Shown here piece by piece: positions 1 through 64,000 of a DNA stretch of 64,000 nt; within the stretch, counting starts at the first letter, position 1; every line of letters begins with the position of its first letter. The stretch spans positions 734,344 through 798,343 of the forward strand of contig CAJINV010000013.1 of NCBI GenBank assembly GCA_905178155.1. The letters are read 5' to 3'. The position numbers and the translations under genes were made by a program. A model generated the notes under the pieces. That model saw nothing but the letters and a program-made list of their open reading frames with translations. It made no database searches and was not told the origin of the DNA. This stretch comes from Amoebophrya sp. A120 (Eukaryota > Protista > Dinoflagellata).

Positions 1-120
1 GAGTTGCATTTGTTTGTACGTCTACGTTTTGAATTGTCCGGCAACAGTGACTGTGACATGCATGGATACAAGTACTGATTTCAATATATGACTTCTTGTT
101 CTGGAAATCCAAGTCAGAAT

Positions 121-407
121 ACACACACACACACACGCACACACGCACACACGCACACACGCACACACGCACACACGCACACACGCACACACGCACACAC
201 GCACACACGCACACACGCACACACGCACACACGCACACACGCACACACGCACACACGCACACACGCACACACGCACACACGCACACACGCACGCACGCAC
301 ACACGCACACACGCACACACGCACACACGCACACACGCACACACGCGCACACGCGCACACACACGCACACACGCGCACACGCGCACACACACGCACACAC
401 GCACACA

Positions 408-502
<95 letters not shown>
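121..502. repeat. Compound microsatellite (CA)n / (CACACACG)n / (CACG)n
   Basis: Directly visible; it explains the four spurious ORFs at 22-525. Confidence 0.98.
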
Positions 503-550
503 CTAAACCCTAAACCCAAACCCAAAACCCAAACCCAAACCCTACCCTAG
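502..550 (+). repeat. Degenerate telomere-like repeats (CCCTAAA/CCCAAA; TTTAGGG type on the - strand)
   Basis: cctaaaccctaaacccaaacccaaaacccaaacccaaaccctacccta; only about 2 units are canonical. Confidence 0.65.
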
Positions 551-3399
551 ATCTCTTACTTTTTGAATTTCAATTTTCGCGATCGGGTCACAGGCGTTTG
601 CTTACTGGTATTAATTACCGAACAGGTGGTTTCACTTTCAACTTAAGCAAGACAATCTCAAGATGAGTACTAATTATGTTTTCCAAATACAGATGATGAA
701 GTGATCAGATGTGCGCATTTTTGCGCAAAATTCTGATTTACCATCGATCGATAGACAGGTTTTAAAAAATCCAATTTTTCTGAGATCTTAGCCAAAGTAG
801 CTATAGATTGACACTAGGTTTTTTTGTTCGACTTTCGCTAAAAACACGTTAGAAGAAGGAAAACCCAACCGACGGATTCATTGCCACGTATCCGCAGTAG
901 CAAACAAACAGCCAAACAAGTCTGGAAAGGCAATAGGTGCAAGAAGATGACGAAGTGAAGGCGTCTTGATTCACCACGTACTCCCGGATCGCCACGAATC
1001 CAAAACGAGTTACAAGAAACAACCAGACAAGTAGCTTTCTGCTTCAATACAAAGCAAAACTATATCAAAATTATACTTCCAAAACAAAATCAGTGTCTAC
1101 TCTACAACCTCTATGTCTTTTCAAGCGAGCTTATGAACTGTTTGTACTACATCAGTTCCTTTTTTCGCAAGCTTTTCAATACAAAAAAAAAGATAAATTG
1201 AAGAGTGTGTAGGTCTTCGTCTTGTGGTGAGATATAAAAACTTCTGGGATAAAGCTTGCGCAAGTCAGTGGCCACCGGGCGCGGGTTTAGTCGCGAGAGT
1301 TAGATTACCATTACCAGTCTTCCACTTCTCATGATCATATAAGGCTGGCGCACGTGCATTGTAGTGCGAGTGAGTGAATGCACGTTGAGAAAATCATGTG
1401 GGTAATGGTATTGTAATATGACATTTGTGTGATTGTGAGATGACGATAAGCGGAGTTATTAAGATAAACGCAAAGCGAATATAATTTCGCAACTACCCTT
1501 GTTTGTGGCCCTAAGAAAAGTACAACTCTGGCGAGTTTCTATGTTAATGGAGTGTTCTTTCGTTTGGAGATCATGATCATCTGTGTGCGTCTTCCGCACG
1601 AGGACGAGCGAGCCGAGAAGTTTTCAAGTTCAACAGATAGAGATATGCTTTGCATTCTAGGATTTCCTAACAATATGCGACCACAGGCTTTCTTCTGTGT
1701 TGTAGTTGTATCGCTCATGATAATGATTTTAAGAAGCGCACGCTCGCGTCGCTCAGTTTCTTGAGCAGAGGATCCCTGTTGTGTTTCTGTGCCCTTCTTT
1801 AGACAGGGGCAGCACCAGTAGCACCCGATAAGCCGGATGCCGGAGCGCAATCATAATTGATTTTATTAGGTAAAATTAATAACTAACAGGGATATTATCA
1901 CACCAGCAAAAAAAAACAAATTGTTCTTTTTTGTTGTGATGTGTTGGAGCTGCAGCTGTGCAGCGGTTTAAGAAGACTGGGAAGAACGAAGCAGCGCCAT
2001 AAGATGAATGAAACTGTTGAAAGAATACCCTCACACGAAGAGAAAATGATCCTCGCTTTCGTTATTTACTTGTAACCGTGAAAAAAATAAAAAGCGTAAG
2101 CGTAAGCGAAAAGAATGAATGTGATTCCATGATGCAGCCGTCAGCCACAAGCACAATCGCCATCATCTGTGATAGCGCAGAAGTTTGCACAAGAAGCTAG
2201 ATCATTTAGGAAGCGAAAGCGCTACATGGCAATTTCTATCTCGACAAAACTTGTGCCCACGTCGCATTTTCTTTGTCCCATCTCTCTCGCTCAAAGCGAC
2301 GACCGCTACTTCCACTTCGAGATGAACGGAAACGTTACAACTTAGCAGTTCCTTCGATCAAAGCATCTCGTCGTGTTTTTTGCTACGCAGTCCTGAAGAT
2401 AGATAAAGTAGAAGCTCAAGCACGATATAATTGAACAGTTGGAGTTCTCAGTGTCGGTTGTGCATGGATGTGCCCCACAACCGCGAGAACATGGCAAATG
2501 AAATATTTGGTGGAGAAAATATTTGTAAACGAATATTTATTTCTATCATATTTCTGACGTAAAACAGCAATACTCGGCCGGGGTCAAAGTGCAGTCGGGT
2601 CCTTCTTTTTCATGGCTCACAAAGATAGGCTGAGATGATTGAGGAAAGGGTAGAGGATAAAATTTTTCTGACTAGTGTGTACAACTATAGACTCAGAGGG
2701 TTTTTATTTGATATTGTGACCATAGTGATCCACTACGATACTGGTTAGTACTTGACCAAGCAGGTTGAGATTGGCTGTAGTAGTAAAATAGAACGCACAC
2801 TGCTTCGTACTCGAGACAGCTCGTCTGTAACGAACAAGATGGAAACAGAGGAGGACAGCGCGATTGATTTGATCAATGCAATCCAATGCGACCTGGGCGA
2901 ATTATATCCGCGACAGCATCCGGTTTGATTGAAGGCTGGCCCATACGACGTTTGCCATTCATGATATTGAAATGATATTAACATTGCCTGCAACGTCTTA
3001 TACATTTTCCAGAAAAAGAAATGACAGACTGATGAAAGCACGTGAAAAATTTCAATGTCATGGTGCATTGTGGAGAAACTGAAAGGGATGGAGAAATAAG
3101 TAAAAATCTCTGCGTCCTGGGATCAGGATCTATTTATGGACAGGGATATACTTGTTGCGGTTAAACGAAGACGAGAAACGCGTATAAAACGCTATACACG
3201 ACTGAGGAGGCGGAAGCCACTCAACGAGTCCGTGATCAAGAGTACGGCGATCTCGTCGCTCCACCTCTGGTCTCTTTGCAACAGCTCTACATTCATTTTT
3301 CTGGAACAAGAACTGTTCCGGATGATCATATTCTTTCAGTCCCATCAGCAGGAGGGCCAGAGCTAGCAGAGGAAAGCGAAAGGGAAAGCATGATTTACT

Positions 3400-6300
3400 G
3401 TGCATGACAGACAAAGACAAACGTCTTGTGACGGGCTGGCTTCTTCAAAACTGCTTTCGTATGATACCAATACCCCGTGCAGCGCAGCCAATGACTTGCT
3501 GCTCTCGCCATTTGGAGCTGAGGACCTGTTGGAGGGCTTATTCAACAGCAAACAAAAAAAGTTCGTCTTGTGTGTATCAATGCGCGAACTTTGCATCGGT
3601 ACTTTCGTATCGCAATGAGTTTCGGAATCTGACTGTCATGCTGAAGGAAGGCACACGCACATCAGCCTTGGGAAGAAAAAAGGCGAGACCTGCTCTCCAA
3701 GAATCATCGAATGACGTAAGACAACTTGTTTGAGGCGGCACTTCCCACCCTGCTTCAGATGTAGCTGCACATAGTGATCTATACGCGCAGCGTGAGCAAG
3801 TGTAGAAGTTGGAACAGCTTCACAACTACATGTACATCAGAATGCATGTTGACAACATGCACATGCTCACGACGAACTGTTTTGCATTCGGATATCAAAA
3901 CAAGGAAAACCGTAGCGACGCGGTCACCATAGGAGCACCTTCCGGTTTTATCCAAAAAAAAAATATTATGTGTTACTGCAACTTTTTTGGTGCATTTTAG
4001 CACGACAGTAAAATCTTCATGTTTTCATGCGCAGATAGTTTTTCGTGAAGGTGAAAATGCTAGACTGCATGGCCTCCAGCATAACAGACGGAATCAAACC
4101 CTTCTGTTCTTGTGTGTTTCGCAACACATTATGCTTACATGACCAGTAGCACATTTTTTTTCTCCCATAGGTTCGTCGTTGTCGCTGCTCAACAGCAGCT
4201 CTTGCGCAAATGTCACCTCCAGCAAGGGCTTTTTGGCCACCTCCAAGGGCGGTCCGACAACGTGTACAACGTCTAGTACAACATCCGGGACAACTGCGGC
4301 GATGTACGCACGCCCGTCCTCCAAAGCCGCGGGGAAAATGCTCGTCGCACAGCAACAGGACCTCCACTCCTCGGCGGGGAAGCTCCTGCTGCAAGGTGGT
4401 GGTCCTCCGCAAGGAGCAGGAGGTTTTACTTCGCTCATACCGGCTTGCTCGAAATCGAAAGCTGCGCCCTTTCCTGCGACGACAGCGAAGTCTTGCTATC
4501 CAGTCGTGCAACTACAGGATTTTTACTATCATTTCGGTGCAGTTTGTTCGGGCGGTCAGGAAGAAGCGGAAGATAAACATAAAGATTACCTTAGTCAGTC
4601 TTTGCATGGTCGTGTGCTGGAAGATAGCGTATTTTGAAGCCTTGTGCGTCCGCCAGGATCAGGAACGCCACCTCCCCATAATCACAGGACATGCAGATTC
4701 TTGATTTTTTACGGCATAGACCTCCAGCCTTTGGCACGACGCACTGCACGGGAGCGGCCGGGCAACTTTTAGGCAACCTCAGAAGTGCAATTTTAGATTT
4801 AGACTTCGGGAGGTGCCAATGTTACGTACCGCATTGCTGGAGGGAGTTGGTTGTCAAAACCAAAGCCCGACGAGACTAGCAGATGTGCGAGAACTACGAC
4901 GACCGCAGGAACAACGAAATAAACCGACATGATTGCACCTGTATTTTTTGCACACTGTGATACGCTTGCGGGTGGTGGAGCCGCGTCCGCTGCACTGGGT
5001 GGCGGCTCATCGATTTCTGGTGCTTGTTCTTTCGCGAACGCCAACAGTGCTGCGCAGTCTAAGGCGGCCTCACTGGCGCTCGGGATGAAGGGAGCCGACA
5101 TCACGACAGCTGGCGCAGGCAGTGGCGCACCTCCCGCTCTGTTGCCGTTGCCACCAGCTGTAGGGGCGGGTGGAACAAATAAAAATAATGCAGCAAACGG
5201 CCTGGTGTCATCTACATCCACTTCGATTTCGCGAACAGCCGGACCATCATCTACGTATGGCGTTCTGAAGAAGCCGACGGCTTTTCTACCTTCAACGGCG
5301 GACCTGGTGGTGCGGGACACGACCGCATCGTCGCAGATGGTCGGCGGTCCGAATGGAGGCGCAGGGATGATTAGGCCGAAGGCATCTTCCGCTGCCGCGG
5401 GTGCAGCCAATACAGCGCCAGGTGCTCCTGTGGTCGGGCGAAATCTTGCTGCGGGCACAACAGGTTATACCCTCTTGCAAAACGCGCCTGGTGCTCCAGC
5501 AGTTGGCGCCGGTTCTGCCACAGGTAGTGGCCCACTTTCCGCACCACATGGTGCTGCAGTGGGAGGTATTGTAGATGGGGGAGTACAACTTGGAGGAGGG
5601 CTGTCATCGAATTCCGTTGGTGGTGCGACTAGGACTGGTAATAACATCATGTCTGCGGCTACATCAAGTTTCGGGGGTCCGCTTTCCAGTAGCAGCATCG
5701 CGAGTGCGGCCGCAGCGGCGGGTCTGGTGGTGAAAAACACGACATCGACGGCACAACAGTTGGCGCAGCAAGCAGGAGCAGCGAGTGCGGTAGTTCATCC
5801 CGGCGGTAGCAAGACCATTTTGAATCCTAGCGCCGGGGGCGCGTTCGTCCATCCGGGCGGCAGCTCAGGCGCACCAGCGGGGGCGGGCCCGGCTAGTAGT
5901 GGGCCGACTAGTTGTACAGGAGCTGCAATTTCCTCCACCGCGACAACGACAGCTACAACTTCTAACCCGCAGCCTCCTTTGCTGGTAAAGTCCAAGACGA
6001 AGATGCGCATCCCCACCAAACAAAGCCAGCCAGCCGCTATGAGTGCCGGCGCTTCTTCATCTCTGGCCGTAGCAGGAGCCGGACATGATGGCGCTTGCAA
6101 TACATCATCAAGTAGCATGCAATTGCGAGGTGGTGGAACACAGTCGGCCATAGTTGGCGGGGCTGCACCGACGACTACACTTCCTGTGGACGATTCGCCT
6201 TCAGAAGGCCCGCCAGCTGGCAGTTTCCAGCCAAAGCGCGTGACCATTATGAGCCGGAAAAAACCTGCTCTGCAGCAGCCGATCGGAGGCGGAGGTACAG

Positions 6301-6560
6301 GAAATATTGCGGGGATCCCGAATAAAAGCCATTTAGCACCAAGTACCGGGACGACGATGTTGAATAGCAGCACTTCGCAGCCACAGGTGATCAAGCTGCC
6401 ACCAACAATCCTCGGCTTGGAAGACGAAATTCCTGCGGCCGCGAGATCGACGTTCCTTGAAGGCGGGGCTGCGGCACTGCAGATGCGTATGGCACAGAAA
6501 AACACAAACGAGTTCTTGTCTTTGCTACAATTCGTCATGCTCATCCTCATGTGTGTGTAA
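3400..6560 (+). CDS. Multi-exon Gly/Ala/Ser-rich hypothetical protein; ends uncertain, may continue into the 7909-17889 model
   Basis: ORF pieces 3400 (frame 1), 3809 (frame 2), 4179 and 4929 (frame 0) join in frame when the inserts at 3539, 3949 and 4497 are each removed with 5 extra nt (…GAPSG|SSLSLLNSSS…). Confidence 0.6.
3539..3894. mobile_element. Degenerate TAT..ATA introner; DR no longer recognisable
   Basis: Ends tattcaacagcaaacaaaaaaagttcgtc and gacgaactgttttgcattcggata form an imperfect IR; removing 356+5=361 nt joins frame 1 to frame 2. Confidence 0.5.
3949..4169. mobile_element. TAT..ATA introner, DR ggttt/ggttc
   Basis: IR tatccaaaaaaaaaatattatgtgttactg / cagtagcacattttttttctcccata; removing 226 nt restores the frame. 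Confidence 0.75.
4497..4962. mobile_element. Degenerate TAT..ATA introner (466 nt)
   Basis: IR tatccagtcgtgcaactacagg / cctgtattttttgcacactgtgata; removing 471 nt keeps frame 0; the DR is decayed (cttgc vs cgctt). Confidence 0.65.
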
Positions 6561-7908
6561 GAAGAAATTTGATGAAGGATGGCTTGCAAATACTTATTGT
6601 CGTGCGGATGTGTATTTTTGCTCATGCGAACCGCTCCTCGTCGGCATTTACTTCCGGGGGATTGATATCGGAGTTTCATCTCCTGTAGTGTCTGCAAAAG
6701 ATCAATCCGTAATCATCACATTCACACGTAAAGCCGAGCACTTTGACTGTCTGACTGTGACGATGCGAGTTATGATTCTGAAACGAATGCAGACTACGAT
6801 TGTAGTGACAGGGACAGATGAGCACACAGCACTCAAGCTGCAGACTACCTGGAATTCCCTTCCGGCTGATGGTACTACTGCCAGCGGAACTGTGTTTGGC
6901 ACTTGCATACGCGAAGCGGCGGCTGCTGCAACCGGAGCGAATGCGTCCAACCCAGGTGTAGAGGAGGCTATGACCAGCAAGAAACCAGACCAGTAGTAAA
7001 CTCAACACGTCGATAGTTCAGGATTTGGTTCTAGAGGAGATTTTATTATTTTCAAGTTGTACTGGCAGGGTGCATGCGGGCAAGCGATCCAATCGCAGTC
7101 AGAAGCATGAGCGTGAATTTATTCACGTGTTGCCAGTTCATGAAGCAACAAGCAGCCTGCCAGAATTCGCTTCGTTCTTGTTTATGGTGCTACTGTGTGC
7201 GAGAAACGCTGCTCCAAAAAAGGAGCTACGGTCGTTGCGTAGACTTCTGGAGGTATAACTTGGTGTGTGAGGACATGAGAATGGGCGCCCTTGGATGAAG
7301 CTATACAAAAAACTGCACGCATCCTGTACATACGACAACGACGTGTTGTGATTACTTACTAGCGGTTTTGCTAGGATGCCCACCGATGATATCCAAGGAA
7401 AAAGCTGCGCACTAGGGTTGTTACTGTGACTTCATTCTTGGAAAACTGACAGCATGACCAATACAAATACTTGGTTTTTTCTATGTATGTTGAAACGCAC
7501 CAAAGTTGGTTTTGTAGTGGACAAATTCCCAGTCTAACGAGCTATCTTCACGCTCATGGTTGTCCTCTCGCAAGACGAGTGTAAACTGTTCTGCGCGGCG
7601 TGCAGCAGGAATAGCGAACAAATCTTCACATGATTGAAGTTAAACACAAACTTTTTTCTCCCGGATAGACGACCTAGACGACGAGTTCGATGACGACGAT
7701 GATTTGGACGATTTCGGTATCATATTGTTCTAGTGCCTTTGCAACTTCTAACTTCTTGCCTTGTGCTGCGCCATCTTTGTATGTACTTACCATTAGCGAC
7801 AGCAGGAATGAATGCGTATGTGAATGAGAACGAAAATGGAAAATAGAAATCAAAGAAATTCCTCAAATTCCATCACATCACGACCCAGATTCCTACATTC
7901 CCCCTGGT

Positions 7909-10900
7909 GTGTTGGAGATGCAGCAAGCGGGTATTTCGACTGCGGTCTCACACGGTTCGTCTTCCGCAGCCTCCGCGTGTTCGGAGCTTCTGCAGACCGG
8001 TAGCTGCACGGCTGCCGGTGGCGCAAGTGGAGGCTCGTCGTCTCATCTGGGCGGCGGAATACCAAACGATGCGACAGACGCTTCGTCTGCTGCCGCGGCA
8101 ATTCTTTCATCCTCCGCCGCTGCAGAAGAAGCAGAGGGCTTACCGTCCTCCGGCGTGGGTACCGCTGTCCCGGCGAAGAATATTGGCACATCTAGTACAA
8201 CCCACACGGGAGGCAATAATCAGCATAATTTTGGTCGCGCTCCATTTCCTACTTCCGCCGCCGCAGGAGGCAATGCGCAAGCTCCTGGGCTGCAACATCA
8301 CCACCACCAGCAAGCTGGAGCTGGACCGCCGACGACACATTACACCATCACCCCGAGCGGCGAGTTGATTCAGACGGTCTCTCCTGGAGCGGGAGCTGCG
8401 CCGCATATGGCCTCGCCTCCGACAATGAATATTACTTCGCAGCCCGCAGGCACTGTACCTCCGGCGCACCAACGACTGCAGCAACACCAACAGCAGAATC
8501 CCGTCGGAGCCCCCGGAGGTGGAGCAGCAAGTGGTGGCACAGCCGGTGGACGACTCAACGAAGCCCAAGTTGTTCCCTATCAACACGGCACTTCTGGTAC
8601 GACTACGACTGCAGTTTCAGTTAATCAGCAGTTCGTATTACAGTGAAAAATGCCCCCACCGCCAAAGTTGCAAGAATTTGTGATGCGAAGTTTCCAAATG
8701 AAAACTTTTTGTCATGCATAAAAGGAGAAGTATGAGTCTTGTTTAGCTTTGTCTTTCTGATGCCGAGTCTAGGCGCAGTTCGCATCGCTTGCATGACAAG
8801 CGCCGCTGTTGCGGGGATCTTTTGCAATACAAATTTTTGCTATTCACGATTGGAGATCTGTGACGCTGATAGATGCAAGAGGGCGGGCGTTTCATTTGGA
8901 AAGGTTTGCAACACAAATGCTCCCAAGTTCGGGGGTGGGGGCATTTTTCATTGTAATAGTTCGCGCCAGCACGACCGGCCCCATCCTCGACGTCGACTTT
9001 CCCGACTTTTCAGGCCGGCTCTACACAGCAATCGCACAATGTAGTTTTCCCGCCGAACAACCATCAGCAACCGCAGCAGCAGCAGCTCCTGGTACACCAG
9101 CAGCAGCCTGCTATTGGTGGTGTTGGTACAACGAGTACGACCATCGCGGCAAACACTAACGTGGATCCAAATTCTACTTGTTCTATCATGAACAACACCA
9201 TTGTCAGCGACCGGCAGCAAGCTCAAGCTGCTGGGCAGCAGATCATGAAGGACATTGAGTCTTCGTCAGACTCTCTGTCGGACGTGGAGGAGATTTCCGC
9301 CCACGAGATGATGAACTCCGCTTCGGCATCCGCGGTCGTCGGGACTCTCCTCGGAATCACACCTGCTACAACTGCTGAAAGTGGTGTTGGTACGTCTAGC
9401 AGTACGGGTGGGCCAGCATCAACTGCCGCATCATCTGTTGGCGGGACGTTAAACAACGGAGGTTTGTCTGCAGCGGGTGGAACTACTGCCGCGGCTGGCA
9501 GCGCAACTTCTACCTCCAGCAATGGCGCTTGTTCATTGACCAACTCACTCCTCGCGAAAGCCGGAAGCATCACCTCTGCCGGGGCGGGTGGAGTAGCTGG
9601 TGGGGAGAATCAAGGTGGAAATCCAGGTGGGAATCTGCTTCCGGCGCCGCAGCCAGGCGGGGCTGCTGCTCCGCCGGGTGGACAACTAGCCATGCAGCAG
9701 CAGGCTGGAGGTGGGAAGATTTTTTTCTTTCTGGATCCGAGTGGTCGATAAATTTTTTGTGTAGATATCGTGCGCCAATAAGTAGACATTGATATAATCA
9801 CCCTGAAATGCAGGGATATAGTATGTAAGGAAGTATAAGTAATTGAACCATGAACAAAATGGAATTGACAGGTCCTGCCGCCAAGGGGTCACAGGTGTAT
9901 GGCTACTTCAATAATCACCAACAGCAGGGACAACAACCGCAGAATCCTCCGCCAGTTTCCGGTGGCGGAAAGCAGCCGCATCATACCCCGGGGCTAGGTT
10001 ACAAAGGTATACTGTACTTGTGGTGCTGGTGGCCAGACAAGGATGCAATTCATGATGTACATGAGTTTCAGTTGGTTGAAGGTACAAAAACAAGAAAGTC
10101 AAATCTGAAGTTTGTGCTTTGTTCACCGAATTCGAAGAACGAGGACGGCCAGCAAGCTCTTCCCTGTCTGCCTTCATGATGCCTATCGAAAACTGTGTGT
10201 TATCCAACTTATTTTCTGAACTTTTTTTCTCACGACACGATCTAATCAACGCACAGCCACAAGACAAAGTTTTTGACCATAAAAATCGACACATCCACCA
10301 GGTGGCCCCGCAAATAACTCAAATCCCGGAGGCAAGTACGGGCCTTCTTACCACCTGATCCCGGGGATGAACGAGCACCAAGCGCAGTTTGGCGGAAAGC
10401 AACACGGTGGTGACCCAAATCAGCAGTACCTTGTTGGGCAACCGCCGGCGTGGCAGCATGGGGGGAAACAGATCGGCGGAAAGCCGATCGGCAACACTAA
10501 TAACCCGCATCAAATGGTTCTTAATATGACGGGCAGTCCGGAGCACTCTGGCGTTGGACATGCTGACACTCCGCAACAGTTGGGGCCCGGAGGGAGTGCC
10601 CAGAGTCCCAGCGAGCAGAGCACCTTCAATCCAAATGCACCCCCGGTTATCGATACCGCTGGGGGGGAGCAGCTGGGCCAGTAAGATTCTACATGATCAT
10701 CTTTCTCAATGAGGGAGCGAGGACTTCTTCTTGTGGCAGACTCGTCTTCAATTGAAGGCATGAGCACGAAAAATAGTAGCACCTAAATCTAATTCTTGTT
10801 CCTGCGACAAAACAGGTCCCACCACAACGCCACTGCACCCCACAACCCGCAGCAGCAGCAAGGACAAGGCGGAACACCGCCCAAGCCGAACAGTGCCGCA

Positions 10901-13900
10901 GCTCCACGTGGTCATCAGAAGCTGAAACGGGGAAAAGCAAGCGCTGCCGGCGGCAACCCAAACAGTGCCTTGGCTGGCACCGGAAACAACCGGCAAGACA
11001 AAGACGGGAGCAAGGGCGGGGACCAGAAGGGAAAGGCGGGAGGTGCTGGAGGACAGCAGCATGTGCACGGCCATGGTGCAGCACATGCGCAGGCGATTGC
11101 AGGTACACCCATAAGCAGTCTGCCATTTATGTTTATCATGTAACTTGCGGGCTCAGGTTGTTCGGTGGTCTAGCGAAGTTCAGATTTCCATTTCAGTTTC
11201 TAGGTCGACAAAAATATTTGATTTCGGCGATCTGCATCTGAAGTGCATCTCATCTTCATGCGCATCATGCAACCGCCGGAGCTTCTATTTCTACGACCAA
11301 GAACGTATTCCTTGAAGAAGTAGAAATTGCATAAATTACCTCAATTACATTTGAAGTTGATGTTGATGAAGTACACATGATACCTCGATCGTTGTTCATA
11401 CGTTTCATGCATTCGTGAATAGTACAACAGGCTATCACCCCGGTGCAGCTGCTTACCACCCGTACCACACCGCGCCGGGTGCAGCTGGCGGACCGCCACC
11501 CGGAGCGATGCACTACCATCCGCACGCACTTCCGCCGCACGCGTACCCCCACGGGGCGGCGACTTATTACAATCCGCACATGCTACCTCCCAACGCGGTG
11601 GTACCGGGCGCAGCCGGATACGCCTACCCGGGGAAGGGTGGACCGATGATGAGTCCGCCGGGCGGGCCGCAGTACTACCACCAGTATGGAGCACCGGCTG
11701 GTGGGGCCGTGCCCGGCGCGGCGGGCGGATACGTCGCGCAGAACAATCCACACGCAGGCTTGGTGCAGGGAGGAGGGGCTGGAGCAGCAGCACAGCCACC
11801 CGGCCAGGGGGGAGTCAAGGTCCAGAAAGTGCTTTTTCGTTGGATGCTGTGTTTTTCTTGAAAATATCATGCCTATGCGACAAGCTTTAGGTTGTTGGTC
11901 GTTGAGTACTTCATCGAGTGTTCTTACGTACCCCCTGCATCTTCATGTCATGAAGTGTAAATGTTAAAAGTTGAACACTGCTATGCAGGGCGCTGGCGGT
12001 TGGGCGGGCCGCACGGTGATGGGAGCTAATCCGTACGACCAACTACGGGCACAGTATGAAGGTGAAGTGAGTGATCTTGTTCTTGGGGGGTGGCGCTGCT
12101 AGCACCAAAGAAAAACGTCGATTGTAGTCATGCAACGATCCGGATTGGTCTACTTACCATGCAGTAAGTGACATTGTTGGACTTGATGTAGTTAATATAA
12201 TACGGGAAGCCGACCATGATCAAAAGCAAACTCAAAAATCGCTCCCGACCACACGAAGATAGAAGTCGAGTGGTTTTTCCTGTGTTTTTCGCAAGACATC
12301 CGCATGAAAACTGAGCGCGACAACTTTCTCTGGTAGCAGCAGACCTCATTCAAGAAAGACACCCGCTTCATCCCCTCTACACGCAGCAGCAGCTCCAGTA
12401 TGCAGCCCAGCAGCAGGTTTTTGAGGAGGCCGCGGAGCAGGAACGCCGGCGCGCGGAGAAGAGGGCGCGCAAGGAGGAGCGAAAACGGCTGAAAAAGAAA
12501 AAAAAGCTCGAAGAGCAAGAGTCGGAAGAGGAAGAGGCGAGCAAGGACAAAGAAATGGCAGCGACTGGGAGCACAGGGAGTAATGCTCCTGCGGGAGCGA
12601 CGAATTCCAAAAACGAGGACGAGACAGCAGCGGATGCTGACAATGATGACGACGAGCAGGAATTTATCACAAGCAAAACCAAGAAACAAGCTACAACATC
12701 AGCCCCATCGGGGACAAGCCACGTCACGACCACCGCGGACGAGCACCAAGTACTGGAGCTGCCAGCAGGAGGAGCTAAAAATTTGTTGGCTGGTGCAGAT
12801 CATGAAACGACGACGAGAGCTGGTGAAGAAATCGGAAAGGACACCACGTACAAGCCGTCTAAAGAAAAACACCCGGCTGCTGGGCATGTGCAAGATGGCA
12901 AGAAGAAAAGCAAAGAAGTTGTAAGAACCTCACACGAGGACGACCCTAGTGCAACTCGAGGTCGAGAGATGACCACTGAGCAAACCATTACCAAAACAAC
13001 AGGCGTGGAGGAGGAGGACGACGATGGAACAAGCGCCGACCAGGTGGAACAAAGTGCCGTGGATGAAGTTGAGAACAAAAATCACAGTTCTGGGAAGCAG
13101 CAGGGAACAAAGCAACCACAGCAACAAGCAGAATCACAATCTGAAGGGTCCTCGCTGGTTACAAGTACGAACCCGTCCTCCGCTGCTGCAGGAACTACAG
13201 AGCCGACTTGTTTCACCCAGCAACAAAAGTCAAAAAAGCATTCGTCGCGCCTTCCGCGTGCCGCGACTGAGCAAGAGGATCGCACTAAACTTCTTTCCAC
13301 AACATCTTCGGGAGGTGGTAACAATGGCATGGTACTAGATGTGGACGACGTGGAGCTCGAGATTGTCGAACAAAATCCCGCATCAGCACGGCAAAAGCAG
13401 AAGATTCTGGCAGGAGAAAAACTTTCGAACGACAAACAGGTGAAAAAGCGAGGGAGTAAAGACAGAAAAGCGAAGACTGATTATCAAAATGAAAAATCCC
13501 CCCTCCCCATACCGAAACGGCATGACTCCGAAAATTTGTGTTGCTGATTTGAGACCACAAATCACGCCTGTCTTGCAAGAAGACAAACGCAGAGGCTTCC
13601 GGGCCATTATGGAAGCGATTTGGCATGCTGTTGGGCCTAGGGGACAGCCGTCTGCAATGCTAAATAGCTAGACCCAAACGCCCCCACCTAGGCTGAGGAT
13701 CTCGCTGCGATGCCTTATTGCAAGACAGCGCGCATTTGTGTACGGAAATCCCGCATCAGAAACTTCGTCTCCATATGGGGAGGGGGTATTTTTCCTTGCA
13801 ATACTGATCTTGGCGGAACTGCGGCTGTTGCTGCTCCGAGCGAGGGTGAGGCAACAGCTGCTATACAAAACAAAAGGAAGGATGACGCTCGTGGTCCAAT

Positions 13901-16900
13901 TTCAGCGCGTGGCCGAGCCGGACAACAAGACCAGCACCAGACGAGGCGCACTGGAGATGGGACTACTGCGGGAAATAAACAAGCTGAAGCTGCAGCTTCA
14001 TCTTCCGATCCAACCGCCGTCGAGGTGGCGCAAAACAGAAACAAGAAGATGGGTACCCAGCAGCGAAACAAAGCACGCGCTGCGGGTGCGTCTTCATCTG
14101 GAACTACAGGAACAACCGGACACCACTCTCAGAAGCAAAATCAGAAACGGAGGACGAAGCAGCAGCCGCCGATGGCGAACGTTAGTGAACCCACTGCAAC
14201 CTCCGGCGGGGGATGTAACGACCGAGGACCAGAAGCTGTTGACGCGAACAAGAGTGCGGCCGTCGCTGCCTCGGGCAGTAGAAAGCAAGGCAAAACCGTT
14301 ACGCGGCGGACAGGCCGAGATCAAGAGCATTACGATGAACACCAGCATCAAGAGCGTGAGGTCGCTGAAGCTCAGGTGGACGAGGAGGACGCCGCCAGCG
14401 CGACCTCAAAGCACCAGGTGGCTGGTGCAGCGCGAGGTGACCTTACCACTTCTACCGCAGGAACTACAAGAAGAAAGACACGAAAGGTCCCGAACTTGGC
14501 TGATGAGCAGCACCAGCAGCAGTATTTGCAGCAAAGCCGTGGTCGCAAAGTGAAAGAGCAACAGGCCACCCTCGGAGGTTACCCGGACCAGCAGCGAGAG
14601 GGGAGAGAGCGGAAGAGTTCTCTTCATGATGATGAAGACCAGCTCCAGGAGCAATTAGATCGGCAAGAAACTGATGAACGGGCAGTAAGAGAGGAATATC
14701 GTCGAGGACGGGCCATCGAACGGAAGCAAGACGCTACTTTTGATGACCAGGAGGCTTCGGAGGTGCACCGGTCGCTCCGCTCCAGGGACGGGAGTAAGAG
14801 GGGTCGTGGTGACACAAGTGATTACGTTGAAGACCATGATGCCGATCATGGTCTCGTCCCACTGGATTCGCGAAATGGAGAGCCGTGTTCTGCTGCTGAT
14901 GGAGCGGCCGCCCTTTTGGAAGGTAACCCAGACAGGCCTGATGTGGTTGTTGATGGCAAAAATGTCGAAGATTTCTTGGACGAGGCAGAGAAGAGCCGAA
15001 AGTCGTCCAAGGCAAAAAAAGCCCGTCGAGGACGAGATGAAGATAAAAGCGCTGGTAATTATCAGCAGCAGCAGCAAGACTTCGAGCACCGGTCTCTGGA
15101 TGACCTACAGGGTGGTGGTGCACGTATGAATGAGCGTCAAGATAAAGAAGGACAAGAGCTTCGTAATGATGACGCCGTCAAGCGGAACAAGCACGAGAGT
15201 CCTGCAAGAACTTCGCAGCAGCATCACAGTGAAGATGCTCCGGTGGCTGCATCAGGACGAGCTACTTCCACATCAGTGGCACCTTCTCGTGGTGAACAAG
15301 TAGAACCAACAGCCAGCAGCAGCAACCCCAAGAACCCAACCGAACAGGAGCGGAACAAAGGAGCAGAAAAAGAAGTGCAGCCTCGGCAGGGCGATTCCGA
15401 TTTGACGCCGGCACAGCGCTGGAAGGTGATGAAAGACTACGGGACGAAGCAGTACGCGAATAACATTTCGAAGCAGCTGCACTTGGAGATGCTCTACCAG
15501 CGGTTCTCCGGCATCCGCGACCTACCCGAGAAGCTGCAGGACTTTCAGACCACGGTACAGGGCTTCGAGGAGCAGATGGTGATCGCGGCACTCTGGTTCA
15601 CTCTGACGCACAACGACAAGACCATCATGCACGACGTGCTACCGGACGTGGCCTCTCTGGCGCCCTTCACCCCGGGCGACGCGAAGATCATCGGGAACCG
15701 GCACTTGAAAAACAAAACCGAGATCGAGCAGGGTGGTGGGGGCGGTCATGCGGCGCAGCCCGGCGGCGCGGGAGGAGCGCAAACCCGCAGAATGCCTCCC
15801 ACTGGGTTGGTCAATGGACCGAAGGAACGACCGACGAATAAACGGTACACGACTTTTAAGGTCATACAAAAAGAAAAACTTGTTCTGCATGCTGTAAGTA
15901 CATCTGCTGACATGACCACTGTGAAGACAGAGTAACAAATTACAACACACAGCGCGCATTTGAAGATGGTAATGTTTTTGGAAAGAAGGAGTGCCATTGG
16001 CATTGCTGTTGACTCCGGTACCGGCTCCACACTTTCGAGTTTTTGCATGCAGAAGCAAGCATTCGACTTATCAACAGCTTGAAAGTTAGTAGTTGATGTT
16101 AGAAAAAGACAAGCATCATATTGTTCATACTAGCGTCATATATAATTCCAAGAGCACAACATCAACAAACAGGCCTGCCAGTCAGCAGCGCGGCGAACCG
16201 CAAGGCGGTTACGTTCCGCCGTCTTCCACAGTGCACCAACCCGGGCAACAAAGCACAAGTCAACGGGGCGGGCCTTCCAGCTCGGACCCCACATCGAGTG
16301 GCGGCGCGATCGTTCGACCAAATCACGGAAGCAAGCCTCGTAGCGATCGAGACCGTCGTGACCGTGAGATGATCCTACGCCCAGGGGGAAGCAAATATCG
16401 AGGCGGTGGTGGGCCTGCTCCTGCGGACCGCGATCGTGACATTCTACGGCCAAATGGGAGCAAACATCGAGGTGGAGGCGGGGCCGCCGACCGCGATCGT
16501 GACCGTGAGACTTTGAGGCCCAACGGTAGCAAGCAGCGAGGCGCCGGGGCTGTTCTTGACCACCGTGACCGGGACCGCGAGATTCCACGGCCTAATGGTA
16601 GTAGGCATCGAGGAGGTGGAGACCGAGACGCACCTCATGGTACAACGACTACTTCGCGACAACAGGTTGGGGCGAGCAAGCATCGGGGATCCGATAATCA
16701 TCCTCGCGGCGGGCGCAACATCCAAAGCACCGCGCGGGGCGCGGGACACCACCACCAGACCGATCGGCTGGATCGAGATCGGGAAAATCGCTTTCACGGA
16801 CGAGGACAGAGCCGGCGTGGCGGCGGTACTACTGGCAAGAAAGACAGCCGCAATCACCGGGATAGAAATGTTGGCAATGTTAACGACAGCCGCGACAATC

Positions 16901-17889
16901 ATGGCAATGCGGCTCCTCGAGGCGGAGGTGTACTAGATGAAAATATTAATCGAGAGCAGCAAGAACGTGGTCAACATAATGTTCCCCGGCGGGACCATTC
17001 CGGAGCACGATCAGTGGCACCAGGCGTCCATCAAATAGCCGGGAATAACAACTCTTCGAATTATACTTCCGCCGGAAACCTCTCGTTGATCCCAGTGGTC
17101 ACCGCATCCAGTACGGGACAGCACAGGAGCGGCGGACCGAACAACGACCATCGTGGCATCAACAACCGAGGTCATAGCCATCGGACGAATCGGGGTCACA
17201 GTGTAGCCCGTGGCGGCCGAAGGAGTCCCCACGGCCGCGTCGGTGGAGGGCAGAGCTCGGCGCGCGGGCGCCGCAGTTCGATGTCGATGGCGGGGGGAAG
17301 TTGCAATAACCACGGCCGCGGTGGGAACAATCAGCATGATCGCACCAACATTCGGGACCGACCCGGGCCGCTCACAAACATGATGCGGAATACCGAGCGG
17401 GCGAACGCGGGAGTAGATCTGCTGGACCGAGAGGCGCAACTCCTACGAATAAACAACAACATCAGTGGGCGCGATGGAGCTGCTGGTGTACTAGGTGGTG
17501 CGCCTCCAAGGGAGCAACAGCGCAGCCAAAACAAGCGCAGGCACAACGACGACAGAGGGGGAGCTCCTACTACGGGTGGTCCAGCGGCGAAAATTCGGCG
17601 TAAGGAGAACAACCACGGGGGCCAGCAGCCAGGTTCGTTACCGCAATCCCGCCAAGGCTCGCCGGCGGGGAGAACGGCCCGATCCGGTGGGGGCGAGCGT
17701 CGGGGCTGCTCTCCGGGCGGGGGTGGCAGTCGCGTCGACTATCCGCATTTGCAGACCGCTGCTGGCGGCTCACACCGGTCGGGGGGAATGAATCCAGCCG
17801 CGAATAGTGGAAACCGAGAGAGGAACGGAGGAGGAGGAGGTAACTACAACGGGCAAAATCGCGGCAGAGGCGGACCGATGAAAAAATGA
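7909..17889 (+). CDS. Very large multi-exon low-complexity protein (Gly/Gln/Pro/Tyr-rich segments, charged region, RG/RD-rich C-terminus); function unknown
   Basis: Frame-consistent joins at introner 8636, GT-AG introns 10007-10301, 10681-10815, 11103-11430, 11820-11988 and 12067-12386, and introner 13482. Introns near 9715-9871 and 15890-16120 were not resolved exactly. Confidence 0.65.
8636..8958. mobile_element. TAT..ATA introner, DR gttcg (family 5)
   Basis: IR tattacagtgaaaaatgcccccacc / ggtgggggcatttttcattgtaata; removing 328 nt joins ORF 7909 to the frame of ORF 9161. Confidence 0.92.
13482..13803. mobile_element. TAT..ATA introner, DR ctgat (family 5)
   Basis: IR tatcaaaatgaaaaatccccctccccata / tatggggagggggtatttttccttgcaata; removing 327 nt joins ORF 12555 to ORF 13710. 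Confidence 0.9.
16310..16630 (+). repeat. Coding tandem repeat, about 5 x 21-23 aa, RPNGSK(H/Y/Q)RGGG…DRDRD
   Basis: Visible in the translation of ORF 16093. Confidence 0.8.
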
Positions 17890-20687
17890 AGAGGAGCAGG
17901 CTTTTGGTTTTCTAGAACTGCGTGTAATTTAGAAGAAGCAGTATAATGGCACAAAATCAAATTGAAGGAGGGTAAGTAGTAAAGAAGTAAGTGCCCTGTG
18001 GCTGTGGCCGCGTGTTCATGATGCAATGAAGATTACTTTGTTGTTGAGTAGCCACTGCTTCTGCATAAACGCTGGATGATGTTCATACAGCGAATGCGAC
18101 TACATGCAAATAATTTAGCTCCTGGAGTTACACTTGAAGTTGTATTCGTACCTCGATTCCATATGCAACGTTGTTGTAATCTTTATCTTTGTCTTTGCTC
18201 TCTTTCTTTAGGAGTCGTCATCTGTTATTTAGTTCTTAGGCAAATAAAAAAGAAACAGAGCGACTCCATCTGCACCAATTGTTTAAGTTGTTGCTAGCAC
18301 GACCCCATGATCTGTAACTCTATGGTTGTATCATGAGCATGACCGGAGGAAGGTTTTTTTGATTGAGCTTTGCACGACACGGCGAGGCTCATGACCAACG
18401 TCAAAATGTACGAACACAACATCTGCGAAATATAAACAACAAAAAAAAGTAGCCAAAAATGAAGACAAAGACTGCAGTAGCTAGGGTAGTACTTCCATTT
18501 CTTTTTCTCATAGCATTTTGATGGATTCACTGTGACTGAGTTGTACTGCTGCATTTGGCGCCGTCAACGCGGAGGGGAAATTTTCGCTTGACATGTCATC
18601 GCCGCGCAGAGGGAAACTCAGTTGCACTTGCATCGATTGCTTTGATGTACTTACTCAAGTTATTGCCGAGTATGATCTAGCTGTAGGTAAATTTGATACT
18701 AGCTCCGGTAAAAATAGCACGACTACTTCCACTAACTTACTAGCTTTCCCAAAAGTAAAAAACTATTTAAAAACTTTTTCAAACAGAAACTTGAAACCCG
18801 CGAGCGACAACTAAGAACGTAGAAGAACTGATAAACTTTCAATTTTGCACCGACTCTCTACAAGCAAAGAGAGGCTATGACTACCCATAATAGGAAGTAT
18901 TTAGATTTACATTTATCCCAACGACCGTTGTACCACATCTTCACACTGACATGATTTATCAATTTTTTACTTTCGATTTTTACAAACATATCTTTCTTGT
19001 TTTGGTTCTACTTCTACTACGTCTGTCTCCTCACCTTGTCGGGAGTACAGTACTAGAAGTTTATCTACAAAGTGCAGTTGCAGTTTCCTTTTTTCCCTGG
19101 CCCGGGCGCTTGTATCATCCGGAAAAACAGTGAATTAGTCGATTTTGGGAGTACGAATATTGATATTCTCCAGCAGTAGGATTTCTTTTGACAGTGTAAC
19201 CGTAAGTATGCAATGTATTAAGGCGAGATGAAGTAAGTAGTACGAGCATCATCAGCGAAAACGATCGGTAATTTCGATTTTGCCATGTTATAGTAATCGA
19301 CAGTCGATTGTCATTGTTGACCACGAGATGAATCCTTGCAAAAGTATGAGTAGCGACAAATTGCGACAACGTTCTTTCTTGAGACCATCGATTGAGGCGA
19401 CAGAAAATGGAAAAGTGCACGAGGCGAAACTCTTGCGGTCGTGAATCGAAATCGTTTTCACATGACCTTCGAGATAGTATTATCGATTTCGAAGAAAAGA
19501 AGTCTGACTCTGAGGTGAAGTGCGTTCGTTTTGCATACTCACTTACAGTACCAGAAGGCCCGACGTTGCTGCCGTTTCCTTTTTTCGCCTGGAGGAGAAA
19601 ATTATGGACTTGGTAGGGAGGAGCAACCGCTTTGGCGCGACGCTTTTTGTTTTTGGTTTTGAGCGAAAAATTAAAACGTTAGCGTTAGGAAGACTGTTGC
19701 GTTATGTTTGTGTTTGTTGAAGATGTGGAGAGCTTCTTCTTTTGTACGCAGAAGTCTTACTTTTTCTTGGGTCGTGTCCAAAAACGAATAAAGCCATTTC
19801 GTTGTCTTCTTTTTCTCTTTATACTGCATTTTCGAGTAGTTATTCCCAGTGCTGCAAAGCATTGCATGGCCGGGCTTGAGGTTACTTTTTCTGCGCGTTT
19901 TTCTTTTTTGCTAGAAATAGTGAAGCTCTACAAATAGTGAGTCTCTACAAACAGTGTGTGAAGCTCAGCAAGAAACACACTCTGTTTTTTTGTGTTTTCA
20001 TCTGCGCCCTTCCCTAGTCAAAAAGGTGAGTACGCAACATCCTCAAAGAGCTTCACCCGCCCACCCGTCGGACTAGTACCAAAAACAGTCCACCAAATAT
20101 CAAAGAAAATAAAAGAAGGAGCGTTTTTTTTTGTGTGCGAAACCGCACCGGGGATAGATTTTGAACAGAAGATAAGCAAAAGAAAATTGATTCCAAAACA
20201 AAAACCGTAGGTAGTGTAAGCCACCTACGTAACACCAGCAACACCTCCACATCTTTGAGAGAGAGGAGCTGCACCAGCGTGGAAGTAGGAAGTTGTGAGG
20301 AAATTTTTACCGTCACAACCTCCCATCCAGGAGTTGATTGTAAGGCAAAGACAAATTGTAGTTCTTTTACTCTTGTCATTGTAGTTTTAGCACACATCTG
20401 CAGCAAGATTTGCGATTAGTGCAGTACAGGTGCACTAGTCGTGTGGCTGATAGCCCCGAGTTGCACGCAGCTGCTGTCGTTCTCCTGTAGTACTTCAACT
20501 TCCTTCCGGCGCGACCACAACCACTGACTTGAAGACAGCGACGTTCTTGCTCATAGCTGTACATCCCCAGTAGACCACCGCGGCATCCGCAAAGCGTCGG
20601 TCGTCGCCAGATTGGCTGCCTGCTACTTGTTCGACCACGCCGACAATTAGAAAATACCGGTGTTCTTGACCGTGAATAAAATACAAG

Positions 20688-23600
20688 ATGCAGGACCTCC
20701 AAATGCAAGATCCAAACGACCACCGCAACCGTAATCCTTTCGAGGTGGAGCGACAGCGGCTTGAAGGAGTCAATGCTGGTGAACAAGAGGATGAAATTGA
20801 CTGCATGGTGGGCGGTCAACAGCATATTGGAGATGTTGAAACAGGTGATTATGATCCGGCACTGCTAGAGCAACCTCTAGATCATGAGCAGGCGTCAAAT
20901 AAGCGGATGCTAGACAGCACCACTTCCGACGACGCTGACTACGATTTTGACCAGGAGCTGGATCTGGACCAGATGCAAATTCAGGTAGACGAAAACTGCT
21001 CCTCTGCAGGCACGAGGACCACTGGTTGTACTATGGCAAGTAGTACAACAAGCAGCAACAACTCCGGGGGCGGTCGCTCCGACAAGGAGGCTGCGGATAT
21101 TGCGCAGCTCGTGTCTGACTGTTTCAGTTTCGACCCGGCAAAAGACAAAACCTCGTCCCTCGAGGAGGACAAAATATTAAATTTGGAGCAGGAACAAGAA
21201 AATCATAAGCAATCCAGCAGCAAGAAGAAGATTTCCACCGAACAATTGTACACCCCGTCCGCACAGCCGGTGCTAAAACCCTCAACATCTTCGAAGCCTT
21301 CCTCTGCGCAGCGGTCCCCGGCGGTGTCACCGCCGGCGGCGATGAACGAGGAGCAGATGAAGATCACGGAGTGGCTGTTCAAGAGTTGCGTCGGCATTCC
21401 GCATATCAACTGCAAAAATGTCTGGGTCTGGGAGATTGCGAGATAATTTGTCATGCTAGTCTGGCATGACTCTGAACTCTGTGTTGCATGTTGGCCGCGA
21501 AGAGCCCCTCCTCCTTGTCATGCAAAAACGCAGTTTCTCATGCGGAATAGCAACTCAGAAACATGAAAAAAACTTGTCATGCTTGGCAGCGCATTATAGT
21601 GAGTTCACTCTTCCCTTTCTTGCATCACAAGTTTCCAGACCCAGACATTTTTGCATTTGATACCGCAGCGGACCAGCATTTCGCCCTCGGTGTCCGTGTC
21701 GCCGAATTTGAACAACGGGAACAAGTATCAAATGCAAATACTTATGTCTGGGTCTGGAAGAATGCAAACTTGTGATGCGCATTCCAGAACACAGAAAAAT
21801 CTCTCATGCCTAGGCAGCAAAAGTTGCCCACTTTCTGTCTCGAAAGTCAGGGACTTGTCATGCGGATTCGGCATTGCGGGAGCTTCTCGAAACCTGTGAT
21901 GCTAGAGCTTCCACGCCAGACCTTTTGCGTCATGCAAAAACAGCATGACTCTTCCAGACCCAGACATTTTTGCAGTTGATAACAAGAGCGGTCGTGGCAA
22001 TAGCAAGAAGAGCGGCGTCAATTCTACTGCTGGTGGAGGTGGAAGCTGCTCCTCTTCTTCAAATCCAGCCGCGGATCGGAACAACGCCAATCTGAGTGCA
22101 ACGGAAATGAACAACATCATGACGCTGCTATGGCGTTCTCAACTGTTACATTCTCAACTGTTACATGAATTTGTGATGCAAGAATGGCAAAAGTGATAGG
22201 GGGGATCTTGCGCGTCTTGCATGACAGATTTGGAACCGATTGTCAGCCTGTTTGGCCCTCTGAGAATTTGTCATGCGAAGCAGCTTGATGGTGACGATTC
22301 TGAAGGCAATTTTGCATGACAAATCATGTAACAGTTGAGAATGTAACGTTTGAGAACGCCATAGCTGCTCACCGGCGGATGCAACAAGACTAGTACCAGT
22401 AGAACTACTGCAGGAGCAAATACTAAGCGGAACAATGCCGCAGGAACAAGTAGTAAGATCTCATCCAAGAACACAGCAAATTCCAACAGATCCTCGAGAA
22501 GCAGTGTCGTTGTCCAGAAACAGCGCAGCCTGCAGCAGGCATCAGGCCCGACTGCGGACGAATTCGATCCTGCAGCGATACCGATGGTCGGGGGCGGCGG
22601 GGAAAGCCAGGAGCATTCTTCCGATTCGAACGGAGCAGTAGAGCACCGAAACGGGGGCTCTCCAGCAATACTGGAGATCCCAGCCGGAGCAACGACCACA
22701 GGCGATCTGGATTTGGACGCGATTCTCGGTCTGACTGCGGCGCGCCAGCAGCAGCTGCAGCAATACGCCAACTACAAAAACAGTATTTCATCTTCAAGTT
22801 TAATACCAGGGTCGTCGCAGCATCATCAACAGCACTCGTCGAACAAGCAAAATCAGAATTTGATCAGTTTCAAACTGAACAAAACAGTGTCCAGCTGTTC
22901 TTCCGGGTCCACTGCCTGCAGTTCTGGTGGTTCTATGTCCACTGCGTCCAGCACCCTGGTGGACAGCGCTCGAACCACTCCGCAAGGTGCGCACGTAATT
23001 CACGGGACGACCCTGGAAACGCAGGAACAGGTGCAGCAGTTTTTGTTGAACGTGGGCGCGGGTGCCGCGTCGGTGCCCGTCCAGAACGTCGTCTCCGTGT
23101 CTCCGGTGCTGGTCAGCACCGAGAATGGATTGATGCAGGTGATTGACGGCACAACAAGAAGCGGGGCAGCTTCATCAACAACATCTTCCGGGGCTCCTGC
23201 ACCGGGAGGTACAGCTGCACCGGTACAACATCAAGTTCTTGCAAATCTAGTTCGCCAACCGAGCAAAAACAGCAATAAAACGAAGCAGGTGATCGCGCTC
23301 GGCGGGGGTGGATCTGGTGGTGCAAAGAAACAGAAGGTCGAAGAGGTACAGCAAGTAGGGGTTGTTCAACATCCACAACTTCCTCGTGGAGCAGGACAAC
23401 TGATCCTACACCCACCTCCTCCGGGAACAAGCACTGCTGCTATCAGTATGCTCCAGCAGCACCAGGATCTTCAGCTTCAGCGCACACACTCGCAGTCCAA
23501 CGTGTCGATGATATCAACCACCGCTTCCTCAACCTTCACCCAAACCGTCGAGGAGTACCACCGCGAGGCGGACAAGTACTCAGAGGAGTGGAAGAAAAAT

Positions 23601-25365
23601 CTTTTTCTCTCCCCCCCGCCGGAATCCCGGTTCGAGTGCTCCATGCAGGGAACGGACATGAACGACCAGAAGATGGCCACGTTCCACAAGTGGCTGAATG
23701 AGATTCTCATCGGGGTCACGCAGTCCAGAGGGCCCCTAGTGAATGCGATGGTCGATTTCTCGGGGAACCCCGACCTGACCGACATGGCTCTGCGGAAGTT
23801 GCTCGTGGTGTTGAAGCGATCCAAAGTGCACGTGAAAAAGCTGGTTTTGAACAAAACCGGGATTTCGGACGTCTCGATGCAAAATTTGTTGAACTTCCTC
23901 ACCCCGAAGAACAATAGTGGTCAACAGCACAACGCTGGGGTCGAAGGTGGAATTCTTTCGTCGTCGCAAAACCAGCAGCACCAGCGGCCGATCGAGCACA
24001 TCTGCTTCGAGAGTTGCCCGAACGTGACGGAAAACGGGGTCTTAATCCTATTACGACACTTCGACCAGAACCCGCTCTACCCAGTCCGGAAACTGTTGGA
24101 CAACAAGCACGGAAAGCAGGACGTGCAATACGAGTCGGTCAACGTTCAAGCGAAGGCGTGCGAGAACATGAACTACGTGAATTTGTTCAACCGCATCCAG
24201 ATGGTATCCACAGAAAAAAACCCATCCACATACATTTTTTGCATGACAAACACAGAGTCGTCGAAAACCGGAGTAAGAGGGGCCGTCGGACCGGGAAATC
24301 GCTTGCTGGTTAATATGTATGCGTGACAAGCTGGCTGCGTTTTGCATTCGTGGCAGTCCAGGAAAGAGGAAGAACTAGTGAAGCGATCGGATCGACGAGG
24401 TGCGTCAGGGGGCGTCACTCATTCATTCATTCATTCATGTATGTTTTGCATGACAAATTGGATGTGGATGGGTGTTTTTTCCTGGATAGATGGAGACGAA
24501 GTTGTCCTATTGCTTCGACGACCGCATCGCGTACAACAGGAACCCGCTCAAGTGTCCGGTGCTGATGTTCTCCGGCGGTCTAAACCCGGGGTACACAGGG
24601 GGAGCTGGAAGGAACAATCTACATCCCAATAGTGCAACTACGGCTACCTCTACGGCGGCGGGGGTCCTTCTTGCGCAGCAACATCAGAACATGATCGGAG
24701 CTGCGCCAGGTGCAGCAGGTGGTCTACAAAACTACAACCATCTTCCCGGAGGTTATAATCTTCCACCACCGCAGCTACAGGCCCAGTTCCAAAATGTCTA
24801 CACGGGCGCGATTGTGGGCACGGTTCCCATTGGACCTGAGCTCCACCACCTGGGCACGACGACTTCTACACTAAGTTCTTTCGGAGGAATGCAACACCAG
24901 CTTCATGCAGCGCAGCAAAACCACAGCTCCTACGGCAGTCAGACAAGAAGTTGCGCGAACCATGTCGACCCAAGCGCTAGCACTGCTGCTGGCACTACTG
25001 CAGCAGCTACCCGAACTACTACACCGGATCTCGAGGATCAGGACCCCTTGAAGGCGGTGCAGGACATCATCGGCGAGATCAGCTCGAGTACGAAGGCCGG
25101 TGGCAAGAATACTAAAGGCGGGCGGGGGAAAGACGGTGCATCTGGCGTCAATGCCACCGCCTTCCCCGGTGGAGGAGATCGCGGTACCGGGAAAGATTCC
25201 CATTCCGCCGGCTGTACTAATGGCGGGCGGTACCGCGCGAACAGCCACTGTCTGCAGATGGGCGATACCATCGGCCCGCCGCCGGGCAAGGGCGCGGTGG
25301 TGTCCGGAGGGAAGATCTACTACTCGACGCCAGCACCGGTGCAGGGGAATGGTATAAGTACATAG
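20688..25365 (+). CDS. Large protein with an RNI-like leucine-rich-repeat region; four introners
   Basis: ORFs 20688, 21651, 21945, 22584 and 24490 join in frame. LRR-like segments VDFSGNPDLTDMAL, LVLNKTGISDVSM and ICFESCPNVTENGV. The 3' end may include a further small intron. Confidence 0.8.
21404..21662. mobile_element. TAT..ATA introner, DR ccgca (family 1a)
   Basis: IR tatcaactgcaaaaatgtctgggtctgg / ccagacccagacatttttgcatttgata; removing 264 nt is in frame. Confidence 0.95.
21726..21981. mobile_element. TAT..ATA introner, DR acaag (family 1b)
   Basis: Family-1 TIR; removing 261 nt is in frame; the interior is the reverse complement of 36241-36495. Confidence 0.95.
22129..22363. mobile_element. 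TAT..ATA introner, DR gctgc
   Basis: IR of about 40 nt, tatggcgttctcaactgttacattctcaactgttacatga / tcatgtaacagttgagaatgtaacgtttgagaacgccata; removing 240 nt is in frame. Confidence 0.95.
24205..24488. mobile_element. TAT..ATA introner, DR gatgg
   Basis: IR tatccacagaaaaaaacccatccacat / atgtggatgggtgttttttcctggata; removing 289 nt gives RIQM|ETKLSY. Confidence 0.93.
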
Positions 25366-26401
25366 TTGTTGATATTTCATCTCATATCACAGTACACAGG
25401 CTAATATAAGACGCCCCTGAATAAATAACTAAGTGAGTACTTACAAACGCTTATGCCCATAGAGTTAGGACTGGGTTTGTTTCCAGTTTAGAAGACCAGG
25501 AAAGGAGCAGGACAGCTATCCGCCTAGATGATATGTAGAATAGCGCGTGCGCTCGGTTTTGTGCCCATTTGTCGGTTGCTTAGATAACTTTTGAAAATGT
25601 CGGCTCAACTTCTGGATTGGTGAGTTGTTGTCACCAAGATCCGCAATAAAAACAGTTCGATCTTGAGGTTCTTTCCGACTTTCTGTTATTGTGACTTTCT
25701 GTTTTCTGTTGATGGTCTGAGTTTTTCGTTTTTGCGCGATCCTTTTTTTGTTTTCCTCGAGGTCGAGCGAGGATACTTTTGTCCTCGATACGTTTTTCAT
25801 TTTTGTTTTCCACCGTGTGGACTTTTATCCTGTTTGTCACGTTTTGCTTTTGCTTGGTTCTTGTTTTCTTTCTTGCAGCTCCCTCTGAATGATCTTCAGT
25901 ACCGGCGTGACGTAGCGCACAGACCAAACCCGCAACTGCCCAGGAGGGAAGATTCGCATTACCAACGCAGCAGATTATGAACCAGGGAGATGAGTGCGAT
26001 CATCATCATGCTTATGATGAACATGAACTGTGAGACAAGGCTGTTGATGACCAAGAAGTCCAAGAGCACGTGATCATCATTCTCATCAGATTTGAAACAA
26101 ATTTACCACAATAGTTCCGCGCCACAACCTGAACCACCACGGATCATCCGCTTCGTCCTACGGCTCATATCAACATCACTCTACTGCGGCCTGTGCGGCC
26201 TCAACCTCCACGACTTTTCGGGCACCGACCGGCTCCCCGCATCACCACGCGTCGTCGAGTTCCTCAAGCTCTCTGTTCGGAGGACCATGCGCAAGTGGCC
26301 AGGCACATGAAGATGATCAACACCACGAAAGTAGCGCCGGGTTTTTTCCGCATGGAGATCCTCAACATGAACATGCTAGTGGAGACCAACATCATTTTTC
26401 T

Positions 26402-29034
26402 TTGTCTCGTGGCGTTCCCCACGGTGTTCAGCCTCAACATTCTCGCGGAGCAAACATGAATCGCAGTCGCGGGCGCTCTCGCTCGCGCATGCGCGGTCGG
26501 AGTCATGCGCGTGGAACAAGAGCACCAGGACGAGGTGGAATCTTCGGGAACCAGCTGCAGGGACAGCATCCTCAACAAAATGGTTCCAGCAGGAGTCGCG
26601 GCGGTAATAGGTCCAACAGCAACATCAAGTTTGTACCAGAATTATCTTCTCGGAGTGGGACGAGTACAACTGTCCCAGGCGTTGCTTCTTCGTCGAGCAG
26701 CGGTAATAGAGGGTCGGCACGTCAGGATCTGGGTTTGTTGCGCGAGGAGTTCCAGTTTATGGAGAATGAACACGAGGAGGATGTTGACCACCTTGGCACG
26801 ACCAGCAACACCGGCTACAGCGCAGGGATGATGTTGAAGGGAGCAGCTTCAGCCGAGCAACACGAAGAAGAAGAGTATGACCCGTTTTCCATGACACCTT
26901 ATGAGTCGAAGCTGCTCGATAAGGAAATTCAGCTGATGAAGATGGAAGAGCGGATGAAGGAACTAGAACGGGAAAATCAACAGAAGAGCAGCGGCGGTGG
27001 TGTTTCTATTTCCTCTTCTAGTACTATTCAACATGGCACAGCGAGTAACACCAGCACGAACACGCCGCGACATGGGGCGGCGGGTGATCTAGCGCTTGCC
27101 CAGGCTGCAGCGGCGCAGCAACAACAGCAGAACCGGAAGTACGAGCAGCTGTTGCTCGAGCAGCTGGTGCTTCGGAAGCGCGAACAGGAACAGCTGAAGA
27201 TGAAAAGCCAGGAGTTGGAGCTGTTGCAATCGAGACTGGGGTCGTTCGTCGCTGCGGGCGGCGGGATCATGAATAAAACAGGTGGAGCAGCACCAGCGGT
27301 TGGGGCGGGAGCAGCAACAGCATCTTCCTCGTCGGCGTCTACTACTGAGCTGGAGCCGCAAAGCGGTAATGGACAACAACTTCAACAAGCGTCCGCAGCC
27401 AGCAGAGCGGACGTTGTGAACGTGACCCGAACACTGGCGCGGAAGTGGATCAACCCCCAGAGCTTGTCCGTCGACGAAGACAGTTTGAAATGCCTGCCGT
27501 TTGTGAAAAAGGGAAAACTAGTGCGCAAAGTGAAGGAGATCACAAGTCCAGAAGACCCTCAACCGCAAATCAATCCCATCACGTCCATAGCGGAAGAACA
27601 GGAGGAGGACGTAAACGAGGAGGATTTGGACGGAGTGCCGCTTGAAGATCATCATGCCGTGGAGGTGAACATCAACAACAACATCGAGACTGGGTCACAA
27701 CCTCCAACGAGCGGAGAGGTGGACATCAAGATAATTGGTGAAGGTGACGTTGAAATGAAGGAGGTCAAGCAGACGTCTCCGCCCCTTTCCACCACAACCA
27801 CCCGAACTTCTTCTACCACCTGCACGAGCATCGACCACTCTTACTCGGAGGGCGGCGACGGAGGGAGTTCTTTTACGGAACACGACAACTCTGGACTCTT
27901 GCAGAAATCGCCCGAAGATCTTCTGGACCAGAATCTAAATCGTGAGGATCACGATCATCTCCAAAGGCAGAGTCTCAACTCGGTCGGTGGCGAGGAAGGA
28001 ACTAGTGAAAAGCAAGACGTCGAACAAAACCAAAACGAGAACGCCCATGCCAATCCCTTCCACATCAATAATGCTTTCCTTGAAGTCGTCAACCAGATGA
28101 AAACTACTTCCAGCAAAAGCGCGTGCTCTCCAGACTTGGAGCAGAGTGTGAGTTTCACGGCGAGTAGTTCGACGAACGCGACGAAGTCCTCGACGACGCA
28201 GCAGCCGAGCTTCACTGGACCACCTGGACAGGCAGAACCGCAAAAGAACAAATCGGAGGAAAAAAAAATGCACCAGGACCTGCGGATCCAGAAACCGACC
28301 ACCACAACCGTTCTGGAGTTCGACAACAAGAAACACGACGGCACCACTGTCATCCCCCCGGTGATGATTCGGAACGCTTCGTCGATTGTCCCCGTTGAGG
28401 AGCGGATGTCGAAGGAAAAACGGGAATTCGACCTGAAGACAGAGCAGTTGATCCATTCTGCGAAAGTCGCCAACAACGCCGTGAAGCGGAACGTCTTACC
28501 CCCGCCGCCGCGCACGCCGGCCAGCAACATGGCTGCGAACAACGGGGGCACGACCATCGGATTCTTTCCGAAAAATAACTTCGGTGGAGACGGAGCTGCA
28601 GGTAGTACTAGTAGTGCCGCTCCTGCTGTAGCTGCGGGGGAGCGGTCCAGTCGAAATCAGGACATCAACCGCATGAAGGACGGAAGCCGAAGCACGACGC
28701 ACAGGTCCTATCCCACCAGGAAGAAACTGTTTCACTGTGATGATTTTGCGGTAACGGTACCTACTTATCAACATCTGCAGCGTCACAAGTTTGTCACAAA
28801 CACATGAGGACAAAGAAAATTTTCCATGCACGCTTTCCAACAAGGGAAAACACCAGCACGTTTGAAAATCCAATGTCTTGCTGCAGGTGTTGCAAGACAA
28901 ATTTAATAGTTTCATTCTATGCATCACCATCACAAGCTCAACACATTGAAGCAGTTTTTTCTTGCGATAGATCCGCAACGGGCGGTAATAATGCGGTGAG
29001 CACGTCGGTTTTGAAACCGCCGGGACGGGCGTGA
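26402..29034 (+). CDS. Low-complexity / coiled-coil hypothetical protein; start and 3' end uncertain
   Basis: 801-aa ORF plus an in-frame continuation (RSATGGNNAV) after introner 28709. Confidence 0.7.
28709..28969. mobile_element. TAT..ATA introner, DR ggtcc/gatcc
   Basis: IR tatcccaccaggaagaaactgtttcactgtg / cacattgaagcagttttttcttgcgata; removing 266 nt gives an open frame. Confidence 0.8.
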
Positions 29035-29926
29035 GCGCTGATTTATTCACGGTAAATACAACATGACGAAATAAACGAGGAACTTGAACTTCGTGCACTT
29101 CAACGACTCTCTTACAACTACTCCGCAGTCGGTTTGCGAAATTGAGATATTTCGCAGCCGCTGCGCTTGAACTCTTCTTTTACGTCCGCAGTGCCGCATG
29201 AATGTGGCGTCTTTACGTCTTTCGGATTTACACAGAAAAGAAATACAACACTTACAACGAACTTTTGTCGGTCTTCGTTTCGTACAGTTTCAGTTTCCGT
29301 TTCAAGGCATAAAGCAAGATCAGCAAGTAGTAAACTCAGTAGAAAAAGCACGTGAAAATCTTCGAGAAAATCGGTTGAACTGAACTCCATTTCTAACTAT
29401 TGATGTCGTCAATGATGATGAAGATCAACATGTTGAAGCAGGTATGCGTTATTGAACTTTTGGACACTTTTAGAACTAGCACCAAAAATTTCCGGAGAAA
29501 TTTCAGTCGCACAAAGCCAAGATCATGAAGCAAGTACACCAAAATCTAGCGATTTCTTTAAAAAAGGCAAATAAAGATACAGATTGCACAGATTACAGCA
29601 CTTTTGATTTTTTCAGTATGCTATCCCTAAATAAAAATAAAGAGTAAAGTTGCAGTTGGAATGAGCTGGTGCTGCCTGTTCAGCGAAACAGTAAAGTTTA
29701 AGTATAGTTGTGATTGACATTGAGAAGAGCAAAAGCAACTGCGATTTAGCGAAAACTCATCCACAGCACCAGCAGCGAGCTTAAATTGATAAGCTAGTGG
29801 GCAGAGTAGGACCGCACACAACAGCAAGACTGTGCTGATGGAGTCAGACCTGCCATAATCTAGCGCTACTATTTTTTCATAAGATTGGATACTGTATTAC
29901 TGTTCGAATTTACTACCTCCTACAAG

Positions 29927-30690
29927 GCGCGGTAATCGGGCCACCGACAACTACGGGTACTACGCCGGCCGGAGCGGGAGGATGCCAGACCCACGGTCAA
30001 CACCTCACGACAGACCGCCAAGGTGATTATCATCAGGAACACCAACCACCACGCCACCAGAGCAATCACAATTACAACCACGGTGGGCGCACCCACCGGC
30101 ACAGCATGAGCATGAGCCGCGGAGGTGGGGGACCACGGAATCACAATCAGAACTATCAAAACGGGGCGACGTCCGGAGGTGGAGGCTCCATGAACAACAG
30201 TAGAATGTCACGGGCCGCGAGGCAAAGTGTCACACCCTACTACCGCGGTGCGTCGAGGGCGAGAGGCGGCGGCGGGAAGGGGTACCACCGCCCGGGTGGA
30301 GCTGGCAGTGGCGAGAATTACCACAACATCAACGGATTGATCGCTGGAACAAATGGAACCACAACCAGCGGTGGCACGTTCCGTATGAAGGACTATGTGG
30401 GAGGGAACAACCAGAACCAGCCAAGCGCCACTTTTGACCGTCACCACTACAACCAGAGAGGACACCAGCACGGGGCTGCGACACCAAGGATACAGCAACA
30501 TTGTTCCGGTCCTCGCGGTAATATCACATTGAGTGCAGGTTTCGCCAGTGCTGGTACCAACCCCTGCGCACCAGGGGATACAACAGAGCAACCGGCTTTT
30601 TCTGGAGGTCCCGCGTCGGCTTCTGTGGAGCACAGTCGGTCAAATCAAGCTGTAGGGCAGGGTACGTACAACCAGTCACCTGTTCTGTAG
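29927..30690 (+). CDS. Terminal coding exon, RG/N/H-rich; probably the 3' end of the 26402 gene
   Basis: The frame of ORF 30106 stays open upstream to an AG acceptor-like site at about 29926. Confidence 0.55.
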
Positions 30691-33020
30691 CAGGCGCGTC
30701 TTCAAATAGAAGAAGACGGAGGTAGATGTAGTTGTTCACTTTTTATTCTTCATGATGTAGCTCTCGGCCTATGTTCTTTAAGCCCCTCTGATGGCACTTC
30801 CCTCTCGTGATGCCGGATGAAGTGCTCGTCTTTAGAATAAACGGTCTTGTTAATGGTTAACCGAGCTTTTCTTGCTCTCTCCCTCCCTAGATTTCCGTCG
30901 TCGTCGCATGATTCTTTTGCATTTCGCTAGATTTTGACACAAAAATTCGAAAAATTTTCAGTGACTACAGATGAACCAGTACCGGTATAGTACTAAAGTT
31001 GCTTTTTCTTTGCTGTGCTGGGTGACACCAAGCCTGATGCTGATTCTTTCCACGCGCTGCACTTTGCCGACTAGGTTACGGTGTGGTGGCAGTTGAGCTT
31101 TTCCTTTTGTTTACTTTGCTACATCAGAAGATCAATTATCATCTTTTTCATTTTTATACAACGCTAGAAGGTACTCGTTGCAAAATAATCCTTTATCGAA
31201 AATTACTTTCTATGAGTGGTACTGGTACGCCTATCTTCAGAGCTCGCATTTGCCGCGGCTTCATCTTGAGCTGATTACAACCGTGTACGTACTTCTGAGG
31301 ATCTGGATCTTGACAGAGGGGCTGCTCTTCAAACATGAACGCTAAAAACTCCTGTAGAAGATCATGAGGTCGATGCGGCCGCGAAGCAGCAGGAAAAAAT
31401 TCACGTATTTGAAAACTCAGATGAAGACAATGGGGGCGTACGAGTTCCAAGTTTTTACAACATCAGTCTGCCAAAATGCTTCCAGTTCCATTTGATATAA
31501 GCAATAAAAGAAAAAGACCATCAATTAGCAACTTATCCTGCTCTGCGGACAGGAGCAAAAAATTTTAATTTTCATTACCTGCTAGAATTACAAAATAAAA
31601 CAGCACCTGAACTGCGCACAACGACACAGTTGTGTTAAGTTTAGTTTATCACAGTTCTTCTTCAAGTACATTTTGCAAGCGCGGTTAAGGTTGTGCCACC
31701 GCTGAATCAAATATGTTTTCGACAACTTCTAACGCTTTTGAAATTAGTTTCATCCAGATGAACGAAATAATTTATCAGGAGGACACAAAGAAGTGGAAGT
31801 AGGCATACTGCTAGCCGAGCGCCAGCACAAATTCCTTTGTGATGGTTGCTTCGCGACAGCTTTGCCGGAGAGAGAAATTCTACGCACCGTGGAGCAACAA
31901 GTTTACGTTTAGGATGAGGGAAACAAAGTTAACGTAGGATGAAGTTTTTCGGCCGGGTGATAAAGAAGTGGTAGACTGGTCGTGGACGGGAGGAGGGCGA
32001 GTTGTTGTCGAGGCAAGAAGCGGGTTTCTCCAGTAGTTCGAATCTGTTGCCTCACGACAACAACACTATCCCCCATCAGCGAAGGAAACGCCGGTCTACT
32101 CAGCCTTTTCAACTGTTTCGGATTTTGTTTTACTGATTCACTAGTTTCGCTTTCATTCTCTTTGACAACTGTTTTTGTAATGATAGAGCTCTTCACTTTG
32201 TTCCTTGTAATATTTTTTAATCGATAGTAGTTGTAGGAAGTAGGGTTTAGAAGTACAGGAATACAATGAAGAAACAGGAGTATGTAACACTAGGGCTTCT
32301 AGAAAAAATCGTTTCTGATCAATTTTGAAATTGCGGAAACACAAAAGTAATTATTCCTCTAGGCGAGCTTGAAAGAAAAAGATCTTTTTCGGTGAACTGT
32401 TCAACTTTTGGGCAAAACTCAAACTACTATAGTCTTGTCGAAACTCAAAAACAAAAAAACACAAAAAAAAATACAAACAAACAAGCTGTGATGCAGCGGT
32501 TCCGGTTCGTTGAAAAAGCAACAGTTCGTTGAAAACAGACTACAAGACTTTTCGTCCTCGTCCTCGAGCTGTCATTCGGTTTCGCTTTCTTTCGCTTTTA
32601 ATCACCTACCGATGCTGGGACCTGTTCCACGGAACTAACTACGTACAGGGTTGAGGCTCGACGCTGCCTCTTACCAGTCGGATGAGATGATCAAGGAAGA
32701 TCAAAAGTAGTTGAGTTGTGCCAGTCGGATGTGGATGTGCAACGACTATGAGGTGATCTTGATTGTGTAGTTCCTTTTATTTTTCAAAGATCCTCGAAAA
32801 ACAAAAGGAAAAACCTTGATGTTCGCTCGCCGTTCCTCTACTGCGCAGCTTTTCCAACCAGAAAGGTTTTTCATTTCGGATCAGTATTTTTATCCACCCA
32901 GATGATCCTGATCATGCACTATCAACAAGTTTGAACTACAACTACATAGAAAGCAAAACCCTGCACGAGAAGGAGCACGACAAGCAAAAAAGAGTGGTAC
33001 TTCCGCGAGACAAGAAGAAG

Positions 33021-34984
33021 ATGGCGCCTCCTCCAGGCCTTCTCTTCATCCGCGCCGGCTTGTTATTGCTGGCCGCAAGAACTACGACCACCGGCGACGT
33101 CGGCCTCCTTTTATTCGCCGTCGCAAAGCAAGACCAAGATGCACTCCTTCCGAAGCACAGTTTTTCAAAGCCTCCCGTCTCCCCTTTCGGGAAGCAAAAT
33201 CCGTATAACCACACGATGACGTACCGTCCGTTAGGGAAGACCGGGCTCCGTGTTTCTACCCTGTCTTACGGTGCGTGGCTCACGTTTTCTTCCAACAGCA
33301 ACCAGATTGAGACGATCGAGAAGGCGAAGGAAATCCTGACCGCGTGCGTCAAATCGGGGATAAACTTTTTCGACAACGCGGAGTCCTACGGGAGTTTCCA
33401 CGGGGAGTCCGAGTTGATCATGGGTGAAGCGTTGAGGCAAATGACCGAGGAGGACGAGTTAGTCACCAGACAGGAGCTGGTTCTGACGACAAAACTGTTC
33501 AACGTTCGGGGCGACGGGATAAACAACAAGGGGCTGTCGCGAAAGCACATATTGGAAGGCATGCAGGGCTCGCTTATGCATTGCAAAAGTAACGTAATAG
33601 TAGTTCTAGTTGTAGTATAAATTGCATTACAAATTTTCGCAAGAAGGAAAGTGGAATCTGTAATGCTGTTTTACCTTTGGAGGAAGATTTGTCATGCATA
33701 TTTGCAATTAGTACGATACTTTTGCACAGCATATCGCTGCAGCGGCTGCAACTGAGCTACATCGACGTGGTGTACGCGCACCGGTTTGATTATGGAAGCG
33801 TCAGGATCGGAATCGTCAAAGCTGAAATGATTTGCCATGCATAAAATGCATGACGCGAAATACGTGCGTTGCAGAGCAGGCAAGTGAGGCCGATTGTAAG
33901 CCTGGCGTTTGGGGTTAGTGTTAGAGCTCGAGCTGCAGAAGTAGCATGAGAGAATCAATCTGCTGTACCTAAACAGCATTACAAACTGGATTTAGGCACA
34001 ACCAAAATTTGCCATGCGGCACTTGGAAACTGGGGTCCAACTGGCATCCATTTTGTGCATGACAACTTTGACGATTTCAAACCTGACGCTTCCATATTGA
34101 TCCCACGACCCCACTGGAGGAGACTGTGAGGGCATTCAACTACTTGCTCGACCACGGGAAAGCTTTGTACTGGGGCACATCCGAGTGGACGAGCGAGCAG
34201 ATCCGGAACGCGGTGCGAATAGCGGAGAAATTAAACCTCGTCGGGCCGATCGTCGAGCAGCCTCTGTACAATTTGGTCAACCGTGATCGAGTGGAGCTCG
34301 AATACTTGCCGTTGTTGCAAAACAGCAATAACGGATTCGACGGGATCGGGCTGGGGTTGACAACCTATTCCCCCCTCGCCGAGGGGATCCTGGCGGGCCG
34401 GTATTTGAAGGCGAACGGAAAAGCGCCGGAAAATTCGCGGGGCGTGTACAAGGACCGCTTGCTGGAGCGGAAGGAGGAGCTGGCGCTGGCGGAAAAGTAT
34501 TTTTGATTCGCTTGGATTTCTCACTCTTGTGCTTTCTTTCTTGCGAATCTAAATGTCAATCACCGCGGTAGTTCATCGGTACGCGTTGTACTCGAAGATG
34601 CTTGTCTCTACTTTCTTCGTCATTCTCATAATTTTCAACACAATGAAAATGAATTATATCAGGCTCAACCCCCTTGCGGAGTCACTTGGCGTCACGCTCG
34701 CACAGCTCATTCTTGCTTGGACCATGCAAAACCCGTTTGTTTCGTCTGTTATTATGGGCGCCAGCCGCGTCGAGCAGGTCAGTGACAATGTGAAAGCCGT
34801 GGAACTGGCACAGACGCTGTTTGCGCCATTACCATCAAGTACGAAGAGCAAGAAACCGAAAGTAGAGAATTTGAAAGAGAAGATCGAGGCCATCGCAAAG
34901 GAGTTTGGCTTCTCTCTAGGCGTGGACAAAATACAGGCGATGGTTAAAGATGCTTTTGTCTCCCATCGGGGGGAGCTGCTGTGA
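33021..34984 (+). CDS. Aldo-keto reductase, Kv-beta-like subgroup, with a hydrophobic N-terminal extension
   Basis: Motifs [69 protein letters not shown] (after removing two introners), YWGTSEW, EQPLYNL, YSPLAEGIL and IMGASRVEQV. GT-AG intron at 34497-34662. Confidence 0.95.
33575..33733. mobile_element. TAT..ATA introner, DR tcgct (family 4)
   Basis: IR tatgcattgcaaaagtaacgtaat / agtacgatacttttgcacagcata; removing 164 nt restores the AKR motif GSLQRLQ. Confidence 0.95.
33791..34096. mobile_element. TAT..ATA introner, DR ttgat (family 2)
   Basis: Perfect 15-nt IR tatggaagcgtcagg / cctgacgcttccata; removing 311 nt restores HRFDPTTP. Confidence 0.97.
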
Positions 34985-35689
34985 AAATGCAACTAGACAG
35001 GAGTTAGAGTTAGTCCGCATGCTCTCGTGCGTGCTTGTGCACTGTATGCCTATGTGGTGGCTGTAAGAAGACCGACCTTGTAGGTCATTGATACATGATC
35101 AAGGGTATGCGGTGAAGGATTGTACGTAAAACTTAATACAACTGCCGGAGATCATGCCAATGCCTCCATCAAGCGAGCCCATAAAGAAAATTGACGCGTC
35201 TTGGTCTTCTACAACTGACAGCGCGTTCTTCGTGTCCGCGAAGAACGCGCATGCGATCGATGTTCGTTCTTCCTCGTCTTCCTGTGTGTGAAAAATCTAT
35301 AATCGCCGACATCAGCAGGGGGAGCGTTCTTGTTATCCGATGCGTTTTGTCGTCGCCTGTATCGTGAAGAAGAGGGAAGATCATGAGAGAAACAGAGAAA
35401 ATAAACTAGGAGAAGCTCAAGGTCGTTTGCATAGAGTAGAAGTAGTCGGAGTGATTCGTATTGTCAATTGACGACTTTACTTTATCTCGTTAGCCCGTGG
35501 GTTGGTCTTGCCAGGCTGCTTTTCAACGTTTTCACACCATCAAGAGACGACAAATCCGCGTGTAGCTAGAGCATGCCCAAGCAATTGCATGCGAGAACTC
35601 ATACACTCACACACTTTTGCGCCGGAATACAGGAAAACAGTCTCGACAGAGGTTCATCATAGGAGAAAAGCAATACCAATATCGTCAAG

Positions 35690-37868
35690 ATGGGTGCAGC
35701 GCACCCTTCCTTTCTTCGAGCTGGTTCTGCTGCTTCGTCTGAGCCGGCACCTGTTGCAGCAGCAACTTTCGACAACCTCTATGACGAACACAACAAAACA
35801 AACCAGCGAAGCAACGACGCGACGTCAAGCAGTCGCAGCGCCGGCAGCACCAGCACGATATTCGGCACTACCTTCACGACCAATTTCGACTCTTTAAAAT
35901 GCTGCACGACGATTTCCGCTGAGCAGCTGAAGGAGGAAAGGCGAAACGAGCTGGATGACCCAATGGTCCCGCGCCGGGGCTCGCCCTTGCGTCGCCGCAG
36001 CGGCAACGTCGGGTTTGCGTCCTCCTCCGAATTCGACTTCGTAGACAGCTTCAATATGATGTTCAGCAGCTCGGACCGAGCGGAAGGAGGAGGACCAGGA
36101 ACAAACATTTTCTGCCGAGGTTCTTCGGCTGCCGGCCAGCTGCTCTCGTCCGGCGCGTCGTCGAACATCCAAAATCTTCGTGGTATAACGACAAGTTCGT
36201 CTGGTGGTACTAACCGGGGGGTCAGCTTTTTGAATTGCGATATCAAATGTAAAAATGTCTGGGTCACTCTGGAAGAGTCATGCTGTTTTTGCATGACCCA
36301 GAAGGTCTGGCATGGAAGCTCTAGCATCACAGGTTTCGAGAAGCTTCCGCAATGCCGAATCCGCATGACAAGTCCCCTATTTTGCTGACAGAAAGTGGGC
36401 AGCTTTTGCTACGTATGCATGAGAGACTTTTCAGTGTTCTGAAATACGCATTACAAGTTGCATTCTTCCAGACCCAGACATTTTTGCATTTGATATGCGG
36501 GTTAATGAAGCAAGATGCGAGAAACGCCTTCTCCTCCGCCAAAGTTGAGATGATTACACCTGGAAGTTGTACAACTGCAAGTGGCGCTGCAGGGGCAGGA
36601 GTGAATAACAAATTTTCATCCACTTCGAATGTTCTCAACAGAAGCGGCTCGGAGCAGCGAATCAGCATCTCGAACAGTACCACAGGATCGAACACGTCGT
36701 CCAAAAATAACCGTTATTTTGGCTTCACCACTACTTCAAACAACTTTGCCGAGAGTCCGGTCAGCCTGCTGAAACTGCAGAAGGGGTATTTTGCTGGCGG
36801 TGGAGCATCAGGCAGTGGTACTACAACCGCGGCTTCAAAGCACGACTATGAGCAGCAGCTTGAAATCTGCAACCAGTACCTACCCTCCTCGCCGGAGAAA
36901 ATTTCGAAACGGTTCGAGTGCATTCTGTACTTGAATATCTCCTCTGCGAGCAAGCAAACGACGACGAGGAACTACAGCCCCGCCGGGGGGGGCTTGAACA
37001 ATAAATGTACAACAACAACTTCCACCAGTAAAGACAAACCCTTGGAGCTGGGCGTGGATGTGAATCCGTCGAAGGACCAGAAATCGCTCCGCGTGGAGCT
37101 GGTGAAGCGGAACGGGCTGGTGCACTACTACAACTCGAATCCGATGACGACGCCGAGCCAGAAGATCATGATCGGGGACTACATAACCGGCGTGAACTAT
37201 GACAGTGCACAACTCCCCCTCCCCCTCATTTGTCATGCAAAATCCCAAATCTACCTTCTGCCTGCTAGCACTCTTTGCATGACAGATTCCGAAACCGAAA
37301 GCCAAAACAGAATTACAATCACCTAGGAATTTGTCATGCAAAAGCTGCATCTTTGCCAGCACTTGCGTTGCTGTTCGTGCAACACAACGAGGGGGAGGGG
37401 GAGTTGTGCACTCTCATATGAACGGGGTGCGGTTCAACGCCGCAAAGATGATCGCGGAGTGCTCCGAGTTTCTGAACAACGACGTGGTGAAAAACCGCAG
37501 CAGCGGTATCAACTGTAAAAGTGTCTGGGTCTGGAAGAATTCACGTTTGTCATGCTTGTCTGGCATGACTATTAAATCTGTCATGCACGTTACCCACAGA
37601 GTTCCGTTTTTCTGTGATGCAGAAGCGCAGTTTGTCATGCAGAATAGGCAACACCTAGGAGCTCAGAAACTTGTCATGCTGAGCCAGCATCGATCTGTAG
37701 CCTCATCATGAGACGCCACCCAGCATCACAAGTTTCCTGACCCAGTAGACATTTTTACATTTGATAAGCGGCTCGGCCCTGCGATTGGACATTCTCCGGG
37801 TGGAGCAAGCGATCGCGGGGGCAGCTCCTGGGGCTGCGTCCAGAACAACTTCCATCGGGGTGAACTAA
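35690..37868 (+). CDS. Ser/Thr-rich protein with a C-terminal PDZ-like domain; three introners
   Basis: The joined product contains LGVDVNPSKDQKSLRVELVKRNGLV…IMIGDYITGVNGV…KMIAEC…ALRLDILR; stop TAA at 37866-37868. Confidence 0.82.
36241..36495. mobile_element. TAT..ATA introner, DR tgcga/tgcgg (family 1b, inverted relative to 21726)
   Basis: IR tatcaaatgtaaaaatgtctgggtc / gacccagacatttttgcatttgata; removing 260 nt joins ORF 35690 to ORF 36352. Confidence 0.93.
37198..37418. mobile_element. TAT..ATA introner, DR tgaac
   Basis: IR tatgacagtgcacaactccccctccccctc / gagggggagggggagttgtgcactctcata; removing 226 nt restores the PDZ-like GVNGV. Confidence 0.95.
37507..37766. mobile_element. TAT..ATA introner, DR agcgg (family 1a)
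   Basis: Family-1 TIR; the interior is collinear with 21404-21662; removing 265 nt gives the final exon. Confidence 0.93.
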
Positions 37869-39213
37869 ATTTGATACACTATCGCAGAAAATGGCGATGA
37901 AGATTGCATTTCTATTGCACAGCGAAGCCAAGAACGGGTGAGTGACGACGGAAAGACAGAAAATGAAAAAAGAAATTTCTCGAAACTACTGTTGTGTAGA
38001 AAATAAAATGAACAATGCGAGTTGTAGGGAAGTAGTCTAGAAGTAGTAGCACCACTACGTCGACTACCCGCCCGACGACCTGTCGTACAACAACTTGGCC
38101 TCGACCTCTAAAAACACCTTTTTCGAGTTTGAGCTTGCCGCTACGGGGCTACAATTACGAGAGCTTTTCTTTGTGAATTTTACGGAAGAACAAGAAACAA
38201 GGCGCTAGCGCTAGGGGCGCACGCGAGCGCTGCCAAGAGCAAGATAGAGAACCCGAGAAATGAACTTTTTGCAAATGTTGCACCTATGTACAGTTAGCAA
38301 AGTATTTTGAAGAAAGGAAAACGTAACGGCATGGATGGCATTGTCGCACCTGATGCCGCGTCATGTACTAATTATTTCGTGCGAGACGCAGAATGAAAAT
38401 CTTCAACAAAATGTTCGATAATTTTTATTCGGTTTCGTAGTTCTCGTCCCTCCCGTCACGAAACACAATTTGCTTGTCGTGCTTCGTTTTCATTCTTGTG
38501 GTAGTCGTCAACATCGTCAAGTTGTTCTTGTGTGCTCGTCGTCGCTTTATCGTGCAACATCGTCCAGATAGTGTTTTCGTTTTCCGTTTTCGTTCAACAA
38601 CTTTCGTTGGGTCTGCAAAAAGACTTTCGGATTTGCTGTCGAGGACCTCCTGGTGACCGTTGCTGAGGAACATAAACCAAAGTGAAAACTATACGTTCCC
38701 CTCCATAAAACATCAGGACCCCCAGCCCGATCATACTTGGATGGATCATGTAGTTAAGTAGCAATCCCCACGTACTCTCACCGTCACCCCCTAGAAAAAT
38801 CCAGTCGTAGACAGTTGTACCTATGTGTGTTCCCCCGCGTCAGCGATTGTTGATGTTGGCTATGTACATGAAATTGAAAAAGAAAAACAAAAGCAGGTGA
38901 CTGCGACTTCCCGGCCTCCTCATTTAACCCCACCTCCCACCACCAGATCCAGAACAAATCCAAGAAAGCTAAATTATTCGAAGTGGTGTTGCTGTTGTAC
39001 GACGTGCGGCGTAAGCTATCACGAGGATCATGCTCCGACAGAACCAGAAGATGATACCGGGCAGTAGCTTCCGTGAACAAAAGCCGGCATCGGAGGTCGT
39101 GACGAAAACGAAAACGAAGATTGTTCGTTCGATTTTCCAGTCACGACACAACTACAACTAGTGTCGCTGCAGTACTAAAACACTTCTTGGAACACGACGG
39201 ACCGACAAAGAGA

Positions 39214-42200
39214 ATGTGGAATGCTCCTCATTATCGAGGCGCAGGAGCATTCAGTAGGGCGTCAGCAGCGTTCTCGCTGTCCTCGCGATGCTCCTCCCGC
39301 ACCGCGGCGAGTTGTACCACGATCATGCGCGTATTCGCGCGATCGTGCTTTTTGGGCACGCTCTGGCTGTATCTTTTCCACGGCGACTTAGACTTTTTTG
39401 ATGAACAAAGTGGGTGCGGTCGTGGGAAGTTAGCCAATAGGACAAGTAGCAGGAACAGAGGTCACAGGCGGAAGGTCGGGACGACCGATGTACTAGTACC
39501 TGGAACTCTACTACAAGAAGCTAGATCTGAGAGGACATTAGCAGCAGACCCGGCCTCCACCTGCTCGAGGAGCGGCACAACGACGGGAGCAAACCAAGTA
39601 GAAGGCTCGTGTAGAAGTCAACAACAACAAGTAGAAAGACGCGTGGCGGCTCCCTGTGCTAATGTAGTTTCGAGGTCGTCCTCCTACTCTGGGCCGATAT
39701 TCGCCGCCCGTGCCATCAAAATCGTGCAGCAGAACGTCGACCGGCACGGTGCCCGCCGATCGAAAAGAACTACGCGTCACCGGAAACAACTACCCACGGC
39801 GCAACAAGGAAGTACTAGCCACAAGACTGCCAGAAGTTTGCCAAGCTCCCGCGGCCACTCATCCCTCGTTTTTATGGGCACCACGACCAGCAGAAGATCA
39901 CCTACACCTGCGTCGGGAAATAAAATCAGTACAACGACAAGCGCTTCGCGAACGAGCACATCAACCAGGAGTAGAGATCGAAGCGTGGAGCACCATGGGG
40001 AACAAAGTGCCGCGAAAACGTCAGGAGAAGATGAATCTGCTCTTTTGCAGCGAGACGATGTGAAACTACCTCCTTCGCGGCCAACTTTGGCGGGGGGCGA
40101 GCGGAGAGATCATAAAGAAAAGACGCAAAGTAGAGCGCCTGCAACGCGGCCGCCCGGAGGTCTCGCTTCCGTGAAAAATAATATCAAAGCGGATCAAGAA
40201 GAAGAAGGAACACCATGGGCGGGCCAACTTTTATCCGAGGGGGCCGTTGAGGAAATTATACCTCTCTCAAGCACAAGATCCACCTCCATTGCGGGTCGTA
40301 GTTTCAGCAAATTTATTAAAGTAGAGGATGAGAAGCGACGAACCTTTCTGGCACTTCTCGGCGTTGGGACCACATCCAGTGCTGGGAGAAAAAGACAACT
40401 TCATCTACCGACGGCAGACAATTATCGAGATGAGGATGGCATCGAAAAATCTACTAGATCTTCCGGTAGAACAAGTTCCAGTGATATAGAATTCTTTCCG
40501 CCTCCGGCGACTGGAGCGCCACACCATCACGTCGAAGACGACAATGCGATAAAGATTGGAAATAGAAGCAGTAGAAACGAAAAAGTAAAACAAGGTACAT
40601 CAACTTCTACATCCTCCTCTCCTCCAGATGAGGTTGTTGACCGCAGTAGTTTTCTCCACCTGGCAATAAAGGATAAGGCCACAACAACTGCTAGGCGGAA
40701 AAAGGTCCAGTTACACGCGGACCTAACGTCCCGACCAGAGGACGAAATAAAGCCCCGGCCGACCCAGTCGGGCGGATGCCTAGCTGGCTGTTTCCAGGAA
40801 CAGGAAGAAAACGAGGTCCCCCAGCGACTCGCTTCCAGGACGACCCCGACAGAAGAAGTAGAGCTACACGTCGAAGATGCTGACCACGACACTAGTACAG
40901 CAGAAGATGTTGAAAAGGATGACAAAACAAGTGCAGCGGCCACCAGCAATCGTCCAGATAGTAATACTGGTACTGCTGTACATGAACGACTGGCTGCCCG
41001 CGAAGAACTCTCCGAGCAGGACGAGCACGCGGGGCCCCCAGCACCTCATGACCCACGAGACCGTCGCGATTCAAGATCGCGTACTCCTACTTCCGATCGG
41101 GACGAGATATTGTCACCAGACGCAAGCAGCGCACACAATTCTGATGCAGGCGGGGGAGGAGGCGGAACTGCCCCTGGAGAAGATGAGGAAGGGCGCTCCG
41201 CTGACAGCGACGCCGTAAGGTTCGTGCCACCTCCTTTATCCAAGAAAAAAACATTGTAGGTGTAACTTTCTTGGAGGATTAGCATGACAAATATCTCTCG
41301 CATGACAGCAAAAACCTGTCGTGCGCAGATACTACATGAAAACGCCCTTTAATGAGCCCTACGATGCATGCCAAGCATGACAGACGCAATCATCTTGCAT
41401 GTTGCGCATTACAAATTTACACTAACAACGTTTTTTTCTTGGATATCCTTCTCAAGACGGCGAAAAACGACGCGGTGACGATGAAGAAAATGAAGCCGTG
41501 GAGACCTTTTGGACCGCACCCGGGAAGCACATCGATTGGGTGTTAAAACACCCGCAGGCGGTGTGGATTGTGGGTGGGGTCGTCCTCTTCTTAAGGCTCA
41601 AAAAAATCCATCCGCTCAACGGCTCCCAAAATGTTTGAAGCCTGGCCAGAAAAAAGGCATCTGCGCAAGAAGACACGCGCAGCAGTTTGTGACGCTCGGC
41701 TTCGTGAGCGCGTTCGCGCTGCAAAGTAGCGATTTGATTTTTTGAACCTTTTTGCGGGCCTTCATTTGTGATCGTGTGCCTTTCGGGGCGGAAAAGGAGC
41801 TGGGAGCGTTTTATCATCGTTTCCCGCTCTTTCGCAAGACTCTGTGACTTGCAGAGCTTGCAAATTTCTTTCAAACTTCATTTGAAGTTCAAATTTGACT
41901 TGAAGCTTTTAGTCAAATTTGAACTTCAGCCGAAGTTTGAGAGAAATGAATTAGTCCCACAAGTGGGCCCAACAAACAAATTTCCAATAGGATTCGGCGT
42001 TTTCCGGACTTCTGTCGGACACCGCTGAAGGAGTAGAGCAAACAAATGTGAGCAAAAAATTGAATACCGGCAAATGTACGCGAAACGGTGAAAGGTAGGA
42101 AAAGGCTGTCAAAATGGTCGCAACTCGTGTTTTTTGATGCTCGATGGGGGGCGCTTTACAAACTACAGCCACAGCATCGGCGACGGCATGCAAAGTGCAG

Positions 42201-45200
42201 CTGTGATATGAGTACGGTCTCGCCAACCGCATTGCAACAGCTCGCGCACGCAGATCGCGCAAAGTGCTTGGCTTTGCTCTTCGAATGCGAAGCGGGGCCC
42301 TATCGACTTTTCATCCCTTGCAAGAATTACTTCAGCAAACATTTTGGGAACCGGGCTCGGAATGGATTTTTTTCACCCCTAATCTTCCTGCTGGTGGTGT
42401 GCTTTGCGATAGGCCTCGCGGTCTACTACTGGTGCTGTTGTTGCAATTATAAAACTGGCGGAGAAGAAGAGGATTTAGAGGACAATAAAGAACATGGTAG
42501 TAGAACGATAGGCACTGCAACTACAGAAGGCACAACAAGAACTGGAGCAGCTAGTACAACGGTTGTGCAGTCCCCTCCACCTCCACCTGCACCAGCTGCA
42601 CCGGACTACTATATCGGAGAGCGAGGCGCAAGGCTTGAAGGTGGCGCAACGCGAGCCACGACAGCGACGGGCTACAGTTCGACACGGGAGCAGCACCACG
42701 GGGGTATAATGATAATCGCAAGCTGGTGCCCGTGTTGCAGCGGCATTTTCGGAGTAGACGAGCAGGATCCTGCAAATTGTAATAACGGGAAAAGAACAAA
42801 AACACCAACGGAGAATGGGCCTGGTGGACCAGTCTCCGTGGATGTTTTTGCGTGGACGGCGCAGGGGGACCCGGTCGTGGACGGCGCAGGAGGAGCTGCA
42901 CCTGTTTCTGCTGCTCCCATTACCGTGTCTGCCGCCCATATGGAAGCGTCAGGTTTGAAATCGACAAAGTTGAAACGATTTGCCATGCATAAAATGGATA
43001 CCAGTTGGAAGCCCAATTTCCAAGCGGCGCATGACAAATTCTCGGAGCAACGGAATCCAATTTGTCATGCTGTTTGGGCACAGAAGACTGCTTTTGTCCT
43101 GCTCCTTTAGCAGCTCTATCCCAAACCCTAAATAGGCTCACAATCTGCCTCGCTTGCCATCCCTGCAAGAGAGGCGCTTCATGTCTTGCAGTTTATGCAT
43201 GAGAAATTATTTCAACTTTGACGATTTCAATCCTGACGCTTCCATAGCCCAGGCCGCCGAGTTGATGCAAATGAACGCCGTTGACGCCCGCGGGGAGCTT
43301 CTGATGTTCGCCACCCCCTTATCCTGAGTAAAAACGTACCCACACCAGAGCTGTAATGCAGATTTGCAAAGACAGGAAGACTTGTAATGCGCATCCCCAT
43401 GAGAGCCATTTCCAATCGTGTTTTGAAATTTGTGATGCTGTGAACAGGATGAGCAGATGAATCTGTGACGCGGCTGCACTTGCTAACCAGCACTACACTG
43501 CGGAGTGCAATTTGTCATGCGTGACTCCCAAAACTCCTAGGCTTGTGCTGCAAAATCCCCATCCTGACTCTGGTGTGGGGACGTTTTTACTCAGGATACC
43601 CCTCCGGGCAGCTGCTCTCGCCCGCGGAGGTACACGCCTTGGCGGTGGAAGAGGGGAGCGCGAGCGGGCTGCCTGGTGGCCAGACGTCCAGTTTGTTCCT
43701 GCACATTCTCAGTGGCCAGGACGAGTCGGGCGTTGTCTCTTTCGACAACGCGCGCGGTGGTGGAGGACCGCCTATTACAGCCCAGCAATCCCCTGGTATT
43801 CTAGTCGGAGAGGACCAGATGATCTACTCCAGCCATGGAAGATATGGAAGTGTCACGTGTGAAATCGACAATAAAGTGAAAGTTGAAACAAATTTGTGAT
43901 GCAAGAAAACAAACGCATTATATGTAAGTAAGTATCTATAGCGTAGCCATAGAAGAGTGCGAATGCCTGTATTAAAGAGCAGGCAAGTTGTGACAGCGAA
44001 GGCCGCGATTGTGTGCCTCTTGGTCGTTGGGTATGGAGCTCGAGCTGCTGAATAAGTCGAATAGGAAGAGAGGTCTGCATTCCGCGCCAAACAGCCCGAG
44101 AAATCTGATTGCGATGCTGCCAAAATTTTAATTTGTCATATAATTGCGCGACGTGGAGGTGCATCTGCATCTGCAAGCGTGATGAATTATTGCAAACCAT
44201 TTCCTTCGAGTTAATATTTGTCGATTTCGAGCCTGGCACCCTGATAGCCAACCCGTTGCGGAGGTAGTTGCGCAATCGCCTCGGGGTGTTCCACTCGGAG
44301 CCAAGACGCCGTCCGTGAACGCGATCAGACTGTTGGTTCAGGACCCACGTGCGGATCTACCCTTTCTATCGCCTTTGTCGACCTTCACAAACAAAATGGT
44401 CAATGACTTGGTCGACGGAACAGGCGGTGGAGCACCAGCGGGCGCCAATGACAGCCGAAACAGGCGCCGGGCCTCCAGTGTCGGTTATGAGTATACAGTG
44501 GTGCCAAAAATACCGTCAGTCCAACCAGCAACGGACTCCATTTTGAGGTACGAAATCGAAAATGCTCACCAAGTAATGTGGTCCGCGCCTGGTACTAGCA
44601 CTAGGACTAGGAGTAGTTGTAAACTAAGTACAAACATCGCACACCTCGCACCTTTCAAGAAAAACATCAGGCTCACGCCATCAGCTAACTATGATCAGCA
44701 GAGATGAAGCATGATCTCCATTGATGAACGATATCATTATCATATGAACGAGCTGGAGCTACTTTGGTTTGCATGTAGTTGCGTCAAAGTTCTTCGACCG
44801 CCTTCAACGAACTCTGTGTCCTCTGGATACTTACACCGAAGAGCAGTAAGAGACTGACAGTCTCGCGTGAGAGTTGCGAGTTACTAGAACAAGCAATGCT
44901 ATTTGAATTTGATGTTAGTACCAGAAGCGGCAAGATTTCTTGCGTTGCATATCACGGAGGTAGCCGGAAAGAACGTGATGGGGCTGGATTCGGACATGGC
45001 TATCGTTGCGGAGCCTGAGAACAAGCAAAAGCAGGGTAAGAAAAAACTGGATCATGCCAAAAAGAAGCTGCGACAAGTCACCGGTTTGAATAAAAAACCT
45101 GTGAAACCTAAAGTGTTCGTGCCGGGTCCGATGGACGGCGGAGTTGCCGTGGTCCTCGCTTCGCCATCCCCCCGCGATCGGCCTAGCAACCTCGTCCCAG

Positions 45201-45718
45201 CAGGAGGTGGAGTGCAACCTGGTGCAGAAGCAGGAGCTCAAGGCACTACAACATCTTCTACTCCCCTGCCCGCCGGCGCCGCCCCGCTGGCCCTTACTCC
45301 CAAGACAGCGTTCGAGATGAATCCGCAGATGAATAATAATAAACTAGTTGCCGCAGGAGGTCGCGGTGGCACTGGCACCGTCGCCGCCCCCGCCCTCGTT
45401 CCGGTTATAGCAGTGAGAATGGGCGGCTCTTCCAAGAAATCCCGTGGAACGATGAATGCGGTTGAACCAGGAGACCAACCTAGTCCCATTTTTACGAGTC
45501 CCTCCGCAAGCAGGCAGGGATCGAAAACCGCGGCTCCCGACCACCGCGGCGCGCCAGTAGAACAACCCGATCTGGGGGTTCCAATTACGGATCCGTTGTC
45601 GGACCTTATTCAGCTCGGAGGTAAACCCCGCCCACCAATCACTCGCGATGCCTACTTTACGTGGGACAAAACCAACGACACGTTTGCGAAGCCGGCGTAC
45701 TCGTTTGAAGACCGATAA
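39214..45718 (+). CDS. Large predicted membrane protein; five introners plus unresolved introns around 44600-44920
   Basis: ORFs 39121, 42088, 43543 and 44315 join in frame. The transmembrane helix AVWIVGGVVLF|LLVVCFAIGLAVYYW is reconstituted across the 41591 insert. The link to ORF 44903 is inferred. Confidence 0.72.
41237..41445. mobile_element. TAT..ATA introner, DR tcctt (family 3)
   Basis: IR tatccaagaaaaaaacattg / caacgtttttttcttggata; removing 214 nt opens the frame. Confidence 0.94.
41591..42382. mobile_element. Long TTA..TAA introner variant (792 nt), DR tcttc
   Basis: IR aaaaaaatccatccgctcaacggctcccaaaatgtttg / caaacattttgggaaccgggctcggaatggattttttt; removing 797 nt rejoins a transmembrane helix. 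Confidence 0.87.
42939..43246. mobile_element. TAT..ATA introner, DR gccca (family 2, inverted relative to 33791)
   Basis: IR tatggaagcgtcagg / cctgacgcttccata; removing 313 nt opens the frame. Confidence 0.95.
43320..43598. mobile_element. TAT..ATA introner, DR cccct
   Basis: IR tatcctgagtaaaaacgtacccacaccagag / ctctggtgtggggacgtttttactcaggata; removing 284 nt joins to ORF 43543. Confidence 0.95.
43837..44246. mobile_element. Diverged family-2-like introner with an altered left end, DR gccat/gccaa
   Basis: Left end ggaagatatggaagtgtcacgtgtgaaatcgac, right end gtcgatttcgagcctggcaccctgata; removing 415 nt joins to the frame of ORF 44315. Confidence 0.7.
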
Positions 45719-46465
45719 ACAACTAAAATCATTTTCACTCTTCTTCATTAAGAGGAGGTCTTTTTTTCTATGTCAAAGTTACTGTTACAGTATGACTACT
45801 TAATTTGAAACTCAAATCTCAAATTTATCTTCGACGTCTACCCTTTTTATTCACCGAAAAAAACGTTTCGCTTTATCCATGTTGTGTCGACGCAAAAAAT
45901 GACGCTACTGAAAAATAGTTTCATTTTCGTTTGGACGGTCGAAAACAACATGAAGTCGCACGACCCGCTCTACTTCGTGCAATTGTTGTGACAGAACTCA
46001 TGCACTCGTTGGTTTTCAATTTCAAATGCTCCAACAAAGTAATAGGAATAGAGCAACGGTTCTCTTGTTGTTCTTTGTGCTTAGCTGCGTTCCGTCGTCG
46101 AGCTGCAACACCTTCTAGTAAGTATCAAAAAAAAAAAAAAAACGAAATCGTGGCCAGAACATGAACTTGCACACCTTCGTCGTGTAGTAATTGTGCGTAC
46201 GTCCACGCTCATCTTACTTGTATTGCTCGTGGTTGAGCTCGTCCGTGAGTTACAACTTTTTCGTGCTCGTGCTCGTGTCGTTTAAAAAGCGCCCCTTTCC
46301 GTGTCGTCCTTTGTCGTCGTTCTTAAAAGAAAATCTTCTATGGAGGTCGTCGCGGCTGAACTATTACACACCTCATTGAACAACATGTTTGCTATTTTCA
46401 CAGGAACATGATACCCACGCTGCATGATGTAGCGGCACTACAACTCGCAGATTTAGGTCGAGTGG

Positions 46466-49400
46466 ATGATACAGGACGACAGCATGTCCTGCTCGCGTAG
46501 AAGTAGTACTAGCAGGCCCTCCACCAACACGAGGACCCTTGTAAGTGGCCTAGTAGCTGCTCCTGCTGGTCGTGTGTCGGTTCTCCAGTGTCGTTTGTAC
46601 AAGCTTCTCACCTTCTTTCTCGCAACTGGATTGATAGTGTATCAGCAAGAAGTAGACGACGAGGAGTCGGATATAGTTATTTCAGGAGTCCGATATTCAT
46701 ATTTTGACGTATTAGGTGAACTTGAAGATGAAGAACTCTACTCTGGCTTTCTTGCCAACGAGAACCAACTCACTAGGCCACCGATAGGGAAAAATGCTTC
46801 TCCACCTTCAGAATTGCACGGTCAGAGCAGTTGTTGCAGCTTTCGCGCATTCTCAGGAGCAGCAAGTACAAGTAGAACGCCAAAAACAACTTCTCGTCCA
46901 GTCCCCTCTTCATTTTCACTTTTCGCAAAAGCAGCGATACTCTTAACCGACGCGCGGCGGGTGAGAGTAGAGCACATCGTAGTTGACGATCAGCATCAGG
47001 AACAAGAACGAGTGGAGAATAAACAGACCAAATTTTCATTTTCACCGACGATCGCAAAAAACTCAGCACAAAAACCATTACTGCAACGGGGTAAACAGAA
47101 AGCGAGGAGGACGACCGCGGCAAGAGCCGCGACGAAGCTCGCAGAAGGTGTGGAGCTGGGAGAAGATGAGGCTACAGCACGAGCCGGAGTCCCCCTGCCG
47201 TTGTCGCTGCTGGTGCGACGAGCAGGTGTCGTTCGGAACAGGACGGTGACCAGAAGAACAATAGCAAGTTCTACAACTTCATCATCCCGCCAAGTTGTTC
47301 TCCCAACTAGAAACAAGAACATTACCCCCGTGGTAAGCACAGATAATTTTGACCACCGAAGAAGTAGAAAACCAAAAAGTACGAAAGCACCGCCAGCACC
47401 TGCAAAACCTACAGAAGAAGTTGCACCTCAAGAACAACAGCAGAACCAAGGAGCTGCTCACACGCTCGGGGTGGAGGAAGAAACCAAAACCGAAACGGAA
47501 ACCACTAGCGCTACATTAAGCACGAGGACTTCTTTGCAGGAGTCGACTGTGGAATCGCGATCTGTAAGAACTACGACCTCCTCTGCTCCTCCTAGAGGGC
47601 CGCAAGAAAATCTTCATCAAGGTGCCGCGGCCTCGTCGACTAGTATCACTGCAGCAACTGGATCTGGATCATCTACGACCTCGTCCACCGCGACCTCAAC
47701 TACAGCAGCATTGAAAAAAAATCTGAAACACGTGTTGGCTTCCCGGAACAAATTGCGACTAAGGCTTGTCCTCAGCGAAAACGTGAGGCGGAACCAAGTG
47801 AAGAGGGACGTGGTCTTCCAAAATGCGGTAAACCGAGGCCTGATAGACGCGCTGAATCAGGCGATAGATGAGAAAGAGACTCAAGAACTACTTGCCGCAC
47901 AAAGAACCACAGGGGCGGGTGGGAATGGGATATTAAACGGGGAGAACAAGAACATTAGCAGCAGCAGTTCGGACGAGGACGATGTTGAGCAGTTCGCGGT
48001 AAAAAGAACTCACAACAAGCCGAGCGTGAAGGACCTCACAAAGGCGCAGACGCTGCGCAAGATCGCCGTTTCCGAAATAATTGCAGAAGAAAATGAAACT
48101 ACAGAAGATGATCATCCAGCACCAGCTGGTATTGGAGATCATCAAGACCAAGTTCCAGTTCGGAACAAGTTTCTTGCTGAGGCAATCCTCCAATTTTCCG
48201 TGCGTGTCGAGGACCCCTTGGTCAGAGAAATTTTAAGAAGCATGTGGCTATTCAAAGAGGAAGATACAGAATCTGCAGAAGGAGAATCCGTGGAGGCGAG
48301 TGCAGGAGCAGGTGCAACATCCGCGTCATCTCCAGCGGTGAAGAACCTTCGTCACGATCCGGCTTTGGTTCCCAGCCTGTCGGCAATAGGAACCAGTATC
48401 TGGGGTGCTGTCAAGCAGGAGCAGGACGACGCGAGACAACACGAACAAGAAGTACAACACACGATGGAAGGAGCGTCTGCTTCAAGGGTGAAAGTGAAGA
48501 CCAGCACGTCAACGTCGTCCATTGTCTCTTTGATAGAGAAGGTCGAGGCCAGCGTGGTTCGAAGCAACGTGTTTTCTGGTCAAAATCAGAACGATTCCGA
48601 CGAGAAACCTGATTCAACAACCCTGGACGATGAGAGCCCAATCCATGCAGCTCCTGCGCCGATGAACTATATCCATTTACTGAATGACAATGAGTCGAAA
48701 AGTGCCGGCACGGCACAAAATCATACGGGAAATGTCTCAGAACAAAATCAAACTGGCAGAGCAGGACCAGGATCATCTACATCTTCCGAGCAGGCGCTGC
48801 AAACGTCAAACCACAATGTCTCGTCCTCGGCCCCCTCGGAGGCTCCGACCACAGAACGCGCGCTGCTCAACGCGGCCGATACAAATGAGCTTGCTCTACT
48901 TCAGCCTAAATCTCCCGGCGCATTGATGCTCCTCGTAGTCGGTGCCATTGTGTTCTTTGTCGCCGGCGTGACTTTACTTGGCTATTGCGCGGCTCGGGAC
49001 CGCATTTTTACAGGAGGCACATTATCTGGCGGAGGAGGAGGCCACGGCGATCCGGCAGCAGGAGCGGCCGCAAGAAGCGGAGGTGGCACCGGAGGACTGG
49101 AACTATTCGAGGATGAGGAAATAAATGGAGATCATGCTCTTCAGCTTGGTGTGACCGGAGGACAGACGCAGAGAAGCAAGAACTCCGATCCGAGAGCGAG
49201 AAATCAGAATTCCCCTCCTGAGGCAGGAGGAGATAGAGGTCTTTACAACTCCTTAACGTCTAGCGGTCGCGAGATTCAGCGGTTCAATGAGCAACAACAC
49301 GTCGCACCGACTTCAGACCAAATAACCGCCCAGCTCGAGTCCAGGACGACGCTGCCTGACAGCCGGCTGACTGTTGACGCGTCGTTAACTACACCAGAAC

Positions 49401-50170
49401 TTGCTGCCTCTTCTGTGGCGCTCGTTTCTGCGGGTGCTGGAGGAGAGGAAGACTATCCGAGCCAGTTCGCCGGATTCGGGGTGCTGCCGCCAGTTGTGCC
49501 AGCCTCAGCCGCAACCATTCAACTGAACAAGTACGGTCGCGTTGTTGATAAAATAAATGAGAAGCCGACCACCGCTACTGCGGGCTCTGCGAGAAATTCG
49601 CCATCTGCTCGCGTAGTAGAAGAAGTAGGGCCAGTAGGAGTTGCACCAGCTCCAGAAACAGGAACGGTAACAGCTGTAACTACAGGTAATAGACATAAAC
49701 CTCGACCTCCCGAAGAACAAGTCGTGAGTCATATTAAACTACTGCAAAGCAAGAAAGGCGCCTCGTCCTCGACATTGCAGGCACGCGGTCACCAACACAC
49801 CAAGAAAGCAGCAAAGCCGACCAAGCGAAAGACCCCGGATCTTCATGCGAAATCAACATCCAAAGTGGCGCTCGGCGGCGATTTCCATGGAGGCGAAGCA
49901 GAGATAATTCACAACATGTATCAGTCGGTAGCAAAGGCGTTGATTCGATCACCATCGGCTGCATCTTCGCACAAATCATCAGTCTCAGGAAAGTCATCGG
50001 CTTCCTCTGCACGAAGCGCATCTTCAAGGGGCAGCAGACCGAGTGCTGGGCTAGCATTACCATCGCGCGCGCATGCTTCAGAAAAAAAATCATCAAATTC
50101 CTCTGGGACGCGAAACGCATCAAGAGGCAGCACCAGACCAAGCGCTGGGCCAGCAGTACCACGCCCGTGA
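46466..50170 (+). CDS. Uninterrupted 1234-aa predicted membrane protein of unknown function
   Basis: One long ORF with hydrophobic segments LLTFFLATGLIVY and LMLLVVGAIVFFVAGVTLLGYC. Confidence 0.8.
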   Translation: MIQDDSMSCSRRSSTSRPSTNTRTLVSGLVAAPAGRVSVLQCRLYKLLTFFLATGLIVYQQEVDDEESDIVISGVRYSYFDVLGELEDEELYSGFLANENQLTRPPIGKNASPPSELHGQSSCCSFRAFSGAASTSRTPKTTSRPVPSSFSLFAKAAILLTDARRVRVEHIVVDDQHQEQERVENKQTKFSFSPTIAKNSAQKPLLQRGKQKARRTTAARAATKLAEGVELGEDEATARAGVPLPLSLLVRRAGVVRNRTVTRRTIASSTTSSSRQVVLPTRNKNITPVVSTDNFDHRRSRKPKSTKAPPAPAKPTEEVAPQEQQQNQGAAHTLGVEEETKTETETTSATLSTRTSLQESTVESRSVRTTTSSAPPRGPQENLHQGAAASSTSITAATGSGSSTTSSTATSTTAALKKNLKHVLASRNKLRLRLVLSENVRRNQVKRDVVFQNAVNRGLIDALNQAIDEKETQELLAAQRTTGAGGNGILNGENKNISSSSSDEDDVEQFAVKRTHNKPSVKDLTKAQTLRKIAVSEIIAEENETTEDDHPAPAGIGDHQDQVPVRNKFLAEAILQFSVRVEDPLVREILRSMWLFKEEDTESAEGESVEASAGAGATSASSPAVKNLRHDPALVPSLSAIGTSIWGAVKQEQDDARQHEQEVQHTMEGASASRVKVKTSTSTSSIVSLIEKVEASVVRSNVFSGQNQNDSDEKPDSTTLDDESPIHAAPAPMNYIHLLNDNESKSAGTAQNHTGNVSEQNQTGRAGPGSSTSSEQALQTSNHNVSSSAPSEAPTTERALLNAADTNELALLQPKSPGALMLLVVGAIVFFVAGVTLLGYCAARDRIFTGGTLSGGGGGHGDPAAGAAARSGGGTGGLELFEDEEINGDHALQLGVTGGQTQRSKNSDPRARNQNSPPEAGGDRGLYNSLTSSGREIQRFNEQQHVAPTSDQITAQLESRTTLPDSRLTVDASLTTPELAASSVALVSAGAGGEEDYPSQFAGFGVLPPVVPASAATIQLNKYGRVVDKINEKPTTATAGSARNSPSARVVEEVGPVGVAPAPETGTVTAVTTGNRHKPRPPEEQVVSHIKLLQSKKGASSSTLQARGHQHTKKAAKPTKRKTPDLHAKSTSKVALGGDFHGGEAEIIHNMYQSVAKALIRSPSAASSHKSSVSGKSSASSARSASSRGSRPSAGLALPSRAHASEKKSSNSSGTRNASRGSTRPSAGPAVPRP

Positions 50171-50866
50171 TATGCTTCAGGACATTTCCACTCACGACAG
50201 ACTTCTTCCGCAATATGACTATGATGTATCTATGAGCTTTTACTAGTTATGTACACGACTGAGACCGATTTTTTTTTGAAAAGATGAAGATAACACTATC
50301 TGGTCGAGTCAATTGATCTTCGTCATTCATCATCACACCTCTGGAAAACAGAATATTCCGTCAGAAAAAAACCAATATGATGATGGATGTTCTTTTTTCT
50401 TGTTCGCCTCGGCGCTGCACTACTACTAGAAGAGTCGTGAACCAAAAAATTCAATGACCGCGTAAGGTGAAGCTCTTGATCCATTGATTTGAAGAGGAAG
50501 AGTGAGAGCCGTGGTTGTGTTGGTGCTGGGTTGGGATCTGTCTATCAACATGTAAGAACTCAGAGTCGCGCAGTACCAGAGCCTAAAGCTTTATTCATGT
50601 TTACCCGCGCACTTCCCATTTATCATTCGGTCAGATTTGATTTCTATTGTTTCTGCTACTGGGACGTGATACTATTTTCCGTTTGACGTCGGTTTGGTTG
50701 TGTTGCTGTTGTTGCTCCTCCACCTCCACTAGTGTGTGGTAATATTACAGACCGAGGTTGGCGATGGAACGTCGCAGCTTAGCAGCTCATCCCTTCGCAG
50801 CTTTTTTGTTATTAGTAATAAAATAGAAACATACCATTATGAGTTTCATATGGCTACGGGTTTCTA

Positions 50867-53798
50867 ATGTCCATGATGACCCACGAACTCATATATTGTA
50901 GTGAAGTAAACGACCAAACTTTCCGAACTGGAATCGACGAAAAAACTAAGTACGAAAGCAACGAATATCAATACCAAAGATGCCCTAGTAAGTTATGCAT
51001 TCCTTGCACAAGCCACGTCGATTCTATTCTTGTCTGGAACGGAAAAACAAAAATCTATACTAAGTGGGCAAATCCAATCTCATGCAAAACGAAAAACGTA
51101 ATATATGCAATGCAGTGCACCCACTGTGCTTTGATTTACATAGGCCAAACCAAAAACATGCTTCGCGAGAGGTTTTTCGACCACCGTCAAAAGCTGAACG
51201 AAGCCTACGAAGCACGACTTTGGCAAGATTTTTCTGGAATTAGGAAAAAGCATAGCGCAATACTTTATCATCATTTTGCCCGATGTCCGGGTAGGCCGCG
51301 GGTCATGCCTGTCAACATCACTTCTTCATCTGAGCTTCTCACCGAGCTCGAGGAAAAAATGATGTGCTACGCCCGTTCCTTATTTCCATATGGCCTAAAC
51401 GATAAATACCAAAAGAAGTATATGAAAGTACACTTTGGCTCTTGTTGTGTATTTCAGATTTTTCGTTCCGTGGCCCCAATTTCCAAGAAAAGGTTTCGGG
51501 GTACGCGGAAACCTGCTCGTGCGATAACGGCGCAAGATTTCATGAAGCAGGTGGATGCCATTCGGAAGGCCTCCATCGGTACACAAATGAAAGATTTTGA
51601 TGACAGGTTGCGCGCTTATATTTTTGGGCTTTCATCTTCAGTTTTGAAGTCATTTCTCTCTGATACTAGCCTTAGTTTCAATCTCCAAAAACGAGAACAG
51701 CATGTGCTTTTTGATTTGCTAAAAACTAAGCTTGCCCCTGACGAAAAAGTAAAGCCTAAAAAGAATGGCATAAACATACAGTGTTTCTTTCCTAATAAAG
51801 TTATGGAGTGCTTAAAAATTGAAAGCGCTCTTGCCGACGCTAACAAGGCATTCCCCCTTGCTGGTAGTCGACCTATGTTGGTATACAAATATCCTCCCCC
51901 ATGTAGGTGGATATACTCTTACACAAAAACCTGCAGAAGTAGCACCCTTGATAAGTGGACTAATATAAATTCCTTGCCGTGTTTTTGCAAAAGAAACGAA
52001 TTCAGTAAATATCGATCAATTCCAGGCTCTACAGATCTACGTGAGCATGTAATTACAGGCGACTCGTCGATTTTATGTGAGCCCGCTCTAAACATCGATG
52101 CCAGCCCGGAAGAAGTTTCCAGGCTGGCAGAGATTGTTTCGAGGGGTGCCAAGTTTCGATTTCCAGATGAAGAATTTTCGCAGCCCGAGGATGTAGTAGA
52201 AAAATGCATCCGGTCTCTTTCTTCCGCATTAGAAACATGCAAAACGAAACTGATCGAGAAGAACAAGAAAAGCATTACTAACGAAAAAGTAAAAGAAGTA
52301 GACGCATGGGCTTCGCAAATACTGGAGAAAGCTCGGAGTAACACGGGGGCAGCTCTCGCTTCCTTCGTGCCTTCCGAGAACTTGCAACGACTTCAAGAAA
52401 TAATGAAAAAAGTACATCAGAGGCTAGAGATAGTTTATACTGACAAAGCACCTGCAAGCCCTGCGATTTTATGTAAGCGACATTTTTCCGCCGAGGTTCG
52501 GCGCGAATCTGAAAAAGCTAATATGTATGAAGAAATTAAAAACGTATCTGTGGACGATATTGCAAAGCAAGAGCAGGAAAAGACTAAGCCGATTCATGAA
52601 AAGATCGAAACCCCTCCCAAGCTTCCCTCTGTGGTGCTAATTCCGAAATTGCATAAAGTAGGTATACGCTTTATATGCACGCCCACGAAGCACACAGTGA
52701 CTCACCCGCTTGCGCGGATGGTTTCTGCGTTGCTTGCCCATATCGAAGAGTACGAAAAGAGATACGATAAAACCGGACACCATGTGTTCGGTTAGCCGCG
52801 GTCTTATATTGCAGTTAAAAGCACGGACGAAGCATTGGAATTGCTTCGTAAATTCAAGGCCGAAGTCAAGTCCATCAGTGGCGAAGACTTCGACAAGTTA
52901 TTTGATAATATAGATTTAGACCGGGCCTCTAGTTTAGTTCGACCGCTTATCACAGACATTTTTACCCGCGCTGCAGACAAAAAGGACCCGCAAGCAGTTA
53001 AATACCTAACTTTTTCCAAAAACGGCAAGCATTGCTACATAGCCAAAAAAGCGGTCCGAGTCTCTAGTGTCTTTGACTTTAGAAGAAACCATCGAAGCCT
53101 TCGAATTCATATTACGGAGGCAATTTATACAAATTGGCAAGCGTGTTTTTCGACAGCTATGCGGAGCCCCGATGGGTTCAAGCCCTGCCCCGCGCTTAGC
53201 CAACCTGATTCTTTTTATTTTGGAAAGGGCCTACATCTTGGCCCCAAGCAGGGAAAGGGCTAAGGTGTGGGGGGATAGTTGTTTTCTAGTATTGCGATTC
53301 CTCGACGATGTTTTTTCCTTGAATTTAGACTATGGCGCGCTTGTAAAAATAATTTACCAAGTCCCGGAGGACAAAAAGCTGAAAGCTACTGCGTCAGCAG
53401 TAGTGAGTAATAAACTACCATTTTTAGATATAGAAGTAAAGAAAATGGGACAGAAGATATTTTTAAGTACCTACGACAAGCGAAATTTCTTCGGATTTCG
53501 CATAAATCGGCTCCCACATTGGGAGTCATGCCTTCACGAAAAAACGATTTGCGGCACACTAGTGTCGCAATTTCTCCGTGCGGCGAAGTTAAACGATGGC
53601 GAGCGTGGCCTGCAGGAGCACTTGAAGACGCTTCTAAGGGCTGCGCGGTTTAACTGTTACCCGCTTAGAATTTTGCTCGAAGCTGCCGCCAAATTTCAAA
53701 AGCGCCATGCGTATAAGTTTGTAAAACGACTCCAATGCCTTCATAATTTTGCAGCCCTAATAACTGACATAGATAAAGAGATTAGCGTAGTTGCTTAG
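50867..53798 (+). mobile_element. Penelope-like retroelement, GIY-YIG endonuclease N-terminal to RT; disrupted by an in-frame TAG at 52793-52795 and a frameshift at about 53040-53067
   Basis: CKTKNVIYAMQCTHCALIYIGQT…RERFFDH…YHHF…PYGLN (PLE-type GIY-YIG). RT motifs PKLHK..RFI, DFDKLFDNI, QLCGAPMGS, RFLDD, LPFLDI and YDKR. Confidence 0.92.
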
Positions 53799-53863
53799 TG
53801 ATATCTTAGTAGCTCTTTCTAGCTCCATGCTATAGCTTATTTATACATAGTTATACTCTTCTT

Positions 53864-54010
53864 AACCTGGTCACGCCTAAGGCGGGCAGGTTTCCCTCAT
53901 CCCCTTGGGGGTATCTCTCTCTTCCTCTCTTCCTCTCTCTACCCACAGTCACGCCAAAGGCGGGCTGTGTTTTCGACATGGAAGTCACGCCAAATGGCGG
54001 GCTAAATGTC
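53864..54010 (+). repeat. Three conserved hairpins with core GTCACGCC(n3-4)GGCGGGC
   Basis: At 53864-53892, 53944-53969 and 53975-54010; the core is shared while the outer stems differ but still pair. Confidence 0.85.
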
Positions 54011-54036
54011 TCTCCTTCTCATCCAAATAGCAAGGA

Positions 54037-55840
54037 TTGAGTGCTAGCAAGCTCGAAGTATATTATCCAACTTGTCAAAATGTCGATGATACACGCACCA
54101 AAATGATTCCACTTTGCAGTTGTCTTCTGCTTGTTATCTTGGCCTATTTGCCAGCTCGATCGTCCTTCATACTTCGCCGGCCCCGGTACAGCAGAAAAAT
54201 GTTTCCGTCTACAGTCCACAGGCCGAGGCAGGAAAACGAGCCAGGCACCAACACAACAGTTACAGAATCCTCTTCCGTCCTGGTGTTTTCGTTCGTACCA
54301 GAATACATAGCAGGAGCCTTATCTTCAATGAAAGCAGCACAGGCATCGTATGACGCAATTCGAGATTACGGAATGGAGCAACTAGGTTCTTACTACCTCA
54401 GAACAGCAAAGCAGATCCACCACAACGCCACCGAGGCAGCAATTCCGGACGAAATTGAACAACTCCGCCTCAAGCGCTGTGAATCTCTGGCCGAATTTTA
54501 CGACACGCCGTGGTACAAGTTTTCCAGCGGCGACCTCCCATATGACAAAGAAAAGATGCTTGTCGTAACCGCGCCGACGATTTGGCGATACTGTGAAGCA
54601 GTAGAAAAACTGGGCGCGTCGATGTGATTGTCGCGCAAGCCAGCGACTTCATACCTTTGAATAAGTTTCTTTGCAAAGGAAAGAAATCGACAACGGTGGA
54701 GCTACAGATGAAGTTGGGCACTCAGCTCTCAAACAATTGGCGCCAAATCTACGACGCCTACTACGAAATGGGGCCCACCTTCAAAGCATTGACGGAAGAG
54801 CAGAAGAAACTAGTGCCGAGAATGACGCTTCTGAAAATTCCAGTACAAAGATTGAGCGTCTTCCTTCCGTTCACTACGCCAGCGCCTGCAGCGGGGAAAG
54901 GAAAAGGGAAGGGCAAGAAGCATGGAACTACAGCTGCGCAGCAAGGTGCTGCGTCATCGTCTTCTCATACGTCAAAGGGTGGCGGTTCTTTTTCTACTTA
55001 CTTGAACCAGCGACAAGATAACTCTACCCATGCTGCCCCCGCAGGTACCTTGTTGGGGGATAACATAACGTCGAAACTCCAGACGAGAATCCTCATTCAA
55101 AATCCGGAACCGACCAAGCAGCTGATACGGAAGCAGAAAAAGTGCAGCATGATTACAAAAAACAACGAGCGAATAACTCCGCCGAGCTATGCGACGAAGC
55201 GATGCCGCAGGCATCAACTTCTTCTTCCTCCGCCCCACCTGCAGCTTCAAATTCCAGTATCAACGTCGGTAAGTCCGCATCTCACATCCAGCATTCAGAA
55301 ACTAAAGATGGCGCAGCTGGTTCCTCGTCTGCCGGGATGCAGATGCCTTCGTCTACATCTGCCGCGGAGCCAAAATCTTCATCTTCAGATGCGGGCCAGG
55401 AAAAAATCAACGAGATTTTTAAGAACAACAAGGGCCACAGCTTCCACAGAAACAAAAGGCCCCACCCAAGTCCCAGCCCTTCGCCCAACTTCAACAAAAT
55501 CGATGACCGGGCTCAGGGAACAAAAGCGTCTTCTTTTTCTACTGGCGGTAAACCGGCATCCTCCTTCGGAAAAACTTCGGCTCCCCCTGCAAGCGGCAGC
55601 AACAAAATCAACATCAACAGCAAAGGACCAAATAACTTTCAGCATGTAGCTGCATCTTCTTCTCCAGCATTCCACACGCCGCGGGGTGGAGATTTTTCTA
55701 CGAATTCTGGATCAGCAGCTGCATCCTCAAAGAACCAAAATAAGCAGTCTTCCCAGCCCAGCAATGTGTGGAGTATGAATACCCAGCAGTTTCAGTCCCA
55801 GTCCCAGAACCACACCGCCGCCTCTTTTCGACCCCGCTAG
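54037..55840 (+). pseudogene. Apparently intronless, frameshifted ORF downstream of the RT; possible accessory ORF of the retroelement
   Basis: Overlapping ORFs 54037, 54624 and 55142 read as one protein with frameshifts at about 54620 and 55060-55140; no recognised domain. Confidence 0.55.
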
Positions 55841-56312
55841 CCCCGCAGTCCTTGTGCCTTTCTTCCGCTGTCTCCACCTCCGCCGCTCAACCCAAGGTTG
55901 ACGATGACAAGATAGAGGCAGCTCTCTTCAAATATGATTCGATAAATTAACTGAAGTACATGTGTTCTATTCCTCTTCGCAAGCATTTTCACTCGGTGTT
56001 AGTATCGTTTTCTTCAGCTAAAGCTAGTATTTCCGTCTTCTGTCTGAGAGAACATATATTTTTATTTTTGCATGAAGTATGCGTCTTCTTCTGTCTTCTG
56101 AGAGTCCAGAAACCTTTATTTTTGCATGACAGAATGTTGAGCGACTACTTTAATTCTCGAGAGGGTTTCATTCTTTCCTGCCGTTGAGCATCTTACTCTA
56201 CTGCTTCATGAGAGATTTTACATTTCATTACTTCTATTTCTAATGACAAATTTTGCATGACAAACTCAAAAGCACGAGACTCTCCTGGGGATCAACTTTT
56301 AGAAAGCTAAAC

Positions 56313-56329
56313 TTTTTTTTTTTTTTTTT
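56313..56329. repeat. Poly(T)17 tract
   Basis: Directly visible. Confidence 0.9.
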
Positions 56330-57650
56330 GAAAAATGCATCTATTCCTCCTTCACATAAATCCACGAATGTGTAAATTGTTATAACAGGCGCCATCTATG
56401 CAATATCTGTTCATACCATGATCCTCATGAGAGAAAAAAGTAAGTGAGAGACGAGAGCAGCGCTGCGCCGTCTCTTCGCACCCACCGGCTTCATCTTGCG
56501 GAGTTACAAATGGCTGGAGCCGCGGATCATGATCGGTCTGCTCCCCGTAGGCAAACGGGGGGTAGGTTTAGGCCGGCGCTTAAGGCGTAGGTGAAGACGT
56601 TCATCACCAGCAGACCACCAGAACGCAAAAAATGAAACGCTCTGCTCATCCCTTTTCCTCCTCTTCCTTCATTTCTGTCATGCTTATTTTCCTTTCTGCA
56701 CACAGATGCCCTCTATTGCTTTCGCCCCTGAACAATGATTCCGTTTCCAGATTTGAACCAACCCATGAGTGCAAGTTCCACACTATAAATTCTATTTTTC
56801 AAAACAGAAAAAGCTTTCTTAGCGTAGTGCTTTTTATATTTATTTGTAGTTTTATGTTGTTTACTTCAAATGCTATTATTGTTGTAACTCTATTAACATT
56901 CGTGTCGTGGTGTACGTCATGGTCATGATCGGGGTCGTCAAGAACATTGTAGCTCCAGCTTATTCAGGTGCAACAGTTGTCCGTCGTCGTTTCGGATCGG
57001 TATCCTATCAATGTCCTCTCGTTCCTGCTGCTCCGTGAGTTAGTCTACAACGAGCGACGAAACTACAGTGAAGACGAGTTAGTACAGGGTTGTGCTGGTG
57101 TTGATTTTTGTCGTGCTAAGCCGCTAAGAGTCGGAAACGTGATACGATCCGTCGTTGCAAGTAGACTCAACCAGCAAATCGAAAAAAGTTAATCAGGGTC
57201 GTACACAGTAGTAGTACCTCACTCATTTTGATAAAAATAAACGAGCTGAATATTAGTTCGTGACACGTCATTGGGGTGGAATCGGAAAGTCAAAGTGGCT
57301 AGCAAGGAAAAGGGAGGACGAGCTCCAGTAATTTGGTCCACTCTTCGTTGCGAGCCGTAGCCTGTAGACGTAGTCGAGATAATTTTCTTCAACGACGGCT
57401 ACTGTCATGCAACTCAGTCACCCGCCACTGCATACTATTTATTAGTTTAAGTATAATTAGTTAATTTTTTTTCCAATAATTTTTCAATCGACAAGAGAAA
57501 GACAAAAAGCTGAACTCATCGCATCGCCGACGTCCCCTGCTTGTGGTTTTCGAACAGCAGCTGCCTTTCATCTTGCGAATTCTCGCCACGACTCCGTCAC
57601 TCAAACCACAAACCTGCGCCTGGTCTTGCCTCGTATCAAGGAAGACGATC

Positions 57651-60600
57651 ATGAAGAAGTCCTCTTCTCGTTCTCCCTCACCCATGAAAATGGGAGTGGC
57701 GTCGTCCGCATCCTCATCTTCAGTGATGAAAAAGATGACATCGACGACGTCGCCCAAAAATATCCACAGTAAATTTCCCGTACGTGCATCTAGGTACAAA
57801 TGCGGTTCTTTCCGCGTGACAGAACTTGTCTTCGGTCCTGCTTACTACACTTTATCTCTAAGTTGGCGAAATTTACTTGTGAAGATGCATTTTGTACGTT
57901 TACGGGATCGGGAAATTTGTGTTGCATAAAAAATGGCGCAACTACTACATCAAATGGCAACCTCCACCGGCCGGTCCGGTCCTGCCGCACCGATCAACAA
58001 GCGGCCGCTTCGGCATCTTCAAAATCAATGTCGATGTCTATGAAGCAAGCTCCGTCGCCGAAAATGATGCAGCATTCTATGGCGAGCAAGTGCATGAACA
58101 TGAAACAAGCAAAGTTGCCACAGCTCCCGGCAGTACCGATGAAGTCGCCGTCTCCGATGAAGAACTGCTCCGGTGCTGGAACGACATCTGCTACTACTTC
58201 ATCATCTAAACCTGCGAAATTGCCGAGATTACCAGGAGACCACGGTGCATCAAAGCGGTCGGCCTCCAGTGCGATGAAGAAAACTTCCTCTAGTATGGTG
58301 AAGAAAAAACAACTGAAGCGCAGTAATTCCGCCCCCGCGCCGGCGTCGTCGACAAACAAGAAGAAAAGTAGTAACCCCGGAAGTAGGACATCAACAATTT
58401 TGATGAAAAGCAAGCCCGCTAGTCGTGAAAAGGAAAAGATGAACAAAAAATCCGCCTCTTCACCTGGCAGAACAAGTTCTGCCTCTTCTTCGCCAGCTCC
58501 GTCGAAAAGATCGAGTTCGACCCCAAGAAAGGACACAAAAAAACCGACCACCCCCGCACCGAGTGCTGCTAGTAGTGCGGAGAAAAAGAAGAAGTCTTCC
58601 GCATTTTCGCCTGGTGCGATCGCGCCGTTGGTGCAACACCCGGAGGCCAACCACAAGACGAAGCGGCGAGACCAGGTTTTCAAGAATCTCAACGAGGAAC
58701 TCATGAGAGTAATTCCACCTCCTTCGAAAAATAATCTAAATTCCAATTCGGGGGATTCTGCTGCGACTACTTCATCATCATCTACGGGGCCGCGGCAGCA
58801 GCAAAATTTCAGGCATGAACTTCTACAACAAGACGATGATCAAGACGACCCCATGGACGTGGATTCGCACCATGAGAAATTTGCTGCCTTTGCTCTCGAG
58901 GAACCACTTCCGGAAGAACAGGAGGACCGGAAGACGAGCAATTCATCTGTTGCGAAAATCACCAGAGGAGCAGGTCCTGCACCTGCAGTAGCTTCCTCCG
59001 GTAGTAGTTCTAGCTCCTCGAACAAGCGGAGCCGAGGGTTAGCGTTTGATGCCGGCTGTGGAACGCAGGTTGGCGTAACATCTGCTCGGAATAATAAAGC
59101 TAGTCCTGTTTTGGCTTTGCACCCCTCGGATCATCAACAGCACTCCTCTAATATTTTTACGGGAGCTGTTGAGCCAACACCGAAAAAATTGAAGAGCATT
59201 TTGAAGAGTCCGGAGAAGTCCTCTACTTCGAGCGTTGCTCTAGACGGTTTCGTCGGAACGGGAGCGGCTTCATCCTCCTCTTCCTCCGCCGCCGCCGGTG
59301 TTAGAGAACTTGTTCCAGCTTTTGACCCGCCTCAGCGGTCGACGAAAATGAATAATTCATCAACCGCAACTACATTTTCGAAGCAGCAGCAGACCACGAC
59401 ACAACACCTCGCGAACATGAAGTCCGCCTCCTCTCCGTCGAAGTCCAAGTCCCCGCAAAGATCAACCTCGAAATCAAAATCCAAATCGCCGCGAACATCC
59501 TTGGTGGGTACGGCTGCGAAAAACAAGAGCGGCGCTAGCTCATCTGCTGACACGCTTGCCGCACTTGCTGCGCAAGCACAGGCGAAGAAGAAATCGGTGC
59601 AGTTTGTGGAACGTGGTCCGGACGTATCCTCCTGTGCAAATGTATCGTACTCGTATAAATGCTTGCTTTGCATCACAGATCCAGTAGCTTATCTGAATCA
59701 GCATGACAAATTGCATTTTTGCTTTTCGGAAAAAATTGTAATGCGATTTATACTAGTGCGATAGTTTTGCAATGCATAGGACGTTTTCAAATACGATGAT
59801 GTGTACGACGACGGGTACGGAAATCGCCGGGCTTGGTTATGACACCCTCAGAATGGAAATCCTCAAAGTGGAAATAATTTGTGATGCATGAAATGCGACA
59901 CCAAAAAGACTGTATTGCAGAGAACGCAATGGAGGCGGATTATTATGTTTCTACGGGTTCAGAATTGGGCTGCTGATTAGCATGAGAGAAGGGCACCCCT
60001 TTGCTTAACTAGCATGACAGACACGTTTTGAGCGCCCGGGGAATTTGTCATGCGCCGACTAGAAATAGCGCTCCAACTGGAGTCGTTTTTTTGCATTACA
60101 AATCATTTCCACTTTGAGGATTTCCAACCTGAGGCTTTCATATTGGTTCCAAGGACCCTACGAGCACCAACAAACGCAACTGGATTTTTTGGTACACAGA
60201 TTTCTCTTTAATATGCTCTCTTGGAGCAAGAGCAACTACATGCTCTACAGATCATTTCTGGTGGTTGTCACACCTTAACTTGAGCTTGCCCTCGTAGAAG
60301 TACTGCTCGTGCTCCTCCACCTCCTGCTGCCTCTTGCATTAATGCACATTCGTGTGGTGAGGGTGAGCAGCAGGAGCAGCAGCGCTGGGTCTCCTATGGC
60401 CACATTCCGCTTTAGAAGATGAAAACCAAACGGAAAGGTGAAGATTGAACGCATATATAAAATTATACTCCAACACAAACAGTTCGGCTGGCCGGAAGAC
60501 TGGGAGCGGGAACAGGTTTACGAGAAAAACCAGCGCTATGGATGTGTCAGGATCGAAATCGACAAAATCGAAAAACTTGTGATGCATAAAATCGATACCA

Positions 60601-61799
60601 GTTGGAGCCTCAGTTTCCGAGTGGCGCGTGACAAATTTCGGGAACGCCCAAATCCAGTCTGTCATGCTGTTTGGGCAAAAAATGCCGCTCCTGTCATGCT
60701 ATTCCGGCAGCACATTGCATACCCCTAAACAGGCTTACAATCGGCCTCATTTGCCTGCTCCCCAATACAGGCCTTCAATGCCCTACATTTTATGCATCGC
60801 AAGTTTTTCGATTTTGTCACTTTCGATCCTGACACACTCATAAGCGCTATCCAGATGATGATGATGTACGTTCGAGTTCCTGTGAGGTTCGGTTGGGTTT
60901 GTTTGCATTGATCACCAGGAGCATGACCATCATCATTTAAAAAGATGATCATGATGAAATAAAAGGACGGGTGCGCTTCGCCGTGTTTCGTTCAAAGCAC
61001 CACAATCATTCAAGAGCAAGCCAAGCAAACCCTTCCTCAGAGGAAGAACAACGTCACTTCTCCCCTCCACAGCCCGAAGCGGCGTGAGAAGTTTTTCCAG
61101 CTCACGAACGGGCTAGGTGTCGGTGGGTCAGGTGAGGCTTGGGGTGACGAAATGGATCCGAAGCAAACGGACGAGCAGGACCTGTTCGGCTCGCCCCTGA
61201 AATTCGAGTCCTGTGTATCCAAGAAAAAAACGTTGTGAGTGTAAATTTGTGATGCGCAACATGCAAAGCGATTGCGTCTCTCATGCTTGGCATGCATCGC
61301 AGGGTCCATTCAGCGGCGTTTTCTCGTACTATCTGCGCATGACAGGTTTTTGCTGTCATGCCAGACAAATTTGTAATGCTGTTCCTCCAAAAAGTTCCAC
61401 CTACAATGTTTTTTTCTTGGATACTGTGCGGAAGGCGAGGATGAAACGAGCAGTAGTCCGTTGCAGCAACGGCATGTGCCCGTGTCGCAACTACAACAGC
61501 AGGCCGCGAACACGACATCTACTCCCTCGGCTGGTGTTGGTGGAACGGTAGTTCTTGGCGGGGGCAGCAGCAGCAGTAGCTCCGCAGCGACAAACACCTA
61601 CAATTACATGCAGCAGGAGCAGCAGCAGACCCAGACGTACAACAACTCTACTACTACTTCCGGGACCACGTCAAGAGCGAACACGACCAGAGCACCCGCG
61701 CCTGGCCCGTCGGCCGGGGTGGAGGAAGTCGTCGGCTACCTAGTGAATGAGCATGAACAGCATGGAAAAGCAAAGGGCAAGGGACAGCAGCGCTTCTGA
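57651..61799 (+). CDS. Basic Ser/Lys/Met-rich protein; five introners plus probable GT-AG introns (about 60193-60437 and 60866-61040)
   Basis: ORFs 57543, 57800, 60438 and 61461 join in frame after removing the inserts. Confidence 0.75.
57761..57928. mobile_element. TAT..ATA introner, DR aaaaa
   Basis: IR tatccacagtaaatttcccg / cgggaaatttgtgttgcata; removing 173 nt gives SPK|NGATT. Confidence 0.88.
59625..59778. mobile_element. TAT..ATA introner, DR ggacg (family 4, inverted relative to 33575)
   Basis: Its reverse complement begins tatgcattgcaaaa like 33575; removing 159 nt is in frame. Confidence 0.9.
59838..60142. mobile_element. TAT..ATA introner, DR ttggt (family-2 related)
   Basis: IR tatgacaccctcagaatggaaatcctcaaagtggaaat / atttccactttgaggatttccaacctgaggctttcata; removing 310 nt opens the frame. 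Confidence 0.92.
60537..60842. mobile_element. TAT..ATA introner, DR agcgc (family 2)
   Basis: IR tatggatgtgtcaggatcgaaatcgacaaaatcgaaaaactt / aagtttttcgattttgtcactttcgatcctgacacactcata; the interior is collinear with 42939. Confidence 0.94.
61216..61423. mobile_element. TAT..ATA introner, DR ctgtg (family 3, inverted relative to 41237)
   Basis: IR tatccaagaaaaaaacgttg / caatgtttttttcttggata; removing 213 nt is in frame with ORF 61461. Confidence 0.95.
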
Positions 61800-63616
61800 G
61801 AGAACTCCTGCGGAAGAGCTGTGTTCTTGACCTTCTTGAGTATGCATGTTGCCAGGATCATAGGAGCTGTTGAAGACGTCAGTAAGAACTAGTACTTCCC
61901 ACTGACGACTGCTCCTGCGCTAGACCCTGCCGGGTTCTACTCGTATTCTGCTGCCACAGGAGCTTCTGTCTTTCTTCTACTTCCACCATATACTTAATTA
62001 CTTTTACTTACGCTAATCCTAATACTGTTAGAATTTGAATTTCAATCTCAATGCCGAGTCACACTCACTTTTTCACCAAATGTCATGCTTGCAATCGGTG
62101 CTAGCTAGGCGGAAATGTTGGACCTCGTTGTATGCTGATCTGTCATTCTCATTGTGCTGGCACTTGGACGCGGCGAAGGAGCTCTCCATGACTAGCAAAA
62201 CAACTAACAGGCTTAATTCGTTCAACTTCAATCTAGTCTGTGTCTCCATGAAGATTTTTTCTGCTCTCCTACGACAACATCAAGCAAATGCTAATTCTGA
62301 AACTTATCGAGATGCTCACACATCATTTTTAGCAAACATGTTTTTCTCTTTTCATAGCTTAGAATACAACGAGTTTTACTATATACCTATTCTTTTCTGT
62401 ACAATGCTTTTTTCTCTCGTTTTCCACGTAAAAAGTTCCAAGGTCGAATTCGAACATTTTACTACTACAACTACTCGTCGATGTTTTAGATGCATCGATG
62501 ATTGTAGTAAAACGTTGCTAGTACTTGTTGTTAGCAGCGCAAAATGGAACCTACGTCTTCAGTTTTCCATTTCTTTTCTGAACCAAAATTATCAGTTGTG
62601 CTGGTGCTGTAAAATTACCTAGGTCTACCTTTTCATGAAACATGTTGGACGCCAGCATCTTCGTGCAACAACCTAGCTTCGTACTGAAACACACTGCTGA
62701 TTGTATTTTGAGTTTGTAAACAAGCTATTCAAAAAATTTTATACACGTCAAATTCTACGAGCAGCTGACCAAAGCCCTTCGCCACAACAGAGACAGATTA
62801 TCAACATTTGTGTTACAACAACTGGAGTTGTCTACTTTGTCTTTCATTCGGTCCTTCTGCATCAAACGTGATTTGCAACTCAGTGACCGTGTCGTGAAGA
62901 TTCCTGTGGTGTGACTATTTTTTCGGTCATGATTGAACGCAAAAACTAAGAATCTCGGTTTATAATTTTGTCAGATGAACAAATCTCTTTTACTCCGTAG
63001 ATTTTGTCAGAACAAATTTTTTGATCCCTCGTCCATCGGTAGTGAAAGCACTCCGAATTCGTGTCATCGGTATCGTTCTCACGTGGTCGTCGTGCAAGAT
63101 GACAAACAGTAGCACTTCTAATAGCCGTATGCCAATCGCAACCGTCAATCCTCGTGCATTAACGTAGCAGATCGTACAAGCGTGGCGCCATCGTGAACGC
63201 GACCTCCCATCATGGCGCTCTTGAGTCAAAGCATAAACTATACTGCCACGCGCAATCTATCAGCTGCAATTTCCCCGTCCTTGTACCGTTTCAATTTTTG
63301 GGCGGTCAAGTACGAGCTCGCGACAGTTCCATCATCTACAAATCAACTTTGAAAGAACAGCAACCTCGCTCGACACCTCTCCGAATATCTTCACTTTTGG
63401 ACGAAGGCGCGACTAGGACTACCGACACACCGAAATACAACCCAACTTGAGCTTCTGTTCAACAGAAAAGTAGCTGCTTAACTAACAACAGAACTGCTTT
63501 TCTAGCGTGCAGCCTCTAGCACTTCTACTTGGGCGCCTCGTTACAACTGATTACTTTACTACGTCTACTCGTGCAGCCTTCTCGTACAACAAGAACCACC
63601 CTACTCCACGCTGGCC

Positions 63617-63737
63617 ATGATGCTGCGGAGCAAGACTATCGTCACTGCGCTGATGGCAGCCGCAGCGAATTTTTCCACCTCCGCCAGTGGCGTGATCTTG
63701 CCGACGGTTTCTGATACGACGGAGGATTCGCAACACG
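63617..63737 (+). CDS. Possible first exon of a secreted protein that runs off the window
   Basis: MMLRSKTIVTALMAAAANFSTSASGVILP… resembles a signal peptide and is followed by a GT donor-like site. Confidence 0.35.
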
Positions 63738-64000
63738 GTACCGCTTGTAAAAAAATAATCAGTCCAGAAGATCGAATATTAGAGAGTGAGCGCCTTGCGT
63801 TCTTCTTTTTGTTGTGCTACTTTTCTTGCATGACGCTGAAGCTGAATGCACACTTATATGTACCTAGCGACGAATCCGCGCGGCAGGGCGCGACTTTTGT
63901 TGTATTTGTTGAGGATATTATTATCATCAAGCTCAGCGCTGTTTCTCTGGCGTCGTCCTTGATATATTCACCAGTCTTCGTTGATATTCATATTTTTCTA

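Follow-up and report, generated by a model that had tools for sequence, protein, structure and literature searches.

The window, the whole 64-kb stretch of Amoebophrya sp. A120 DNA analysed here, contains 28 insert candidates between positions 3539 and 61423, which measure 136–792 nt and represent all three length classes modulo 3 (Table 1; elements are named by their first position). Their ends are TAT..ATA in 25 cases, TTA..TAA in one (41591–42382), TAC..ATA in one (44549–44951), and TAT..CTC in a doubtful one (6488–6623). A preliminary description had listed 25 inserts, 23 of them with TAT/ATA termini; these were confirmed and the list now stands at 28. It had also counted at least five multi-copy families: sequence matching recovers four with at least two copies inside the window (21726/36241; 21404/37507; 33791/42939/59838/60537; 41237/61216), and others are multi-copy in related contigs. 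One host gene encodes P0001, which is 100% identical to the window and is rebuilt exactly by six removals of an element plus 5 nt (+5). Another encodes a conserved aldo-keto reductase that is intact only once its elements are removed. Protein searches with the gene holding elements 3539, 3949, 4497, and 6488 returned no match.

Table 1. Host genes and insert candidates in the window.
Position	Strand	Feature	Remark
3539..3894	+	TAT..ATA element; duplication lost (GGGCT/TCAAA); weak TIR	codon score favours +5; RNA cover absent
3949..4169	+	TAT..ATA element; copies differ at base 5	
4497..4962	+	TAT..ATA element; degenerate duplication (CTTGC/CGCTT)	
6488..6623	+	doubtful element; begins with TAT, lacks the ATA end, 5-nt repeat exact	+5 not favoured
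7390..7667	+	TAT..ATA element; single mismatch	no frame assignment
8636..8958	+	element; exact duplication GTTCG	
13482..13803	+	element; exact duplication CTGAT	
21404..21662	+	element; exact duplication	same family as 37507
21726..21981	+	element; exact duplication	36241 is inverted sister
22129..22363	+	element; exact duplication	
24205..24488	+	element; exact duplication	
28709..28969	+	element; copies differ at base 2 (GGTCC/GATCC)	RNA contig restarts at 28972; DNA contig crosses gap-free
33216..34985	+	host gene, aldo-keto reductase	holds two elements plus an intron whose sequence has GT-AG ends
33575..33733	+	element; exact duplication	in aldo-keto reductase gene
33791..34096	+	element; exact duplication	in aldo-keto reductase gene
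36241..36495	+	element; copies differ at base 5 (TGCGA/TGCGG)	downstream G kept in RNA contig
37198..37418	+	element; exact duplication	missing (+5) in RNA contig
37507..37766	+	element; exact duplication	missing (+5) in RNA contig
39214..45718	+	host gene of P0001 (1359 aa, NCBI, Amoebophrya sp. A120)	six introns, all such elements
41237..41445	+	element; exact duplication	missing (+5) in RNA contig and P0001
41591..42382	+	792-nt TTA..TAA element; exact duplication TCTTC	missing (+5) in RNA contig and P0001
42939..43246	+	element; exact duplication	skipped in P0001
43320..43598	+	element; exact duplication	skipped in P0001
43843..44246	+	element; copies differ at three bases (GAAGA/GCCAA)	register 4 or 5 required by P0001
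44549..44951	+	degenerate TAC..ATA element; two mismatches (TGAGG/TCACG)	register 4 or 5 required by P0001
57761..57928	+	element; exact duplication AAAAA	frame test: +5 not best, ambiguous
59625..59778	+	element; exact duplication	
59838..60142	+	element; exact duplication	frame test: +5 not best, ambiguous
60537..60842	+	element; exact duplication	exons short, frame test uninformative
61216..61423	+	element; exact duplication	41237 is inverted sister

The 5-nt flanking repeat described earlier is exact in 20 of the 28 candidates; elsewhere it carries one mismatch (four elements: 3949, 7390, 28709, and 36241) or two to three (two elements: 44549 and 43843), or is essentially gone (two elements: 3539 and 4497). 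In a chance control on TAT..ATA pairs of the window spanning at most 900 nt, an exact repeat flanks 16 of 20 pairs with a TIR score of at least 24 versus 9 of 4895 with a score below 12. The proposed scan for N5-TAT…ATA-N5 with inverted repeats was run on the window and related contigs, and among 318 TIR-picked elements, a set containing some false pairs such as window 1893–2724, the duplication is exactly 5 nt in 240, 4 nt in two, and 6 nt in none. The 240 exact duplications comprise 211 distinct 5-mers. A set of 346 elements included mis-paired internal ends, and 41 were dropped (23 had a different exact partner, 18 a weak self-TIR) before the register, synonymy, and codon-likelihood counts; junction-base, orientation, cluster, and frame counts use the unfiltered set. 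Single-mismatch duplications in the filtered set are synonymous in 15 of 28 cases, against 27% at random (p=0.003) and about 43% under a model of one coding and one unconstrained copy.

The transcript assemblies almost certainly miss exactly the element and five flanking bases. In contig set X1, probably RNA, exactly element plus 5 nt is missing at five sites and a sixth such removal is implied: record 2 joins 35547–36235, 36496–37192, and 37767–38317 in a length of 2020 that equals three +5 removals, and a 140-nt gap in record 4 matches the exon that two +5 removals would leave between them. X1 was taken as RNA because its depth varies by gene (zero on 32696–33232 and 3200–8486) and because X4, which belongs to the same study, lacks two GT-AG introns; this status is a guess, contigs lose rare forms, and RNA runs and annotation may not be independent. 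Partial reads from raw RNA runs X8 and X9 number 10 and 2 and lie on element ends, and sets X1–X4 over 3200–12500 have no exon cover around 3539, 3949, 4497, and 6488.

A codon model prefers +5 for 21 of 26 tested window elements, the other five being 6488, 41237, 57761, 59838, and 60537; +5 is not best for 41237, yet the RNA contig shows it, as does the annotated protein. The frame tests 5 only modulo 3, and stop codons alone are insufficient at some elements; the exact value comes from the RNA contigs, P0001, and the aldo-keto reductase homologues, for which removal of 5 and 5 nt ranks top of 25 combinations with an alignment shown without indel. Where the frame test decides in the unfiltered set, +5 wins for 61 of 62 elements with an exact repeat and for 15 of 15 with one mismatch. 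The earlier claim that +5 removal restores the frame every time holds, with the codon model deciding for it in 21 of 26 only. Removal occurs in both element orientations and with degenerate duplications, and remains +5 where the copies share just two or three of five bases. The RNA contigs, the duplication counts, and P0001 likewise bear out the view of MITE-like transposons removed with five flanking bases; neither outcome named as contrary to it, retained inserts or offset GT-AG sites, was seen, the transcript contigs being free of inserts.

Exact duplications give an identical product whichever junction is used, so that all six registers r (the mRNA keeps target bases 1 to r from the upstream copy and the remainder from the downstream copy) are informative only at mismatched copies. 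At 36241 the RNA contig has the downstream G at base 5, which requires a register of at most 4; at 43843 and 44549 P0001 demands register 4 or 5; and the RNA contig restart at 28972 implies a register of at least 2 for 28709. All informative elements are compatible with register 4. If one rule is assumed for all, the junction probably lies after base 4 and the intron is N-TAT...ATA-NNNN, as judged from three elements with mismatched duplications and two kinds of evidence, two of the three coming from the annotation, which was built on BLAT/EST2GENOME transcript alignments. Stops arise in related contigs at register 0 (two elements), 1 (one), and 3 (one), and at none of registers 2, 4, and 5. 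Mutation polarity across the duplication is flat there, and codon likelihood at base 5 prefers the upstream copy in 8 of 10 cases (sum 1.5 nats), at most weakly against register 4. What is deleted is probably not one whole target-site copy, as had been proposed, but one upstream base and four downstream bases, which need not match.

Junction bases follow no canonical pattern. GT/GC-AG ends are possible in any register for 12 of 159 elements, and GT-AG falls at register 4 in six, so canonical U2 intron ends are not a property of the set. No junction position shows a base preference: G at base 5 (49/159) and the purine share there (0.58) resemble neighbouring positions, there is no G excess, and C is commoner than G at element base 4 of the 5′ end. 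These counts give no support to a 5′ splice-site mimic carrying G at +1 or +5. At 44549, an aligner preference for GT could draw the junction to register 4.

Both element ends are alike, with TAT followed by an A-run at 11–15; A occupies positions 11–14 in 81–96% of 200 oriented elements, TAT being required by detection. These 200 fall into 15 clusters plus 24 singletons, and the largest family has both orientations (36 vs 25). The elements are short, with TIRs and a constant-length TSD and without a transposase, as in MITEs. A long coding element with these ends, or a cognate autonomous element, was found neither in the window nor in 150 loci, and 41591–42382 has no transposase-sized ORF. The predicted hairpin of 36241 is far more stable than its shuffles (z −7.3), whereas 43843 is removed though its overall fold is no better than shuffles (z −0.43). 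A search for an RNA-level pairing signature was null (G-U versus A-C mismatches, 150 vs 160). Because removal works with degenerate duplications and in both orientations, and because so few elements fit GT/GC-AG, the data suggest that the ruler is set by the element ends.

Ginger DNA transposons have TGT..ACA termini; the ends here are TAT..ATA. The inserts are the published Amoebophrya A120 introner elements themselves, not an analogue of the Amoebophrya introners that the preliminary description had named; P0001 ties them to the same strain. Farhat 2021 describes A120 introners as MITE-like, RNA-seq-supported non-canonical introns that start TAT-N7-AAA and have inverted and direct repeats (PMC7789003). 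The present elements share with them the strain, TAT plus seven variable bases and at least three A, border direct repeats within the 3–5 nt range, non-canonical removal, and repeated families. They differ in that the published repeats are 3–5 nt and vary in length and position (a 5-bp example stands in the Fig. S19 legend), with variable or unknown splice sites (PMC7789003), whereas the present families share a 5-nt repeat and suggest a fixed 1+4 register. In Gozashti et al. 2025, A120 families are classed as TIR DNA, and family 38 is noted as 'Ginger, 5-bp TSD, TA/TA Termini', carries integrase-like homology, and lacks Ginger termini; outside family 38, automated TSD calls range over 2–6 nt with no common register in 38 of 58 A120 rows (PMC12130899).

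More distant systems show partial likeness. Euglenid nonconventional introns also have a terminal stem, sequence-free spacers of fixed length, and border direct repeats, but use a CAG/CTG motif (CDG/CH'G), spacers of 3 and 5–6 nt, a purine at the exon start, and circular excised RNA; A120 elements have TAT/ATA, proposed spacers of 1 and 4 nt, and no purine bias (PMC12501133; PMC11282704). Introns of Fritillaria borealis are MITE-derived with TIRs, TSDs, and non-GT-AG ends, but favour AG-AC, AG-AT, and a flanking TAC (PMC11282704; PMC13326754, in which a term search does not find Amoebophrya), unlike the A120 elements with no favoured junction bases.

Taken together, the system is already known and gains a testable refinement, a fixed cut register, which may be new. 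Our main reading (probability roughly 0.55) is that A120 introners are small non-coding TIR elements with a 5-bp duplication, likely of transposition origin, and that the pre-mRNA is likely cut at a fixed distance from the TAT-N7-AAAA ends. A DDE transposase acting in trans would insert them at almost any sequence through a 5-bp staggered cut, as the uniform 5-nt repeat suggests. In the transcript both ends are predicted to pair, offering the same motif in the two orientations observed. Cuts placed 1 nt upstream of UAU and 4 nt downstream of AUA would then probably release N-UAU...AUA-NNNN, the mRNA keeping target bases 1–4 from upstream and base 5 from downstream, as the three elements indicate. 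For the catalyst, a modified U2-type spliceosome is the leading candidate at about even odds, because this register places U and A at +2 and +3, matching GUA, and a U-run and a fixed A at −7/−5 precede the 3′ cut. The existence of the elements is no surprise; the interest lies in how they are excised, the true splice sites having been reported as variable or unknown. If 5 nt and 1+4 always held, tens of thousands of 'variable' junctions would reduce to one code, lariats, circles, and branch points could be sought at defined places, and harmless insertion into any exon in either direction, and with it element spread, would be explained. Mismatched duplications offer a cheap genome-wide register test using existing RNA-seq.

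The same ruler could be served by other machinery, which we consider unlikely but the most serious competitor: a protein endonuclease would make a staggered 1/4 cut on the paired ends, a ligase would join the exons, and a linear or circular intron would come out, as has been reported for the nonconventional introns of euglenids. The lack of junction preference and of GT/AG, the symmetric ends, and the orientation independence all suit this account, as do the Euglena code, also a ruler from the stem (N3-CDG...CH'G-N5-6; PMC12501133), and the failure to detect U1 in A120 (PMC7789003); against it, register 4 falls on +2U/+3A, GT-AG introns are spliced, nearly all spliceosomal proteins are kept in A120 (PMC7789003), and Fritillaria TIR/TSD introns are reported as spliceosomal (PMC11282704). 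In its boldest form, which is doubtful, A120 would use one sequence-free code, exon|N-UAU-N7-AAAA ... UUUU-N7-AUA-NNNN|exon. Its reader would be a dedicated, possibly transposon-derived non-spliceosomal machine that counts off 1 and 4 bases at the element ends and so undoes any 5-bp-duplication insertion in either orientation, even with a decayed duplication.

Slightly less probable still is a junction whose place in the duplication shifts between elements through local pairing or microhomology, with only the +5 total fixed. The legends of Fig. 3 and Fig. S23 call the sites variable, 1–5 nt from the IR (PMC7789003), exact duplications leave the registers equivalent, and the polarity and base-5 likelihood tests single out no register; but every informative case fits register 4, the total stays at +5 in badly mismatched copies, and the published spread could arise from aligner sliding alone.

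Programmed, IES-like DNA excision of the element and one duplication from an expressed genome copy is very improbable. Its geometry resembles transposon excision, and contigs can hide minority forms; but DNA run X5 crosses element 28709 without a gap (record 6, 28400–33642), and five further listed contigs pass from exons into element ends. The table of joined forms for X5 was swamped by paralogues, which may have masked some in the DNA. Template switching at hairpins flanked by direct repeats is a known reverse-transcriptase artefact, and the skips could in principle be such events in cDNA, the source of all transcript evidence, with real mRNAs retaining the inserts, but this is scarcely credible given the frame counts, the aldo-keto reductase made intact by removal, and the skipping of degenerate repeats too.

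Five inserts are missing from X1, a contig set that is probably RNA, each together with five flanking bases and at non-canonical sites (see table); the middle exons of these skips were deduced from record coordinates, and their lengths sum exactly. The point at which another X1 contig picks up, 28972, would fit a sixth such skip (element 28709), the upstream piece not being among the contigs listed. X1 depth differs gene by gene and is zero on silent stretches, and two GT-AG introns are skipped by X4, a set from the same study. The elements are present in X5 DNA contigs. An exon query returned one protein at 100% identity (P0001; NCBI source Amoebophrya sp. A120), and removal of six elements with 5 nt each rebuilt all of its 1359 residues; through this transcript-based annotation, the loss is shown to hold at repeats matching in only two to three of five bases. 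In an aldo-keto reductase gene (Pfam), 25 in-frame combinations were scored with a 78-homologue profile; 5-nt removal at both sites ranked first, and the junctions show no indel in the nine homologues shown. These three lines bear out the removal of element plus 5 nt proposed in the preliminary description; the contrary outcome it named, retained inserts or offset GT-AG sites, was not seen. Two element ends are joined to foreign flanks in contigs that are probably RNA and in a small number of raw reads, one at depth 563; the RNA data thus include copies from elsewhere that were unspliced or retained. The long X1 contig represents either a long 3′ UTR or read-through.

The elements came up directly in a first scan of the window, which looked for TAT..ATA pairs flanked by a 5-nt repeat. 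Of the window's TAT..ATA pairs spanning up to 900 nt, those whose terminal inverted repeats (TIRs) were strong had an exact 5-nt repeat in 16 of 20 cases, versus 9 of 4895 where the TIRs were weak. This supports the inserts as real, and 28 candidates were collected, degenerate ones being added from sequence reading and protein mapping. Repeat finding showed multi-copy families, several with inverted copies. The direct repeat, previously ascribed to every insert, is exact in 20 of the 28 and imperfect in the rest. Likewise, removal of element plus 5 nt, said always to restore the frame, left it open at 25/25 sites by stop codons, but other offsets are also open at some sites and a codon model prefers +5 at 21/26. 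The sole TTA..TAA candidate follows the same rule and is without a match in the 150 related loci described below; TTA is the published A25-type start of introner elements.

Locations of features in the window and on related JACKZZ01 loci
Location	Strand	Feature
36236-36495		X1 skip, element plus 5 nt
37193-37418		X1 skip, element plus 5 nt
37502-37766		X1 skip, element plus 5 nt
41232-41445		X1 skip, element plus 5 nt
41586-42382		X1 skip, element plus 5 nt
8924-8958; 36448-36495		element ends with foreign flanks
28972-32437		X1 contig unbroken for 3.5 kb beyond stop codon near 29035; crosses another ORF-like stretch near 30100-30690
41591-42382		TTA..TAA element
41864-41947		84-nt perfect-junction palindrome inside TTA..TAA element
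50843-53795	+	650-codon ORF with GIY-YIG domain (Pfam PF01541), then overlapping ORFs in other frames
121-545		CA/CACG microsatellite, then short CCCTAAA/CCCAAA-like repeats
L014:3058-3320; L020:2603-2864; L025:2307-2568		~262-nt family; TIR-like end (...GCAGGATA) inside the element, around base 140
L044:3315-3945; L062:3001-4031; L068:3787-4758		spans of 631-1031 nt bearing family ends and flanked by an exact 5-nt repeat

A pattern scan yielded 150 loci on JACKZZ01 contigs, whose best matches to the window are elements only, 72–94% identical, so the source may be a relative. Among 318 elements chosen solely on their TIRs, 17 of them in the window, the 5-nt repeat was exact in 240, with one mismatch in 32 and two in 10; 4-nt repeats occurred in 2 and 6-nt repeats in none. 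The exact repeats comprise 211 different 5-mers, and shuffled partners gave about one match per set of 346. In frame tests of 346 elements (253 undecided), +5 won 61/62 decided cases with exact, 15/15 with one-mismatch, 4/5 with two-mismatch and 6/11 with more degenerate repeats, some degenerate cases being mis-paired. Within families, copies run both with and against the inferred transcript, and at the sequence level either orientation is shown to occur in coding regions. The internal end in the ~262-nt family suggests a composite or nested origin; the longer spans, which hold no transposase-sized ORF, may be nested or extended copies.

An exact repeat gives the same mRNA whether zero to five upstream target bases are kept (the register), so only mismatched repeats tell the six registers apart. 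At element 36241 (TGCGA/TGCGG) an X1 contig has the downstream G, without mismatch, and thus no more than four upstream bases stay in the mRNA; the contig start at element 28709 implies at least two. At elements 43843 (GAAGA/GCCAA) and 44549 (TGAGG/TCACG), P0001 is reproduced by registers 4 and 5 only. A single rule that fits all informative elements is register 4 (probability about 0.7), by which the intron would be N-TAT...ATA-NNNN. In a filtered set from the relatives, registers 0, 1 and 3 made stops in four elements and registers 2, 4 and 5 in none. Single repeat mismatches were synonymous in 15/28, as expected with one coding and one free copy. Counting against register 4, mutation polarity is flat, and the upstream base tended to be favoured by codon likelihood at base 5 (8/10 cases).

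The element ends, rather than repeat homology, would set the cuts. Under register 4, intron positions +2 and +3 would be U and A, and a U-run with a fixed AUA at −7 to −5 would lie ahead of the 3′ cut, an arrangement in keeping with a relaxed U2 spliceosome that measures from branch to acceptor; we give this catalyst roughly even odds. Fixed branch-to-acceptor spacing exists in some protists. With all registers considered, GT/GC-AG ends could be read at 12/159 elements. Both element ends have the same profile and the larger set shows no bias at junction bases, features that suit excision by a nuclease-ligase route, which we regard as less likely. Such a route has been proposed for Euglena introns, where the ruler comes from a stem (PMC12501133); the A120 elements would be alike in having a ruler, set by their ends. 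A strong hairpin is predicted for young element 36241 but not for old element 43843, and element mismatches lack a G-U bias, so the end motif may outweigh a long stem. As for mobilisation, neither the enzyme responsible nor a long coding element sharing these ends turned up in the window or the 150 loci; an integrase-like transposase, as in introner family 38, would fit the 5-bp duplication.

The preliminary description read the elements correctly, and they are introners already published for strain A120. Farhat et al. (2021, PMC7789003) report 29,850 copies with an inverted-repeat motif of a TAT start, seven variable bases and at least three A, direct repeats of 3–5 nt (a supplement legend gives a 5-bp example), splice sites whose position varies with respect to the hairpin, and U1 as not detected. 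Family 38 is listed with '5-bp TSD, TA/TA Termini', and other families with automated TSDs of 2–6 nt across 38 of 58 rows (Gozashti et al., 2025, PMC12130899). The uniform 5-nt duplication is thus partly in print. A literature search, with subscription journals mostly outside it, returned no paper treating the chemistry of excision, or one uniform register, in Amoebophrya; the proposed fixed 1+4 register, independent of repeat identity, is a testable refinement of the known system.

None of the listed elements lies within 44952-57760. The overlapping ORFs after the GIY-YIG ORF carry reverse-transcriptase-like motifs by eye, without a Pfam hit, and the whole looks like a broken Penelope-like retroelement. 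The short repeats following the microsatellite are telomere-like.

Follow-up and report, generated by a model that had tools for sequence, protein, structure and literature searches.

The window, by which we mean the whole 64,000-nt stretch of Amoebophrya sp. A120 contig CAJINV010000013.1 that was analysed, carries five host genes interrupted by repeated elements. The first gene (20688..29031, + strand) encodes 2087 aa without a Pfam family, and the annotated protein CAD7966192.1 equals its spliced model over 2087 aa; a homologue search with its first exon, limited to 2000 aa length, returned none, and a full-library search found the protein of this gene. The second gene (33021..34981, +) encodes an aldo-keto reductase (PF00248), the fourth (39214..45715, +) a protein of 1359 aa, and the fifth (57480..61796, +) has an open frame of 877 aa, which a single 4200-nt contig spans. 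The third gene is an open frame (35663..37865, +) obtained once 36241, 37198, and 37507 are removed. The spliced models of the window were 100% identical to three annotated A120 proteins. Contigs from four runs of one study (X1–X4) were taken as transcript-derived because they lack the GT-AG introns; their RNA origin is thus presumed, and they may share data with the annotation. A further run, X5, was DNA-like, and joints in the X1/X5 comparison were judged only among those listed.

All host genes lie on the + strand, as the earlier note on this DNA had stated. The strand of three of the five is fixed because GT..AG introns are present: 25352..26114 in the first gene (X1 record 1 and sequence), 34497..34662 in the reductase gene (sequence; skipped in CAD7966195.1), and 60192..60482 in the last gene (joint in all four runs). 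For the other two, the strand was assigned by reading frame or annotation, and in the third gene by the reading frame only, its contig-supported part reading 423 aa on the + strand versus 224 aa on the − strand.

The elements are the published introners of Amoebophrya A120. These have been described as having TAT + 7 nt + AAA inverted ends, short direct repeats, non-canonical junctions, a length of about 240 nt, and a hairpin, and their removal is RNA-supported in the text of that report (Farhat et al. 2021, PMC7789003). In the window, the elements end in TAT...ATA and have long terminal inverted repeats (TIRs) and a 5-nt target duplication. Their inverted ends fit TAT, then seven nucleotides of lower conservation and an A run, A being the commonest base at positions 11–15, and family B matches the A run less well than the other elements. 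The 5-nt direct repeat overlaps the exon/intron boundaries and lies within the 3–5 nt published for A120. A scan for a TAT...ATA pair with a 5-nt duplication (at most one mismatch) and a TIR score of at least 20 returned 21 elements, versus 0–3 in each of 20 shuffles. In 17 of the 21, terminal stems were predicted for both strands, and the predicted folds of the family A pair gave z values of −5.8 and −7.9. The outer arms of 21404 and 21726, two elements separated by a 58-nt exon, match each other over 28 nt, and a stem model would predict occasional skipping of that exon. The elements are repeated, with related pairs inside the window and many more copies with other flanks in the sequencing runs. 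Rfam at the gathering threshold gave no match anywhere in the window, and no transposase Pfam match occurred among the 11 window proteins scanned.

Nine named copies (21726, 36241, 33575, 59625, 33791, 42939, 60537, 41237, and 61216) fall into four families, and reverse-complement copies were found for all four, all inside + strand genes. The duplication is exact in eight of the nine, with one mismatch in 36241, and all four bases occur at each of its five positions. Family A is represented by 21726..21981 (duplication ACAAG) and, in reverse, 36241..36495 (TGCGA/TGCGG), which were 88% identical over 260 nt in BLAST. Family D has 41237..41445 (TCCTT) and the reverse copy 61216..61423 (CTGTG), with 88.5% identity over 209 nt. 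Family B comprises 33791..34096 (TTGAT) and the reverse copies 42939..43246 (GCCCA) and 60537..60842 (AGCGC), with BLAST identities of 75% and 72%, respectively. When the TIRs were left out, the interiors aligned in reverse and not forward, with z values of 24.7 versus 0.9 for family A, 28.1 versus 3.6 for family D, and 20.4 versus 2.7 and 19.1 versus 0.7 for family B. An additional family B copy absent from the earlier note, 59838..60142 (TTGGT), has the same orientation as 33791 and runs opposite to 60537 (z 14.9 versus 2.1). The family C pair, 33575..33733 (TCGCT) and the reverse copy 59625..59778 (GGACG), is the weakest of the four: its whole-length identity was 68% in reverse versus 64% forward, and its interior z values were 6.0 versus 2.7 after a 25-nt trim and 4.2 versus 3.2 after a 35-nt trim. 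The reverse-complement pairs reported previously were recovered at their stated coordinates, and the description of one same element in both directions holds as a shared family, the pair members being 68–89% identical rather than identical copies.

Removal in both orientations, as had been claimed, is supported. The element together with 5 nt is absent from the transcript contigs at 36241 (X1 record 2, joint 36235>36496, no other letters) and, in all four runs, at 59625 (59619>59779), 61216 (61210>61424), and 59838 (59832>60143). It is likewise absent from the annotated proteins at 21726 (CAD7966192.1), 33575 and 33791 (CAD7966195.1), and 41237 and 42939 (CAD7966199.1). RNA joints at 21726, 33575, 33791, and 41237 were not among the joints listed, and removal there rests on the annotated proteins, as it does at 42939, which lies in a stretch (41601–57300) outside the contig comparison; the reductase gene had little coverage in X1, and at 41237 a contig piece ends at 41231 while the contig continues. 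The long reading frames require the removal of the element plus 5 nt and are broken by the removal of the element plus 4 or 3 nt. The protein homologues agree with these junctions: six other homologues aligned (seven found) are gap-free at that of 33575, and homologues have no gap at that of 33791. Since all nine copies are missing from transcripts or proteins yet present in genomic DNA, removal occurs at the RNA level and not at the DNA level.

Excision of the elements from DNA, which the earlier note had named as one possibility, was not supported; it would be somatic or stage-specific and leave one duplication copy behind. Precise DNA excision would take exactly the element and one duplication length, as seen here, and excision joints in the DNA-like run were assessed only among the joints listed. 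However, that run keeps the elements: one 9182-nt piece of X5 runs through a canonical intron and the entire 28709 element, and other pieces enter 33575, 36241, and 41237 at a flat depth of 42–44. Contigs without elements are also without GT-AG introns, and one of the joints described below (60535>61076) is no excision product, so that this explanation is hardly credible. Reverse transcriptase is known to skip across hairpins that have direct repeats on either side, and the joints come from cDNA-type contigs and not from direct RNA; they could reflect skips over the hairpin between the short direct repeats. Against this, the 60535>61076 joint has no shared letters, conserved homologues are gap-free only after element removal, and the long frames fail when 4 or 3 nt rather than 5 nt are taken with the element. 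We consider such skips very improbable as the source of the joints.

The position of the cuts was described by a register k, in which k=4 denotes cuts 1 nt ahead of TAT and 4 nt past ATA. Three further introns on the + strand served as register markers together with 36241 and the 540-nt intron: 28709..28969, an introner with a mismatched duplication (GGTCC/GATCC); 43843..44246, a decayed B-like introner with a diverged duplication (GAAGA/GCCAA); and 44548..44955, a non-canonical GT..AC intron (G-TAC...ATA-TCAC) with a weak TIR. At 28709, the contig joint (X1 record 1, 28705>28972) leaves at least two left-copy letters in the exon, so that k is at least 2, and a GT..AG register (k=1) is excluded for this copy. 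At 36241, the contig joint shows that the cut does not follow the fifth duplicated letter, so that k is at most 4. The annotated junction residue R at both 43843 and 44548 arises only from k=4 or 5, and the joint 60535>61076 puts the cuts precisely 1 nt ahead of TAT and 4 nt beyond ACA. The register k=4 was chosen because it alone fits all five junctions, two of which were each read from one contig of a single run, and two from annotated residues at decayed ends placed by eye. These five junctions thus agree on an intron of the form N-TAT...ATA-NNNN and support it.

Because of this register, a U stands at intron position +2. T was found at +2 in 22 of 22 introns at k=4, which holds by construction, and in 0–7 of 22 at the other registers. 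All nine predominant non-canonical motifs of A120 begin with GT, CT, AT, or TT (Table S4, PMC7789003), and the register explains why these published top motifs read NT at the 5′ end, besides predicting the place of every junction. At the 3′ end, none of the 21 elements has a terminal AG at k=4. A GH..AG pair occurred in any of six registers in three of the 21 elements and one of the nine named copies, none at k=4; a canonical GH..AG register shared by all copies is thereby ruled out. Since the element leaves with 5 nt (one plus four duplicated letters), the coding sequence returns to its original state whatever the target site. The rule thereby accounts for insertion into coding sequence anywhere and either way round without a change to the protein.

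The earlier statement that one rule restores the frame at all copies holds for eight of the nine and fails at 60537, a copy located at the 5′ border of a longer, non-canonical intron. There, the main transcript skips the 540 nt of 60536..61075 (+ strand; joint 60535>61076 in all four runs), giving the in-frame 877-aa ORF. Exact removal of 311 nt (60531>60843) was seen in two of the four runs, with a side of no more than 26 nt, and by itself would yield a truncated ORF of 738 aa. The 3′ cut of this 540-nt intron falls 3 nt beyond an unused CAG that follows a pyrimidine run. The segment 60847–61075 lacks pairing at its ends, and its predicted fold was no more stable than those of shuffled sequences (z −1.4). 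CCACA, at the end of the far 3′ site, could pair at five of six positions with the 5′ UAUGGA of the element at the usual offset. A canonical intron from GTGAG at 60882 to CAG at 61072 was also considered and rejected, since it does not keep the frame of the observed joint and does not occur among the contig joints.

The dependence of removal on something symmetric, suggested in the earlier note, is supported by the presence of a GH..AG pair in only one of the nine named copies across the six registers. The accompanying premise that removal in both directions conflicts with spliceosomal splicing is too strong, because TIR elements show the same end on both strands and because Polarella and Aureococcus offer precedents. 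On balance, the introners are probably removed from pre-mRNA by a putative relaxed spliceosome that reads the symmetric ends. In this process, N-UAU would serve as the donor, with +1 free and the U at +2 kept, and what sets the 3′ cut would be its spacing from the AUA at the terminal stem's base rather than an AG. If a branch point takes part, it may lie in the sub-terminal repeats, a GCAUBRCA-type motif being the likeliest candidate. Insertion would be carried out by a putative DNA transposase without orientation constraint, as the literature on such elements suggests.

Several observations favour a spliceosome. The inferred register places the first T of the TIR at +2, like the U of GU. All three canonical introns examined start with GTAY, two of them have AYA at −7 to −5, and the intron at 34497 also fits the introner geometry (G-TAT...ATA-TCAG). 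According to the text of the genome paper, 15% of canonical A120 introns carry the same repeat layout, and 83 of 89 spliceosomal proteins were found, U1 being the one snRNA that went undetected (Farhat et al. 2021, PMC7789003). TIR introns of Fritillaria with non-canonical ends, described as spliceosomal, provide a precedent (PMC11282704, section 6). Counted against a spliceosome are the missing 3′ AG and the CAG passed over by the 540-nt intron, a stem that would mask the donor region from +2 unless unwound, the U1 snRNA that went undetected in A120, and the lack of a strict branch-like motif near the 3′ end of several copies.

The disregard of the adjacent CAG and the lack of any dinucleotide requirement in the duplication could also be explained by a non-spliceosomal endonuclease and ligase recognising the terminal stem at its base and cutting 1 nt ahead of it and 4 nt beyond, as is suspected for euglenids. 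Long stems form on both strands, the CCACA of the far 3′ site can pair with UAUGGA as noted, U1 snRNA was not found in A120 (PMC7789003), and euglenid introns, with paired ends at fixed offsets, are described in section 6 of PMC11282704 as leaving as circles. However, the introns retain the U at +2 that GU donors have, their geometry recurs in canonical introns, the register also holds for decayed introns whose ends pair weakly or not at all, and the A120 spliceosome is nearly complete in the published account (PMC7789003). We regard an endonuclease of this kind as possible but doubtful. It is equally tentative that a non-standard, direction-blind machine, measuring from the UAU/AUA stem base, cuts tens of thousands of A120 introns; if so, any such insertion would immediately make a perfect intron, and nested ones of the 60537 type would be peeled stepwise.

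Because 60847–61075 and 44548–44955 match the motifs without good stems, the stem might instead be a mere relic of transposition, with a spliceosome reading only the short end motifs N-UAY and AYA-N4 plus a branch motif in the sub-terminal region. G-U versus A-C mismatches of the arms, counted on the transcribed strand, stood at 11:9, 24:14, and 33:27 (p = 0.41, 0.07, and 0.26, respectively), and this lack of a significant G-U bias is compatible with a relic, as does the reported share of 30% of A120 non-canonical introns with a detectable short inverted repeat, most having none (PMC7789003). Three-letter motifs, however, hold little information, TAY occurring at 2% and AYA at 3% of positions, and the 540-nt joint is also explicable by partial pairing with the arm of the new element. 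We regard a stem without function as rather unlikely, and a relaxed spliceosome that reads the symmetric ends remains our preferred explanation.

Neither the A120 introners nor the either-orientation introners of other algae are new, both having been published. The organism and elements studied here are those of Farhat et al., whose text describes splice sites as variable relative to the hairpin and without a clear terminal signature (PMC7789003), whereas one register was found here in a small sample. Farhat et al. also report 97 identical pairs. No statement on copy orientation or cut register in A120 was found in the literature searched, the figures of PMC7789003 and the supplements of the introner papers lying outside that search. 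Introners in either orientation have been reported for classes 1, 2, 3, 6, 7, 8, and 10 of Polarella glacialis (Roy et al., bioRxiv 10.1101/2020.10.14.339549), and those of Aureococcus anophagefferens create introns either way, as cited from Huff et al. 2016 in bioRxiv 10.1101/2020.10.14.339549 and PMC10228655. Like the A120 elements, they are TIR DNA-transposon derivatives that form introns both ways, with one duplication length lost with the intron. They differ in that the element or its duplication supplies them with GH and AG sites, unlike in the A120 elements (three of 21, any register); for this reason the Polarella and Aureococcus introners need particular target sequences, and those of A120 need none.

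Euglenid introns, as summarised in PMC11282704, resemble those of A120 in their paired ends at fixed cut offsets, non-canonical junctions, duplication-like repeats, and probable MITE origin. They carry CAG at +4 to +6 and CTG at −8 to −6, compared with TAT at +2 to +4 and ATA at −7 to −5 in A120, and circular excision products have been shown for them. Fritillaria borealis, from an unrelated lineage, shares with A120 MITE-derived introns with TIRs, a duplication, and non-GT-AG ends; in the available accounts (PMC11282704; bioRxiv 10.1101/2025.08.15.670264), its introns prefer AG-AC and AG-AT ends and a TAC target and are removed by an adapted U2 spliceosome. As for U2-intron features, the A120 elements have the U at +2, as follows from k=4, and lack the terminal AG. 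Because the A120 elements and either-orientation introners had been published, the advance lies in sharpening the rule for a system already described: what is added is one fixed register, together with orientation independence shown in A120 on a small sample. The genome paper, in its text, reports that 60–65% of A120 introns lack GT-AG and leaves their splicing as a question (PMC7789003), which orientation independence and the fixed 1/4 register now narrow.

The introners in the window run from TAT to ATA, are 154–308 nt long with inverted arms reaching about 55 nt, and are each flanked by a 5-nt duplication without sequence preference. TAT...ATA pairs with such a duplication occurred 21 times in the window versus 0–3 times in 20 shuffles. 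The elements, 5,299 nt in total, contain 66 occurrences of the sub-terminal motif TGYVATGC and its complement, against 14 in the remaining 58,701 nt. Because the inverted ends match both ways, orientation was judged on the element interiors. Self-BLAST and a repeat search bore out the claim of the earlier note that four families have reverse-complement copies, with one weaker pair. The interiors of families A (21726/36241; numbers are start coordinates), D (41237/61216), and B (33791 vs. 42939 and 60537) aligned in reverse with z in the range of 19–28, whereas the forward z was below 4; 59838 is a fourth family B copy, oriented as 33791. For family C (33575/59625), the weaker case, identity was 68% in reverse vs. 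64% forward, and interior z was 6.0 vs. 2.7. The reverse-complement pairs were 68–89% identical, as family members and not identical copies.

Further TAT...ATA elements with a 5-nt duplication were located at 3949–4169, 8636–8958, 13482–13803, 22129–22363 and 43320–43598 (both missing from annotated proteins), 24205–24488 (skipped with 5 nt in a contig), 37198–37418, 37507–37766, and 57761–57928 (skipped in contigs). The elements 37507 and 21404 are same-orientation relatives. The outer arms of 21404 and 21726 match exactly over 28 nt because both elements share ends, and their mis-pairing would skip the intervening 58-nt exon (span 21404–21981), which is kept in the annotated protein. Copies of the sub-terminal motif beyond the element list (3402, 3634, 51106, 56124–56676, 57403, and 62081), some near weak inverted repeats (51088–51467 and 56363–56904), are possibly more decayed elements. 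A 792-nt element at 41591–42382, also missing from the annotated protein, has other ends (TTAAGG...CCCTAA), the duplication TCTTC, and an internal 84-nt palindrome (41864–41947). Open frames at 50843–53795 contain a GIY-YIG domain (Pfam E 4e-5), followed downstream by a GAPMGS-type stretch that gave no Pfam match and is reminiscent of a reverse transcriptase motif; this region is possibly a broken Penelope-like retroelement. A long CA/CG microsatellite with a period of 8 nt occupies 120–550.

Transcript contigs came from four runs of one study with two samples, which we presume to be RNA. The joints at 59625, 59838, and 61216 dropped exactly the element plus 5 nt in all four runs, and a single 4,200-nt contig holds all three together with a GT..AG intron, which fixes the + strand. 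The elements 36241 and 28709, each plus 5 nt, were skipped in one contig each. Removal of 21726, 33575, 33791, 41237, and 42939 was read from the annotation. The spliced model of gene 1, the host of 21726, was identical letter for letter to its 2,087-aa annotated protein (CAD7966192.1), and the other two proteins, CAD7966195.1 (aldo-keto reductase, hosting 33575 and 33791) and CAD7966199.1 (hosting 41237 and 42939), lack the elements. The exon queries matched these three entries of the Amoebophrya sp. A120 annotation at full identity; annotation and runs may share source data and are thus not independent. Six other aldo-keto reductase homologues, of seven found, aligned gap-free across both junctions. 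Taking out an element with only 4 or 3 additional nt disrupted the long frames. The gene 1 contig extends about 3.4 kb beyond the stop codon at 29031 (28972–32437); this extension is either an extended 3′ untranslated region or a neighbour fused into the contig. In X5, a DNA-like run, the elements were present unspliced at flat depth, which argues against the DNA-level excision that the earlier note offered as one option; element loss occurs at the RNA level.

Frame restoration by the same rule, as the earlier note had it, held for eight of the nine named copies and failed at 60537. There, the joint found in all four runs, 60535>61076, removed 540 nt with no shared letters and gave a frame of 877 aa; exact removal, seen in two of four runs through a joint with 26 letters on one side, below the tool requirement of 31, gave a truncated frame of 738 aa. 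Since another TAT follows the 60537 duplication, an older non-canonical intron (60847–61075) probably received the element at its 5′ edge. The region 60536–61075 is probably such a nested insertion of a young introner, and the minor transcript form retains the older part. The far partner CCACA pairs at 5/6 positions with UAUGGA, and removal in one step via this partner or in two steps would leave the same joint.

A perfect duplication hides the cut; therefore, the register was derived from imperfect ones, with k as the number of left-copy duplication letters kept in the exon. One contig each required k of at least 2 at 28709 (GGTCC/GATCC) and at most 4 at 36241 (TGCGA/TGCGG). The cuts of the 540-nt joint fall precisely 1 nt ahead of TAT and 4 nt past ACA, and in the decayed introns 43843 and 44549, with ends placed by eye, the annotated residue required a k of 4 or 5. 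The single value compatible with all five junctions, a small sample, is k=4, giving an intron of the form N-TAT...ATA-NNNN with T at +2. At k=4, none of the 21 elements ends in AG, and GH..AG is available in any register in only three.

We infer, leaning slightly to this side, that a relaxed spliceosome removes the elements. U is retained at +2, all three canonical introns examined start with GTAY, two of them have AYA at −7 to −5, and the canonical intron 34497–34662 (G-TAT...ATA-TCAG) has the element geometry. Parts of Farhat et al. 2021 (PMC7789003) report that the repeat layout also occurs in 15% of the canonical introns of A120 and that nearly all spliceosomal proteins are present; a passage of a review offers a Fritillaria precedent (PMC11282704). 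Against this, AG is absent at the intron end, a CAG 3 nt before the 540-nt cut is ignored, the stem would cover the donor, and U1 snRNA was not found in A120 according to the same parts of PMC7789003. A non-spliceosomal, euglenid-like route that reads the stem is a less likely alternative. Both family A copies, 21726 and 36241, fold strongly (z −5.8 and −7.9), and ends pair on both strands in 17 of 21 elements; however, such pairing comes free with terminal inverted repeats, and any role of the stem is putative. G-U bias in element stems was not significant, and 60847–61075 has unpaired ends and a fold z of −1.4. Whichever agent acts, the symmetric ends, both orientations, and RNA-level loss are observed here.

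These A120 elements are described in PMC7789003 as inverted repeats with TAT, seven looser letters, and then an A run, with 3–5 nt direct repeats, in 29,850 copies and 1,954 families, removed by a mechanism stated to be unknown. Although its text notes no clear terminal signature in A120 introns, the predominant A120 non-canonical motifs in its Table S4 start with GT, CT, AT, or TT (9/9), in line with the T at +2 derived here. The TTA plus purine start of 41591–42382 resembles the motif given there for strain A25. Passages of two PNAS surveys (PMC9860276 and PMC12130899) treat orientation mostly in methods and leave Amoebophrya orientation unmentioned; those of PMC8469720, PMC11453091, PMC12787238, and bioRxiv 10.1101/2025.08.15.670264 add nothing further on orientation. 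The literature searched yielded no statement on A120 orientation or register, which figures or supplements may hold. Removal in both orientations is genuine and belongs to a system already known, and its reading as an anomaly started from a premise weaker than claimed: in excerpts, Roy et al. (bioRxiv 10.1101/2020.10.14.339549) report seven Polarella classes that create introns either way round and cite Aureococcus for the same, a finding that a review passage credits to Huff et al. 2016 (PMC10228655). A useful addition is the orientation-blind, AG-free, fixed 1/4 register, which makes the open question of A120 splicing testable. As far as those excerpts go, the Polarella and Aureococcus elements supply or recruit GH and AG, in contrast to A120, with GH..AG in 3/21 elements.
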